Part shown: positions 1-64,000 of the stretch, in pieces
Layout of the letters: each line of letters opens with the position of its first letter
Position numbering within the stretch: the first letter of the stretch is position 1
NCBI GenBank assembly: GCA_046563655.1
Contig: CM102289.1
Span: forward strand, 1,798,001-1,862,000
Length of the DNA: 64,000 nucleotides
DNA from: Yuukianura sp. NJ FZ-2021
Lineage: Eukaryota
Direction: 5' to 3'
The notes under the pieces: generated by a model
What the model saw: only the letters and a program-made list of their open reading frames with translations
Told to the model about the DNA's origin: nothing
Databases searched by the model: none
Made by a program: the position numbers and the translations under genes

Positions 1-97
1 CCTGAAAACAATGAAGCTCATTCCCCAATTAGTTCTTCGGCCTGGAGACGGTTTACATTTGAAATTTTCAAAATTACCTTAAAAAATCAAAGTTTTT

Positions 98-3000
98 ATG
101 TTATTTAAAAAGAGTGATTTTCCTACTAAATTTTTAACTTTTTGGAATTTGGAATTATGTTATTTAAAAAGAGTGATTTTCCTACTAAATTTTTAACTTT
201 TTGGAATTTGGAATTATGTTATTTAAAAAGAGTGATTTTCCTACTAAATTTTTAACTTTTTGGAATTTGGAATTATGTTATTTAAAAAGAGTGATTTTCC
301 TACTAAATTTTTAACTTTTTGGAATTTGGAATTATGTTATTTAAAAAGAGTGATTTTCCTACTAAATTTTTAACTTTTTGGAATTTGGAATTATGTTATT
401 TAAAAAGAGTGATTTTCCTACTAAATTTTTAACTTTTTGGAATTTGGAATTATGTTATTTAAAAAGAGTGATTTTCCTACTAAATTTTTAACTTTTTGGA
501 ATTTGGAATTATGTTATTTAAAAAGAGTGATTTTCGTACTAAATTTTTAACTTTTTGGAATTTGGAATTATGTTATTTAAAAAGAGTGATTTTCGTACTA
601 AATTTTTAACTTTTTGGAATTTGGAATTATGTTATTTAAAAAGAGTGATTTTCCTACTAAATTTTTAACTTTTTGGAATTTGGAATTATGTTATTTAAAA
701 AGAGTGATTTTCGTACTAAATTTTTAACTTTTTGGAATTTGGAATTATGTTATTTAAAAAGAGTGATTTTCCTACTAAATTTTTAACTTTTTGGAATTTG
801 GAATTATGTTATTTAAAAAGAGTGATTTTCCTACTAAATTTTTAACTTTTTGGAATTTGGAATTATGTTATTTAAAAAGAGTGATTTTCCTACTAAATTT
901 TTAACTTTTTGGAATTTGGAATTATGTTATTTAAAAAGAGTGATTTTCGTACTAAATTTTTAACTTTTTGGAATTTGGAATTATGTTATTTAAAAAGAGT
1001 GATTTTCGTACTAAATATTTAACTTTTTGGAATTCGGAATTATGTTATTTAAAAAGAGTGATTTTCCTACTAAATTTTTAACTTTTTGGAATTTGGAATT
1101 ATGTTATTTAAAAAGAGTGATTTTCCTACTAAATTTTTAACTTTTTGGAATTTGGAATTATGTTATTTAAAAAGAGTGATTTTCGTACTAAATTTTTAAC
1201 TTTTTGGAATTTGGAATTATGTTATTTAAAAAGAGTGATTTTCGTACTAAATTTTTAACTTTTTGGAATTTGGAATTATGTTATTTAAAAAGAGTGATTT
1301 TCCTACTAAATTTTTAACTTTTTGGAATTTGGAATTATGTTATTTAAAAAGAGTGATTTTCGTACTAAATTTTTAACTTTTTGGAATTTGGAATTATGTT
1401 ATTTAAAAAGAGTGATTTTCCTACTAAATTTTTAACTTTTTGGAATTTGGAATTATGTTATTTAAAAAGAGTGATTTTCCTACTAAATTTTTAACTTTTT
1501 GGAATTTGGAATTATGTTATTTAAAAAGAGTGATTTTCCTACTAAATTTTTAACTTTTTGGAATTTGGAATTATGTTATTTAAAAAGAGTGATTTTCGTA
1601 CTAAATTTTTAACTTTTTGGAATTTGGAATTATGTTATTTAAAAAGAGTGATTTTCGTACTAAATTTTTAACTTTTTGGAATTCGGAATTATGTTATTTA
1701 AAAAGAGTGATTTTCCTACTAAATTTTTAACTTTTTGGAATTTGGAATTATGTTATTTAAAAAGAGTGATTTTCCTACTAAATTTTTAACTTTTTGGAAT
1801 TTGGAATTATGTTATTTAAAAAGAGTGATTTTCCTACTAAATTTTTAACTTTTTGGAATTTGGAATTATGTTATTTAAAAAGAGTGATTTTCCTACTAAA
1901 TTTTTAACTTTTTGGAATTTGGAATTATGTTATTTAAAAAGAGTGATTTTCCTACTAAATTTTTAACTTTTTGGAATTTGGAATTATGTTATTTAAAAAG
2001 AGTGATTTTCCTACTAAATTTTTAACTTTTTGGAATTTGGAATTATGTTATTTAAAAAGAGTGATTTTCCTACTAAATTTTTAACTTTTTGGAATTTGGA
2101 ATTATGTTATTTAAAAAGAGTGATTTTCCTACTAAATTTTTAACTTTTTGGAATTTGGAATTATGTTATTTAAAAAGAGTGATTTTCCTACTAAATTTTT
2201 AACTTTTTGGAATTTGGAATTATGTTATTTAAAAAGAGTGATTTTCCTACTAAATTTTTAACTTTTTGGAATTTGGAATTATGTTATTTAAAAAGAGTGA
2301 TTTTCCTACTAAATTTTTAACTTTTTGGAATTTGGAATTATGTTATTTAGAAAGAGTGATTTTCCTACTAAATTTTTAACTTTTTGGAATTTGGAATTAT
2401 GTTATTTAAAAAGAGTGATTTTCCTACTAAATTTTTAACTTTTTGGAATTTGGAATTATGTTATTTAAAAAGAGTGATTTTCCTACTAAATTTTTAACTT
2501 TTTGGAATTTGGAATTATGTTATTTAAAAAGAGTGATTTTCCTACTAAATTTTTAACTTTTTGGAATTTGGAATTATGTTATTTAAAAAGAGTGATTTTC
2601 CTACTAAATTTTTAACTTTTTGGAATTTGGAATTATGTTATTTAAAAAGAGTGATTTTCCTACTAAATTTTTAACTTTTTGGAATTTGGAATTATGTTAT
2701 TTAAAAAGAGTGATTTTCCTACTAAATTTTTAACTTTTTGGAATTTGGAATTATGTTATTTAAAAAGAGTGATTTTCCTACTAAATTTTTAACTTTTTGG
2801 AATTTGGAATTATGTTATTTAAAAAGAGTGATTTTCCTACTAAATTTTTAACTTTTTGGAATTTGGAATTATGTTATTTAAAAAGAGTGATTTTCCTACT
2901 AAATTTTTAACTTTTTGGAATTTGGAATTATGTTATTTAAAAAGAGTGATTTTCCTACTAAATTTTTAACTTTTTGGAATTTGGAATTATGTTATTTAAA

Positions 3001-3696
3001 AAGAGTGATTTTCCTACTAAATTTTTAACTTTTTGGAATTTGGAATTATGTTATTTAAAAAGAGTGATTTTCCTACTAAATTTTTAACTTTTTGGAATTT
3101 GGAATTATGTTATTTAAAAAGAGTGATTTTCCTACTAAATTTTTAACTTTTTGGAATTTGGAATTATGTTATTTAAAAAGAGTGATTTTCGTACTAAATT
3201 TTTAACTTTTTGGAATTTGGAATTATGTTATTTAAAAAGAGTGATTTTCGTACTAAATTTTTAACTTTTTGGAATTTGGAATTATGTTATTTAAAAAGAG
3301 TGATTTTCGTACTAAATTTTTAACTTTTTGGAATTTGGAATTATGTTATTTAAAAAGAGTGATTTTCGTACTAAATTTTTAACTTTTTGGAATTTGGAAT
3401 TATGTTATTTAAAAAGAGTGATTTTCGTACTAAATTTTTAACTTTTTGGAATTTGGAATTATGTTATTTAAAAAGAGTGATTTTCGTACTAAATTTTTAA
3501 CTTTTTGGAATTTGGAATTATGTTATTTAAAAAGAGTGATTTTCCTACTAAATTTTTAACTTTTTGGAATTTGGAATTATGTTATTTAAAAAGAGTGATT
3601 TTCCTACTAAATTTTTAACTTTTTGGAATTTGGAATTATGTTATTTAAAAAGAGTGATTTTCCTACTAAATTTTTAACTTTTTGGAATTTGGAATT
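98..3696. repeat. 59-bp AT-rich tandem satellite, 61 copies
   Basis: The unit ATGTTATTTAAAAAGAGTGATTTTC(C/G)TACTAAATTTTTAACTTTTTGGAATTTGGAATT repeats head-to-tail. The span is 3599 bp, exactly 61 x 59, with only a few point variants. Confidence 0.98.
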
Positions 3697-4118
3697 TAGT
3701 TTAGTGAAATTTTAGGTATACGTGAGTTAAAGTTAATTGCACTGCTGTTCATATTCACCGCTGTGCAAAAATTTTTTAATACTGTACGACTTATATTGAT
3801 TACAAGACAATTGTAAATTTTTTGTTTAAAAAACGATGAGAGATTTAAACTTGCAACATTCAAAACGTGGTATAAAAAATACACAGAGGTTTATAAACTA
3901 TAGTTTATACCTAACCTATAGGTTAAAATTCAAGAGCGTAAAAAATTGGAAAACAATAATAATATCATATAGTAAAGGATAACATATAACAACTATTAAA
4001 AATTTTAAACTCATTCGTTGAGAGTAGATATGAACCGTTCAAGCACCATACCATTACATGTCTGTCAAAAATGCTAATGTGGTTTAACCTACTTGAGTAT
4101 TTTTAGGAACTGTCAACG

Positions 4119-6943
4119 TCAAAAAATAAGATCAACAAGTTTCTGGAAGTGCTCAGACTTTTGACGGTTGCGCAGAACAAATTTGAGTAGATTCTGCCAA
4201 CTCCCGAGCGATCTCGTTTGTGAACCAATGCACATGTTCAGTTGAGCTTGAGCCAGAGCTGGATCACACTCAGATCGATGATACAAATGTAAGAGTTCAG
4301 GATCCGGTGCTCGAAAGATCGTGAGATTCGTATGTATGAATTTATCATACAGCAACACATCTTCCTTACCCCAACCGCGAATTTCAAGGTCAAAACCACC
4401 AACTTTCTTGAAATCCGATTTGTAAAACCCGGCAATTCCAAATCCAAATTCCCGCCAGTATCCAGTATCTTCTGAAATTTGAAAACTGGAAGCACTTTTG
4501 ACTTCTTCTGGTAAAAACTGAGTCGAATATTCACTGAATACAATTGGAAAGTAGACTTGGACATGCTGAATAGTATTGGCCAGGATTCTTCTAATGGCTA
4601 CCGGCGAGACGACAATGTCCACGTCGATCAGAAACAGAAGATCGTCATCTTGACAAGCATTTATGCCCGTCTGGAGTCCAACTCCCCGCGAAAATTCTTC
4701 TTGGATTTGAATGACCTTGATTTGGCAATAGTATTTCCAGGTAGTTGTTTCTTGTATTCGCTTCTTGAATGTATCGATGAGCTTCAACATTTCTGCTCCG
4801 TCTTTTCCAGATCCGAACAACACAACAACGAGACTGACATTCAGACTTTCAGTGAATGATGAGTCGTCGGATATTGCTTGGCAATTGAAAACATAGTTTT
4901 CCAGAAATCGGTCAAAAGTGTCCAGTCTGCCGGAGAGAGTGAGAATGAAGACAAGACTGGTCGGCTTGGGAAAAGAGTTTTTCTGGACGGAAGATCCTGA
5001 ATCTTCAAGTATCTGAAACTGGAGCGGTGCAAATGGCCTCTGGATGTACGCATGTCTTCTGACTGGAAGAGTCATCTTCTTTCCTCTGTACTTCTTATAG
5101 GTCATCTGGAGGTCAAGGACGAAGTCTTCGCCATGCAAGGGATCAACACGATGGTAGCCATACAGTACCTCCTGGAATTGAATCACACGGCCACGAACTT
5201 TGGACAATCCGTTGATTATCTCCATCAGCTGACGTGAAGCAAAACAAAATACGGTTGGTTAAACCTGAATAACAGAAGACAAAAATCGTCAGTTGACAGC
5301 AACTAATACCTCTCTGATGACATCTTGTAACGCTTCTTTCGAAGCCGCTGCTGGTTTTTGCCGTGGGTTGAGCGCATTCGGATCACTGAAGCCATTTCTT
5401 CCTATGAAAGTCCACTGTGGGAGTTCCGAAGTATTCGAAGGCACAAACTTTTGTAGCGATGGAGGAAGACCTGGACAGAAATGAAGAAAATTGTATCTGG
5501 ATTGACGTATGTCCATGTGATTCATCTCATTTTTCTGAAAATTCTGACCTGTGACGTTGTAGGAGTCAAATGCAGTGATGTAATCTCCATCTCCGGCGGT
5601 AATTTCGGAATGGCCTTCGCCCACGAGCTCTTTCTCCACGAAAAGCAAGTCTTTCTGGAGTTGAATTGCTTCATAAAACCTCTGCTCAACTTTACGTTCC
5701 TACAATCGAAAGAACTTACTCATTTTTTTTCTTCTAAAATTGAGTTTTCCATTTGAACTTTCACATGTTCCTTACTTGAAAGTAAGAGTGGAGACGATAG
5801 AGTTGATTGTGATCCTTGATCGGATGAAGTGTAGCGGCTCGATGTACAATTCCATGTTTAAGGCTACCCGTAAAAGCATCGTTTCCACTCGAATTATGAT
5901 AAAAGATCGATTGCATCTGAAAGAAACAAGACAATTGTTGCATAACCACCATAAAAGAGATAGTACCAAAGTTTAAACAAGTGAGATAAGTCAAACACTG
6001 AACTAACATCGTACGCCCATGTACAAGAAATTCCAGCGAAGCGGTGGACGCATCGCCCAACTTCCACATCTTCATGAGTCGTCAACATTTCAGCTAAACA
6101 TTGTTCCAAGTGTGGACCGATGCGATGAAACGTGGCATGACTGAATATGTTTCCAGGACCTCCCATACAGAAGTTCTCGTTGTATGCAAGATGAAGCTTC
6201 CCGAATTCTCCTTCGTTCCCACGCCCAGTCTGCCCAATAAAGAACAACCGATTGCTATCAATAGAGCGAAGGAAATCCTCCAATTTTTCTGTCTGAGTGT
6301 ACACATCGTCATCTGCTCGCATAAACCATTCGTAATCGTTTCCGTAATTCTCGAACATATACCTATTCAATACAAAGATAAATACAAAACATGATAAGTC
6401 ATAAACCAGCAGTGTAAAACTTAGGTTTGAATCCTACTTGAGCATCATAAAGGATTTCTTTTGCGGAGGATAACTGTCATCCACTCCCGGAAGACGAACA
6501 AATGGAATCTCTGAACCGTTAAGATCTTCTTCAGTTGTGTTTTCGCCAGTGAAGAAAACGACCTTTCCATCGAGACTTTGACCCCATGTGTTGTAAACTG
6601 CGACGGCTCTTGTGCCGATGTATTTCTTCGCAGTCATTACACCAATTAGCACCAGGCGTTTGAGTTTCTTTTCGAATGCTTGAGGTTTTGCAGAAGTGAC
6701 AGTATCATCAACAAGGAAATTGACACGGGCGTCTAACCATTGGTTTGATTGATGGCGATAGAAGTAATTTTGAATGATACTTGTACATTGCTCGTTACGT
6801 CTATGACTCAGGAACGAGAAACACAGCCCCAGAGCCACTCCAAGAAGTAGTAGGTGAAATCCATTTGGACAAGCCTTCTGATTAGCACGCTGACTCGATG
6901 GCGACGACTTTGGATATGAAATCTTGGAAGCCAATTGGCACAT
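4119..6943 (-). CDS. CHSY1: Chondroitin sulfate synthase 1-like glycosyltransferase (~833 aa, 5 exons)
   Basis: Exons 6943-6438, 6362-6008, 5916-5776, 5699-5310 and 5228-4119 join in frame across GT-AG introns. It has an N-terminal type II membrane anchor and the CHSY family motifs LPGVDDSYPPQKKSFMMLKYM, WFMRADDD, ENFCMGGPG, TTHEDVEVGRCV, PVRRHAYIQ, FSRG, DVD, QVYFPIVFS and GWGKEDV. Confidence 0.95.
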
Positions 6944-7965
6944 CCTCTAAATTTTTTAAACAAATTGATAATTTAATCAAATGAACAATTAGAGCAATAC
7001 GAAAGTAACTTTTAGTTTAGTGAAGCATCTTTCTTTACCCGAACCAGTTAAAAGTATCTCCACCAGCCACAGTCACCACAGTATAAGTGACAACACGAAG
7101 ACGCGATGAATAATGTGGCGACTGAATTTCGCTAATTTAACATTAGGTAGCAGTTGCTGTTCTACCAAACGAATGGGTTGGAGTAAGCTTTAACGACAGT
7201 ATTAGCTCATAATGTACCCTTCGTGGTGCAAATTTGGTAGATACAGTATGTGGTATCTTATGTTGCCGTTTTAGTTGAGGTCGGGTTGAAGTGGCTACAA
7301 GTGTTGTCGCTCAGGTGTAGCCGAATATAGTAACCACAAAAGATGGCCGAAGTGGCTACTCTAGGCGGCTACAACAATTGTAGTTAATCCTTACCGTAAC
7401 AGAGAATGCGAAAAATAGGGGATGATCGCAGTTGTGAGATTCTGCCGATTCTTAGGATTAGTCCCCCGCTGCCGGTTTGTTTGTGTATGGGTTGACATAG
7501 GGCGGTATACTCTCCTTGTAACATTAGAATAGAACAGGCAGCGTTTCTAGTTGCAAAAAAATGTAAATTGAAGGGTTACAATTCGTGTAAACTAACTTAA
7601 ATAGGGGTTCACACCAAATTTTTGTGTAATCACTCTGCATACTAGGAATTATGGTTGCAATGTCGTTGGTGTCTACTTTGTGTTCACAGCATAGAAACAT
7701 CCGTCCTACTCCAACCTTTGTTTTTATCGGTTATGTGTTTGCTCGCTGAAATACCAAACGCCTGTGATTTATGTAGTACTGCTGAATTTTAAGTTTCCTT
7801 TTAATAAATGAGCAATTAAGTGCTTAAATCTGTTGTTAAGGTAGGTCGTTAATCATGGGATCAGATTATCATAATACACAAATTGTCACCTCATCTTTGA
7901 TATTCTATTCTTTGCTTTACATTCCAGAATATCGTTTACGATAAGGAGGGCTGCTGGAACTAATC

Positions 7966-9094
7966 ATGAGTCTCAGCAAGGACAAAAGTTCATCCAAATT
8001 TGAAGTCGTGACGTTGGACTCCAGCGATGATGAGAGCAGTCTCTTCTACAATACGCCACCTCAACGGAAGACAAAAGCTACGCAAGAAAACAGAAAAATA
8101 GCTTCCGTTTTTTCACCTGTTCAAATTAAAGAAAGCAAGAAAAAGCGATCAACTACTACCTCAACATCTGCATTGCAGCTTGAATCCAAATCAGTGCGAA
8201 CTGAAAATCCAAAGAAGTCAAAATCGTCGTCATCAACTTCTTCGTCACGAGTCCGAGTCGAGACGTCAAAGAAGCCAGTCTGGAAGCTCCCAAAACATCT
8301 CCCCACAGATGACGGCTATGTGTATACTCGCAAAGAGCGTGTCGAAGTCCAAGGAAATTCCAAGGTCATGAGTCTATCACAACATGAAAAGGATGCTCTC
8401 ATTGCACAACGTGTCAACAAGGTTATGGGAGAAACAATGGACCAACCGAAAGTCACAAAGTTGACGTCAAAACGTTCTGGTGCATTGGAAGGTTCTGCCG
8501 CTGGAGTCAGTACCAAGCTCAAAGCTCATGTCCAAAAAGTAACCAAACGCAATATAGTAAAAAGGAAGAGTTACAAAATCTTGATGCTTTGAATCTTTCA
8601 GGGAGCCCCACTTTGGAATTCTGCTCAAACTGGAAATACTGGAGGTGGTGTTAGCACTAAAGCTCCAGTAGAGGCCATGCGAGATGTCCATGTCGAACAT
8701 GCTACTGCGGAAGACTTAGACTGGTCCAGTGGAGATGAGGCCGTCATGTGCATTTCTGACAGTTTCTTACAGAATGGCGTCTCATCTAGTTTGGTGATTA
8801 AGGGCAACAAGCGCTCCTGCAGTGAATCTCCGCCACGTACCCCGCCACCATGTTCTCCCGGAGTCGTTGGAACTCCTATGCTCGACTACAGTACCATTGA
8901 CACTCCTGTTCTCAAAGTAACTTCAATTAATTGAGTTTTGAATGCTCATTTGAATTGATTGAACTAAATTACGAGTTTGACTTTAGGCCGAACTGAAGCG
9001 ATTTGGACTGAAACCGTTTCCGAGATCCAAAGCTAAAGTGCTGCTTCGACACATCTACAAGGAAACTCATCGTCCCGGAAGGCGAAAATTGTAA
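7966..9094 (+). CDS. SLX4: Short SLX4-like protein (~331 aa): N-terminal SIM, disordered region and C-terminal SLX4-type SAP domain
   Basis: Exons 7966-8538, 8602-8916 and 8987-9094 join in frame. The C-terminus TPMLDYSTIDTPVLKAELKRFGLKPFPRSKAKVLLRHIYKETH resembles the SLX4 SAP domain (human, as recalled: TPMPQYSIMETPVLKKELDRFGVRPLPKRQMVLKLKEIFQYTH). EVVTLDSSDDE is SIM-like. A probable 5'UTR intron spans 7841-7928. Orthology versus paralogy is unresolved. Confidence 0.75.
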
Positions 9095-9668
9095 TAACGA
9101 AAATCTTTGAAACCTCCAATTACGACTTTTAAGCAACTTAAAATCGGATTTTTTTTCTGTTCACTCATTCCAATAATTTGATGAACATACCACTTAACGG
9201 TACTACCGAATGACTTTTTTCAACTTTGTCCTGAGGCAAACTTCTCCCATTACTTAAGTATTTGTACTCATTTCTTTCAATAAATATTTTCAACTCACAA
9301 ACACAATTGTCAAAAGTTTTGTTTACAACAAAAAGTTTCAGTTCATTGCCTATTTAAAAAAAAGGGACGGTAGCTATTTTCGTACAAACAAAACCAAGGC
9401 TCCTTTTTCCTTTCTCCTTTACAAAAAAATTCTTCTTCTTGTGGTTTTCCCAAGCAGTTTACAATTCAGTTTCTTGAGGAACACACTACTTTGAGAAGGA
9501 AGGAACGGTCAATTTTAAGGTACTATTTTTGTTCTTAACACGAACTCGTTTCACTTAACAACTTTCTTTGAATTTAAACTAACATAAATTAAAACAGTGG
9601 ACTTATTATTCTTTGGATTTTTTACAGAAGCTGGAGTGACACCCAAACTCCCTCAAGTTTGAGATCAA

Positions 9669-10719
9669 ATGGAAGCAAAAAAGGACGTCGTCGAGTGCGG
9701 GAAAAGCGTCAAGGCAGTACACCTTCCCAGACATCTGAAGTATCCTCGGAACATTGGCGGATTTGAATGTACAAAGTGTTTCAAAACGTTTTCAAACAAA
9801 TGTAATTTAATGCGGCACATGCGTATACATACTGGCGAAAGGCCTTTCATTTGCTCCGAATGCGGGATGGCATACGGACGGAAAGACTATCTACAAATTC
9901 ACAGTCGTGAACACACCCAAGAATTGTTTCAATGCAGCAACTGCCCAATGGGTTTCAAAACAAAAAGTAATCTTAAGCTGCACTACATAACACATACTGG
10001 ACAAAGTGATTTTATGTGTAGTTTTTGTGCGTTTGCTGCTCCAAGCCGTATTGCACTTGAGCGACATTTGACAAAACATACAAGGGAGAGGGCGTTCCAG
10101 TGCGACAAATGCCCAAAGCGGTTTGGCGCTAAATCAGATCTTGGAACGCACAGAAAACGACATTTGAGTGAAAATAAACTCCAGTGTGCATTCTGTGACT
10201 ACCAAAGTCGCAAAAACAATGTAAACTATTTTTATACTTTTTCAATAGAACATAATTGTGTAATTGCTAAATTAACTATTTTTTATGTAGGAAATGGATG
10301 ATCACATCAGGCGACATGTTGGTGAGAAGGCGTTTCAATGTTCACACTGCCCTCACGCAACGATAACAAAAACTGAGCTAAATCTTCATTTAAAAACACA
10401 TGGAGTCGGGAGAAGGACGTTTGACTGCGACATTTGTCCGAAACGACTAGCTTCTAAGCTTAGTCTTGTGGACCACAAACGACTCCACAGTGGGCACATG
10501 GAGCAATGTCAATTCTGTCAAAAGCGTTATACGAATGTATATAGCTTGAAGAATCATGTGAAGAAGATGCATACCGCTGGTACTGCCGTAAGAATTGGCA
10601 ACTCCAAACAGGCAAACGCTACAGTCGATGCCGCGCTAGAAAACCGCCAAAAGTCATGCGCAGAAACGGGCTTAGAAATCAGGAAACTGCGGATAGTCTT
10701 GACTCGAATTGATGAGTAG
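9669..10719 (+). CDS. Tandem C2H2 zinc-finger protein ZF1 (~326 aa, 2 coding exons)
   Basis: Exons 9669-10220 and 10291-10719 (phase 0 intron). It has multiple CxxC...HxxxH fingers with HTGERPF-type linkers and ends IRKLRIVLTRIDE. Confidence 0.9.
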
Positions 10720-11478
10720 TAAGCGCATTGGTCAAACACTTTACATACAAATACGGTCGTATTTAACTTGCAAAACTTTAGCTAGTACATAAAAACTATT
10801 ACAAGTTGTAAAATGTATAAATTCCTTGAAGTAAAGCGCATTCAAACCACCTCAAATTTTTAGAAATTCGTGTACTTAATGTAATTGACGTTTGCTATTA
10901 GTTGTAAAAACATTCCAATTCGTCCATTTGAATAAAAACCGAGTAATAAAAGCACGCCATAGCTGGTTATGCTCACCGTTTTCATTTTCAGTAACAAACA
11001 AAATGATCCGGGCAGAACATTTTTTTTCCTTGGTGTCGTTTTCCTTGTACTTTTTAATGGCGTTAGTTCCAAAGTGGTTGAGTCGCACTGAACTTTCTGT
11101 GGCAAGAATGCTTATAATCCTCAGCAAATTCTCAAATGGATGGACAATTTTAGAACAATGAAATGGCAACCCTTTTTTAAACTTTGTTCAAATGAACTAT
11201 TATCGGAGTTCTTCCCTTTTCCCAAATAACTGCAATTTCTTCAAACACATTTTGAATCTGTAACATTGGAGGTTCAGATAAATTTCAACACTTGAACTAA
11301 AAGGAGGTTCGTAAAGATTTCGACGTTAAAAGTAATTCCTCTTCCGTTCCACTTCAGGTAATTTTTCATCATACTTTATTTCTTTTCCTATTTTAAAAGC
11401 ACAACTTTGAAAAAAAAAACTTAAACTAAATACAGAAGTCGGCTCATTGCTATTTTGATTTTTTTCTACAGAGGTCAC

Positions 11479-12407
11479 ATGGAAACAAAATCGGACGTCG
11501 TCGAATGCGTCCAATGCGGTAAAAGTGTCAAGGTGCGATGGCTAACCGGACATATGAAGATTCATTCCAACATTCGACCATTTGAATGTACAACTTGTTC
11601 CAAAACGTTTTATAAGAAGCATAATCTAACGCAGCACATGCGCGTACATACTGGGGAAAAGCCTTTCGTTTGCTCCGAATGCGGGAGGACCTTTGCACGA
11701 AACGACGAGCTACAGAGTCACCATCGCGACCACACCCAAAAATTGTTTCAATGCACCTACTGCCCCAAGGGTTTTAAAACGAAAACAATTTTGAAAAGGC
11801 ACTGCGTAGCACATACTAGAGTCAGCGACTTCATGTGCAATTTTTGTCAATATGCTACCGTAAGTTCTTCGGCCCTTAATCGACATTTGGCTACACATAC
11901 GGAGGAGAATGAATTGCAGTGCGACAAATGCCCAAAGCGTTTTGGATCCGAATCAGGCCTTGCACGTCACAGAAAACGACATTTGAGTAAAAACAAACTC
12001 CAGTGCGGATTGTGTGACTACCAAACTCACTTCAGACGTGTAATGTGCTTTTTGAAATGTTTAAATTAAAAATAATTATTTATTTGTTCATTATTTAATT
12101 ACTAAATTTGTTTTATTTAATAACTAATTATTTCTAGGACATGGAGGATCACATTAGGCGACATGTTGGAGAGAAGACGTTTCAGTGTCCGCATTGCATT
12201 TTTGCAACTATAACCAGCTACGAGTTAAATCGTCATTTAAAAAGATCACACGGAGTCGGGAGTCAGAATACTTCTAAGCGTAATCTCGTAAAATTCACAG
12301 CAGCGGTAGGAAAGCGTCCAAAGTCATGCGCAGAAACGGGTCTGGAAACCCGGGAACTTCAAATTTGCTTGAGTCGCATTGATGAATATAACCAGATTGT
12401 AAGTTAA
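11479..12407 (+). CDS. Tandem C2H2 zinc-finger protein ZF2 (~276 aa); last two fingers deleted in frame
   Basis: Exons 11479-12039 and 12138-12407, with the same intron position as ZF1. It ends [19 protein letters not shown]. Confidence 0.88.
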
Positions 12408-12827
12408 GCGTGTTTTGGTGTTATGCTTACTCTTCAGTTGCATTTGGCTTACATAACTTTAGCTACATGCAAAATTAGGTTTGTACGTTTAATACGTTTA
12501 GTACGTAAAATATTCGAAGAATAACTAAATATTTTATTTTTAATAAATATTTCACCGTCTTCAAGGAAACATTAAATAAATATTTCTTTCATCTTAAAAA
12601 AAATTGTTTACTGTATTACTTAAAAAAAAAAAAAAAATTCTTTCATCTATGCTTATTACTCTAGCATTTGTGCTCATTTCTTCCAATAAATACTTCCAAC
12701 TAAAAATTTCCAAAAGGTTTGCTTGCGACAAAATTTGTGAAAGTTGGTAATTGCCTTTTTCTAAAAAAAAAAATAGACGGTAGATATTTTTGTACAATTT
12801 TTAACTTAGCTGAATGAGTTTATTATT

Positions 12828-14088
12828 CTAAAATGCTAAGAGGAGGTTCACAATTGAGGCAACAACTACTTGTGACCAAAGGAACAAAACAAATTCTTTT
12901 GTTTCAAAGGTAGAAAAACCTCCAAGAGAAATGCGCAATGGAGTCATGCTCTTCCAAAATTTTGAATTGTATTTTAAGCTGGATATTCTTGCTTGTTTAC
13001 GAGCTAGTTCAATTAAACTTCTAGACAAAACGTTCTGATCAGTTGAAATAGACAGGAATAAGGCTGCACATACGATAGCAACAAGATCTACAGTAACAAT
13101 CAGAAAAACTATCGCAAGAGAATAGTCACCGCTGGCGCGAATTGCAAAAAATGAAAATACGACAATACCCGCCAAACTATTAATAACGTATACAGTAATT
13201 ATATTTCCAATAGATACTATAAATTCTTCACCAATTACTTTAACTTTCAAATACTCCAATGAATCTGGACAAATTTGAGTTCCAAAGCAATCGCCTACTT
13301 TCTGCTGGCGAGTTTCCCTAGAAACAAAAATAGCAAATACTTTAAATTCAATTAAAAAACTGAAAGCAACAACAAGAATACAAATACTCAACCTACTCGA
13401 TCAGATCCTTTAGCCTTTGATTAGTTGTGAACAAATACATAAAGATCCAATGAAACAGAGTAGCAACATTAACCACCGCATGACCCATGCCAACTGCAAT
13501 ACTTGTGAAAGCAATAAATTTGAAAATTGCGAATAGCCAGACGAACGTGGTAGACTGCGGAGTGCTGAGTTGTGAAGCAATACTTGCCAGTACATTGTGA
13601 ATTGTTGTGAATAGCCCAGGTAATGCCCATGACATAGCGTATAAGAATGGCAATAAGATGAACGGGTACATTATTGATGCCAAACAGACGAGGAAACATA
13701 TGAGTTCAAAAGAGCGCGGCAATTTTCTGGATAGATGGAACTTGGTATCCAGAATAACGTTTGTGACGTTGAGGCAACGTAGTCGTGTGGTCGGAATAAG
13801 TAGAATATATTGTGACAGATGATTTATACTAAGGATACTATTTAAACCAAAAGCAATTACTTTTTCAAATTTTGTCGTATCACCAACCACGATTTCAAAG
13901 TACCAATATGCTATAAATCCTCCAGCAAAAATCGTAGAAAATACTGCAAACATGTTGTAAGCTAGCTTGTTCTTAGTGTGAACAATAGTATCGGGCTGTC
14001 CATGTCCAAAATCGTATATAACAGGTAAGTAGTGCAGAAATCTTGACCAAGTATACATTAACCTTACCCACAAATTTGTTCGATCCAT
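12828..14088 (-). CDS. Gustatory-receptor-like multi-pass (7TM) chemoreceptor (~393 aa)
   Basis: Exons 14088-13397 and 13317-12828 join in frame (phase 2). It has multiple hydrophobic helices and a C-terminus FWKSMTPLRISLGGF...SIVNLLL typical of the arthropod GR/OR superfamily. It is a close paralog of 34379-35651. The family call is inference. Confidence 0.72.
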
Positions 14089-14569
14089 CGTATTTCCTCG
14101 ATGTAATGTTGTCAATAACTGTGTAATAGAAATAACACCAAGAAATATAACGTTTTCAGCAACGAATATGTTCTGGAACGTAGAATACATGAGTATATAT
14201 AGTTAAAACCGCAAGAAAACGGTGTTTTGACTTTGTCAAAAATTATACAAATTTTTGTCCATTAATTACGAGAACATGCTATTCTACTCCTAATTTACTA
14301 CTAAAACATGTTTTTAGAAAATAAGGTTCTGTGTAATAATATTTCATAATAGCACTTTCTAATATGTATTTTTCTTTTAACGCGGTTGTTATTTAGGCTT
14401 ATGGAAGAAATTATATCTTGGTAGCCCATTTTTTCAAAGCTTATGCAAGAAGTAAAAGCAATTAAAAAAATGCGTGGGTTCTCTGCTAACTTTTAGTAAG
14501 TCGAAGTTCATTGAAAGTTAAAGATAGGTTTAAGTAAATTGACAACTTTTGTGAACTTGTGAAACTTTA

Positions 14570-14730
14570 TTTTTAGTTACCTAAATTGTATTCTACCAGA
14601 GTAATAATTTTTTTTAGTAAATTGTAACTTACGCGATTGCTTAACTTTTTTTTAGTAAATTGTACCCTCCGCGAGTAAGTAATTAAATTTTGCCTTAGAA
14701 ATTTGTACTCACCAGAGTAATAATTTTTTT
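14570..14730. repeat. Degenerate ~40-bp tandem repeat (about 4 copies)
   Basis: Units resembling TAGTAAATTGTA...(CCA/CGC)GAGTAA...TTTTTT recur between GR paralog 1 and ZF3. Confidence 0.5.
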
Positions 14731-15495
14731 GGAATATCGATTCGTGAAATTGCACAAGAAATGCGACAAAATATTCCCTACTGGGGAATGCAGTATTGGA
14801 AAGAACAAGAAAACAAAGTTGGTCAATGTCATCATTTTCATTTTTAGTCGAATTTTTAAGTATTTTGGGAGAAATGTTTATGCTACGAGCGATTGAGTTG
14901 CTTATAATATTCCGTAGCGTGGTTAGTTTAATTACGACACTACGTTACAATTACTACCGAATTTACTTGTCTCCAACTTCCTCTGGATGCATACTTCTTT
15001 CGTGACTTAAAACATTTGTGTTTCTCATTCTTCGAATAAATACTTTCAACTGAAAATCTTTTTTTGAAAATAATTGTTTCCCAATTGGTTCATTGTGTAT
15101 ATCCTAAAAAGAAAGGAACCCTAGCTATTTTTGTACAACAAAGCCAAGGTCGAATTTTTCTTCGAACAGAAATGCGACCAAAAAATTTATCAGTACAGTA
15201 TTCCTTTTACTGTGCTGAACGACAATACCTTTTCACAAAAATATAACTTTTCAGAGTTGAAACATTAGGGGTTTTCAATGCTCAATAATTTCCAATTATT
15301 TTGGTTAAAATTAAGTTTAAATTAAGACAAATTTGAAAACAGCCAAGACAGTTTTTGCGATTCATACAGATCTCATTCAGCATTTTAAAGAACTCTGTAC
15401 ACAAACGAACGTCCACTGTTAAGGTATTTTTTCATTATTTTAAATTTTTATTTAATTTAGGTTCACAGGTTGGATTTTTTTTTAGAGCAAATAGA

Positions 15496-16581
15496 ATGAC
15501 ACCTAAATGCAAACGAATTAGAGGTTACAAGGAGACAAAAACGGACGTTGTCGAATGTGTCCAGTGCGGGAAAAGCATCAAGGCGCAATGTCTAACTCAG
15601 CATATGAAGATTCATTCCAACATTCGACCATTTGAATGTACAACGTGTTCCAAAACGTTTCACAGGAAGTCTCATCTAACGCAGCACATACTCGTACACA
15701 GTGGCGAAAAGCCTTTTGTCTGCTCCGAATGTGGGAACGCCTACGCACGAAAGTACCAATTGTTAGTTCACAATCGTGAACACACTCAAGAATTGTTTCG
15801 ATGCAGCAATTGCCCAATGGTATTCAAGACAAAACAACATCTCAAGTCTCACATGGTATCTCATACGGGGGTCAGCGACTTCATGTGCGACTTCTGTAGA
15901 TATGCTGCTCCAAGTAGTTTGTCACTCAAACGACATTTGATTAAACATACGAAGGAAAGAGCATTCCAGTGCGACAAATGCCCACGGCGTTTTGGAATCA
16001 AATCTAACCTTGCAACTCACCGAAAAAGACATTTGAGTGAAAATAACCTCCACTGCGCATTCTGTGACTATCAAACTCCCATCAGATATCTAATGTGTTT
16101 TTTCTTTAAATTTTGAAATTTAAACTATTTATTTAATTGTTGAATTAATGGTTTATAGGAAATGGATGAACACATTAAGCGGCATGTTGGTGAAAAGATG
16201 TTCCAATGTCCGCACTGTTCTCACGAAACTGTAACAAAAGCTGATCTAACTGCTCATTTAAAAGTACACGGAGTTGGGAGAAGGACGTTTGACTGCGACA
16301 TTTGTCGCAAACAATTCTCTTCTACGACTACTCTTGTGAACCACAAACTACTCCACAGTAAACAGGGGAAACAATGTCAATTATGCCATAAGCGTTATAC
16401 AAATGTGCATGATCTGAATAAGCATATGAAGAAGCATCATATCACTGGTAGTGCACCTAGAAATAGCATACTGAACAGTGTAAAGTCCACAACCTCACTA
16501 GTGAACCGCCAAAGGTCATGCATAGAGACGAGTATGAAAACCAGGGAACTCCGAGTTTGCTTGACTCGAATTGATAAGTAA
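15496..16581 (+). pseudogene. C2H2 zinc-finger paralog ZF3 with a destroyed splice donor (possible pseudogene or truncated isoform)
   Basis: Homologous exons 15496-16089 and 16159-16581. The donor that reads GTAATG in ZF2 and ZF5 reads CTAATG at 16090, and the unspliced frame stops at 16116. Confidence 0.65.
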
Positions 16582-17391
16582 TCTATTATAATTCAAGCGT
16601 ATTATATGCTTCCTCTCAGTTGTATGTATTTATCATACATAACTTTAGTTATATGAAAATCTCGTTACATCTCGTAAAGTGGTGGTTTGTTGCACTAATG
16701 TAAGTGTAAGTTTTATGTTTTCAGAAATTGATGTTTTTTTTAATGTAAATTGACCTTTGCGATAGTTATAAAAGCATTTGAATCGGTCCGTCTGCGTAAA
16801 AAGCAAGGAATAAGCAGAAATGGATTTGCCGAAACGACTACGCTGCAGTTGAAGAATTTCAATTTTATTAAAAAATAAAATCAGAGCAGAAAATTCTTTT
16901 ACGTGGGTATGTTTTTACATCTAAATTCTCATCGCGTAGTTTGTTACAAAATTATTGAATCGCGTTGCACATTGCACTTTTTCTCGGCAGAATGTGTGCT
17001 GCTGCTGCGTACGTATAATGTGCAGGAAATTCTCAAAAAAAAGGACAATTTTAGAACAATGAAACAGAAAATTTTTAAAACCTTTTTTAAAAACTTTGTT
17101 CAAATGAACTTATTATTAGTGTGTTTCGACCCACCAAAATAAGTCAACGCAAACTTCTTCAACAGAGAATTTGGTTGAAGTGGGAACATTGCAGGTTCAC
17201 ATAAATTTCAAAAATAGAACAACTTAAGCTAAGTTTCCGACTTTAAAAAACAAATTTCAAGTCCGTTTTTTTCAAAACAGAGCGAAGGAACATCTAAGTT
17301 TGCTGTAAGTTGATAAGTTTTGGTAAATTCTTATTTGCAATAACGCAATAGTACTTTATTTTTTTCATTTTTAGAATAGGTAGTTGGGATA

Positions 17392-18456
17392 ATGGCAACC
17401 AAATGCCAGCAGGGTCAAAGTGCCCAATTCAGCAGTAAAAACGTCAAAACGGAAAAACTTTCTCGACATCAAAACGTCAGCGTTCGACCATTCGAATGCA
17501 CAACTTGTTCCAAAACTTTTCGATTTCCATGCGATTTGAGGCAGCACATACGTGTACATACCGGGGAAAAACCATTCGTCTGCTCCGAATGCGGAAACGC
17601 CTATAGGCTGAAGGCGCAACTAAATTCTCATAGTCGCTACCACACTAAAGAGTTGTTTGGATGCAGCGAATGTCCAAAAGTATTCAACACTAAAACATCA
17701 CTCAAGATTCACTTTGTTACGCACACTGGAGTAAGTGACTTTATTTGCACTATTTGTGAATATGCTGCTTCAACTGCTTGGGGACTCAAACTTCATTTGG
17801 TCACACATACGAAGGAGAGAAGTTTCCAGTGCCACATATGCCACAAGCGTTTTAGATTCAAAGCAAACCTCACATCTCATACAAAACTACATTTGAATAA
17901 AAATATGCTCCAGTGTGCATTTTGTGACTACCAAGCTCACATGACACGAGTAAGCTTTTGTTTAGTTCTTAAATCCAGAATAATTAATTCGCGTAATTAC
18001 TAATTTAATGATTTATGATAACGATAGGAAATGGAGATTCATATTAGGCGACATGTTGGTGAGAAGCCGTTTCAATGTCCGCACTGTCCTTACGCCGCTG
18101 CAGGAAGTAGCGTGCTAAATCTTCATTTAAAACAACACGCATGCGGGAATAGGACGTTTGACTGCGATGATTGTCCCAAACAATTGATTCCTAAGCGTGC
18201 TCTTGTAAAGCACAAACGAGTTCACAGTGGAGACAAGGAGCATGAATGTCAACTCCGCCAAAATCGATACACAAATTCACAAATGCTGTATAAGCATGTC
18301 AACAAGTATCACCCAACTGGTGCTGCCACAAATTATGACAACTTGAAATCCGCAATCGATGAAGAAACTGCACTAAGAAACTGTCAAAAGTCATGCGCAA
18401 ATACAGGTACCGAAACCCGGGAACTTCGAATTTGCTTGACTCGAATTGATGATTAG
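17392..18456 (+). CDS. Tandem C2H2 zinc-finger protein ZF4 (~328 aa)
   Basis: Exons 17392-17949 and 18028-18456. The first and last fingers are degenerate (missing Cys). It ends TRELRICLTRIDD. Confidence 0.88.
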
Positions 18457-19269
18457 AGGTAAAGCGTGTTGTGCTTGCTCAATTTGCACAATTAACATAA
18501 CTGTGGCTTTTACGAAACCTACTGTAACTTGTCAAAAAATGTACGTTTGTTGCAAGGTTATAATTATATTTCATATTTGCAACGATTGAAATGTTTTATA
18601 TAATTGACGTTAATTATGGGGGTAAAAGCTTTTAAATTATTGGTCCATTTGAATGAAAAGCGAAAAATAAACATCACTATTTATTTTACTATTTATTTTT
18701 AGTGGAGTTTTAGAAAAAGGTTTGTTTAGAAAGATTTTTTTTTTGTTTTCGAAAAACAATTTTCATCGCACGGTTTTTGAAACCTTGGACATTTTTAGCA
18801 GTTAGTCATTTTTTTTTCAATAAATCCTTCCAACTCAAAATTTTCAAAAACGTTGTTTTAGCATAATGCTTTAAAATTAGTTTTAACAAATGTCTTGCTC
18901 GAAAAAAAGGACGGTAACTATTTTTGTACAACGAAACAAAAGTCCCTTTTTCCTTAAAAAAAAGTAAAAAGCAGTGTGACCAACAAAAAATTTATCAGTA
19001 GTAGTACACATAAAACTAAACTCACACAAACAGACAAAATTCAAACCGGCTGAGAACTTTCGGGGTTTTTACAAATAGTTCTGATTTGGCTTTTTAAAAG
19101 AACACTACAGGGGTGTTCACTTTTAAGGTAATATTTTTTGTATTACTTAAGGCCTTAGCTTTAAAATTTTTTAAGACTGAATTAAAAAGTCGGCGTGTTA
19201 TTCCTTGAATTTTCTTTTTTTAGACAAAGTGGAATAACACATAAATCCAAGCGACCTGGTCACCTGGTC

Positions 19270-20089
19270 ATGCAAAAGGAAGCGGATTTCGTGGAATGCG
19301 TTCAATGCGGGAAAAGCGTCAAAGCGCGAACTCTACCCCGACATATGAAGATTCATTCTAACATTCGACCATTTGAATGTACAACATGCTCCAAAACGTT
19401 TTACAGGAAGAGTCATCTAACACAGCACATGCGCTTGCATACTGGCGAAAAGCCTTTCGTCTGCTCCAAATGCGGGAAGGCCTACGCACAAAAGCAGCAT
19501 CTATTAACTCATAATCGCGAACACACTCAAGAATTCCTTCGATGCAGCCACTGCCCAGTGCCCAATGGTATTCAAAACAAAACAAAATCTCCGGCATCAC
19601 TTGATAACCCATACGGGCGTAAGTGACTTCATGTGCAGTTTTTGTCAATATGCTGCTCAAAGTGCTGGGTCACTCGAAGTTCATTTGGTGACACATACGA
19701 AGGAGAAAGCTTTCCAGTGTGACAAATGCTCAAAGCGTTTTGGATCCAAGTCAAACCTTACATATCACAGAAAACGACATCTGAGTGAAAATATGCTCCA
19801 GTGTGGATTTTGTGACTACCAAACACACGTCAGACATGTAATGTTGTGTTTTTTATATTTAAATTGACAATAATTATATAATTGATGAATTAATGATTTA
19901 TAGGAAATGGAACAACACATTAGACGACATGTAGGTGAGAAGTCGTTTCAATGTCCGCATTGTCCTCAAGCAACTGTAACAAAATGGGAGCTAAATTGTC
20001 ATTTGAAAAGACACGGAGTCGAGAGAAGGACGTCCCTAGGACTGGAAACCCGGGAACTTCGAATTTGCTTGGCTCGAATTGATGAGTAA
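19270..20089 (+). pseudogene. C2H2 zinc-finger paralog ZF5, frameshifted
   Basis: A 7-bp tandem duplication (TGCCCAG TGCCCAA, 19552-19565) shifts the frame in the fourth finger, giving a stop at 19626. The rest of the gene, including the intron at 19838-19903 and the C-terminal motif, is intact in the other frame. Confidence 0.8.
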
Positions 20090-20262
20090 ACGCTCAGATC
20101 ATACGCCTTGCGTTTATCTTCAGTTTATTTGATTTAGCGTCTACATAGTAACTCAGGCTGCGTGAAAACTAATATAAACTTGTAAAATTTAGTTTATGTA
20201 TGTATTTTATGTTATAGACGTTTGTTATAGTGGTAAAAACAGAATTGACGCTGAATTCCACC

Positions 20263-20355
20263 TCAGATGAATTCGCAAAGCGCCAAAAAATTTGTGCAGA
20301 AGAGCCACTGGAAAATCGGGAAATTCGTATTTTCTTGAAAAGAATTGATGAGTAG
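20263..20355 (+). pseudogene. Orphan 3' end of a further ZF paralog (C-terminal motif only)
   Basis: Translates SDEFAKRQKICAEEPLENREIRIFLKRIDE*, homologous to [24 protein letters not shown]. No fingers lie upstream in frame. Confidence 0.7.
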
Positions 20356-21182
20356 CGGACTCATCGATTTCTATTCCTCCGATCTCCTCGTTCTACGTTT
20401 TTTCAACTTTTGTTTGAACAAGTATATTATTACATAATTTTACATAGAAAAGAATTACATTGTAGTAAAAGTTAAACTATATGTTAAACTAACAAAATAT
20501 TTTTTAACTACGTACAGACAGACAAGGTCGTATCAATAGTCTGTTTTGCTTGTCGACAATAGTCTGAAAAAAAAAACTATTTTTTATTCGAATACAGGTA
20601 AAAAAATTTTCTCACAAATCCTGTTCTGGAAAAATTTCGTTGACAGACAGACGTACCAAAAAACGTCGATTGGAACTATAGCTTTTCCTTAATTGAGTTA
20701 TTCATAAACCAAAAATTCATGAAAGCTTTTCTCAATGTCTACCACTTCGAGAAATTACTTACGAAATAGCAGTTCGTAACATTGACGTTATTTAAAATAA
20801 ATTACTATACTTTCAGCTGGAGTCACGAAATGTAAGACAAGGTGGTTAAAAATTTACTTCGAGGAGTTACGCCGATACGATGTAAAAAATATGTTTACAC
20901 ACACAAGGCTCTCAAACCTTGTCGATTCACATGGGAAATATATTTCAGTGGTGAGGACATTTCTACCCATTGTCCCTAATGTACTGTAGTCATGGAAACC
21001 CAAGCAACTCAAACATTTGTACTTGGTAGTCAAATTCAAGACATTGTAGGAAGTGCTTGTGGAGAAAGAAAGCGTCGTTCTTCAAACCGTGCACAAATTG
21101 TACAATTTTGCAAAGTTCAAAGTTCAAAAACTGTTGTTTTTAAGTGTTGAATAATTTTCTTGCTAATTTTGTGTTCTTAAAA

Positions 21183-24100
21183 ATGAGCATGAAAACGCTG
21201 CTGCTGGTTTTTGTTACTTTTAAACATCAAACTGAAATTTTTGGCAGTGAAGTCAATGATGTCCACATAGTTCCAGAACTTGGTACTTTGGTCCACGCCT
21301 TTCCAGATTGCTACAACATTGTTCCGATGTCACCGTTTCTAAAAGTGTCAATCGACGACCAAATTTTGGATCCTATTGTCTTGACAACAAAACCTCTTCA
21401 TATCAGCTCACTACTTAATTGTATCGTTCACTTTGTCGTTTTTTCGGATCATGACATGCTTGTACTCCAAAATCGGCGGTATCCACTGGGGTTCATCAAT
21501 TTGAAATGTCCGTTTAGTCATAGCAACTTTTCTAAATTTTGTGATTTAGTGCCAGAGCAACTTGTACTTTTAATTTCTGGTACTCAAAAAAACTGGATTG
21601 ACGTAAATCTTCGGATCACACTCACCGGCACTAGTTCTAATCACAATGTACGAGAATTTCACTATTTTTTGGTCCATTTGGAGTCAAAAACGAACATTGA
21701 ACATCGAATGCCAGGATCTTTTGCATTGTTCAAACTCATTTTTAGCTGTAAACTATATGCACCTACATTTTTTGGTGTTGGACACTTTCATCAAAATTTG
21801 ACACAATTGAAAAACTTGACAAAATTGAGAAATTTGATTGATTTTGTCATTATAAAGCAACCGTTTGGTTATGCTCATGTGATAAATCATGACAATTCGC
21901 ATCGAAAAAACTTTTGTTTTGAAAACTTTATCAAGCCGTACCACAAACGAAATGCGGATTTTGCTGGTCCACTTGCTAATCCAATCAAACCGTCCAATGA
22001 CATTCCCTTGTACGTACACATTTTGTACACCATGGTTCAAGATCTCAACTACACTCATCCTGATAGGAAAGAGAGTTGGACCAAACTAGGGACAGACAGT
22101 CATAGATTAACAATGACAACGTCAATTTGGATATTCTTTGTCAAAAATGCAAAAGTTGGAGAGTATGACTACTCTATGGTCACTCTAGGTCAAGTCAGTT
22201 ACAACTTTTTAACATGTGACTCCATCATTGACGAAAACGTTAGTTTTGCATTCTACAGTATTCCGTTTGACCTAGAATCGTGGTGCACAACTCTGTTTAC
22301 CCTGATTGTAATGTCTACTGTCAGCATGTTTGCGTTCTGGACTACACTAAGAATTAGTGCACATGAAATTACTATTGCACGGGTCAACACTGTTGTCATA
22401 TTTCACCGAACATTGGAAGCAAATTCTTCTACACTCCTGGGAGTCGGCATGAACGATGACATGATCAATTTGGTCAAGTCATTGCCTTCGTTTCAAACTT
22501 TTTTGAGAATAATTCTTGGACTTTGGTGCCTACTTACCGTTGTTCTCACTAATGGATACTTGGGTCTCATCACAACATACTCAACTGCCCCATTTGACAA
22601 AGTTGGAACTTGGCAACATGGGACAGATATGCACTCTTTTTACTTTTTAGTTTCTCGACACATTTTTGATGGAATCATGACATCAATATTCATGACGGAT
22701 TATATAAATCAGGGAACTTCCGTTGACATGAATTACTATCGAGAATTAATGCAAGTCTACGGTGGCCGTAGCCTCTGTCACGGAAACATAACTCATCCTT
22801 TTGTCATTGGGTAGATCGCAATTTGCTGATTGTAGATCGGATTGTGACGGTAGAGCATTGTTTTCTTTATTCAATGGTACGAATGACAGTTTGTGGTTTA
22901 GGGAGCCCGGAGGTAGCACGCACGGTAACTTTGATTCACTGCAGAGCTTGAGATTAAATTACAAGAAGCGAAGGTATGATCCGTTTAGCGCCTTATAGTC
23001 TTAAAACAATAGGTTTAACGTCTTAAGTTTCGAATTTCGAAATTTCATAAGTTCGCAGTCGCGTATAACTCGGTGCTTCTTGGTAAATACACTCAAAGAT
23101 TAAATGAAATGTAAACTAATAGAAACTTAATTGTAATTAGCTGAATCAAAACATACGCAGTACTATTCTTATACAGTCTTGTACTGTCTTCCGGAAGATT
23201 CTTCAAATGAAGCCGTCTTCCGGCTTCATTCTTCCGACTTCCGGAAGTTTTGAAGACGGAAGCCCGGAAGGCAAAATATTCTTTGGAAGCCGGAGGGTGG
23301 AAGACCAGTAGACAAAATATTCTTTAGAAGCCGGAGGCCGGAAGCTTGTAAGACAAAATATCCTCCGGAAGCCGGAAGACTGCAATACAAAACATCCTCT
23401 GGAAGCCTTGGAAGACCAAACATTTTCTGGAAGCCGGAGGTCGGAAGCCGTGAAGACAAGAGAATCTTTGGAAGCCGGAAGTCGGAAGACTGGAAGCCGA
23501 ATCAGCTGTTTTTCTTCGGAATCCGGAAGACAGTACAAGACTGAGCTAGAAATTTTAATCTTCAAATTTGGCGCCAAATTTTGTTTTAACCCAAATTCGC
23601 CTTTTTCATCTGTACAAGTACAACACAAACACAGTTAAAAGTTCTAAACATGTTGCAGTATATAAAAGTTTACTTTACTGTAGCTTTGTATTTAGTCTAT
23701 AACTACCGTCTTCTCACAATCTTACAATCAGGGAATCGCGATCTACCTATAATGTGCTATTAGCAAATGTAAAGAAGAATGGGCAACAAACTCAAAAATA
23801 TTTCAAAGGAATACACCAAATGCTCTCATACATTTACTGTTGGACGAAAATATGGGTGCCTACGAGATCTATGATTTTCTGCCAAAGTTCAAATATGGGT
23901 TAATCACAGCGCCTGCGGATGGATTCCGAGTTGACGAAGTAGTGAAGGATGTGGCAACATGTGACAGGAACGGATATATTGCCGAAAATCGTACGCTGGA
24001 TAAATTTGGACAATACTTGGAAGAAATGAGTGCGGGAAAAACTGTTGGAAAGAAAGGGAAAGATCATTTGTTCGAGTCTACGGAGCGTTACGTTTTGCTA

Positions 24101-24499
24101 GATTTTCAGAAGAACTTGCTTTACAGGAGAATGCAACGGATGATGACGTCTGGACTTTACAATTTCTGGAAAAAGTGGCAAGTTTATGAAAAGGAAGACA
24201 GAGAATGGCGGGAAAGAATTCGACGTTTGAATGTTACGAGCTCAAAAGGTCCAATTCCGCTTTCCTTAAATTCCAAATTGGTAACCGGGTTTGCAATTTG
24301 TGCGATGACGGCAATGACAACTATTGTTTTTGGATTTGAATTGTTGAAAACGTGCGGACAGATGATAAAGAATAGAAAAAATTCGAATTTTAATGCAGTT
24401 CAAATCAACGTTCGACCAACCTCTGGCGATGACAGTGTAGACGACGAAAAAGAGGATTTCGTAGGAAATGTTGAAGCTTGCGAGGAACTTGAGGATTAA
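21183..24499 (+). CDS. Divergent ionotropic-receptor-like (iGluR/IR superfamily) membrane protein (~833 aa) with a frame discontinuity at ~22800
   Basis: It has a signal-peptide-like N-terminus, YNFLTCD, FYSIPFDxxxW before M1, LWCLLTVVLTNGYLG (M3-like), TSGLYNFW and a C-terminal TM. The proposed exons 21183-22810, 22836-22973 and 23764-24499 require either a 25-nt intron or a 1-nt indel. Confidence 0.7.
23174..23543. mobile_element. Non-autonomous TIR element (MITE) within the IR-like intron
   Basis: It has a perfect 22-bp TIR CAGTCTTGTACTGTCTTCCGGA (23174-23195, inverse 23522-23543) and many internal GGAAG(C/A)C subterminal repeats. No clear TSD. Confidence 0.88.
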
Positions 24500-25518
24500 C
24501 ACTTTGCTTTAATTTCAAAATTTAAGATTTACATGCAGTTGCGAAGGGAATTTACATAATTAAAAGGCTGCAAAAATTTTCAATGTACTTGCATGTTTTA
24601 TGTGAAATGGATTGCTACAAAATCATTTTTGCAATGGTGGAATACATACTAAAGTGCACGATGCATGCTTTTTTTCTACTAAGACACTTGTAGAGGAAAA
24701 CCGTAGTGATGTTATATCTGGTCCGTCTATAACTTGACGACTTTACGTCAAATTTAAGTATTTCTTAATTAATTAATAGGTTATAATAAGGTCAAATTCA
24801 CCTAATTCTTGGACATCTTAATGCCAAGAGTTCAAAACGGGGGTAAAAAATTTAATTAAATGTATTTTTTTAAATTATTACACCTATTGTCTTCAAAATT
24901 TAAAAACACGTCTTGGCGCCGGTCAGGCATCCGGCGGATCCGAGCATGACAACTATTCGTCACCCCCATTTAGTTGCCCACAGGCCTCACCCCCATAGCA
25001 CTCATGGGCACAGTTGTCAAATTGTAAGGCAAGTGCAATGACAAATGCAAATTGCAAATGCCCTAAGGCAAGGAAGCGCGCGGAACGACATTCCTTTGTT
25101 TCGAAACAAAGGAATGGGTATAAGGTTTAGAAATATGATATATATGTATATGCTATATACATATATATCACGTAACATTGCAGAAAATACATCTCACGCT
25201 AAATGCACTTCTCGAAAGTATCTTTGTAAGTTTTGCGATTTTTCCAAGCAGTCCTTACTTGGCTTTCTTAAAACTACTACTACACGTAGGTAAAACATCC
25301 ACCTTCAAGGTATGTTTTAGCTCTTGTAGGTTAAAATTATAACTTAACATTTACAAAATTCATAAATTAAAGCAACTGATACACGCATAATAGAAATAAG
25401 CCCTCCGATAAGACTGCTTTAATCGAAACAAAAATTAAACTTACAATTACTTGGAATACACATAATACAAAACTCAAAGTATCCCATTGACATAAGTAGT
25501 AATTAATGTCGTATTTAT

Positions 25519-28402
25519 TTATAGATACCAGTTGAAAAATTTTCGCCTCCGATTTTCTTGAGACTTGAGGTCGACAACTATTGCTTGTGGACTACGCTTT
25601 AGCAAATGTGTCACTTCGTACAGAAAAATCAAAATAGTTAAAAGAATGCAGTACATCAGAATGTAAAAGCCAGTGGCAATGTTTCCCGCCAAATTAATTT
25701 TTTTCGGTAATCCATCCAACCATGCAGAATTCAAATTTTGTTTCAAAATCTCATCCATGATTTCCGGATTGTGAATCTTCCACCACTTCACCCAGAGATC
25801 GTAGATACCAGAGTGGAGCAAAATAGCAAATGTGTTGTACAAGTAATCAGACTTGGTTGGAAATACGTAAGTATCAGAGAACAGAGTTGCATTGCCTTTG
25901 CGAAAGAAAACTCTCTTAATTCCAGAATTCCCGTGATTCGTTTCATCTCTGCGCATCATATTTTCGTAGTTAGCTACAAACATGTTCAAATTCTCTTCTG
26001 ATCCTAAAAATCCCAATCTTTCACACTGGCTGAGGACTTGGGCCATTCGAAACAGGGTGTGGTTGACATGCCATTTGTTCGTAGGTTCCAGTAACACTTC
26101 GCCTATCAGGAAAGATGGCGAAAAATTTGGAAATCTACTTTGATCTGACAGTTTCTTCCATGCAGACCTGCTGGAACTGTTATTCGCCAAATAGTACATC
26201 CATTCACCACATCTGTGGCGAAAGCCATAAGAAGAAAATTGTGATGCGTTTACGCATTCTCCGCTCCTCTTCATGACCTCAACCAACTCATCCCGAGTGT
26301 TATTTGGCATCGTCCCAATGTGGTCGAAAGGTACGCATCCTACGGTAGTGTCGCAGTCACAGAACGTAGATTGGAGTAGTTCAGGATATTTGATGACTTC
26401 CATTGCATAGTTGTTCATGGCTCTTATGCGACTGCCAATTCCATAACTTCCCTCTCCGTCGGCGTACACAAAGAAGTTTACCAGCTGAGGGAAAGTGTGA
26501 TACGTTTGGGTGATGGGTGGAGCAGTGGTTAGATAGGAAACTAAAACATTCGGTTGCAGTGAACCAGACTACTACCCAATGTTAACACTGTAACACTTAT
26601 AACCACATGCAATTAAAACATGCCCACAAGTGGTAAGTTTTAAATATTGGGTTCTGCGAAGTGACGGAAACGATGTTCCCAGTTTTGGTCACTTTTCAAA
26701 ATTTTGAAAATTGAAAAGCAATGTTGCTAGAGCAACCAATTGAAATCTACAAGAGGTTGTACCTACAAGGTAAGAGGGCAGTGGTTTCAAAGGGTGTAGT
26801 TTGGTAGACTGCAACCTAGTATTCCTTTGTATGCATTCGTGAGGACTACAGTAATGAGGAGCCAGAGGCTGAATGCAAATAGTCTCTTTTTGGTTCCTTG
26901 GCGTTCCGGCATTTCCTGACATTGGTCAATTAGGACTGACAGAATCACAACGACTGCTCTGGGAATGTTTTTCAAGTACTGAATGATTTGGCTACAATTG
27001 GTAGCGAAGTGGACATAGGTGACGCTGGACACAAAAAAGATAAGAATAACCAAAATTCCTGCGAGTATTGTCCAGAAGTAGATGTCAAATGGGGCTATGT
27101 AAAATTCGTAGTCGAGTATATCTTTGGTTCCATCGCAAGTTAAAAAGTTGAAGTCAATTGAGCCGAGAACAAAGAGCTTTATGGAGAAGGTAAGTTTAAA
27201 ATTGTCAACACCGAATAGACCGTGGTGGACACCATACCTAGCGATGGATGCCATAATTTGTTGATAAGTGGGCAATTGTTTGTCCGCTTTAGCAGCCTCG
27301 CTTGAATCGTATATTTCCAATCTCTCCACGAGATTCAAATCCATCCACTGCTCAAATTGCAAACCAAGTTTTGACTGTTTGAACGGGCTGCAAAATGAGA
27401 AAAAACGCATTAACATCATGCTAAGAAAACAGAGAGAGAGACAAACAAACGAAAAAATAAGAAAAAACATCGTTTTGTATTTCAAAAATTTCAGAGCTTA
27501 TTGTGCGTTATTAAATTAGATGAAGTGTCGTACGATTTCTGTTGAAGTTCTGGTATCAAAGTGAGATCAACCTTGATAAAATTTTTGGGCGTCAAATATT
27601 TGCTGCGTTCCATACCAACATACACGGTTCTTGCCGCCAAAGTTCCGTTCCGAACGAGTTGATCGAGAACTTCACGCAGTTTCAATTGGTTTTTCTCCGT
27701 TAAATTTCGTCTTAGTTCGTAGTACCTTACGTGATGAACTACACGCGTAATATATGTACTTACGGGCGATACTACAACTACTTTGGATGGCACTTTCCTT
27801 ATCAATCGCTCGTCATACGCAGGTCCCACCGCTAGCACCACTTCAGTTCCATAACATTCCACTTTCGATATTGCCGTGGCTTGGTAAGAAAATAAAAACC
27901 AGCTGAAGTGATGCATGTCTGACACATACGTATTTGAAAATGGTTCGTTTTGAATAATGTTAACATAGATGTTTAGTTCATATGTGTTAAGATGCTTCCT
28001 CTCATTTGACGGGAAACAAGTAGCAGGGTCGTCTGTATTTTTTCCAAAACCTTTCATAATCAAACGAGGGAAGACAACGAAAAATGAGAAGCAGGTCCTG
28101 TGACTTCCAAGATTTTTCCTGTCAAGTTGTGGTCTAAATACTGACATTGCTGGCGAAATTAATTCCTCATTTTGTCCAAAGCAAAACCGTTTTCGTCCGA
28201 TTTGAACGTAGTAGATTTTAGTGGGAACTTCAAATTCCTGCACAATTTCTGGTTGTGTGTTGTTTGGCGCAAGAATAAAATTGTCACAATCAGGAAATGC
28301 ATTGATTAGGATATTTATGTTCAAAATTTTGGTATCACAATTACAAAATGAAAAGTGGAAAAACAAAATCCCACAAAGACGAAAACCAGTTAATACGTTC
28401 AT
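25519..28402 (-). CDS. Divergent ionotropic-receptor-like membrane protein (~820 aa, 3 exons)
   Basis: Exons 28402-27534, 27387-26816 and 26540-25519 join in frame. It has a signal peptide, FNFLTCD, FYIAPFDIYFW, LWLLITVVLTNAYKGIL, HSGIYDLW and a C-terminal TM, and shares AFPDC with the + strand paralog. Confidence 0.78.
26552..26816. mobile_element. Degenerate TIR element forming intron 2 of the - strand IR gene (introner-like)
   Basis: Imperfect inverted repeats GGTTGCAGTGAACCAGACTACTACCC (26552-26577) and the reverse complement of 26792-26816, GGTTGCAGTCTACCAAACTAC-ACCC, match at 22 of 26 positions. The splice donor lies in the TIR terminus. Confidence 0.65.
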
Positions 28403-29014
28403 TTTCTGAAAAATAAATTACAAAAAAAGTTCAAGATTGAACTTCAAATGCTGACGACGTGACGTTGGCTGATTAAATGATGAGTTCCACGCCCAATTTC
28501 GATCTGGCACACAGAAAAATTTTTTAGTTGAAATGGTGATCATCTTAAGTCGATCGCATGTCGCAAAGAAAATATTCGCGTGTTCCAATAAAATAAATTA
28601 GCTTTCTCTACTTTACAATCACCACAAAAAACTTGAAGAAATTTTCCTTTATCCTTCACCTCGTAAAAATACGGAGTTAAATTAAAAATTATGTAGCAAA
28701 TGTTAGGTTGCCTGTTTGCAAACTGTTTACCGGACACAAAGAATATTAGAACCACCAATATTTCAGTGAGTATTGTCAAAAAGTCGAAGTTAGAAAAGAA
28801 TCCGTAATTGAGGATATCCTACATTCCATTCCACGTTAAAAAGTAGATTTAAGTGATTAACTCAAGAGTGATGCGTTGACTAACCTAACCTCCACCGTCA
28901 GAGATAAAATCACACAAAGATGAATGATCTTTCATTTCATTTCCCCAAAAAATTTTGAGATGAAAATATCTCATGTGAATGTTGATGTTTCTTGTTTCAA
29001 GGAAATGGGAGCAC

Positions 29015-29765
29015 GCCATTTCAACGAATGAATTACAACGAAGTGAATTACCCCGAATGAATTTCCCCGAAACCAATCACAACGAAAGTTGAATTACCCC
29101 GAAGCGAATTACAACGAAAGTTCAATTACAACGAAAGTCCAATTGCAACGAAAGTCCAATTACAACGAAAGTCAAATTACAACGAAAGTTGAATCACAAC
29201 GAAAGTTACTTCCAGGGGTAAATATATAATGTTTCTGAAAAAAAATGAGGAATGAAATATCGTGACCTAGAAGTCCGCCTTCTCGACATTGTTCAAAATT
29301 TTGGAAATATGCCTGGCTCGGACTACCTTTTAGGAATCGCACACAATATAGGTTTCTATGTTTAGATTTTGTTTAGGTTATTCAGATTGTGTTGTTTAGA
29401 ATTTTTAGTAGTTTTTGGGTTTTATAGGCTAAGATTTAGTTAATTCTTCGACAATCAACTCAATTGTTTTTTTTACAAGATCATCTAAATTGTTTTTTTT
29501 ACAAGATCATTGAATCCTTTTTCAAAATAAATCATCATTGTTGCTTATAACTAAGGAAAACCCCATTTCAGAACAATTCAGAATTTTTTTCGTTGTAATT
29601 GGACTTTCGTTGTAATTTGACTTTCGTTGTAATTGGACTTTCGTTGTAGTTGGACTTTCGTTGTAATTGGACTTTCGTTGTAATTGGACTTTCGTTGTAA
29701 TTCGCTTCGGGGTAATTCAACTTTCGTTGTAATTGGTTTCGGAGAAATTCATTCGTTGAAATGGC
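29015..29765. mobile_element. Foldback-like MITE with arms of inverted ~17-bp tandem repeats
   Basis: It has a 20-bp TIR GCCATTTCAACGAATGAATT (29015-29034, inverse 29746-29765). The left arm repeats AATTACAACGAAAGTCC (~29030-29207) and the right arm repeats its reverse complement (~29588-29735). Confidence 0.85.
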
Positions 29766-29774
29766 ATGGAACCA

Positions 29775-30098
29775 TAGATGCGGCATTACCGTTAATCTTC
29801 GGTAATTTGGGCATATACTGAAGCATGCGAAATTCAGCTTTTTCGTATTTTTTGTCAAAATAATCTCACTCCGTATTATAGGTAAAATAATGAATTTAAA
29901 TTTGATCAAACAATAAACCAAAGTGAAGAAAAAATACAGATTCAGTGTGAATTGCAATTCCTTTTCCATAAAAAAATGGGCTCCATATGCTTTACATGTA
30001 AAATTAGCATTATCGGTTAACCGGTAATAGAAGCCAACAATTACCGGTAATTAGCGATTACCGATACTAGCGAAACATTACCGGTAATAGGAACCCTA
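29775..30098. mobile_element. Degenerate MITE with ATTACCGGTAAT subterminal palindromes
   Basis: The left end TAGATGCGGCATTACCGTTAAT resembles the reverse complement of the right end, TAGGGTTCCTATTACCGGTAAT. Several ATTACCGGTAAT-like motifs occur at 30010-30088. Confidence 0.4.
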
Positions 30099-30750
30099 AC
30101 TATGTTGCAAATTTCGTGTATATAGAGATGTCTGTAGTTGTTCGAATTAAAGTTTTAGAAGTTCAAGGATCTCATTACGAGTTTAGTAGATGTTTTATTC
30201 CACATCTAAAACATCTCAAACAAACAATGCGTGGGAAGAAACAACATTTTACAATGTATAACCCTGAATGTTATAATTTAGCGTTCCGGAAAAAAAAACA
30301 AATTTTCCAACCCCAATTACTGAAAACAAAAATACTCATCAAAAAATGTTATAAACTTGTTTATTGATAGGATAACTGATTCCATTTCTCATGTAATTAG
30401 CGGAGCTTCAATCATTGCTTTTAATTTCATGGAAAATTTCAAGACAAACTGCTTGTAAAGGAAGTTCCAAATCCGAAAACAGAATTGAAAATTCTCACAC
30501 ACTTGAATGCCAATTTTAGTAATCTAGAAGCTCATGGCTACAATATGCGAAGGAAGACTATTGATGCAACTATGTCTGTCTGTCTGTCACCTACTGTAGA
30601 ACTGGCTGCACTCAAACATCAGCCTTATGGAGAGAAATGACTCCTTTGTCCTAGCATTTGTAGGCATATCGTCCACACTACTGTGACAAACGCACTGCAA
30701 ATTTTTTAGGATTTGAACTAATATGTAAATCGCTCCTTCATGATAATCAG

Positions 30751-31722
30751 AGAGGGGCAAAAAATATGTTGTTAAAACCGGTGAAATATGTATTTAAATA
30801 TGTACTAAAAACCAGTGAAATATTTACTAAAATATTTTTTATTTCACGAAATATTGTTTATTTTCGGGTCTTAAAACACCATATTTCTCGGAAAAGTACA
30901 AAATATACGTATTTTATGGATTATGCGGGTGTACTTCGCGTGTAACACAGCTGTGGCACATTGGGAAAAAGGAACCAAAAAGGCGACAAGGTTTTACATG
31001 TGTTTAAATGGGATTTCTTGTCGCATTTTTTTCTCCTATTTCCCAACGTGTGTGGTGGCAAAATAACAGCCAACTTTTTGCGCTACACAATTTTTTTTTT
31101 CAATTTTGATCCAATTTCTTCGAAAAAGTTGAGAATTTTTAGAACACCCAAGAATCAGTGTTCATGGATGTCCACTTTTGTGACATTTCGTCCAGTGGAT
31201 AATATATTTCATCCGGTTTTGCCCGGAAGAAATGGCCAAATCAAATGGATAGAAATGGATACATCCGGATACTTCCACCTAAGTTGTTGTGGGTGGAAGA
31301 AATATTTTGTCCATCATAATATTGCCTTGACTAGGTTTTCCAACGTATGCGATTTTGTTGGGAAAAATTAAAGTTGTATAAAATATTTAAAGTGAAAAAT
31401 TGCATTTCCTGGGGTACATTTAGCGAAACGTTTAATCATTCATTTAACATTTAACATTTAACATTCGAAAATAATTCCTTTTTGGTCAAGATGTCACTTG
31501 CAGAGATCTGAGGAAAACATAACGTAAACTATATATCTCCACCCACACTCTTGGCAAAATTTGCCTAAAATGTCCAAAATTGTTAAAAATTTGCCGAAAA
31601 TGCTTCCTTTTTGGCAAATTCTACGAATATTTTCCTAAATATTTTTTATATTTTTTTTCGAGAAATATTTTTTTAAAATATAAAAGTATGTAATATGTAA
31701 GAAAATATGTTTTGCCCCTCTG
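30751..31722. mobile_element. Probable non-autonomous TIR element (~970 bp)
   Basis: AGAGGGGCAAAAAATATGTT (30751-30770) pairs with AAAATATGTTTTGCCCCTCTG (31702-31722) as an inverted repeat. There are AAATAT-rich subterminal repeats at both ends. No TSD seen. Confidence 0.55.
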
Positions 31723-32189
31723 AAATGCACACGGACAATTAGACATCTCCAATTATCTATTCTTACGAGTGACTTGCGGTCATCCCTTGAGCACTACCCT
31801 TCGTTGTTGTTTTTTTTCTTGGTAATTAAGCGGAGCAGTAGAATAATAAGCAATTACTCGAGTTACGTATTTCCCATAGATCTTGATTGGTATTTTCGCC
31901 GTAAATTTTCTGTTCTGCCATAACAACACTCTTTCTGCAAAACTTCCATCTTGAAGAAGGTGATACAATCTTCGTCAACCTTGAATAAATAATTCTGTAC
32001 CAATGCGTATGCCAGTTCATTAGTTCAGGTGACTTACTTGTTCACTACTGTGCATGACTGGGTTTATTCTGTTTCTGGGTAGCTTGAGGTACAAATCAAA
32101 GAACTGTAAAAAAAAACTACGTTATACTATTAGTATATTATATTTTTACTCTTAGCCTCACTTTTTCAAAAACGTTCCCCAAAATTGAA

Positions 32190-34019
32190 ATGATTATACA
32201 AAAGCTTGTTCTCAACTGTTTGGCATTCCCTCCATTTCTATTGCTTTTAGTGATTGCATTCCCATTTCTAGCCATTCTTTGGTTACACCGCATCATCGTC
32301 ACTTTAATTTTGAAACCTTTGTTCCGGAGAGACTTGAAAAAGGCCATTTCTGGCATTGAATTGATCTACTCATTTGAAAAGTATTGGAATGGAACGCGAG
32401 AGGCAATTTCAATGGTGCATGTCGTTCAAGGGACGCTGGATGTAGAAAAAGTGAAACAACGGCTGACTGACGTGATTTTGTACAAAAGACTCAGCACTCC
32501 AGAAGAAATTTTAAACTACGACCGTCTCACGACGCTTCACCCGTTAAAGTGGATGGGTTTCGTTTTTTGGAAGGTCAGTTCTGAAAAATTCGATTTAGAG
32601 AAGCATGTTTGTGTGGTCGACACAAACACAACTACGGAAAATTTCAGCGTTAATAGAACACTGGTCGAATGGCTCAGAAGTCCATTTCCGAAGGATCGTC
32701 CTGTATGGAGTGCAATAATTATTCCAGGTATTTAGTGAAAGTCAATGTTTAAATCTATTAGTGAAAGTTTAGTGAAATCTCTTATATTTGTATACTATAC
32801 ATGTATATTTTGATACTTCAAATTTGTTGTTCAGGTTACAGAAATGAGCAGGATGAGCAGAAGTCACTTGTTGCGTTCCGAGTTCATCACGTTGTGTCCG
32901 ACGGTTACTCAATGGTAGACTTTATCGGACGACTCTACGACGAACCTCACAAGAACAACTCACCTACGCGGACTGTCAACATATACACTGACATCATTCA
33001 GCAACTATTTTGGTCACCACTTACCGTGTTCAACCTGGTAAACACTTACGCCGTCAAAACCGTTGCTGCAAATCTCCCCACCTCATTCAAGAATTGGTTA
33101 CGAAACAACACAACTTCAACTGGACGGCAAAAAATGACTTTGATCACAACACATTTTGACCTCAACGAACTCAAAGCTCTCCGAAAAAGTTTAAGCAAAA
33201 ACTTTCAAAAACAAGTTACATTTGCTACGCTGATTTGGTTCCTATTGGCTGGAGCTCTTCGACGGTTGTACCGCAGTGGCCACTTTGATGCGGCTAAAGC
33301 AAAAATGATTACACGCAAAGGACAGCTCAAATTTAATGTCGGCTACGGTACGCCAAGGCGCTCACCTCATCCACTTCGCTCATTTTGCAACCATTGGTGA
33401 GGCCAATAAATATTTTACATGACACTACATTACAAATATGCCTAATTAATATATCTTTTTTAATAAATTTTTAAATTTTGTTTACGTATTTATGAATAGG
33501 GCTATGAACAACTACAGCGTGCCGTTTGGACATGAAACAAGCCAGGAACGACTAAGGCAGATGATCCAAACTTATTCTTGGCGCGAAACTTCAAAAATTG
33601 GTGACATGGATACCTGGTTACACGCAGTTGTAACAAACGTCCTGCCAAATTCCTTCCTTTCCATGATTATCGAGGCAGCAACGCCTAGCGTCATTGGACT
33701 TACAAATCTTCCTGGATCACAAACTTTAGTTCACTTGTGTGGTGCTAAAGTGGAGGAAATTTATGAACTGACTGGACTACTCTACAAACGATACAGTAAA
33801 ATTACTTAAGTAATTACAAAATTTCTAACCAATTTATGCTAAAGTAATTTTCGTATGCTCAAAGGTTTTACACTTGGATGCTACTCATACAACGATCGGC
33901 TTGGAGTGACGCTTTTATCTGATGCCGAAATCTTGAATGACAAAGCATCTGAGAAGTTGCTCAAAACCTACTTTCGTGAAGAAATTAACGAACTCACTGC
34001 GAAGTACTTAAATCCTTGA
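32190..34019 (+). CDS. Wax ester synthase/diacylglycerol acyltransferase (WS/DGAT, WSD1-like O-acyltransferase; ~516 aa)
   Basis: Exons 32190-32727, 32835-33396, 33500-33795 and 33865-34019 join in frame. It has an N-terminal TM, FDLEKHV, PFPKDRPVW, the catalytic HHxxxDG (RVHHVVSDG), and C-terminal TNLPG and YSYND motifs. Confidence 0.85.
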
Positions 34020-34378
34020 ATACAAACCCACTCGAGTGATTTAAACTAGGCAGATTCGTGACTATAAAATATTGTGATTTTTTTCAATTATTAACATTTA
34101 CTTAATGAATTTTTTTAAATCCTGTTCTAGCTTTACGTTAGTTGGAATATAGCAATGACATTTTGTTCCAGTCCTTCGATTTGAGAAAAATTTGGATTCA
34201 AATTATTACAACAGGTATGGATTCAGTTTCGGTAAAAATTGTTTCTGTTATGGAGTGAGTGATGTGAATTTGCAAAGTGCAGGTTTGAATTTGAATGTAA
34301 TAAAGTTTTTTCAATTATAACTTTTACAATGTAAATTATTAAATGTGACATTGAATGAGTGCTGAATAAAATATCATT

Positions 34379-35651
34379 TTAAAATGCTAAGAGGAGATTT
34401 ATAATTGGTGAAATAACTACTTCAGACCAAACGAACAAAATGAATTCTCTTGTTTCAAGGGACGCAAAACCTCCAATACACATGCGCAATGGAGTCATGC
34501 TCTTCCAAAATTTTGATTCATATTTTGAATAGGAGTTTCTTGCTTGGTGACGAGCCATTTCAATTAAACTTTTAGACAAAATGTTGTGATCAGTTGAAAT
34601 GGACAAAAGGAGGGCTGCCCATACTATACCAACCACATCGGCAGTAGCAATAACAAAAAGAAGAACAGAAAAGTAGCCACTTGCACGAATTACGAAAAAC
34701 GAGTAAATGACAATACCCGTGAAACCATTAATTAGATATAGAGTAATTGTAGTACCTCCAAAAGCTACCTCAAATGCTTTACCAATTACTTTAACTTCCA
34801 AATACTCCGATGTTTTCCTACGAGGTCCAAGATAATTTCCTTCATTCTCCCGGCGCAGTTTACTATAAAAAAAAATAAAAAAAAATACTTTAAATTTATT
34901 TTTAAAAAATACAAAAATGGTTCGATTATTAAAACTAAAAGCAGTAACCACAGTACAAATTTTACTCCGCCTACCCGACCATTCGGAGATCCCTCAGAAG
35001 TTGACGAGTTGTGAACAAATATAAAAAGATCCAGTGAAACACCGTAACAAGATTAACCAATGCATGACCCATTCCAACTGCAATACCAGAAAATGCAATA
35101 AGTTGTAGAATTGACTCTGGAATGCTGAATTGTGAAGCAATAAGTGCCAGTATATTGTGAATTGTGGTGAACAACCCAGGTAATGCCCATGATGCTGCGT
35201 ATACGAATGGCAGGAAAAGAAGCGGATACATTATTGATGCAAAACAGAAGAGGAAACATAGCATTTCAAAAGATCGCGGCAATTTTCTGGATAGACAGAA
35301 CTTGGTATCGAGAGTAATGTTTGTGACCTTGATGCAGCGTTGTCGTGTAGTCGGAATAAGTAGAATCCATTGTGACATATGCTGCATATTAAATACACTG
35401 TTTAGACCAAAAGCAATTATTTTTTCAAATTTTGTCGTATCACCAATAGCTGTTTCGTAGTACCAACATGCTATAAATGTCCCAACAAAAACTGTAGAAA
35501 ATACTCCAAACACCTTGTACACTGTGTTGCTTTTAGTGTAAACAATAGTATCAGGCAGTCCATGTCCAAAATGATATGTTACAGGAACGTAGTGCATAAA
35601 TGTTGTCCAAGTATACATTAACCTTACCCATAAATTCGTTCGATCCTTCAT
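34379..35651 (-). CDS. Gustatory-receptor-like multi-pass chemoreceptor, paralog 2 (~386 aa)
   Basis: Exons 35651-34975 and 34862-34379 join in frame. It has the same intron position as 12828-14088 and high similarity to it (DRTNLWVRLMYTW, GDTTKFEK, FWKSMTPLR). Confidence 0.72.
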
Positions 35652-36380
35652 AATGCCTTGACTTTTATGAAATTTTGAATAAAAACTTGTTTAATAGCAA
35701 AACAAAAAAAAAACTACGACTTAGGGCTACTACGATTTGACTAGAATGGTTTTATTTAGCGATTGCTAGGTTGTGTGTTCAACGCATGCAAATCGTACTA
35801 AAGCTGCAGCAAGTAATTTATAGGAGAAACGCCAAATCAAACAAAGTGATTTAATTGATTGATAAAGACGCTTTTGTTTTTCAAGTCTGTCCAAACATTT
35901 CAAAATATTGATAATATCTTTGCTAACTATTGCAAAATTGAAGGTCATAAGAAATTGAGAATGTGTTTCTAAATGTCAAGGTTTAAGAACTTGTTGAAAA
36001 TTTTGCTTATATGCGTGTTCTTTTCATATGCGTCTCATAATGCCTCGACTTTTAAGTAATTTTGAGTAAATAATTTACAATTTAACATTTCACGGTTTTA
36101 CTTCAGCAATAAATGTGTTCTGTTTGTTTTTAGGATTAAATAAGTATTTTTCTTTAGCAGGTTAGACAATTACTCTATCTTTAAATAAATCGCAAAGAAA
36201 AAAAATCAACCAATTGGAGTTATTGCCTAACACGACAATTTCTTTGTTTATCAGCGTTGCTTTTCTCAATCATGTTTGTGGAAACATTTCAAAAAACTGT
36301 AGTTTCTTTGCTAACTGTTGCTAAATCGAAGGTAATGGGTATTTGAGAATGTTCTCAGAAAAATTCAAGCTTTAATAACT
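35649..36380. repeat. Diverged ~390-bp tandem duplication of the GR paralog 2 upstream region
   Basis: CATAATGCCTTGACTTTT at 35649 corresponds to CATAATGCCTCGACTTTT at 36036. TCTTTGCTAACT...GAAGGT...TTGAGAATG is present in both copies. Confidence 0.65.
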
Positions 36381-36914
36381 TTGTTTTTGTAAACTTTAAA
36401 TATGCCGTAACTGCCCCGAAATCAAACCGTAAGAAATAGTTTAAACACATTGCAATTGTAAGTCAGATTTGAAGCTGCTGCCTGTTAGGTTCAATTACGT
36501 TAAGAAAACAATGGAGGGTCACAATTTTAGAACAATGGAATTTGGATGGACCCAGCTTTTTTTAGATTTTGAGCAAAACTATGATGAAGCTACAGAAATT
36601 TTTTCGTGTGCTAAGACAAACCAAACTATTAAAAGACTAAAAACTATTCAAGTTTGCTCATTTGAAGACAAGACACGAAGCTGACAGGAAACTTGCGTAA
36701 TTTTTGTTTTGGTTTGCAAATTTTTATTTCCAAATTCCAATTATTGAATTGCACAGCAAAATCTATACAAGTATCATTTCAGGAAGCAGGTATCTCGCTA
36801 ACGTATACTTCTCAGCTTTTCCATTCTAATATTTAAATTTTACAAGACTTTAAAGAGCCAATTTGCATACAAAAAAGAAACTTATTTTTCTCTGCAATTT
36901 AGACAAATTGAAGA

Positions 36915-37912
36915 TTGAGTCGCAAAATTCAACAATTTCAAGGTCAATTACGCACTCCATCAACAACGGAAGTGGTCGCTTGCACTGAATGTGGCAAAAA
37001 CGTCAAAATGCAAAGTCTTCCTCAGCACATGCGCATACACACTGGGGAAAACCCATACGTTTGCTCCGAATGCGGAAAAGCCTTTGGACGAAAGGACCAT
37101 CTTCGAAGGCACAGTCGTGGACATTCTCAAGCGTTTTTACGCTGCCACGACTGCCCAAAAGTGTTCAAAAACAAACAGAATCTCAAGAGTCATATTGTAA
37201 CCCACACAGGAGTAAGTGATTTCGTGTGCAATTTCTGTCAATACGCTGCCCAAAGTTCCACAGCACTGGAGAGACACATTGCAATCCATACCAACGAGAG
37301 ACGTTTCCAGTGCGAATCATGCGCAAAGTCTTTCAAGTGTCAAATAAGTCTCACACAACACATGAAATTGCATGGAAAGAATAAGCTCAACTGCAAATTT
37401 TGTGATTATCAAACGCAGAACACACAAGTATGTTCATTTTTTTAGTTTCGAAAATAAGCGTCATGATGTAATATTTTAATTTTGTTTAGAGAATGGACAC
37501 TCATGCCAGGCGACATGCTGATTCAAAGAAGATTAGTCGATGTCCGCACTGTCCTTATGCAACTGCTACCTACGATGAGCTAAAAACTCACGTGAAATTG
37601 CATACACTTCAAAAGATGAGGACGTATGACTGCGACATTTGCTTCAAAAAACTTAGTTCTAAACATAACTTAATTTACCATAAAAGAATCCACAGCGGAC
37701 AATGGGAACAGCATGGATGTCAGTTCTGCAACAAACAATTCACACATCCCAATACGCTGAAAAGGCATGTGAAGAAGCAACATGCCACATGTAGTTTCAG
37801 TAGAAGTATCTCGACGCTCGATTCCACGAACATGCCAGGACATCTGAACTGCGCAGAAGCAGTTCTGGGAATTAGACAAGTCCGTGTTTGCTTAACACGT
37901 ATTGATGAGTAA
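36915..37912 (+). CDS. Tandem C2H2 zinc-finger protein ZF6 (start codon uncertain)
   Basis: Exon 1 ends at 37427 and exon 2 spans 37490-37912, with the same intron position as the cluster genes. It ends IRQVRVCLTRIDE. The first in-frame ATG is at 37008, inside finger 1, and there is an in-frame TGA at 36909. Confidence 0.78.
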
Positions 37913-38674
37913 TTCTACAATAACTCAGAGATGCTTATTCTTTCTCATTTGGATTTACTTACATACATAAATTTACTTACACAAAAACCAGTATAATTTG
38001 CCAGATGTACGCTTAAGTATTCTTGATTTACAAGAAAACAATAGAACAAGATATAATATGATATAACAGATGATGAGATACAGTTATTCATGTAATTAAA
38101 TATTTAAAATAACATAAAGTTAGATAATAAGTATGTACTATGTAAGATTATGTAAGGTGTAAGATGAGGCAAAGGCTCCACTCACATGCATTGTAATAAT
38201 TATGTATGGTGTATTCACTTACATCTTCTCAAACTGATGTAACTTATGTAATTGATGTAATTTCTGCAATAATTGATGTTATAGTGATCGTAAACACGTT
38301 TGAATTGGTCCATTTGAGTAAGAAGCAGGGAAATGAGCCGATATGATCACGTATGGAATGAACCACAATAAAATTGGATGCTCATTTTGAGTGGGAATTT
38401 TTAAAGGAATTTGAATTTTGATTTTTTGAACTTGAAATTTCAATTTGTTACTTTAGTTCATGCTTCTTTTGTAAGGTGTGATATTTTCAAAATCGCTGAA
38501 ACGACTGTATTTGTTTTGGTGTTGTTGAGCTTTCTCTGCGCAGAATGTCTGTTGCTGCGTAGTAGTTGGTTGGCCTGCTAGCTCCGTGTTTTCCCGGACT
38601 CTTTTGGTACATGGAATGTTGGTTGCCATGGGGATGCGGAATTCCTGAAGTAGAAGTAGTGCATAGAGGTGACT

Positions 38675-41600
38675 TTAAGGTTGATCCGAGTGCTTTGGAG
38701 TTAAAAGTATAGTGAGAGGGCACAGGGCGTTTGAATTTTGGCGGGGAGGTGGTGGGGCAATTGCTGATTGCAAGTAGTTTGTGGTAAATGAACTCCCTCG
38801 TTCACTTTTTGGAGTTGACGGTTGCGAAGTCGAGGTGTGTCCATAGTAACGGTATCCGCCGTCCATGTCCAAGTACTCTGAAAATTTTGAAATTTCGGTT
38901 TTTTAAATTTTGCTTTTGAGAAACTTTACTTTTCAGTTTACCTGGAAATGACGGTTGGCAGTGCATTTTTGTGTTAGTGTTGGACACTTTTGATCCGACA
39001 ACGGTTGATCTCGTGAGGTTGGAAGAAGAAGTTGAATTTGCAGAGGAAGACGGATTAGAAAAAGAGACGCCTTCATACGGCGGATGAAACCCGCGAAACA
39101 CGAGTTCGTTGTAGAAACTCTCTGATTCGTCTCCGTTATTGGTCCAGCAGATGTCCTTCGTTTCTTGTTTCTGGTGAAAGTCACTTCCGTCGGCAAGTGA
39201 AGTGTCGTCAAGGTTTTTTGGTCGAAGGCCAAGTCCCATGTCGCCAACAACTTTTCCTTTGCTCGTGCGTAGAAAAATGCAAGAAGCTAACAAGAGGCAA
39301 CACAGAATAAAAAGTCCTACGGAACCAATCACGAGCCCCAGAACTCCAATGTCGCTCACTGCGTCGGCATCAGTAGAGGAACTCACTGTAATCACAACCA
39401 AACCGCCATTTTCATTAAGATGTTCAAGAAAGAGTCTGAAAAACTAAGTTTTCAAAAATTTTAGTTGGATACTAATTTTCAAAAAAAAAAAAATTCTCAA
39501 TTCATCTTTTCATAAATTGTTTATGCATTTCAAAACATGAGTTGCAGCACAGAGTTCAAGGTTTGAGTTCTTCAAACTACCGTAAATCCTCGCATATAAT
39601 TCGCCAGTTGTCGAAATAATTACGGAAAACTAATGTAGAACTTGAGGAAAAACTTCCTGAAAAGGAAAGGTTTTTTTTTTTTTTGGAAATTTCGATACTT
39701 TTGTTTAAATTTTGAATTTATGTCGGTTTCTGAAATTTTAAAACATAGAACTGCATACCATTAACAGTTCGATTCCTTTGGAGCGTTTCCTGTTCATCCT
39801 GTTGGTAGTTGAGGCTGAGGATGTCATGCGTGAGGTTACCGGTGTACACTTCTGTAAAATGAGGACATTAGACTCAATTAGTTTAAAATGTGGATTAATT
39901 CCATCCTAGATTTTTCGAGGCAGAAGGAATTAATCTCCATTAGAGCAAAAGCGAAGAAAGTCCTAGAATCAATAACTTTCACTTTAACCACCAAATCCCA
40001 TGGGAAATAAAGCTGAAAGCGTCTATCCAATTAAGGCTCTTTTTACCCCCTACTTTTCAAAATCTAAAATCTAAAAAACCCACTTTTTAACCTAAATTTC
40101 AACATAATGTTAGGTTTTTAATGTTTAAGTTAGGTTATGATCTCCATTTAGGTTAAGATTAGCCGGAATGAGAGCAAGTCTGGCCTCCTTCCTCCTTTGT
40201 TGTCGGTGAAAAGAAGCCATAAAATAAATGTTTGAAGTTGGGCCGTTTCTCTTGTTGGACCTGACCTGGTGACAAGGACAGATGTGTGCAAAGTGGAGGT
40301 CAGGAGAGAAGCGGGAGTGTTTGGAAAGCGGGTTTTCACCGAATTCGGGGAGAAAATTAGTCCGGGAAAGTTTTGTTATTGAGAGACTATGGGCTAAGAG
40401 CCAGTGGGCAGTTCTGAGCCACAAGGGACGCTTCATAAATCTTCATCTATTAACACAAAAGTTGACTGAACCAAACAAAACAACTCCGGCACATTTCAAC
40501 TTCCGGAGTTTTTTCTTTGAAAAAAAGTTTTTTCAAAAAACTGTTTTTTGCAAAATTTCCCGCCAAATGGGTTTCTACTTGAAACCTTTGAGAGTGAAAG
40601 AAAAAGCAGAAAAAAAGGAAGTTCCGGGATTTTTTTTTCGTGTTTCAAGTGAAAGTTGAGCATATTTTGAGATGTTGGGATTCAAATTGGCCTAATTAGG
40701 TTGATTAGGCTAATTTGTGATTAGGTTAAGGTTAGGCTAATTTTTGTTTATAGACTAACCAGAGTTGTAAAATATTTCTGACATGAGTAGCCAGTGGTTA
40801 GCATGGAAGAATTCTATGCGAATGAGTGAGGCGAGACGTCCCCGAAGCGGAAAAGTTAGCAAATGGGCTTTCTCTGGCTCAAAATCTCTCCGAGGAATCC
40901 AGCGAAGCGGGAACTCTGAAAATTTCTGGCCGTCCACACTAACGTAAATGTCCGCCGACCTAAAAATCTAAACACAAGAACCATAAATTTAGAATCTAAA
41001 TTTCAAAATACATCGTGTTTAAGCTAAGAGCATTTTTTAGAATTTAGAACATTTTTTACGGAGCAAATTTTTGAATATTTGTGGTTTCACAAGATTAATG
41101 TGAACCTGACTGGTGCTTCGGCAGGAAGAAATATTTGTTTGGAAATTTTATTTATTTAGATTTTCGAAAACGCGGATACTTTTTTTATTTTCGGCGGGAA
41201 GCTATTTGATTGAATTTTTGTTCGCAGGGAATGCTAAAGTAGGAGTTCCTGGAGGTGGTTGTTTCTGTATTCCGTGTAGTTTGGAAGATGATGTTGTTAG
41301 TGAAGCCATGAAGGTTAATTTGGTGGGAGTTTATGAAGTCCTGTCTCCCAGAATCCATAAAGATCCACCTGAGAACCACCCGAGGATGAGCTCAGTTGGG
41401 AAGTGGAGCAGCGTCGGAATGATAATGGAGTTTCTACACGCAAAGCTGCTGGGCCACACTCTGACTAATGTCTTGTTTTGACGCTACTATCCACTTCCAG
41501 GGATCCTGGAGCACTGGAAGCTCTAGATACGCTGGAACAGCACTGGAAGCTACTAGGTTCTACTATTGATCTGGACATAATTAGGAGAAATGGAGCTGTT

Positions 41601-44600
41601 CCACCTGAGACTAATGGAAAAAAGCAGAAGCTACAACTTACCTCTACCCCCTCCGAAACTAAATTATTCACATGAACTGAAAGAGACGTAAACTTCCGGA
41701 TTCCATCAAACTGAAAGGCAATCTTCACAGGTTCCAGGCCACTGTCCCATCCAATCCACCGGTTTCCTAAAAAAAACGCAGAAAAAAATTTTGGAAGGGC
41801 TAAAAAGTAGGTCGCCCTTCGACAATTTTTTGCTTTCGATTTTTTAGATTTTTCTAACCCCTAAAACTGTTTTTTTTTGCGGTGGTTTTTTAGATACATC
41901 GGTGAATTACATTTTTAAAAAAAAACTTAAATATTTGCAAATTTTCAAAAAATTGAACTTAACCTTTCTTGTTTTTAGAACAGCAAAAGTTTCCAGCACT
42001 TTACAAAAAAAATTGCTTCTGAATTTTTTCACATTCAAAACACAAAATTTTATTTTATGCAATCTCGTTTGAGGTAGTGACTTCGTTGCTACTTGATAAA
42101 TTTTGACGTCGTTTGTAAAAGTGTGATTGGAGTACTATTTCAATTTTTGAGATAAAGCAATTTTTGAATGTCACAGTTCCTGAAATTGAAATTTTGTTTC
42201 TACATGATGAAATTTGGAGAAAGCATTTGGAAAATGTAACATTTCCGAAAAAGTTTTGTTTGCGGTTGAAAGTCAAATACTTTCTAGAGTGTCAATTTGT
42301 TGATAAATTCCTCTGCGGCAGGTATTTTCCATTTGGTGAAAGTGGAGAAAGGGCTCATTACGTGTTAGAAAGTTGGGCTAGGTTAACCTAGCTTAACAAA
42401 AGACAAGGCTTCACTGAAGGGGAGTCAGGGGACAACTTCTGAGGAAAAGCGCGGGAAAGGTCGAGGAATTCAAAAGTATCAACACGAGAAAGTCATTTGG
42501 GGGAGATGAAGAAAGGTAAAGTGAAAATGAGACACTTTCGCCACTAACCCCCCCCCCCCCCTCTGAACCCCCACCCTGAACCCCCCCTCCCCTTCAAGGG
42601 GGGTTCTAGGTGAAGGGGCACCTAAAAACAAAAACTTTGTCACTTTCACTGTCGGTATAGTTATAGTTTCCCTTGTGGAAGCATGCCTTTGGTGGCAAGT
42701 GTCTTCCACATTATGCAAGAGGCGAAAAGTTTAATGTTTTGGGGCGGAAACTGTTTCATATTGCTTTTTGGACGTAAACAAAAACAACCAAAGTGTCTTC
42801 AAGAATTTGCTCAAACTTTAATTAAACAGAATCCTTAAGCACAACACTTTTTTTGTCGCAAAACTAGTAACACGTGACTAAAAATTGAAAACTATTAAAA
42901 TTTTTGGAAACTTTTTGAATTTTTATATATTTGGGCGACTTTTTTTGGTAAAAAAAAAGTTCACTTTGGCAAATGAAAAATCGTTTGGTCAGATTGGTTG
43001 ATGAAGCCATTGAAAAACTCTTGGAGAAAAACTTTCTTTTTGAAAAGAAGAAAAAAAATCATTCCACTCAACTTGACCACCATCAACCAATCAACGAAAT
43101 GGCTTCTATTTTTGGAAATTGAAACGAAAAAAAAAACCAGGAAAGGTCAAATTCTTCTTTCAAACTTGACCTCAACTTTTCCATGAAATTTGACCCGCAC
43201 TGTAATTAAACGCTGCTCAACAAATTACTACCTTTGAGGATTCATTTGGAGAAAGTTGAGCTGCAAAAGAAAGTTTTTCCAAAGAAAATACTTTTTTGTG
43301 GAGAAACTCTCAAGTTCCCTTTCTTCAAAAAATTCTTCAAAAAGAAAAAAAAACGCAGAAAAAAGAAAAGTTAAAAATATTTTCCCATTCTTTTTCGAAC
43401 AGAATAACACAGAACATTTAAAAACGCTCAAATTTTACAGTTTTGTATTTTCACCATGTAGTTGATGGTACTGGTAGCTGTATGTGCGTTGTTCTTAAAT
43501 TTTTAAAATACGGAGTACGTCACGTTTAGTTTAACGTAAGCGCAACTCGTGCATCAAAAATTTTTTTGAAAAGTTCAGAGAAGAAGAGGAGCGGAACGGA
43601 AATTAACCGGACGAAGTTAATATCCTAAGCGGAAGTTTTTTCCTTTTCAAAAAAATTTAAAATCCCGCTCTTTTCCTGTGTGCGTCCTCTAAGCGGTCGT
43701 CAGACGAAGAGATTTGAAATCTGGCGCTTCTTTCTTCTTTTTCGTCCTCTCAGGAATTGATTACATTAACATACGATTCATCCAAGTTAGCCTAACTTTT
43801 TTCTTATTAATATACAACCATACTCTGCTCCTCTCCTCATTTTCATAGAATCAACATTAACCTCCAAGTGAAAGTAAGGAAGAGATAGTTTTTTAGGAGC
43901 TCCATCTACCATCTGCTTCCCTTATGAGAAAATTTCCATAGAATTTAATTCTGGCGCTGCTAAATACTCTTTTAAGTTTTTTGAATTTAAAAAGGCGGGA
44001 GTGAGAATTGAAGTTAAAATCCACCTTAGGTTTCCTTGTGTTTCTGCTGTAGAATAGAATGGGGAGAGGGATGGATGCGGAACTTCCTAATGGATTTTTC
44101 CTTTGTAACAATTTCAGAAAGAAAGACAGAGAAGGGAGAAAGCGCGTAAGTGAAACAAAGGGAGAATTAAAAGAGTTCTCTCCTGCTTTTAAATGGGAAA
44201 TTAAGCGGAAAAAAATCCTCGTCTTCCTTGACTTTCTCCAGGTGAGCGGACTTCTACTTTGAGGATATCCTCAAATTCAAACTAAAATTAACTTCGAGCA
44301 AAAGAATTTTCCAAAATAGTGAGATCACTTGCAAGAATTGATCAAAAATTTCAACTATAGCACGTTAACATTTTTAAGCGGAAATTTTTTCGATGAAGCT
44401 GCACTTTGCACAATAACTTTCTTAAAAGTATCTCAACTACAAATTTTCCACAAATTAAAACTTTAAATGTCTAAAAAAAATTATTTCAATGAAAAATTGT
44501 TTGCAGTTGTTAGTAGACGAAGCGCCATTGTGCCACATCAAAAAAACTGAATTATTTTTTTTTGTGTTTTGAAAATAGAGGGCTTGGCGGGTTTGAGGAA

Positions 44601-47600
44601 ATCCTCAAAGTGCGACACTAGCTCTGGTGAGCCCGTATGTTCAAAACCCCATAGTACCTTGTGTTTTTCGTTCTGTTTTAAAGTCAGCTTGTCCAAGTAG
44701 CGTGTCCGTAAGTATTCCCAATCCGCTCCTCAGAATCTCATCTTCGTCCATCCATCCGTCATAGTTGAGGTCACGCAGGTCAACGTCCGGATTGTTCTTC
44801 CAGTAGCCCTGAGGGCTATCGTAGTACAAAAGGCCATCTAACATAAACCAGAACATCAATAAACTTATGTACTAAAAAGTTGAAACATAAAAACAGGAAC
44901 TATAATAAAATGTCGATTAATTCCTAATGAAGAGTGGCATTTCCCGAGGAAAGAATTTGAATTTATGGATTTGGCGCCCTTTTTTGTTGCATGTGACACA
45001 ATTGCGTTACCTGTGTATGGACATCCATATGCTTCCACTCTCATGCAAACTGTCATGGGATGGAGAGAGTGCGGAATAAATCGAATTTTACTGGCAATGA
45101 TTGGTGGTTGAAGATCCTGTTCAACGGCAGTGTAAGTATTTGAATTTCCCTCCAGAATCTGTATGGACGCAGAGAAAAGCATTAGTCAAGGCCTTGTCAC
45201 TTTGGTTCTCCACAGCCCAGGACTAACGCATGGACGAATAGCCAGTCATGCAAAAGCATAGCTTTCCAGTTCGTCATGAGGAAAAGACAGAGATGAAGAT
45301 TTGATTTATTTTCGCCCGCCCTGTCCGCAACCCTGCTTTCTCCTGATGTCAATTTCATTCTAAGATCACGCATTCTTTCAAATGCAACACGACTCCAAGG
45401 ACTAAAAATGTTATACCTAAACCAAGGGTTGGTGCATACACGTACGTTGCAGTAAACTGAACTTGATTTATTGGATTTTCCAAAAACTGGAACGAGTCGT
45501 AATGGTTTTTGAAATTTTCGAATTTTGGGAGAAAAAGTGGACATAGTGCAAACCCATGTTTTGGTTATTGGTTTAAAGGGTAGGACCGCATTCAGAGAAT
45601 TAGGATTAGTAAAAAGTAATTTTTGTTTGAAAAAAAGTTTTACCGCTTTTCCAGAATGGTCTCTGTAGTTGATCCATTTTCCGAGCGCGTCTCTCCAGTA
45701 CTCAATTTGAAAATTTTTGGCAAATTCCTGTCCCATGCCATTTCCAAAACGACCTTGAGTCTCAGTCTTCGTAATGCGATGAACTCCGTCAAGGTCAATT
45801 TCCAAATACTCTCTAACGCCCTCCTGAATTGTGGCTCGAGGACACCAGGCTCCGCCGACCAATTCAGTTCGAATTCTGAAAAAAAGGAAATGATTATGAA
45901 CTTTTTGTATCAAAATTTTGTTTCGAACAGTAGCAAATTTTAGAACTTGAGCCTCATTTTACTTCACCTTGCTTGCATGTATGATTTTCATGTGATTTTC
46001 ATATAATCTATGACTTGACATTTTGAGTTTAACGAGAGTCATAAACTGTCGTGTTCCAGGAAAACATAAATGTCTGTTTAACCTGATTGATAAGCTGCGG
46101 AAGTTGTTAACACTTTTAACATAACATGAGGCTGATATGATTACACAGAAAATTACTAGTGTATGAATGACAGGTAAAAAATGACTAACAAAATGATTAC
46201 AAAATTTTAAGAAATTTTGAATTTCAAAGCCATGCATTTAGGAACTTTTTTTTCAAAGCGGTGAAGCTTCCACCATGAAGAAAATTGGCAATAAATTTTT
46301 TCCAACATCGAGACATGACGTGTAATGGTTTGGCTCCAAAAAAAAATTATGACAGAGCATGCAACGACCTTGAGAAAATGCATCGTTTTTTTAGACCTTT
46401 ACCGAACGAAGATGAAGCTAGTTTTAGGCTTGGTATTCTGCTGCTGTATAAAATTGAGCATAAAGTTATGCTTCATCACACTTGTGACGAGACAGACGCT
46501 ATTGCGAAAAAAAACCTTGCAGATTTTTGGCACATGAATGTTTTTTTATTGACGAAGCTTTACTTGAAGTGCAAATTTGCTCAATGGAATCATGATGTCA
46601 TTCGAAATTAGTCACTTCAAAAAACAGAAAATGCAAACAGACGATGAGTTCCGAAAAATTTTCCAAAAAATGGGCGTGTTGGAAAATGCAGTTGAAATGA
46701 AATGATGAATAGAATTTATGAGAGGTCAATGAGGTCATGGAATGTTAACTGTAACTGCATGAGACACAATGGTTATCTATCAGGTGAGTCAGGACATGAC
46801 CAAATGTATTTCTAAAATATAAATTACCCCAACTTTTGTTAGTTTTTGTACCATTGACTACGTGGCCTACTGCCAACATCACAACACAACATAACCACAG
46901 TCTACAATTTTCAGTTCTTCTCTCACTTTGTTCCTGTCTCTGTTCCAGATCAGACGTACATCTCTCATCACCTCAGAGGTCACCAAAGGTCATCCTACTT
47001 TTTACACTCCCTACGTCAAACTAACTTAAAGCCAAATCATCATGACATCCAAGTTTGTTCCACTCAAGGGATGCAAGTGCCCACTCTGTGACAGGGTAAG
47101 TCTCAACACAAAATTTGAGTTTTACAGAAGAAAAATTTTCCAGTTAAAGAAATTTTCTGAAATTTAAATTTTTGACCTTTGACTTTTCCAGAACTTGCCT
47201 ACGGTGAAGCCATTTCCAGGATTCAATGCTGAACAGGATGCAGAGGCTTTGAAAGCAGCCATGAAGGGGTTTGGGTGTAACAACGAAGAAATCACGAAAA
47301 TCATGGGTAATCGCACAGCGAATCAGCGTCACGAAATTGGAGAAGCGTACAAGAACCTGTATGGACGGGATTTGATTGATGACCTCAAGAGTGAACTGGG
47401 CGGGAACTTCGAAAGGCTGGTCATTGCCCTCATGTTCCCATGGCCACAGTTCTGTGCCAGAGTCATCAAGAAGGCATGCAAGGGAGCCGGCACTGATGTA
47501 AGTTACGCCACTGATGCCATCATGGCAACAAGTTGACCTTTGACCTTTCAAAAACCTGACCTTTGACCTTTCATTGTTTACAGGAGCAAGGAATCGTTGA

Positions 47601-50600
47601 CATTCTCTGTACTGCTACAAACTGTGAGATTAAGCTCATCAAGGAGGCGTACAAAGAAAGTAAGCTTCTTTTTTCTACAAAACTTTATGTGTTTATGTCT
47701 GTCTGTCCGTCTGTCACGATCACGAAATTAGTTCTAAAGAATTTAACATTATGACTAATTATAGATTTTGAATAATTAATTATTATGAATTATATTATAT
47801 TTATTATTGTTTTTTGTCGTAGTGGATGGAGATGACTTGGACGAAGATTTAGAAAAAGAGTTGAGCGGAGACTTTCGAGATTTGATCGTCGCCGTTTGTC
47901 GAGCCGCTCGCCACGAAGAAGCTCCCGTGGACATTGCCAAAGCCAAGCAAGACGCTCAAAAGTTACTAGAAGCTGGTAAGTTTTGAAAAAAAAAATCTAA
48001 CTTTTTCAAATTCTTCCGCTCGTTGGTCTCGAAATGCCCCAAAAGTTTCTTCGAGAAACTATTTCTTCCCGAAGAAAAAAGTTCTTTTTTTTTTAAAGAG
48101 TCACAAAGTATCTGTCCAATTATTTCCATTTTTCTCGAAATTCGAACCTCTTCTTCCTTCCAAACTTTGAATTTTGAACCTTATCATAAACATTCTCCTC
48201 TTTTTTTTGACTTTCTCTCTGCTTTCTTGAGAAGTCAAAGTTTTTTCTTCTTTTCTTTGAGAAGCGGGAGTTTTCCCGGGTAGAAAAAGATCAGTTAGAA
48301 TTGATTTCCTGTGCCATTTTGACAGGTGAGCTCAAGATGGGGACAGACGAGAGTACGTTTACCGCCATCTTGGTTGCCAATAGTTACGACCAGCTCAAGG
48401 CCATTCAAGCGGAGTACCAAGCGGCAGCTGACAAAAGTCTCATTGAAGCTGCTGAAGCGGAACTGTCTGGTGACATGCTCTACGCTGTCAAGACCATCCG
48501 TAAGTGTCACGAAAAATTTATATCAAAATTATACCAAAAACTAAACTATTATTTGTAACTTTAGACTTTGTGCATGTGCAAATTTTCTCTACTTAAAAAA
48601 ATATTTTCTCAACACTTTTCTAAACTTGGTTCCACCAAATGCTTAACGCCATTTGAAACGGTTTTCGCTCCATCTGAATTCAATTTTTTGAAACAAGGAA
48701 CGTGATTGTTCGAAACCCAAACCACGTGATTCAGTTTCCTCCAATCAAATTGCTTCTTTTTCAAAATCCAAAAAATCAAAATGAGCGGGAAACTGCAAAT
48801 CATCTTTGCATACCCGATTTGAGGAGTTTGATTTTGTTTTGTTTTTAGGTTCTGCTTAAAGTTAGTTTTTTTGTTACTTTGCGTTCTAACACATTATGTT
48901 TTGTAGTGGGCGTGGCAAACAATAAACTTGAATATTTCGCCAAACGGATTCACGACACGATGGCCGGACTCGGAACTGATGACAAAGACTTGATTAACCT
49001 CATCGTCCTACGTTCAGAAGTTGATCTCGGAAACATCATGGAGGTTTATGAAAAGTTGCATGACAAGAGTTTGGCAGCAGCGATTGAAGAAGAGACCTCT
49101 GGCGACTACAAGAAACTACTTCTGGACATTCTCTACTAAAATTGAAAAATACCGCTGGAACTTTTTCGTGCTTTCTGGAAAGCGGATCACTTCAACTTAC
49201 ATTCTCCTATGAAAACCAAAAAATTGTATGATAGATTTCTAGATTCTTAGTGGAGCAGTTCCATTACAATTGAGAAATGGAACATGAACAAGGCCAACAG
49301 GCATGGAAAAATATTATACTTATATTGTTACACTAAAAAGAAATTGAAAAAAAGTAAATTGAATTCTACAAGTTTTTCTTCCGTCTTTTGATTTTTTTTT
49401 CAATTTTGAAAAGTAGGAATTTCCTTCACGGGTTTTTTAACTTTGTCGAAATCTATTTTCTTCCTTTCCTTTTTCTCTTTGTGCCTGACGTTTCCCAAGG
49501 TCCATTCTGCTTGAGTTTCAGTAATTCAAAATTCCCGCAAATCTGCAGATTTTTTTTCTTCACTTTTCCATTTAAATTTTTTTTAGATTCAAAGTTCCCA
49601 CAAATCAGCACATTTTTTGTGATCTACTTTCAAACCCTGATTTGCACAAAATTCAGTTTTCATTGTTTTCAAAAATCCTTTGTTTTGCAAAAATCAAATT
49701 CTGGAACACAACTTTTAAATTTTCTCGGTCTCTTACTAATTTTCTTAAAACGTTGGAATTGCAAGTTTAATTCAAAATTCTTGATTCTTGATCTAATATT
49801 TTGGAAATGGTGCAAAAATATTGTGTTTTAAATTTTGCCGCTTCGCACATGCTCAGTGGTCATACTGCACATTGACTTTGCACTGAAAACTTGATTCTGT
49901 TCTAAATTGTTATTTGATTCTTGCGTCATTGCTTTCCAGTGAAGGTGGTGCGTGGGGGCACACTTTTTTAAAAATGCAGGAAACTTTTGAAATGGAAACG
50001 TGCTCGGGGAGAAAACAATTGTTATTTGAATTTTAGCGGCACTTGCATTCCAGTGTCGTAGTGCCCATACATCTAGAATGGGCTGTTGTTCCAGGTCATT
50101 GTGGTTTTGGAATGTAGAGAGCCCGGGTAATGCTAAGATGCGGAGTGTAATGGTTTTGGAGACTTGATGTTTTTGTAGGAAATGGAAGAGCGGGAAAGGC
50201 GGACTTCATTTCAACTCTAATAAAATTGTGTAAATAAAAACAAGGTTTAAGGAGGAAAGGGGGAAAGTTCAATTTAGGAAACTCCAAGAATCTGCCGAGG
50301 TTTTCTTTTGAGTTTTTCAAAATCTCCCGGGCTTTCCTTTTCTTAAGAATTTCTAGGAATGATTCTTTCTCCTCCAATCCCATTTCCCGCTGTTTCCCCT
50401 TGATTTCTGAATCCAATTGCAGACTTTCTATATACTCCAACTCATTCCACTTGGAATTTAGCCTTGCTTTCACCCAATCTGAGGAATGCTGCTGTAGGCT
50501 CATTGAAAGTCAATTGCTCCCTATCTCCTATCTGTTGTTAGGTTTTTGTTGTGTAAGTTTGAACTTTCCGCCTCATTCTCCACACTCAAAGGAACCTCAT

Positions 50601-53600
50601 AACAGAATCCATTACCACGTCATTTGAACCATACGCACCATTTCTGAGATCTCAAATGAACCAATTTCATCATACTTACACCCAAACAGTCGCTTTTTAG
50701 TGGGAAATTTCAAGAGTGTTGAAAGGTATGGGAAATAGAAATTTGCATTTTGTCACATAAAATTTTGACTTTCATAAAATCACTGCTATTCAAGGTAAAA
50801 TTTAAAATTGTTCAAGTAACGAGAACTACTTTATGAATTGGCATTGTACTTCTGCCTGTCTCTCTGAGCGTCAACTGTTCAAAATGTGCGGGTTTCTAAA
50901 AACATTTTTTTCCCTCAAGCTTTTCTATTTCTCAAAGTTTTTTTTCTTGCAGTTTAAGAAAATGACAGAAAAATAATTATTTCCAAACTCGTTTCGCATT
51001 TTCTCATCTCCAGTTTTTGCCCTCATGCTACAAAGTTTTTTTTCTCTTCCCAAAACTTTTTTTTTCTAGAACTGGACAGAGTTTTAATATAACAAATTTT
51101 TTGTGAAGTGGAAACTTCATTTCAAATTTTTGATTTCTCCCGCTCGCCCGCCTACTCTCAGCTCAGATGAAATTAAAGATTCGAAGCCTCACTTTCTCCT
51201 GTAAAGTCATACAACAAATTCCTCCTGAGCGGTTCTATACAAATGTACTGAAGCGAAACGAACCTTACAACAAAAATCCATTCACAACCGCCAATTTTGA
51301 AGTTGATATCCAACACTACAAGTACCGTAAAACACCAAATACAACGAGTACTAACTCCTGTAGAAGGTATAATGTTAAAGCCAACCTTGTAGGTACCGTG
51401 AAACTCCACATACAGTATGGATTATAAGTGCCGTGATACATAATGTACAACGAACACAGCAAAAACAGTCGGACATAAAACTAAAACCAAAATTTCGAAA
51501 TTTTACCATAAAAGTTACACTTAAGCACAACTTTTTTTTTTATATAACTGAAATACTCCGTGCATACCGAAATTAGTTATACATTTCGAAAAAGTCAAAA
51601 ATTGAACTTTTACAGTAGCTATAGAAAAAAGTTCTGAAAAAAAGGCGGTTAATTGAAAATTTGCGCTAGGGAACGTAGAACCGTGGTAGCTACAAGTTTC
51701 TAAAAACTTATTTTTACGTGTAAATTGTATCCACTTGACAATGTACAATACACAACAGGAAAGAGGGAGAAAGTGAATAGAATTGCTTCAGGGGAGAAAT
51801 GTGTGCGTCTTTTGTGTTGAGAAACGTACAAATCCTTTGGTTTGTGCCTATTGACAAACCAAAAGTCATTTTCCACTGCGTTTTCAAAAGGAAAAGTGAA
51901 AATCCCTTCCCTACACACCTCTCTTTTTACTATTTTCCAAAATAACTCCAGTTTCAAGTTCCGGAAAACTTGAAAATTCAGTTGACGAACACACCTAACA
52001 TGGACCACTGCGGAAGCCGCTTTCTACCGGTTGTGACAGATTCCTTTATCTCATTGTTCGACTCCCGCTTTCCTACACGCGGGAAAGTTTTGGAGAGAGG
52101 TTAATCCCAAATATATTACAACTTTGAAATTCCCTCCAAATCTCCACCAATCCCCTCCGGAGGAAAAGTGGAGTTCCATGTCATTTTCCATCATAAACCT
52201 AACATAATACCTCCTTCAGACATAACTTTTAGGTGAATAAACCTTGGCTGCACTGCACCAGCACAACAGAGATCCAAAGCTAAAAAAGTTGTCGACGTTT
52301 TTCAACGTGCTCTTTAAAGGATTTAGGCTGACAGTGAAAGCCAGGTGGGAAAGGAAACACGTTTCAAAATATGAAAGCAACATTTCAAAAATTCAAAATT
52401 AAAAATGCTGGAAAAGTTTGATTAAAAAAAGTAATTAAAAAGTGCTTTTCCCTCAAATCACTTCGGTTTTAATTTAAAAATGTTTGATAGATCTCGAATC
52501 CTAAAATATTCTAATCCCGAAACCTTCATTCGTAATTTTTTTTTGGAGTCTAGTTTTTTTATTTTGAAACTTTAGGCGCAATTTTTTTAATTTTCTTCTC
52601 TGAAACCCAATTCTTGCTTTTTTTTACTTCTTACTTTCTCCCGCTCTTTTTTGAAAATTGAACCTGAGTGAAAGTAGGAAAGTTGTGTGAGGTGCGTTCG
52701 TGTTCGCTTTCATTTGATTCAGCAAGGACGTTAAAGATTGACAGTAGCTCATTCTTTGCTGTCACGGTGGATTTGTTTTGTGCAGAAGGAGTGTCATTAA
52801 TCAGAAGATGAGGGAATTGGATTCCTTCCATCTCATTCTCTAAGTTCCAGAAAAAAAGCTATGGAGAATGTGGATGAAAAAGTGCAGGATGAGGTGATGA
52901 GTGTTGTTCCCAATAAAGAAAGTGAAAGTGAAAGAACCTAACCTATCTTATGCCGGCCTAACATAGCCTAACTTGAAAAAAATAAGAACATCCTTACCTT
53001 GCATTTTGTGGTCCAGTGCTCTTGACATCAAATGAAGATGAGGCTGAGATCCTAGAAGACGGAATTTGGCCATGTTCCATGCCAAGGGGAGCCGCACAGC
53101 TATTGACATCTTGGTCTGACCCTTCACCTGAAATCAATCGTCCGTCAATCAGAGGTGTCTTAATTAGTTTTCTGAAAAGTCATCTTTGACACTTTTATAC
53201 TTTCCCCCTCTCTTTTTTCTTTGACTTTTGGCGCCATTATTTGATTTGACAGAAATCTAATAAGCCTTGTCTCCCATCCATAGCCACGCAACGTTTTTTC
53301 ACAGTTCAAATCAAAAGAATCCTATTCAACAGGAACTGCAATTGTAGTGGTAAAAACTAAAAAAAAATCTACGCTGAATTTGTCAAGATTCTATGCATAA
53401 AATTCAAGAAAAATTAAGCTGAGGCTACGCTTTCACTCCACGATGAGAGTAACCGATGAGATGATGAGAATGATTTAAATCACTTTGATTTGTGTGCTTG
53501 GTTTAACTATGAAAAGCGAAAAGTGTCATGTGCCGTTTGGTACAGGAGGGTGAAGTAGTGCGGTTATGATTTTTTTTCTACATTTTTTTCAGTTTTTTTA

Positions 53601-56057
53601 GACGGGAGTAACTATGAATAGCCCCTGACCCTCTCCACTCACTTTCTGTTTTTAGTGAAATTGAATTTCCTTGTCAGTGACTTACAGATGCCCATTTCCA
53701 TTCACCCTCAACCTTATTTACAAAACGTATTGAAAACATAAGCCTCCACTTTGATGCTGAACCATGCAGAGACGATCATCTTCAAAAGCTAAAAGCCGTT
53801 TTTCTTGATTTCGAATTTCTATTTCCAGAAATGTCTTTTTGGAAAAGTTTACATAAGCTATGAAAAACAAACAAGGATGTTCATTTGATCATAAAATTGT
53901 TAATCTGCGATGTGATTTTTTAAAGAGTAAAACAAACTGAACAAAAAATTCAGAAAATAAGTAATTCGTACTTATATGAAAGGCCGCTTGTCAAATAATA
54001 AATGACGGATGATCGAGCAAATGGTCGCTAAGTGGCCGGTGGTTGGTGGTTGGGAAATGGTCGGTGGGCAAATGGTAAGTGCTCGCAACGTTTTAGGTGG
54101 TCGGTTGTCATGAAGTGGTAGGTGGTCGTGAAATGATAACTGGTCTGTTGTCTGGAACCCGCATATAACCGTACAGTTTTGTACTTTCTTTTTTTCATTT
54201 TCTGTTCCATTTTTGATGAAACCGCTCTAAATTTCCATTTTGAAATTTCTCATAGTGTCAAATTCTGAGCATGTACTTCTAAATTAAAGCTCACCGCACA
54301 TCTTTCTTTCTTTGTAGAAATTGTTCTCCCAACTTCAATTCCCACATGTTTGGCCTTTCTCTTAACCACACATTTCATTCGGAGCATGTAGCCCTTATGA
54401 CAACGACTCGGGGGAACGGGGGACTCAAAAGTGTCAAAACTACTACTCGCTGCATTTCAATTTTTCAAATTGTGACGTATTTTCTGAACTTTTCAGAACA
54501 AAAAGTGCGGCTCATTTGAACTCGCAGAGGGAGGGGTCAAGCCGGCGCATGACCTTTGCATGTCAACTTTCCAGCTATCATCAATGCACCATTTGTTTTT
54601 GAATTTGATACTTTTGTGGGAAAACTGAGTCGATTTCGCTTAATTTTCAAAAGTTTAATAAAATAACATAAAAATCAAAATTATAAATAGAAAACGTGGT
54701 AATGGGTGAAAGCTTTCTCTTGCAAGGAAGGAGTTAATCCTCTTTCTTCATTTTGAACGAAGGCGGTTGAGGTCTTGAGGAGTTTCTTTCTAAATCAAAA
54801 GGATTCCAATTTGAAATTCTTTCCCGCCAAAACCCCTCCTCCCTCCCGCCATCCGTTTCTTGTGGTTTTTCTATGTTCAAAGCCAGAAAACGTCTGAGCA
54901 CAAGTTCACACAACGGACAGGACTCTGTAGCTAACGCTCTTTGAACTAAAGTTGAAAGGAATTCTTACGGTTTCTTTCTGACTTGTGTTTCTGGTTAGGT
55001 TTTAGGCTAACTCTAGAAACTTTTCCTGTATTGCTGGAAAAGACGAAGTGTAATCTCCTAACCCTAGAACACGGGTTAAGCTGTCTGGTAATGGAACTTA
55101 GGTTTTTGTAGAAAAGAGAAAGTAGCGAAAGTGGCAGGAAGAAGATGGATGGATTTTGGTAAGAAAAAGCGGGTGAAGCGGAAACGAAAGTCTCATCAAC
55201 CATAGCCCACTCATTAGTCAAACGTTCACTCTACTTGTCCAAGAGTCAATCAAAATCAAACACTTTTTAAAAAGATGGTTTTGAAAATTTTCATATTTTT
55301 TAACACAAAAGTACGGAAAAATGAATCACTTTCTTTACAACATTGAATTCAAAATTTTCACTATATTATTTTCATGAAAAAGTTTTATACAAAGTTTTAT
55401 AGTTGAGTTGTTTTAAAAAATGTTGAGCTTCTTAAATTTCTGAAGCTTTTTTTTCATTTTCTCAAATTAGTTTTTTTAATGATTTTTTTTTAGAATTTGT
55501 GAAATGGAATGAAAGGGACAGGGAGGCTGTAGAGTTCTTAGTAATTTGTAAAATGAAACGCCATTTAATTTTAGTCTCAAAACTTTCCTTCTCATTTCAA
55601 AATTTTGGAAAAGTTTTCCCAGAGAGATGTGAGTAATTAGGGATTTTGACAGGGATAAACTGCTGCTATTCGGATTAATCCAACCGTCAAACTAACTCAA
55701 TTAATAACCTCAGAGTTCGGCATCACAAAGTCACTGTAATAAGTTACTTTAATTATAATTAATTATAATACATTAATATAAAATACAATTCAACATATAA
55801 AGTTAAACACCAGTTTAGCCCCCTTGCAGTCTACAGATGGTAAAAGCAGCAAACCCTTTTAGAATATGCTAAAAACCTTTTTAAAAAAATCATAATTTAC
55901 TGGATACAAAGTGTTGCTAGAAGTTTTTTTTTTAAAGTTCAAAATTTTAGAAATTCAAAAAGTTGTTACCTTTTGCTATGCTGGGAATGGAAGTTGATGG
56001 TGAGGTCATCGCCAGCAGTAGAGTGAAGACTAGTAAAATAATTTGAAGCCCTTCCAT
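38675..56057 (-). CDS. Discoidin domain receptor-like type I membrane protein lacking a kinase domain (~658 aa as read; 11 coding exons)
   Basis: Exons 56057-55970 (signal peptide), 53127-52998 (CAAPLGMEHGQIP..ISASSS), 45875-45644 (GGAWCP, ETQGRFGNGMGQE), 45158-45011 (CMRVEAYGC), 44837-44658 (GLGILTD), 41766-41642 (WIGW..FQFDGIRKF), 40967-40760 (WLLMSEI), 39851-39759, 39656-39581, 39435-38942 (TM) and 38877-38675 all join in frame. A 1-nt indel would extend the tail to 38487. Confidence 0.85.
46723..47569. promoter_or_regulatory. Cluster of nuclear-receptor direct-repeat (AGGTCA/TGACCT) elements around the annexin 5' end
   Basis: There is a DR3 at 46723-46737, a DR4 at 46977-46992, a near-perfect DR1 at 47173-47185, and two perfect DR1 (TGACCTTTGACCT) at 47534-47546 and 47557-47569. 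Confidence 0.45.
47042..49139 (+). CDS. Annexin (4 repeats, ~331 aa, 6 exons), nested antisense in the DDR-like gene
   Basis: Exons 47042-47095, 47192-47497, 47584-47659, 47823-47975, 48326-48499 and 48907-49139 join in frame. Motifs include DAEALKAAMKGFG, DLKSELGGNFE, GAGTDE, GELKMGTDES, GLGTDD, RSEVDL and ETSGDYKKLL. Confidence 0.95.
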
Positions 56058-59000
56058 CTTGTGCTTCAATTCACTTGGGCACAAATCAAATCCTCGTTAG
56101 GTTTCCCTCCAAAAAATTTTCAAGATTTTCAAACTTTTGCCGCTCGTTGCTCGGCGTGTCCAAAATCTTTCAATTCTTCTTCTTTTCTTGTGTTACTCAC
56201 GGCAGTGGTTCTTATTTGATTCCAACGAAGGATGAGGAAATATGAAATCGTTTCAACTTTTTTTCTTCTTCCTCACTTAAGATTTACGATCAAAAGTTTT
56301 TTTGAAGAAATTGGAAAGGGAAAGAGTTATAAGGGACGTTAGTCATGTCGCCCAACTTTGTTCACTTCTTTCTAAGTTTCCATGACAACTCATACCTCCA
56401 GCGAGTTTAAAGTTTCCGCTTTCTCAAAAAATGTTTTCGAAAAGTGTTTTTTTCCAATTTACACTTTCTATGAAGCCTCGTTCTGTTGTTTGGTGTCCTA
56501 GCAACACCTCATATATTTACCAATGTTCACAAAAAATCTTTCCAAATCAAATTTTCACTCTTGTACTAGGACATAAAATCGTCCTGAATCGAGTGAAGGA
56601 GCTCTATTGTCCTAAAATTACTATTGTCCTAGAAATTTACTATTGTCACAAGAATTTCAGAGCTTTGAGGCAGCCTGGTTTGGTAAAGTTTTTTTTTTCT
56701 TTTGAGTGTTTCTTGAAAATAAGGATTGTTCTTGGAATAAAATTTGAAATTGGTTTCAAATTCGCCAATTTTCCCGCGGAAACTTGCTATTGGTTGTTGC
56801 TTGGATACGGAAGTGGTGAGCAACGGAGCCTGTTTATGGTTTATGTTTGTGGATCAAGTGTCAGTGTGACTCTGTGGAGAGTGTAGTGTTGCTCGTACGG
56901 AGGCTTAAAGGAACCCGCCAGTTCTGCTGCTGATCTTCATAATAAGTCGAGGGAGTCTCACTGGAGATTTGGCGCGGAAGGACTTATTGCCTCTGACACT
57001 TTCACTACTTTTCTCCTTGTTCCAAGGAACCTTCTGCAGCCTCACATTTCCCAGTGGACTTCAAATGGGATCGATTCCAAGGCTTCTTCTGGAACAACCC
57101 TTCGTGCACGGCTAAGGGACTCGCAAGTCAACTTTAATTTGGAACCTGTTGAGACAGAAGGGAAATTGAGACTGAATTAAGGGCATTATGTCCAAGTACC
57201 AAAAACAACAAAACAACAACTCCCAATACAGAAACGAAAAAAAAGAAACAAAATTTGATTACATTTCCCGCGTTCTCTTTTTTCTTAGAAAAACTTCTAC
57301 TGTGCTGTGACGTCACGGCGGGGAACTTTATCGACTCAATTTTTAGCGAATTTTGCCCTAACTTTGTCAAAACTCAAAAAATTTGCAACTTTCACAAAAA
57401 CTTTTTTGGACTAAACTTAAGAAATTCTAGTCAATTTGCCCTGCTTGTTGTATGTAAATGGTACATTTGTAAAATTTCTTTTTTACTTTATCAATTTTTT
57501 GAACCTTTTTTCAAGAAATTTCGAAAAGATGAAAATGTAGAAATGTAATTAAAAAAATTTTTCCAAAATTTTATCTCCGAGTGGAAGTTAGGCAATTATG
57601 GATGGGAAGTAGAGAGGAAACAATTTGGAGTCGTTATTTGGTATAATCCAGGAAATGAAAACGAGCCTAAAATTGACTTCTTGTAATACGATTTGAATCA
57701 TACAATTTTTATTGACTTTTCCCCAACTTTCTCCACATGAGGCCCTTATAAGTGCCTTTCCCTGCGTCCCTGCAGGGACTACTGTTGGAAATAGTTGTAG
57801 ACGAGGATATTGGAATTCTGGTTCATCCCTTAGATAATTAGGGGAGTCTCGGTTCAACGAAGTTTGAATCTTCCCTCATTTCATCTCTGTGCACAAACCC
57901 AAGTGACTCATACCCAGTGGCCTAATGGATAATTCATGCAGGATCAACCCATGCCCAAATTCCACTCCCAACATCAATCCATCTCTTTTCTAAGGAATTT
58001 CATAATTAAACTTATAGCCCAAATTTTAAATCATCTCAAATCATTCCAAATTTAATCAACTTTACACTCAATTTGGTGATCACAAAAAATCAAAATTTAA
58101 TCAACTTAAAATCAAATTTGGCAACGCAGAAAAACTTTCGCCTTTAAAAAGAGAAGCATAAATTTGGCATCCAAGACAAACTTCCAAAACAAAAAGTTTT
58201 TAAAAAACTAATATCTTATTCAAAGATCATGTTTCGTGAATCCTAAATGTTAAGGAATAAATCGACGTTGTAGTCTAAGTTGGTTTGAAAATTTCTGAAA
58301 TTCTGATTTTTTGAAATTTTTGTTTTCGACTTTTTTAAATTTGAAAAACAATGCCGTTCTACTCTAATTTAACGCATATAATAATCACCAGTTTAATTGA
58401 CAATTGAAAAGTTCGTAATTCAGATTAATTTGACACTAATAATTCAAAGGGGTTAAAATTAAATTGAAATTGGAGTCGTTTGATTACACAATCGTTTTTC
58501 AAATGAACTTTTTAATTAAGTTCAGATTAGGGCGCCAGAGTTTGAATTTTCAAATTTCAAACTTTGCCGCTCTACTTGCAGAGGAGTCGTGGACGTTGAT
58601 GGGATTTGTGTATGCATGTGATGGAAGTCATTTGAATTCCAGGTGTGGTACTAACTTGCTTATTGCCACTTCCAGAGCCACACTCAGAAAACAATGCTCT
58701 GGAATTCGGATTTTGGCTCCCCGGGAACCTCCACAGTGCACAGTTTCATTTCCGCTCTGGAATGCTTCACGCTCTTCCTACCTTACTATCTGACTTCATC
58801 CATTTCAAAATCCCGCGCTCAATTCCACTCTGATGGAACTCCCTCCTGGAATGAGATCACATCCAAAGATACAATGGAAACACACCTCATCTTCCTTTCT
58901 CCCTGCCTCCAGCCATATCGATTCAAATGAACACAAACGACAACGTACTTCTCCAGAAACAATGTCTCCAATCTAAAAAAAAACGCGCGAAAAAACCATT

Positions 59001-62000
59001 TTGAAAAAAAAGCCTCAAAACTCAAAACCTAATTTTAAAAACCCACAGCTGCTTTTTCGATATACCCAACAAAAATCCAATCGAAAAAGTCAAAGAATTG
59101 TGCCACCGAAAACCGGACCACAATAAGACAAAAGCACATTCGTGTTTGTAAACATTTTTGAGAAAAACTATGTAAAAGTTTACCAAAAAAAAGTAGTTTT
59201 TTTTCAAATTTTTCTTCAAGATTTAAAAATCTGAAAACATCGGGAAAATAAAGCTGATTGTACTAACAGATTCACAAGTTTGAAATTTTTAATGATGCTG
59301 CGTGACCAGATTTGTGGCAGTTTTTTTTTCAGAAACAGAAACAAGGTTTTTTTAGAGAAAAGCGGAAGAGAAAGTCTGTGGCGCGAAATTTGGAAATTTG
59401 AAAAACTAGTAAAGGCATTTTGAGCTTCTTGCTATCGATTCAAGTGGATAATTTGAGATTTCCCATGTCAAACATCTCCCTCATCCAAGAAGTGGCCTGT
59501 TCCTCCTCCTCCGTAGTTACCCGCTTTTAGAAAAAGTTACCCGGTTCTGGAAATACCCGGTTCGGGAGCAGATGTTTCTGGAGCAGAAGTACTTTGAGGG
59601 AGAAAGTCCTTTTGCCACGGTCCTTTACTTCAAAAACCTCAGCGAGAGTGGACGATTGCGGGGAAAGGAGACAAACCGTGGCGGAATGGAAATGATGATG
59701 AGTCAACGCAGAAAAGAAGGTTCAAAATGGAATTTAGGCGGAGAGAAACAGACGTAGAGTCGTAAATCTTTTAAGGCCTCACAACCATAAAAATAAAATC
59801 ATCTTCCAAACTTCAATCTGAATCTCTAATGAAACTTTCACTTTTTTGTCTCCCGAGCCTCTTACTCATACTTTCTCCTTTCGCCATAACACTGGCATAA
59901 AACACATAAAACAAAAGAAATCAGGCCAAATGCGCACGATTTCATTTTATAGTGGCTGTACTCCGACAGTCCACAGCAATTTAAACACCACTTAAACGTT
60001 TACATTTAAACGCACTTTCTATACACTTCTTTTCCGGCATTCGAATTTCCCCGCATTTTGACTTTTACCGCGGTCGAACTTTGCCGTCGTTAAACTTTGA
60101 CCGCATTTTCAAATCAGCCCACTTTTTTTTTGTTTTTAATTTTTTGAAAAATTCGTTCTAGATTTTAGACCGGCGAAAATGTATTGAAAAGAAGCGTCTT
60201 TTTTTTTGTAAAATGGCCGACTGTGACTGGTTCATTTTTTGAAAAAGTAGGCCCGGAAAAGCATAAGATTTAATGTAGGAAACGGGAAATTTTAAAATCC
60301 AGGATTTAAGTGAAAACGAGTGGTTTTTGGTTACATTTGATTCCAAGTTGAAGCAGAAGGTCAGGAGAACCACTTTCCAAAATTCCTAATTGAATTTCCC
60401 TCCCAGAGAACTTGAACTGAGAGTATAAAGCGACACAGTGTGTATTCTCTCGTTTCACCAATCAGCCTAATGCAATTTAGTACAAATACGCTTAAACTTC
60501 CACTTCAAACAAAACTTTTCCATTCCCTTCTCTGTGTAGTGCTCAACCATGCACATAAATTTGGTGAAAGTGGAGTCATGTAATTAATTTGGATATGCAA
60601 ACACATACATGGATCAATCTCATCTGGAGAACAAAAATTTAAGCAACTTTTAGCAACTGTCGCTCACCCAAAGTGGCCCATTTTCAAACATTTCAAAAAA
60701 AAACACTCAAAAGTAACTTGTTTTTGAAAAAAAAAATCCGAAAATCATGGCGTGTAAACGCGAACAACTTCTGTTTGTTTTTCACTTGAAATCGAAAAGC
60801 AGCTGAAAACAAACTTTGCTTTAACTTAGTTTTAAATTAAATAAAAGTTACTACTTAAATTATTTTGAAACACAAATTTGATGCTAGTACAACGTGTACT
60901 GTCTACAACTTTTTTGAAACTACGCATTTTCATAAAAAATTCAAACGGTACACACGATAGCTTTTTTTTTCGAAAAGTTTTCCTTTCTTCCTGTCTTTTT
61001 GAAAGCTCCTGTTCAAAGAATCTGCCAGGATGAACGTGAGTGCTTTTAGTGCTCCAGGGTAACTTTGTGATTTTTGAAATGGGTTTATTAATTAATTAAA
61101 TCTGGAAATGCAGTCTCTCTGGCCACTTTTATTGGGAGGACAAGCGACTGCTGGAGGGTGAGCATATTCCTTTCATTACGCTGATGGAGGGGGATTTCAA
61201 AAAATAGAAGAGCAACAGTTTTGCTCCCCTCTCCCTTCTTTTACTTTCACTTTTTAGGTTTCTGTCATGTCCACAAAATCAACCAACAGGAACAGACAGG
61301 GCTTTGATCCCTACTGAATGGCCGCAGGTAAAACTCAAGTTTTTGTACAAAACATTTTCAAAGAAAAATCATTGTTGCCGTGTCCAATTATTCCTGAGAC
61401 GTGCTTAGCGTCTCCATGGTTTCACGTATTTAAACAATAGTTCGACAAATCACTTTTTCAAAAGTCTTTAAAAAAAAATTTAATTTGAGGTATTAGTATT
61501 TTCATTGCCTACTCTCTTAAATGTCTCTTCTTTGTCAAGTTTTTTTTTTGTTTCAAAATTCTAAATCTTCCGTGATTGCTTATGGCATTCATTAGAGTCC
61601 AACAAATGGAAATTTTGAAAAAAAGAAACAAAATATTTAAAAAAAAAACAAAGTTTTTTTTGAGGACTTACCTATTGAGAAAAAGGTTTGAGGAAATCCT
61701 CTTTTGGAAAACTACAATCCTGAAACTTCAAAGTGAAAGTCAGTGTTTTTGAAAATCCAGGAATCAGAAACAAAGAACGTTGAAATAGAAATTATTTTAA
61801 AACCATGAAAACAGGAAAGAATGTGTAGAAAAGACAGTTTTAGAAAGAAAGGCTTTAGTTACCGGGGAAACTGTTAATTTGAACTTCTGTGGGATTTAAA
61901 GGTGAAAGTTGGTAGAGAGAAACCGTGGAGAAATGTTCCTCGTTTTACGGATCAACTTTCTTCAAAGGGAATTTCGGCCTACTTTTCCCAGAAGAGAAAA

Positions 62001-64000
62001 CGGAAGGTTATATATAAAAGTTTTCCTTGAAAATGTCTCGTTAGGACATGAATTAATTGAATAGTTGCGGAAGTCTTAACTTAAGTTACGGAAGAACACA
62101 AAGGGAAGTTAACCCACTTTTTACTAAATTCTCATTTCAAAAATTCCTAGGAATTTCTACTCTGAAAAATTCTCTTCCGCGTTATTAGTTCTTTTTAGTC
62201 ACAAAAACTTTACTCTGAAAGTTTACTTCCTCATCTTTATTTTCATCAACAAACTTCAGTTTGGCAGTCCAACTTTTTTTTCAATTTTTTTGAATTCTGC
62301 CACTCACAGTTGTAATTTGTAGTTTGGAAATTTTTTGGCGGAATTTGAAATTCAATTTCTCTTTTTCTTTTTTTGAAACATTTGTGGCCAATGGGATTCG
62401 GAGTTTGAACTTTGACATTTTCCAAACGGCCTGTAAAGTGTGAAGTGCTTTGGTTTGAGTGTTGTCAGAGACTGTTTGACATTTGTAACAAAGAGAGGGA
62501 GATTTTGAATTGCCAAAGGGCTGCGTTTTGGGAAACAAAAGAGCTCGAAAGGCTTTGAATTGGTTGGAGGATTTAGTAGAAGCAGGAAGAAAAGAGACAG
62601 AGTTGCGATGGGATTTCATTAATTTTAATATTCATTTCTTCCCGCGCTTTTCCTCCAGGAATATTATTATTATTTACATTTTACAATTCATCTTCATTAA
62701 GAAGAGTGACAGTAGGATTTCTCCTGGGGAGAAACAATATACCTTTGGCAGAGCTCTAAGCCCAGCCTTTCCGCATAAAAAGAAACTTCAAAAGCCCGCT
62801 CCCCTTTCGCAAGGTGAAAATGAAAGAAAATTCAGACTTCCATATCTCAAATTTTTATTTTTACCGTTTTTCAACGATTACTATCAGTATTATTCATAAC
62901 TGCTTTTAAAATCTAAAGAAACTCATTAAATCTGCCAAAAATGTTCCTGAAGAAGTTTGGTGAGAAAAAACGAAGACCGACAGATATGTAGAATTTGTTG
63001 TGCGAAATGCACCTTGGATTTCTGAGACAAAACGATTAAAATCGAATAAAATCAAGTCGTGGGTTTTGTTTTCACCGGCAGCGTGCGTTTCTACGACCTG
63101 ATCTAATCACATTATCTTCATTTTTCATTTTATTATTAAAAAGGGCACCTTTTACTTATTTTTTTTAAAGCTTGGAATGAAAAGACCCAAAAAGTGTGAA
63201 CGTGCCTGTACACATAATTTTTCTTCTTTAGTTTCTCTTTTTTCTTTCTAAATTTCTAATCCCAATTGTCAATAAAAGGAAAACGGAGTGTGAACGTGAG
63301 TTAATTTTAATTCTGTTGACTTAAGCTTGTACGAAGAAGAAGAAAGGTCGATTTATTGCTTTGACTCTTCTTGCACCAAACAGAACGAAAGCGCAGAAGG
63401 CGCGACTGTTTGAAAATGGATTGGTTGAGCAAATAAAACGGGAATTAATTAGCACACTCGAATTTATCAACGTGTCACACAATGGGCTCCGAGGGATGCA
63501 ACTCTGATTCTGCACTTTCTGCATTTCCAGCACATCAAAATCAAAATCCAAAGTCGAAACACAGGGTTAGCAAGATCCACCGTTCAAAAAAAAATTTCGA
63601 GCCAAAAATATGGAAAATACTTCTGCCCGCTCTACAAACCGGGTTTGAACTCACAAAATCTGGAAAAGTGCAGAAGTTGAACGAAGCGGAGTTAATGAAA
63701 TTAGTGAAGAAAGGAAAAGAAAGTGAAGGCGACAGACGGTGCGGGAGGATGAAAAAGGATTCGTTGGATTTAAGAGAATGAAATTGTGGAAACAATAGTT
63801 TTTTTTTTTGTATCTCGCCGTTTTCTATAGCCGTTCTTTTCATTTTGATTGGAGGAAGGATTAGAAGCAGAATTATAAAAGACATTGCAAAAACACACTT
63901 TTCCTTTTATAAATTTACTTCCTTCAGTTCATTCTCCCGCCTTTTAGTTTTTAAGATTGTCACCCAAATCCATCTTCATAAAAATTTCATTCACTCCCAC

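What the first reader, a model, noticed from the sequence alone, without database searches (positions are those of the whole stretch)
9669..37912. Zinc-finger family without KRAB or ZAD, carrying a conserved C-terminal candidate effector peptide (possible new chromatin-targeting system)
Seen: six C2H2 paralogs and one relic have no N-terminal effector domain. All end in the same peptide: [72 protein letters not shown] and RQVRVCLTRIDE. The peptide stays in frame in ZF2 and ZF5, where two different internal deletions removed the preceding fingers, and the linker before it varies freely. Recognition helices diverge strongly between paralogs (homologous finger: RKDYLQI / RNDELQS / RKYQLLV / LKAQLNS / QKQHLLT / RKDHLRR). 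Established: the HP1 chromoshadow domain binds PxVxL/LxVxL peptides, and BET-protein ET domains bind alternating hydrophobic/basic peptides such as the MLV integrase tail PLKIRLTR. The motif fits both patterns. Inference: a rapidly turning-over DNA-binding array with a fixed cofactor-recruiting tail, functionally analogous to KRAB-ZNFs and possibly targeting repeats like the nearby satellite and MITEs.
Basis: partly seen in the sequence, partly recalled or inferred. Interest (0 to 1): 0.8.

Follow-up and report, generated by a model that had tools for sequence, protein, structure and literature searches.

The report
Zinc fingers with HP1-docking tail
At least 33 zinc-finger gene copies in this arthropod genome (some broken) end in the same short, selectively conserved peptide that likely docks the chromatin-silencing protein HP1 directly, which would give these DNA-reading proteins, whose recognition residues change fast in one subfamily, a built-in route to silent chromatin without the adaptor that vertebrate KRAB zinc fingers need.

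Summary
The tail is real: 7 matches against 0.075 expected. Corrections: ZF5 is frameshifted before its tail, ZF3 has lost its GT donor and the relic is a fragment, so only four of six genes reach the tail. The 'free' linker is a decayed zinc finger. The tail ends at least 33 finger genes on 5 contigs, in two subfamilies. It is under purifying selection (dN/dS 0.30; linker 1.11; base-contacting residues 1.81). It fits the published HP1-binding signature (hydrophobic -2, I/V 0, L +2, basic +4, hydrophobic +5) in 31 of 33 motifs and the BET-ET motif in 2 of 33. Against: 23 of 33 carry Glu at -3, which that signature excludes. Folding against this genome's HP1 gave weak support (0.60, best control 0.02). 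A related 26-gene family lacks the tail yet diversifies faster, so the tail does not explain the diversification; earlier scan notes probably describe that tailless family, none the tail. Repeat targeting and expression are untested. Verdict: likely direct HP1 tether; new variant of a known kind.

The parts
9669..10719 (+). ZF1: intact gene, coding exons 9669-10220 and 10291-10719, 326 aa, 9 C2H2 fingers, tail at 10681-10716
11479..12407 (+). ZF2: intact gene, exons 11479-12039 and 12138-12407, 276 aa, 7 fingers, two in-frame deletions in the last exon, tail at 12351-12386 plus 6 residues
15496..16581 (+). ZF3: 338 aa and 9 fingers if spliced, but the last-intron donor reads CT (16090-16091); tail at 16543-16578; probable pseudogene, truncated form or assembly error
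17392..18456 (+). ZF4: intact gene, exons 17392-17949 and 18028-18456, 328 aa, 8 canonical fingers, tail at 18418-18453
19270..20089 (+). ZF5: 7-nt frameshift at about 19558-19564 ends the ORF at 118 aa; last exon 19904-20089 has a 237-nt in-frame deletion and the tail at 20051-20086
20263..20355 (+). Relic: fingerless fragment of a last exon (end of linker, tail 20317-20352, stop) behind the ZF5 3' flank
36915..37912 (+). ZF6: ancestral start lost, ORF from Met 37008, exons 37008-37427 and 37490-37912, 280 aa, 8 fingers, tail at 37874-37909 (full match to the HP1-binding signature)
10576..10680 (+). ZF1 linker between last finger and tail: remnant of a C2HC finger, evolving at about the neutral rate in the young clade

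Best explanation
These are lineage-specific tandem C2H2 zinc-finger genes whose conserved C-terminal peptide is likely an HP1 box that would bind across a chromoshadow-domain dimer, so each intact protein would couple a presumably sequence-specific finger array directly to HP1. Shown: the gene anatomy, the family size, purifying selection on the tail, neutral decay of the linker, faster-than-neutral change at base-contacting positions in subfamily A, the fit to the HP1-binding signature, and HP1 genes with a conserved chromoshadow domain in the same genome. Inferred: numbering the central Ile/Val as 0, the strand L(-2)-R-I/V(0)-x-L(+2) would lie in the dimer groove, Arg+4 would pair with the conserved Asp of the domain, Ile+5 would add a hydrophobic contact and Arg-4 would mirror Arg+4. 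The common Glu-3 may pair with the Arg of the ERLTW strand, mirroring the Glu+3 contact reported for KAP1. The outcome would be either HP1 brought to finger-bound sites (repression) or the fingers held in existing heterochromatin, as for fly Oddjob; which of the two, and which DNA is bound, is unknown.
For: Selection: ML codon model, 12 young subfamily-A genes, last exon: tail dN/dS 0.30 (differs from 1, p=2.6e-8), linker 1.11, helix positions 1.81 (p=1e-4), finger framework 0.45; 18 genes: tail 0.20. With the tail's own synonymous rate 0.40 (p=0.007); six window genes alone 0.28 (p=0.004); positions +2, +4, +6 show no amino-acid change in 18 genes. Subfamily B tail 0.17 (p=4.6e-8, 6 genes). 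Tail-independent check: a finger-only search found 16 subfamily-A genes; 15 have the tail, all with L+2 and R+4; the 16th is truncated. Signature: PMC12526061 (abstract and sections 14, 17, 18, 19 read) defines HP1a ligands as hydrophobic -2, V/I 0, aliphatic +2, nearly invariant basic +4, hydrophobic +5 in about 80%, basic favoured at -4; 31 of 33 tail motifs meet the core, 7 of 33 meet every rule. KAP1 P486-R487-V488-S489-L490-E491 binds this way (PMC13021124, passages). An unrelated C2H2 gene carries the canonical Pro form P-R-I-Q-L-T-R-I-D at its N-terminus, the only genome-wide match to that pattern (control 0). One gene has the tail twice in tandem and C-terminal extensions vary from 0 to about 20 residues, as for an internal docking motif. 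Four chromoshadow genes exist; the best matches vertebrate HP1 domains at E 1e-33 to 1e-36 with GATD and YEERLTW intact. Complex prediction, two copies of that domain with the last 30 residues of ZF3: 0.60 against best control 0.02, runs agreeing in at least 90% of contacts, partner pLDDT at least 58; weak support: the mark was reached by 51 of 78 solved and 2 of 108 mismatched pairs, but at 0.60 or under by only 5 of the 78 and by all 4 mismatches that passed, and likeness to solved HP1-peptide structures may explain it. Background: 0 of 133 unrelated C2H2 proteins have the pattern in their last 30 residues.
Against: Glu at -3 in 23 of 33 motifs and Glu at -6 in many break exclusion rules of the fly signature; only 7 of 33 match fully; two have Leu at position 0. 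PxVxL-like strings are common and predict binding poorly (PMC12526061 section 14). The tally used a filter that requires L+2 and R/K+4, so invariance there is circular; only the 15-of-16 check is independent. The tail was delimited after seeing its conservation; the young-gene tree is poorly resolved (bootstrap 25-62) and gene conversion was not modelled; in 18 genes the tail's synonymous rate is also somewhat low (p=0.028). Two of six window genes do not reach the tail. A related family of 26 genes examined has no tail yet shows helix dN/dS 2.62, and subfamily B helices are not significantly above 1 (1.21, p=0.16). No binding, localisation or expression data.
Confidence: 0.66

Rival explanations
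1. The tail binds the ET domain of the single BET protein (or a YEATS-family ET-like domain) and would link the fingers to active chromatin.
For: Alternating hydrophobic/basic start (L-R-I); the peptide LKIRL binds BRD4-ET (PMC11939847, passages); one BET ET domain is in the genome.
Against: The ET consensus is K-phi-K-phi; 2 of 33 motifs match it and position +1 is basic in 0 of 33 (C 16, V 12, Y 3, L 1, T 1). The ET consensus does not call for the strongly kept R+4, I+5. The AF9/ENL-type consensus (recalled) needs a hydrophobic residue where these have Arg or Gln at -4. No ET complex could be folded (one job only).
Confidence: 0.08
2. The tail is a docking strand for another partner: an unknown co-regulator, SUMO, or another copy of the zinc-finger protein (dimerisation).
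For: The conserved Glu-3 and Asp+6 are not part of the fly HP1 signature; a short amphipathic strand can bind many folds; subfamily B L-K-I-V-L resembles a SUMO-interacting motif (consensus recalled).
Against: Subfamily A does not fit a SIM, and SIMs want acidic flanks, not fixed Arg; the kept positions are those HP1 ligands keep; the control with the HP1 domain replaced scored 0.02.
Confidence: 0.15
3. The tail is a degradation signal (D-box-like R-x-x-L or a C-end degron) that keeps these DNA-binding proteins short-lived.
For: R(-1)-x-x-L(+2)-x-x-I(+5) fits the recalled D-box pattern in most subfamily-A genes; the motif sits at the end of the protein.
Against: Position -1 is Lys, Gln or Thr in several genes while +4 never loses its basic residue; the distance to the stop varies and one gene has it twice; a like motif is N-terminal in another gene.
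Confidence: 0.06
4. The tail is conserved for non-protein reasons (recent duplication, gene conversion or an RNA element at the stop codon).
For: Third codon positions in the tail are 76% identical against 59% in the linker; local synonymous rate is slightly low in 18 genes (p=0.028).
Against: dN/dS stays below 1 with the tail's own synonymous rate (0.30-0.40, p 0.007 to 6e-6); identity falls to 53% right after the stop; the motif persists between subfamilies with different finger arrays and between genes with dS near 1.9; indels before it keep the frame.
Confidence: 0.05

Closest known systems
Drosophila Oddjob (Odj), a ZAD-ZNF protein with an HP1 box (PMC7655104, passages read; PMC12526061 section 14)
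   Same: Fast-evolving clustered C2H2 gene; a PxVxL motif outside the fingers sets broad heterochromatin localisation (V164A makes it focal).
   Different: Odj has an N-terminal ZAD and the motif lies in its linker; its neighbour Nicknack lacks a canonical motif; selection in ZAD-ZNFs is not centred on the fingers. Here there is no ZAD, the motif is C-terminal and shared by at least 33 copies.
KRAB zinc-finger proteins with KAP1/TRIM28 (PMC10547256, PMC6444547, PMC13021124; passages)
   Same: Clustered birth-and-death finger arrays, positive selection at base-contacting residues, fixed effector part; the route ends at an HP1 box.
   Different: No KRAB domain and no adaptor needed: the HP1-box-like peptide is in the finger protein itself. 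No evidence here for a methyltransferase or NuRD link, or for transposon targets.
FiNZ zinc-finger genes of cyprinid fish (PMC10547256, passages)
   Same: Lineage-specific expansion marked by a short conserved non-finger sequence; positive selection on fingers.
   Different: FiNZ is a 28-residue acidic N-terminal exon with no known partner, and knock-down derepresses transposons; this tail is about 11 residues, C-terminal, basic-hydrophobic, with a nameable candidate partner and no functional data.
ZF271-like / APEZ families of Hemiptera (PMC6444547, passages)
   Same: Arthropod tandem clusters of finger-rich genes with pseudogenes, no KRAB.
   Different: Described as having no domain besides the fingers, with partners left as an open question; like this genome's tailless family C, unlike the tail-bearing subfamilies A and B.

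Membership tests
HP1 chromoshadow ligands (PxVxL / HP1a Access Code) | Core: hydrophobic -2, Val/Ile 0, aliphatic +2, basic +4 | tested here: met
   31 of 33 tail motifs (filter partly enforces +2 and +4); independent of the filter, L+2 and R+4 in 15 of 15 tails among 16 genes found by fingers alone
HP1 chromoshadow ligands (PxVxL / HP1a Access Code) | 3-6 basic residues from -4 to +4 and no acidic residue at -6, -3, -1, +1, +5 | tested here: not met
   7 of 33 meet all rules; Glu at -3 in 23 of 33. The rule comes from Drosophila HP1a only
HP1 chromoshadow ligands (PxVxL / HP1a Access Code) | Motif conserved and outside a folded domain | tested here: met
   dN/dS 0.17-0.40; lies after the last finger; disorder was not computed
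HP1 chromoshadow ligands (PxVxL / HP1a Access Code) | Physical binding to a chromoshadow dimer that depends on the central residue | tested here: inconclusive
   Only a prediction: 0.60 against best control 0.02, weak support, may reflect likeness to solved complexes
BET ET-domain ligands | K-phi-K-phi strand | tested here: not met
   2 of 33 motifs; +1 never basic
KRAB-ZNF | N-terminal KRAB domain | tested here: not met
   No KRAB hit on 8 exon ORFs of five window genes or one subfamily-B protein; no upstream in-frame Met found
KRAB-ZNF | Works like: positive selection at base-contacting residues with a fixed effector part | tested here: met
   Subfamily A helices 1.77-1.81, tail 0.30; subfamily B helices 1.21, not significant
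KRAB-ZNF | Works like: binds and represses transposons or repeats | not testable with these tools
   No binding or expression data
ZAD-ZNF | N-terminal ZAD | tested here: not met
   No ZAD on these genes; one ZAD match in the whole genome, elsewhere (lower bound)
ZF271-like / APEZ finger-only families | Nothing but finger arrays | tested here: not met
   A selected non-finger tail is present; orthology to the hemipteran families was not tested

The most novel reading that the evidence does not exclude
This lineage runs an adaptor-free counterpart of the KRAB-KAP1 system: dozens of fast-diversifying zinc-finger arrays, in two subfamilies that may have gained the tail separately, each carry their own HP1 box and seed HP1 chromatin directly on young transposons or satellites, while a sister family without the tail works by another route.
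Probability: 0.3. Interest if true: 0.82.

Novelty: new variant of a known kind. Interest (0 to 1): 0.6.

Why it matters
How invertebrate zinc-finger expansions without KRAB act on chromatin is an open question: PMC6444547 calls for a search for their partners, and PMC10547256 leaves the FiNZ mechanism open. Here a whole family carries a short selected peptide with a nameable candidate partner. That turns the question into a peptide-binding assay and a tethering assay with point-mutant controls, and the genome supplies its own negative control (the related tailless family) and natural variants (Glu or not at -3; doubled tail; Pro at -2). It also gives a motif to scan for in other 'finger-only' arthropod families, whose short tails Pfam would not show.

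Tried and rejected
Homologs outside this genome: none found with the tail. Last exon of ZF1 against longer proteins gave 2 generic zinc-finger hits; a profile of the old C2HC finger plus tail against 1.84 billion representatives gave 12 hits, none covering the tail; a tail-only profile scored none of 1460 candidates at E<=10 and no PDB chain (chains under 20 residues are not held); a subfamily-B region gave 287 generic hits, 120 listed, 26-43% identity; the Atlas gave only generic finger clusters. These searches are weak for an 11-residue motif and do not show absence in related species. RNA: no RNA holder listed for 9400-18600; not evidence on expression. Literature: 10 searches listed no paper describing a zinc-finger family with a shared C-terminal HP1 box; most were seen as listings only, and most subscription papers and all supplements were not seen. 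I recall that the HP1-binding segment of human LRIF1 is nearly the same as the ZF3 tail; the exact string is in no held paper and the LRIF1 paper is not held, so this is an unverified lead and was not counted. The BRD3-ET paper is not held. Pattern hits outside zinc-finger genes were near the control rate (43 matches against 20 control; the excess is the family); one (C4:4619887) lies in non-coding flank and was dropped from the tally with the two relics and the N-terminal case. Predicting DNA targets from recognition codes was not attempted: no tool, and recalled rules are too weak. PP1 (RVxF), PCNA, CtBP and Groucho motifs (recalled) do not fit.
Full report
Setting. The window is G000:C7:1798001-1862000 in a 98.7-Mb assembly of 22 contigs. 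A neighbouring gene's nearest Atlas clusters are arthropod and shade into ionotropic receptors; 'springtail-like' is my impression from gene style and earlier scan notes, not a tested result.

Observation. Six-frame translation shows six C2H2 genes on the + strand and seven copies of the peptide, against 0.075 expected. Each gene has a 5' exon without an in-frame Met in the splices tried, a coding exon with six and a half fingers or fewer, a phase-0 intron of 62-98 nt that splits one finger, and a last exon with up to three more fingers, a linker and the tail. ZF1, ZF2, ZF4 and ZF6 give 326, 276, 328 and 280 aa ending in or just after the tail. ZF3 has CT at the donor and ZF5 a 7-nt frameshift, so neither reaches the tail as assembled. 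The relic is a fingerless fragment. The frame argument survives more widely: 11 of 11 indel events in the last-exon finger region of 12 genes are multiples of three, against 11 of 34 in the 3' flank; one gene outside the window has a 2-nt insertion followed by a large deletion that removes the intron and returns to the tail's frame.

The family is larger and older. Searches with tails, patterns and fingers found 19 subfamily-A genes (same intron; C7, C3, C2) and 13 subfamily-B genes (tail in one long finger ORF, different arrays; C2, C3, C4, C6), 33 motifs in 32 finger-bearing frames because one gene has the tail twice (37 rows, less two relics, one non-coding hit and one N-terminal case). A sample of 20 further finger loci picked without regard to the tail gave 25 frames with two or more fingers, among them one more subfamily-B tail and one candidate with Pro at -2: 33 genes in all, a lower bound that includes broken copies. 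In five older A genes the linker is an intact C2HC finger directly followed by the tail; in the window genes that finger has decayed and only its last Cys is mostly left. Ascertainment check: a query made only of fingers found 16 A genes, 15 with the tail, the 16th truncated. Of 11 matches to a subfamily-B end, 10 have the tail and one stops before it. The same finger query exposed family C, 26 genes examined, mostly on C8, none with the motif in its finger frame. On an 82-column finger module, A groups with the first module of C apart from B (support 100/98, bootstrap not settled, unrooted), so the tail was lost in C or gained separately in A and B.

Selection. Pairwise counts for 11 young A genes gave dN over exon-wide dS of 0.27 for the tail, 0.95 for the linker, 1.34 for helix positions -1, 2, 3, 6 and 0.37 for the framework; of 132 sliding windows the tail ranks with the link between fingers as the most conserved. 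A codon model on a fixed tree with a shared synonymous rate gave 0.30, 1.11, 1.81 and 0.45 for 12 genes, and 0.20, 0.76, 1.43 and 0.39 for 18 (one degenerate member left out). With its own synonymous rate the tail is 0.40 (p=0.007), 0.30 (p=6e-6) and, for the six window genes, 0.28 (p=0.004). The first coding exon of 8 A genes gave helix 1.77 (p=4e-5); 6 B genes gave tail 0.17 and helix 1.21 (not significant); 10 of the 26 C genes gave helix 2.62. Limits: the tail was delimited after the fact, the young tree is weak, conversion was not modelled.

What the tail is. Numbered from the central residue, the consensus is R/Q(-4) E/V(-3) L/I/V(-2) R/K(-1) I/V(0) C/V/Y(+1) L(+2) T/K(+3) R/K(+4) I/L/V(+5) D/Q(+6). 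PMC12526061 (abstract and sections 14, 17, 18, 19 read; supplements not seen) redefines Drosophila HP1a ligands as hydrophobic -2, Val or Ile 0, aliphatic +2, a nearly invariant basic +4 that pairs with an Asp of the domain, and mostly hydrophobic +5. The most constrained positions here are +2, +4, +6, -1, +5 and 0, and the substitutions seen at +4 (Lys) and 0 (Val) stay inside the signature. The misfit is Glu at -3 (23 of 33) and often at -6, which the fly signature excludes; 7 of 33 meet every rule, ZF6 among them. In the HP1-gamma-KAP1 structure Glu+3 of the peptide is held by Arg171 of one protomer (PMC13021124, passages); the site is a two-fold dimer, so Glu-3 could meet the other Arg. 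That is inference; the Arg is present in this genome's vertebrate-like domain. The ET consensus K-phi-K-phi (PMC11939847, passages) is met by 2 of 33. A separate C2H2 gene has two such motifs at its N-terminus, one with the canonical Pro, the only match to that pattern in the genome. The genome has four chromoshadow genes and one BET ET domain. The one complex job (two copies of the C2 domain with the last 30 residues of ZF3) scored 0.60 against a best control of 0.02, with runs agreeing in at least 90% of contacts and partner pLDDT at least 58; the tool calls this weak, notes that at 0.60 or under only 5 of 78 solved pairs but all 4 passing mismatches lie, and that likeness to solved complexes can produce it. 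No ET job could be run.

Mechanism. Most likely (0.66) the tail is a direct HP1 box. The fingers would read DNA and the tail would hold an HP1 dimer, either to bring HP1 to target sites or to keep the protein in heterochromatin. Oddjob is the tested precedent for the second: a V164A change in its linker motif turns broad heterochromatin localisation into foci (PMC7655104, passages). Nothing here shows the targets. The 59-bp satellite at 96-3696 is spread over contigs C1-C8 (237 matches) and the element at 29005-29775 has long inverted ends, but proximity is the only link.

Novelty. The parts are known: HP1 boxes in single zinc-finger proteins (PMC7655104; motif lists in PMC7465937, passages), KRAB-less expansions in arthropods (PMC6444547, passages) and a short family-wide effector sequence in fish (PMC10547256, passages). 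A family-wide C-terminal HP1-box-like tail on diversifying arrays was not listed in 10 literature searches, and no relative with the tail was found outside this genome; both negatives are weak. Earlier scan notes describe finger-only clusters in this genome that are probably family C, and none describes the tail. I rate it a new variant of a known kind, interest 0.6: a plausible, cheaply testable answer to how some invertebrate zinc-finger arrays reach chromatin, with binding still unproven.

Noticed in passing
L174:1920-2780 (-), G000:C7:6.738 Mb: C2H2 gene of another type with two tail-like motifs at its N-terminus, one with canonical Pro at -2; the only genome-wide match to the Pro pattern.
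   Followed up: partly
L013:8049-8150 (-), G000:C7:1.598 Mb: Older, longer family member with the tail duplicated in tandem (17-residue unit), which could bind two partners.
   Followed up: partly
G000:C8:13.96-14.75 Mb and C3:7.29 Mb (L111-L123, L126): Related family of at least 26 finger-only genes with no tail and helix dN/dS 2.62; a natural negative control. One has a 21-bp tandem repeat just upstream (L113 about 2950-3050).
   Followed up: partly
L194:3385-4479 (-), G000:C7:1.702 Mb: Eight-finger frame ending with a P-x-V-x-L-x-R-V motif 19 residues before the stop; candidate independent HP1 box.
   Followed up: no
L180:2865-2906 (-), G000:C3:4.0869 Mb: A second fingerless relic of the tail just upstream of a subfamily-A gene; like the window relic it has Phe at +1.
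   Followed up: partly
window 96-3696: 59-bp satellite, 61 copies at 99% match, with near-identical arrays on contigs C1-C8 (237 matches): a young dispersed satellite.
   Followed up: partly
window 29005-29775: MITE-like element with long inverted ends built of 17-bp repeats.
   Followed up: no
window 12828-14202 and 34379-35690 (-); L013, L014, L020: A two-exon membrane-protein gene with no Pfam match recurs beside the zinc-finger genes here and 200 kb away, suggesting the two were duplicated together.
   Followed up: no
G000 whole genome: Only one ZAD match (C2:6.572 Mb) but four chromoshadow genes, two canonical and two divergent.
   Followed up: partly
window 4119-6946 (-), 21144-28417, 32088-33809 (+), 38802-46000 (-), 47183-48558 (+): Neighbours read from translations (names recalled, not from a call, except the receptor lead): chondroitin synthase-like, divergent ionotropic receptor-like genes, an HHxxxDG acyltransferase, a discoidin-domain receptor, an annexin.
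   Followed up: no
L013:3814-6060 (+); L016:8764-9996 (+): A long intact transposase-like frame next to the old zinc-finger member, and a nucleotidyltransferase-like (OAS/cGAS-type) frame near the C7:1.64 Mb pair; both names recalled from the translation.
   Followed up: no

Follow-up and report, generated by a model that had tools for sequence, protein, structure and literature searches.

The window analysed here, a stretch of 64 kb taken at its full length, carries two divergent receptor-like genes, which we call gene A and gene B. Gene A is on the plus strand and consists of exon 1 (21189-22810, 541 codons, from the open reading frame list and the homologue alignment), an intron of 953 nt (22811-23763; GT..AG, phase 2) and exon 2, which runs to the stop codon (23764-24499). 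Gene B is on the minus strand and consists of three exons. Exon 1 (27534-28402) starts with the ATG at 28402 and ends at the donor TC|GTACGA. Intron 1 (27388-27533) is an ordinary-looking intron of 146 nt with a strong pyrimidine tract and no terminal inverted repeat, and comparison of the spliced translation with the homologues showed that the junction of exons 1 and 2 gives back their S-P-F motif. Exon 2 (26816-27387) encodes an M1-pore-M3-like region, judged from its translation and a weak Pfam match, and ends in NAYKGIL plus one G. Intron 2 (26541-26815) is 275 nt long with GT..AG ends in phase 1, and the reading spliced across it is NAYKGIL|VSYLTTAP, in frame. Exon 3 (25519-26540), which includes the stop codon at 25519-25521, is collinear with the homologues. 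The open reading frame list and the translations showed that all five exons of the two genes are open, with 820 codons in the joined frame of gene B and 786 codons in that of gene A.

Genes A and B were 27% identical by tblastn. The Pfam family PF00060 (Lig_chan) matched gene B exon 2 with 13.3 bits (E 0.075) and gene A with 10.2 bits (E 0.69), and the cut-off of 30.8 was not reached by either. A HMMER search with gene A gave 52 relatives at E ≤1e-3. The 20 relatives that were looked up were all unnamed single open reading frames on JGI/IMG metagenome contigs of 2-19 kb, and Lig_chan was found (E 1.8e-4) in one of 20 relatives scanned. No homologue turned up in word-based searches with gene B exon 2 (among near lengths) or exon 3 (among longer ones). 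A profile built from 27 relatives and gene A gave weak matches in the PDB (E 0.04-1), and 19 of the 24 were iGluRs, matched in the M1-M3 and M4 regions. The nearest clusters in the Atlas, at 0.84-0.91, were arthropod Lig_chan or "ionotropic receptor" sets and are no more than leads, and the AlphaFold model of gene A was too poor for use (mean pLDDT 47.6). We believe that "IR-like" may reasonably be used for both genes as a label rather than as a demonstrated membership. The other open reading frames of the window are animal genes, among them a chondroitin synthase, C2H2 zinc fingers and a discoidin-domain receptor. The chondroitin synthase exon shared 49% identity with its counterpart in the springtail Folsomia candida and at most 45% with those of other arthropods. 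By these genes the host is an arthropod whose nearest group is probably Collembola. A receptor gene fragment and a foldback element adjoin genes A and B.

Intron 2 of gene B is framed by inverted repeats. The first-pass annotation had given the coordinates and letters of this intron, had described imperfect inverted repeats of about 26 bp as its bounds and had placed the 5' splice site at the repeat terminus, and all of this was confirmed when the sequence was read again and the repeats were searched. The 5' arm (26791-26816) and the 3' arm (26552-26577), which ends in CAACC at 26552, both on the minus strand, were recovered by blastn-short, by a repeat search and by a pattern search. Blastn-short matched 22 of 26 positions with one gap, the repeat search gave arms of 28 nt with 79% complementarity (26545-26572 and 26796-26823), and the 21-nt terminal pattern of the intron occurred in the window at these two sites only, with 0.02 expected. 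Base 1 of the 5' arm (26816) is the final base of exon 2, the donor GT is formed by arm positions 2-3, and the 11 nt from the 3' arm to the acceptor AG occupy 26541-26551 on the minus strand.

The strength of these repeats was measured by a terminal-complementarity score, that is, the best complementary match between the first 40 nt and the last 40 nt of a segment. Intron 2 of gene B scored 14, a value reached by none of 3000 random 275-nt segments of the window and by 3 of 3857 random window segments under other exclusions. Intron 1 scored 7, which was matched by 847 of 3000 random segments, and held no inverted pairs. In the predicted RNA fold of intron 2 the arms were paired (-92.1 kcal/mol, z = -6.49), and this pairing would bury the donor inside the stem. 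Taken together, the arm statistics and the paired fold indicate that the inverted-repeat frame of intron 2 is real and beyond chance. The element so bounded has 265 nt with arms of 26 nt (22/26), and it is short, non-coding and bounded by terminal inverted repeats (TIRs) in the manner of a MITE or non-autonomous TIR transposon. The open reading frame list held no long frame inside the element of gene B or that of gene A, and neither element matched Rfam at E ≤1. The donors of the two introns, GTTGCA in gene B and GTAGAT in gene A, are what we take to be a poor fit to the usual GTRAGT consensus. None of the 9 intron variants listed for gene B fell in the arms, which is not significant (P ~0.2 by rough estimate), and among the 23 exonic variants listed, a biased subset, 17 were nonsynonymous and 6 synonymous, which looks neutral.

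The intron of gene A has the same geometry and is a new observation, absent from the first-pass annotation. Its 5' arm (22810-22834, plus strand) begins with GGTAGATCGC, the first base of the arm is the last base of exon 1, and GT again stands at arm positions 2-3. The 3' arm (23723-23747, plus strand) is followed by 16 nt that run to the acceptor AG at 23762-23763. The two arms of 25 nt are 88% complementary (22/25), the terminal score is 17, matched by none of 3000 random segments, and the element measures 938 nt, its interior holding tandem and inverted repeats. The spliced junction HPFVIG|KCKEEW is in frame and retains the G-x-C motif common to the homologues. Two of the three introns of genes A and B are bounded by such repeats, with the donor in the element and the acceptor outside the far arm, a pattern found in both genes at the level of sequence only. 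The arms of the two elements have GGT alone in common, and therefore they are not one family by sequence; since the second case lies next door to the first, we regard the pattern as more than a single oddity. There are about 25 strong inverted pairs in the window, and only GGT-ended ones interrupt coding sequence.

Comparison with relatives showed that the three introns of genes A and B all look lineage-specific. It had been claimed that intron 2 of gene B interrupts a segment that is unbroken in the neighbouring paralogue, and this holds: gene A has NGYLGLITTYSTAP in one frame, inside a single frame open for 556 codons, and its exon 1 is uninterrupted across the intron 2 site of gene B. The family consensus around this site is ..LVNAYKGIVTSxLTAP.., and spliced gene B fits it without an indel, so that splicing would restore the original codons exactly, as had been proposed. 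Beyond gene A, the site was continuous in 50 of the 52 distant homologues, each crossing gene B residues 475-486 in a single alignment, a count to be read with the caveat that intron-bearing relatives would be broken into pieces and so less easily detected. One of the remaining two homologues had no alignment at the site, and the other stopped at the junction. As far as we know, IMG gene calls do not splice, and the proteins fill most of their short contigs; the homologues are therefore taken to be uninterrupted open reading frames. The expectation that distant homologues would not share the intron position was thus borne out, and, as far as these alignments reach, intron 2 of gene B is plainly no common trait of the family. 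The intron site of gene A was crossed in a single alignment by 16 of the 52 relatives, including P0122, the nearest relative of gene A, in which it is continuous.

The idea that intron 2 is a private and recent gain did not survive. In a comparison with reads assembled as DNA contigs, the closing 60 nt of exon 2 were matched at about 80% by two contigs of run X3, in which the rest of gene B had no match at ≥80%. The sequence that follows exon 2 in these contigs reaches a stop codon after six codons, and the first 21 nt of this sequence agree with the gene B arm at 15 of 21 positions in register (chance 1.1e-4). At the position of intron 2, then, a divergent paralogue, less than 80% identical elsewhere, begins an intron with a homologous start; this indicates that the insertion in gene B predates that gene duplication and is old and not private. 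No read contig joined across intron 2 of gene B.

The first-pass annotation had also read the flanks of intron 2 as a possible decayed 8-bp target-site duplication (TSD), one copy of which, followed by G, would lie in 26541-26551. The flanks are as described; the duplication did not stand, with 5 of 8 positions matching 26817-26824. Such a match has a 3.5% probability by chance for one length, and because nine lengths were tried, the putative TSD of gene B is not above chance. No intact TSD was found at any of the three inverted pairs compared, the best matches being 5/8 for gene B, 4/8 for gene A and 2/8 for the third pair described below, all within chance. When a 2-nt insertion was allowed, the flanks of gene B read GAAT..TA(G) on both sides. 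As an argument from fit, the 11 nt of intron past the arm and the exactly kept family spacing would be explained together in a simple manner only by an 8-bp duplication, which decay since an old insertion could mask.

A third inverted pair of 541 nt (7176-7716), found by pattern search and followed up with shuffles and a fold, has the same terminal 9-mer, GGTTGGAGT, as the element of gene B. Its arms are of about 10-12 nt, its interior is unlike that of gene B, it lies upstream of the chondroitin synthase coding region, and its ends are paired in the predicted fold (z = -3.4); it is not shown to be an intron. The 9-mer GGTTG[CG]AGT occurs twice per strand of the window, making two inverted pairs, namely gene B intron 2 and 7176-7716, and such 9-mer pairs appeared in 0 of 300 first-order shuffles. 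The pentamer GGT[AT]G, a motif defined after the data had been seen, occurred 6 times in the element of gene B against 0.61 expected and 8 times in 7146-7716 against 1.32 expected.

No second copy of the gene A or gene B element was found in the 64 kb window. The depth of read contigs over gene B intron 2 was at most about 3-5 times that of its flanks, and a true high-copy repeat at 24800-24940 had a depth in the thousands. The low depth over the intron indicates that no large family, with copies in the tens or hundreds, exists at ≥80% likeness, and the evidence for a dispersed family of the gene B element is weak. Five to six extra contigs at 26672-26730 were set aside as family copies, as they may be overlapping unitigs, haplotypes or low-complexity matches to the A/T-rich palindrome of the intron, which has weak matches elsewhere in the window. 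A metagenome scan with the 21-nt terminal pattern gave two loci, both attributed to chance, one with 70% G+C and the other sharing only 22 nt. Within the window, 41274-41288 lacks the terminus, 42996-43910 and 7236-9207 matched at only 17-18 of 24 positions in non-coding low-complexity sequence, and the arm-like stretch 7153-7170 had an E of 0.32; all were rejected as copies of the repeat. Intron gain by tandem duplication from the direct repeat 26522-26537 / 26778-26793 was rejected as well, the repeat being out of register with the splice sites; by estimate, chance alone would put the same 9-mer at two places within 551 nt.

On balance, we lean towards the view that insertions of TIR elements became introns in genes A and B, and "TIR-element-derived intron" appears to be a reasonable description of gene B intron 2. 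The original proposal of a transposon-made, introner-like intron is retained in this part, and its label of Introner family is not established. Small non-coding TIR elements beginning with GGT would have inserted into the unbroken coding sequence of two divergent IR-like genes, in gene B before its duplication. Both element ends begin with GGT, so either orientation would offer a G|GT donor at the insertion boundary. The acceptor would be an AG supplied by the flanking or duplicated target, 11 nt past the far arm in gene B and 16 nt past it in gene A. Splicing would remove the element and keep the frame, in gene B also with the exact spacing of the pore-gate motif, and the insertions would survive because the element ends supply the donor. 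From the paralogue and the open frame of 820 codons we argue that the insertion in gene B is tolerated, and hence presumably spliced. In its favour we counted the arms that coincide with the ends of two introns next to an ordinary third one, the donor GT at arm positions 2-3, the uninterrupted sites in relatives, the restored family consensus, the inverted 9-mer pairs with the GGT[AT]G enrichment, the homologous intron start of the paralogue and the interruption of coding sequence by GGT-ended pairs only. We counted against the transposon-intron reading the missing TSD, the missing second copy in the window, the low depth of read contigs over the intron, the unlike sequences of the two elements, the poor donors, the stem over the donor and the 17:6 ratio of the listed variants.

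The main rival, which we consider unlikely, is that both insertions are unspliced and lie in young pseudogenes of a receptor family with fast turnover, the in-frame GT..AG ends being fortuitous. Any element with GGT ends brings a GT along, and it is not unusual for an AG to occur in frame within about 20 nt (roughly one in three, an estimate and not a computed value); this reading would also accommodate the weak donors of both genes, the neutral look of the listed gene B variants and the receptor gene fragment and foldback element next door. Families of this kind are described as rich in pseudogenes (PMC6938034). However, the five exons are open throughout both genes, and the insertion is common to a paralogue that has diverged below 80% identity elsewhere, by which time a dead gene should have gathered stop codons. 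Moreover, the junction in gene B restores a conserved motif with exact spacing, and intron 1 of the same gene looks ordinary, with its strong pyrimidine tract. If the insertions are unspliced, the locus holds merely two receptor pseudogenes broken by transposons.

Quite improbable, in our view, is a reading without any transposon, in which ordinary introns formed their terminal stems on the spot, through small inverted duplications for instance, and retained them to join weak splice sites. The strength of the predicted structure and the lack of a TSD and of extra copies in the window would agree with this, and the paralogue, which keeps 15 of 21 arm positions though divergent elsewhere, hints at constraint. 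A stem over the donor, however, usually hinders recognition rather than helps it, and intron 1 of gene B has no stem. The 9-mer terminus also bounds the non-coding third pair, and two unrelated arms with the same G|GT geometry are better fitted by element termini. Transposons commonly sit in introns, and 11-16 nt of non-repeat intron are left on the 3' side, but that they landed inside older short introns at both sites, with the donor later moved onto the repeat end, is hardly credible, since exon and repeat overlap by one base, so that an older donor could not be accommodated there, since neither gene A nor gene B has any intron sequence outside its 5' arm, and since 50 of 52 relatives have no intron at the gene B site. 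Stems formed in place and older introns both fit less well than TIR insertion because the donor is inside the arm, the remaining intron is stemless and the non-coding pair has the same terminus.

The origin of new introns in animals is poorly documented. If TIR insertion is the correct explanation, transposon-like ends lying exactly on the donor in two adjacent genes would offer a concrete and testable mechanism for the intron gains of hexapod IRs, and if dispersed copies exist, transposon-driven intron gain would extend to a land arthropod lineage. A bolder version, which we hold as doubtful speculation, is that the GGT-ended elements act in a springtail-like hexapod as a functioning Introner system, spliceable in either orientation and driving IR intron gains, perhaps with a need for the stem. 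If this were true, it would be the mechanism behind repeated independent intron gains in the otherwise intronless, expanding IR families of early-branching hexapods, and the terminal stem, which old paralogues have kept in common, may be required for splicing from weak donors.

Several known systems resemble this locus in part. Ds1 insertions in maize are reportedly spliced from exons (Dennis et al. 1988; Wessler 1991). An exon there has received one non-autonomous TIR element, which acts as an intron, as the present elements would do; the maize cases are mutant alleles of recent origin whose splicing was demonstrated in RNA, whereas the present insertions are fixed, at least one of them is old, and their splicing is predicted from the DNA sequence.

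For Introners, or introner elements, Gozashti et al. 2022 (PMC9860276) and a review (PMC11282704) do describe the mechanism that had been cited as established, with one splice site carried by the element and the second provided by the TSD or the flank. According to these papers, Introners occur in Micromonas, Aureococcus, Symbiodinium and others, form families of 5 to >2000 similar introns per genome, and have mostly been reported from protists, algae and fungi and from a few aquatic animals (the last from PMC9860276). In the supplementary table of PMC9860276, whose column headings were not at hand, the rows of Folsomia candida and Orchesella cincta are all zero. The main text of a 2025 follow-up (PMC12130899) does not contain the words arthropod, springtail, Collembola or copepod, and the open-access literature searched gave no report of transposon-derived introns in Collembola or IR genes. 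The introns of genes A and B are like Introners in that almost the entire intron consists of a short non-coding TIR element with one of the two splice sites outside it, the coding sequence would be restored on splicing and the position is lineage-specific. They differ in that Introners have many similar copies, whereas a second copy of either element was not found in the 64 kb window; moreover, the elements of genes A and B do not resemble one another, there is no clear TSD, and the host is a terrestrial-type arthropod.

The non-canonical introns of Fritillaria and the non-conventional introns of euglenids have end repeats that pair, and a MITE origin has been proposed for them (PMC11282704). 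Similarly, the inverted repeats at the ends of the present introns are predicted to pair and would draw the ends together. In contrast to those introns, which have non-canonical boundaries and an unusual excision, the introns of genes A and B have GT..AG ends.

A similar biological setting is that of the IRs of Campodea augens and Blattella germanica, for which independent intron gains in intronless divergent IR lineages have been described (PMC6938034). The family is mostly intronless and rapidly expanding, and some lineages have gained one or two introns at new positions, as appears to have happened in genes A and B. No mechanism is named in the passage on these gains, whereas in this study two of the three gained introns have transposon-like ends.

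The comparison with the read contigs showed that the interior of intron 2 of gene B, the minus-strand IR-like receptor gene, was structurally variable at 26719-26773. One minor contig of run X2 skipped 26719-26772, and a contig of run X4, which comes from a related organism, matched the window with 99% identity over 26773-26929 and then continued into 247 nt of different sequence, which had no likeness to anything in 24800-29000. Position 26773 was a breakpoint shared by the X2 minor contig and the X4 contig. In exon 1 of gene B, loose contig ends flanked approximately 45 nt (28245-28290) in all four runs, with two to three contigs in each; therefore, this stretch appears to be common to other loci.

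The element in the intron of gene A, the neighbouring plus-strand IR-like gene, is itself composite. The repeat search found tandem repeats (23266-23542) inside this intron, together with a 22-nt inverted repeat whose arms, at 23174-23195 and 23522-23543, match perfectly. The segment 24800-24940, which separates the 3' end of gene A from that of gene B, is a high-copy repeat, and its read-contig depth was in the thousands in all four runs, compared with tens to hundreds nearby. A fragment of a third receptor-like gene was located on the minus strand at 28687-28842, with 49% identity to residues 371-425 of gene B. The remainder of this gene was absent, and the fragment is probably a pseudogene piece. 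Directly upstream of gene B lay a foldback-like element (29005-29775), whose inverted arms reached 160 nt with 93% complementarity and were built from subrepeats of approximately 17 nt.

Four further strong inverted-repeat pairs, at 34728-36188, 30751-31721, 44256-44611 and 30957-31050, had arms of 20-37 nt and other termini, and no coding frame was seen to be broken by any of them. Within the pair at 34728-36188 lay one ORF of 204 aa and another of 239 aa, neither of which had a Pfam match. A satellite with a 59-nt unit occupied 96-3696 (61 copies, 99% identity), with a G+C content of approximately 21% and a strong GC skew. On the plus strand, a cluster of C2H2 zinc-finger ORFs was found at 9663-19623 and 36912-37909, and the ORFs at 32088-33809 had no Pfam match. 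One of the latter contained an HHxxxDG-like motif; the HHxxxDG motif is typical of acyltransferases of the wax-ester synthase/DGAT type.
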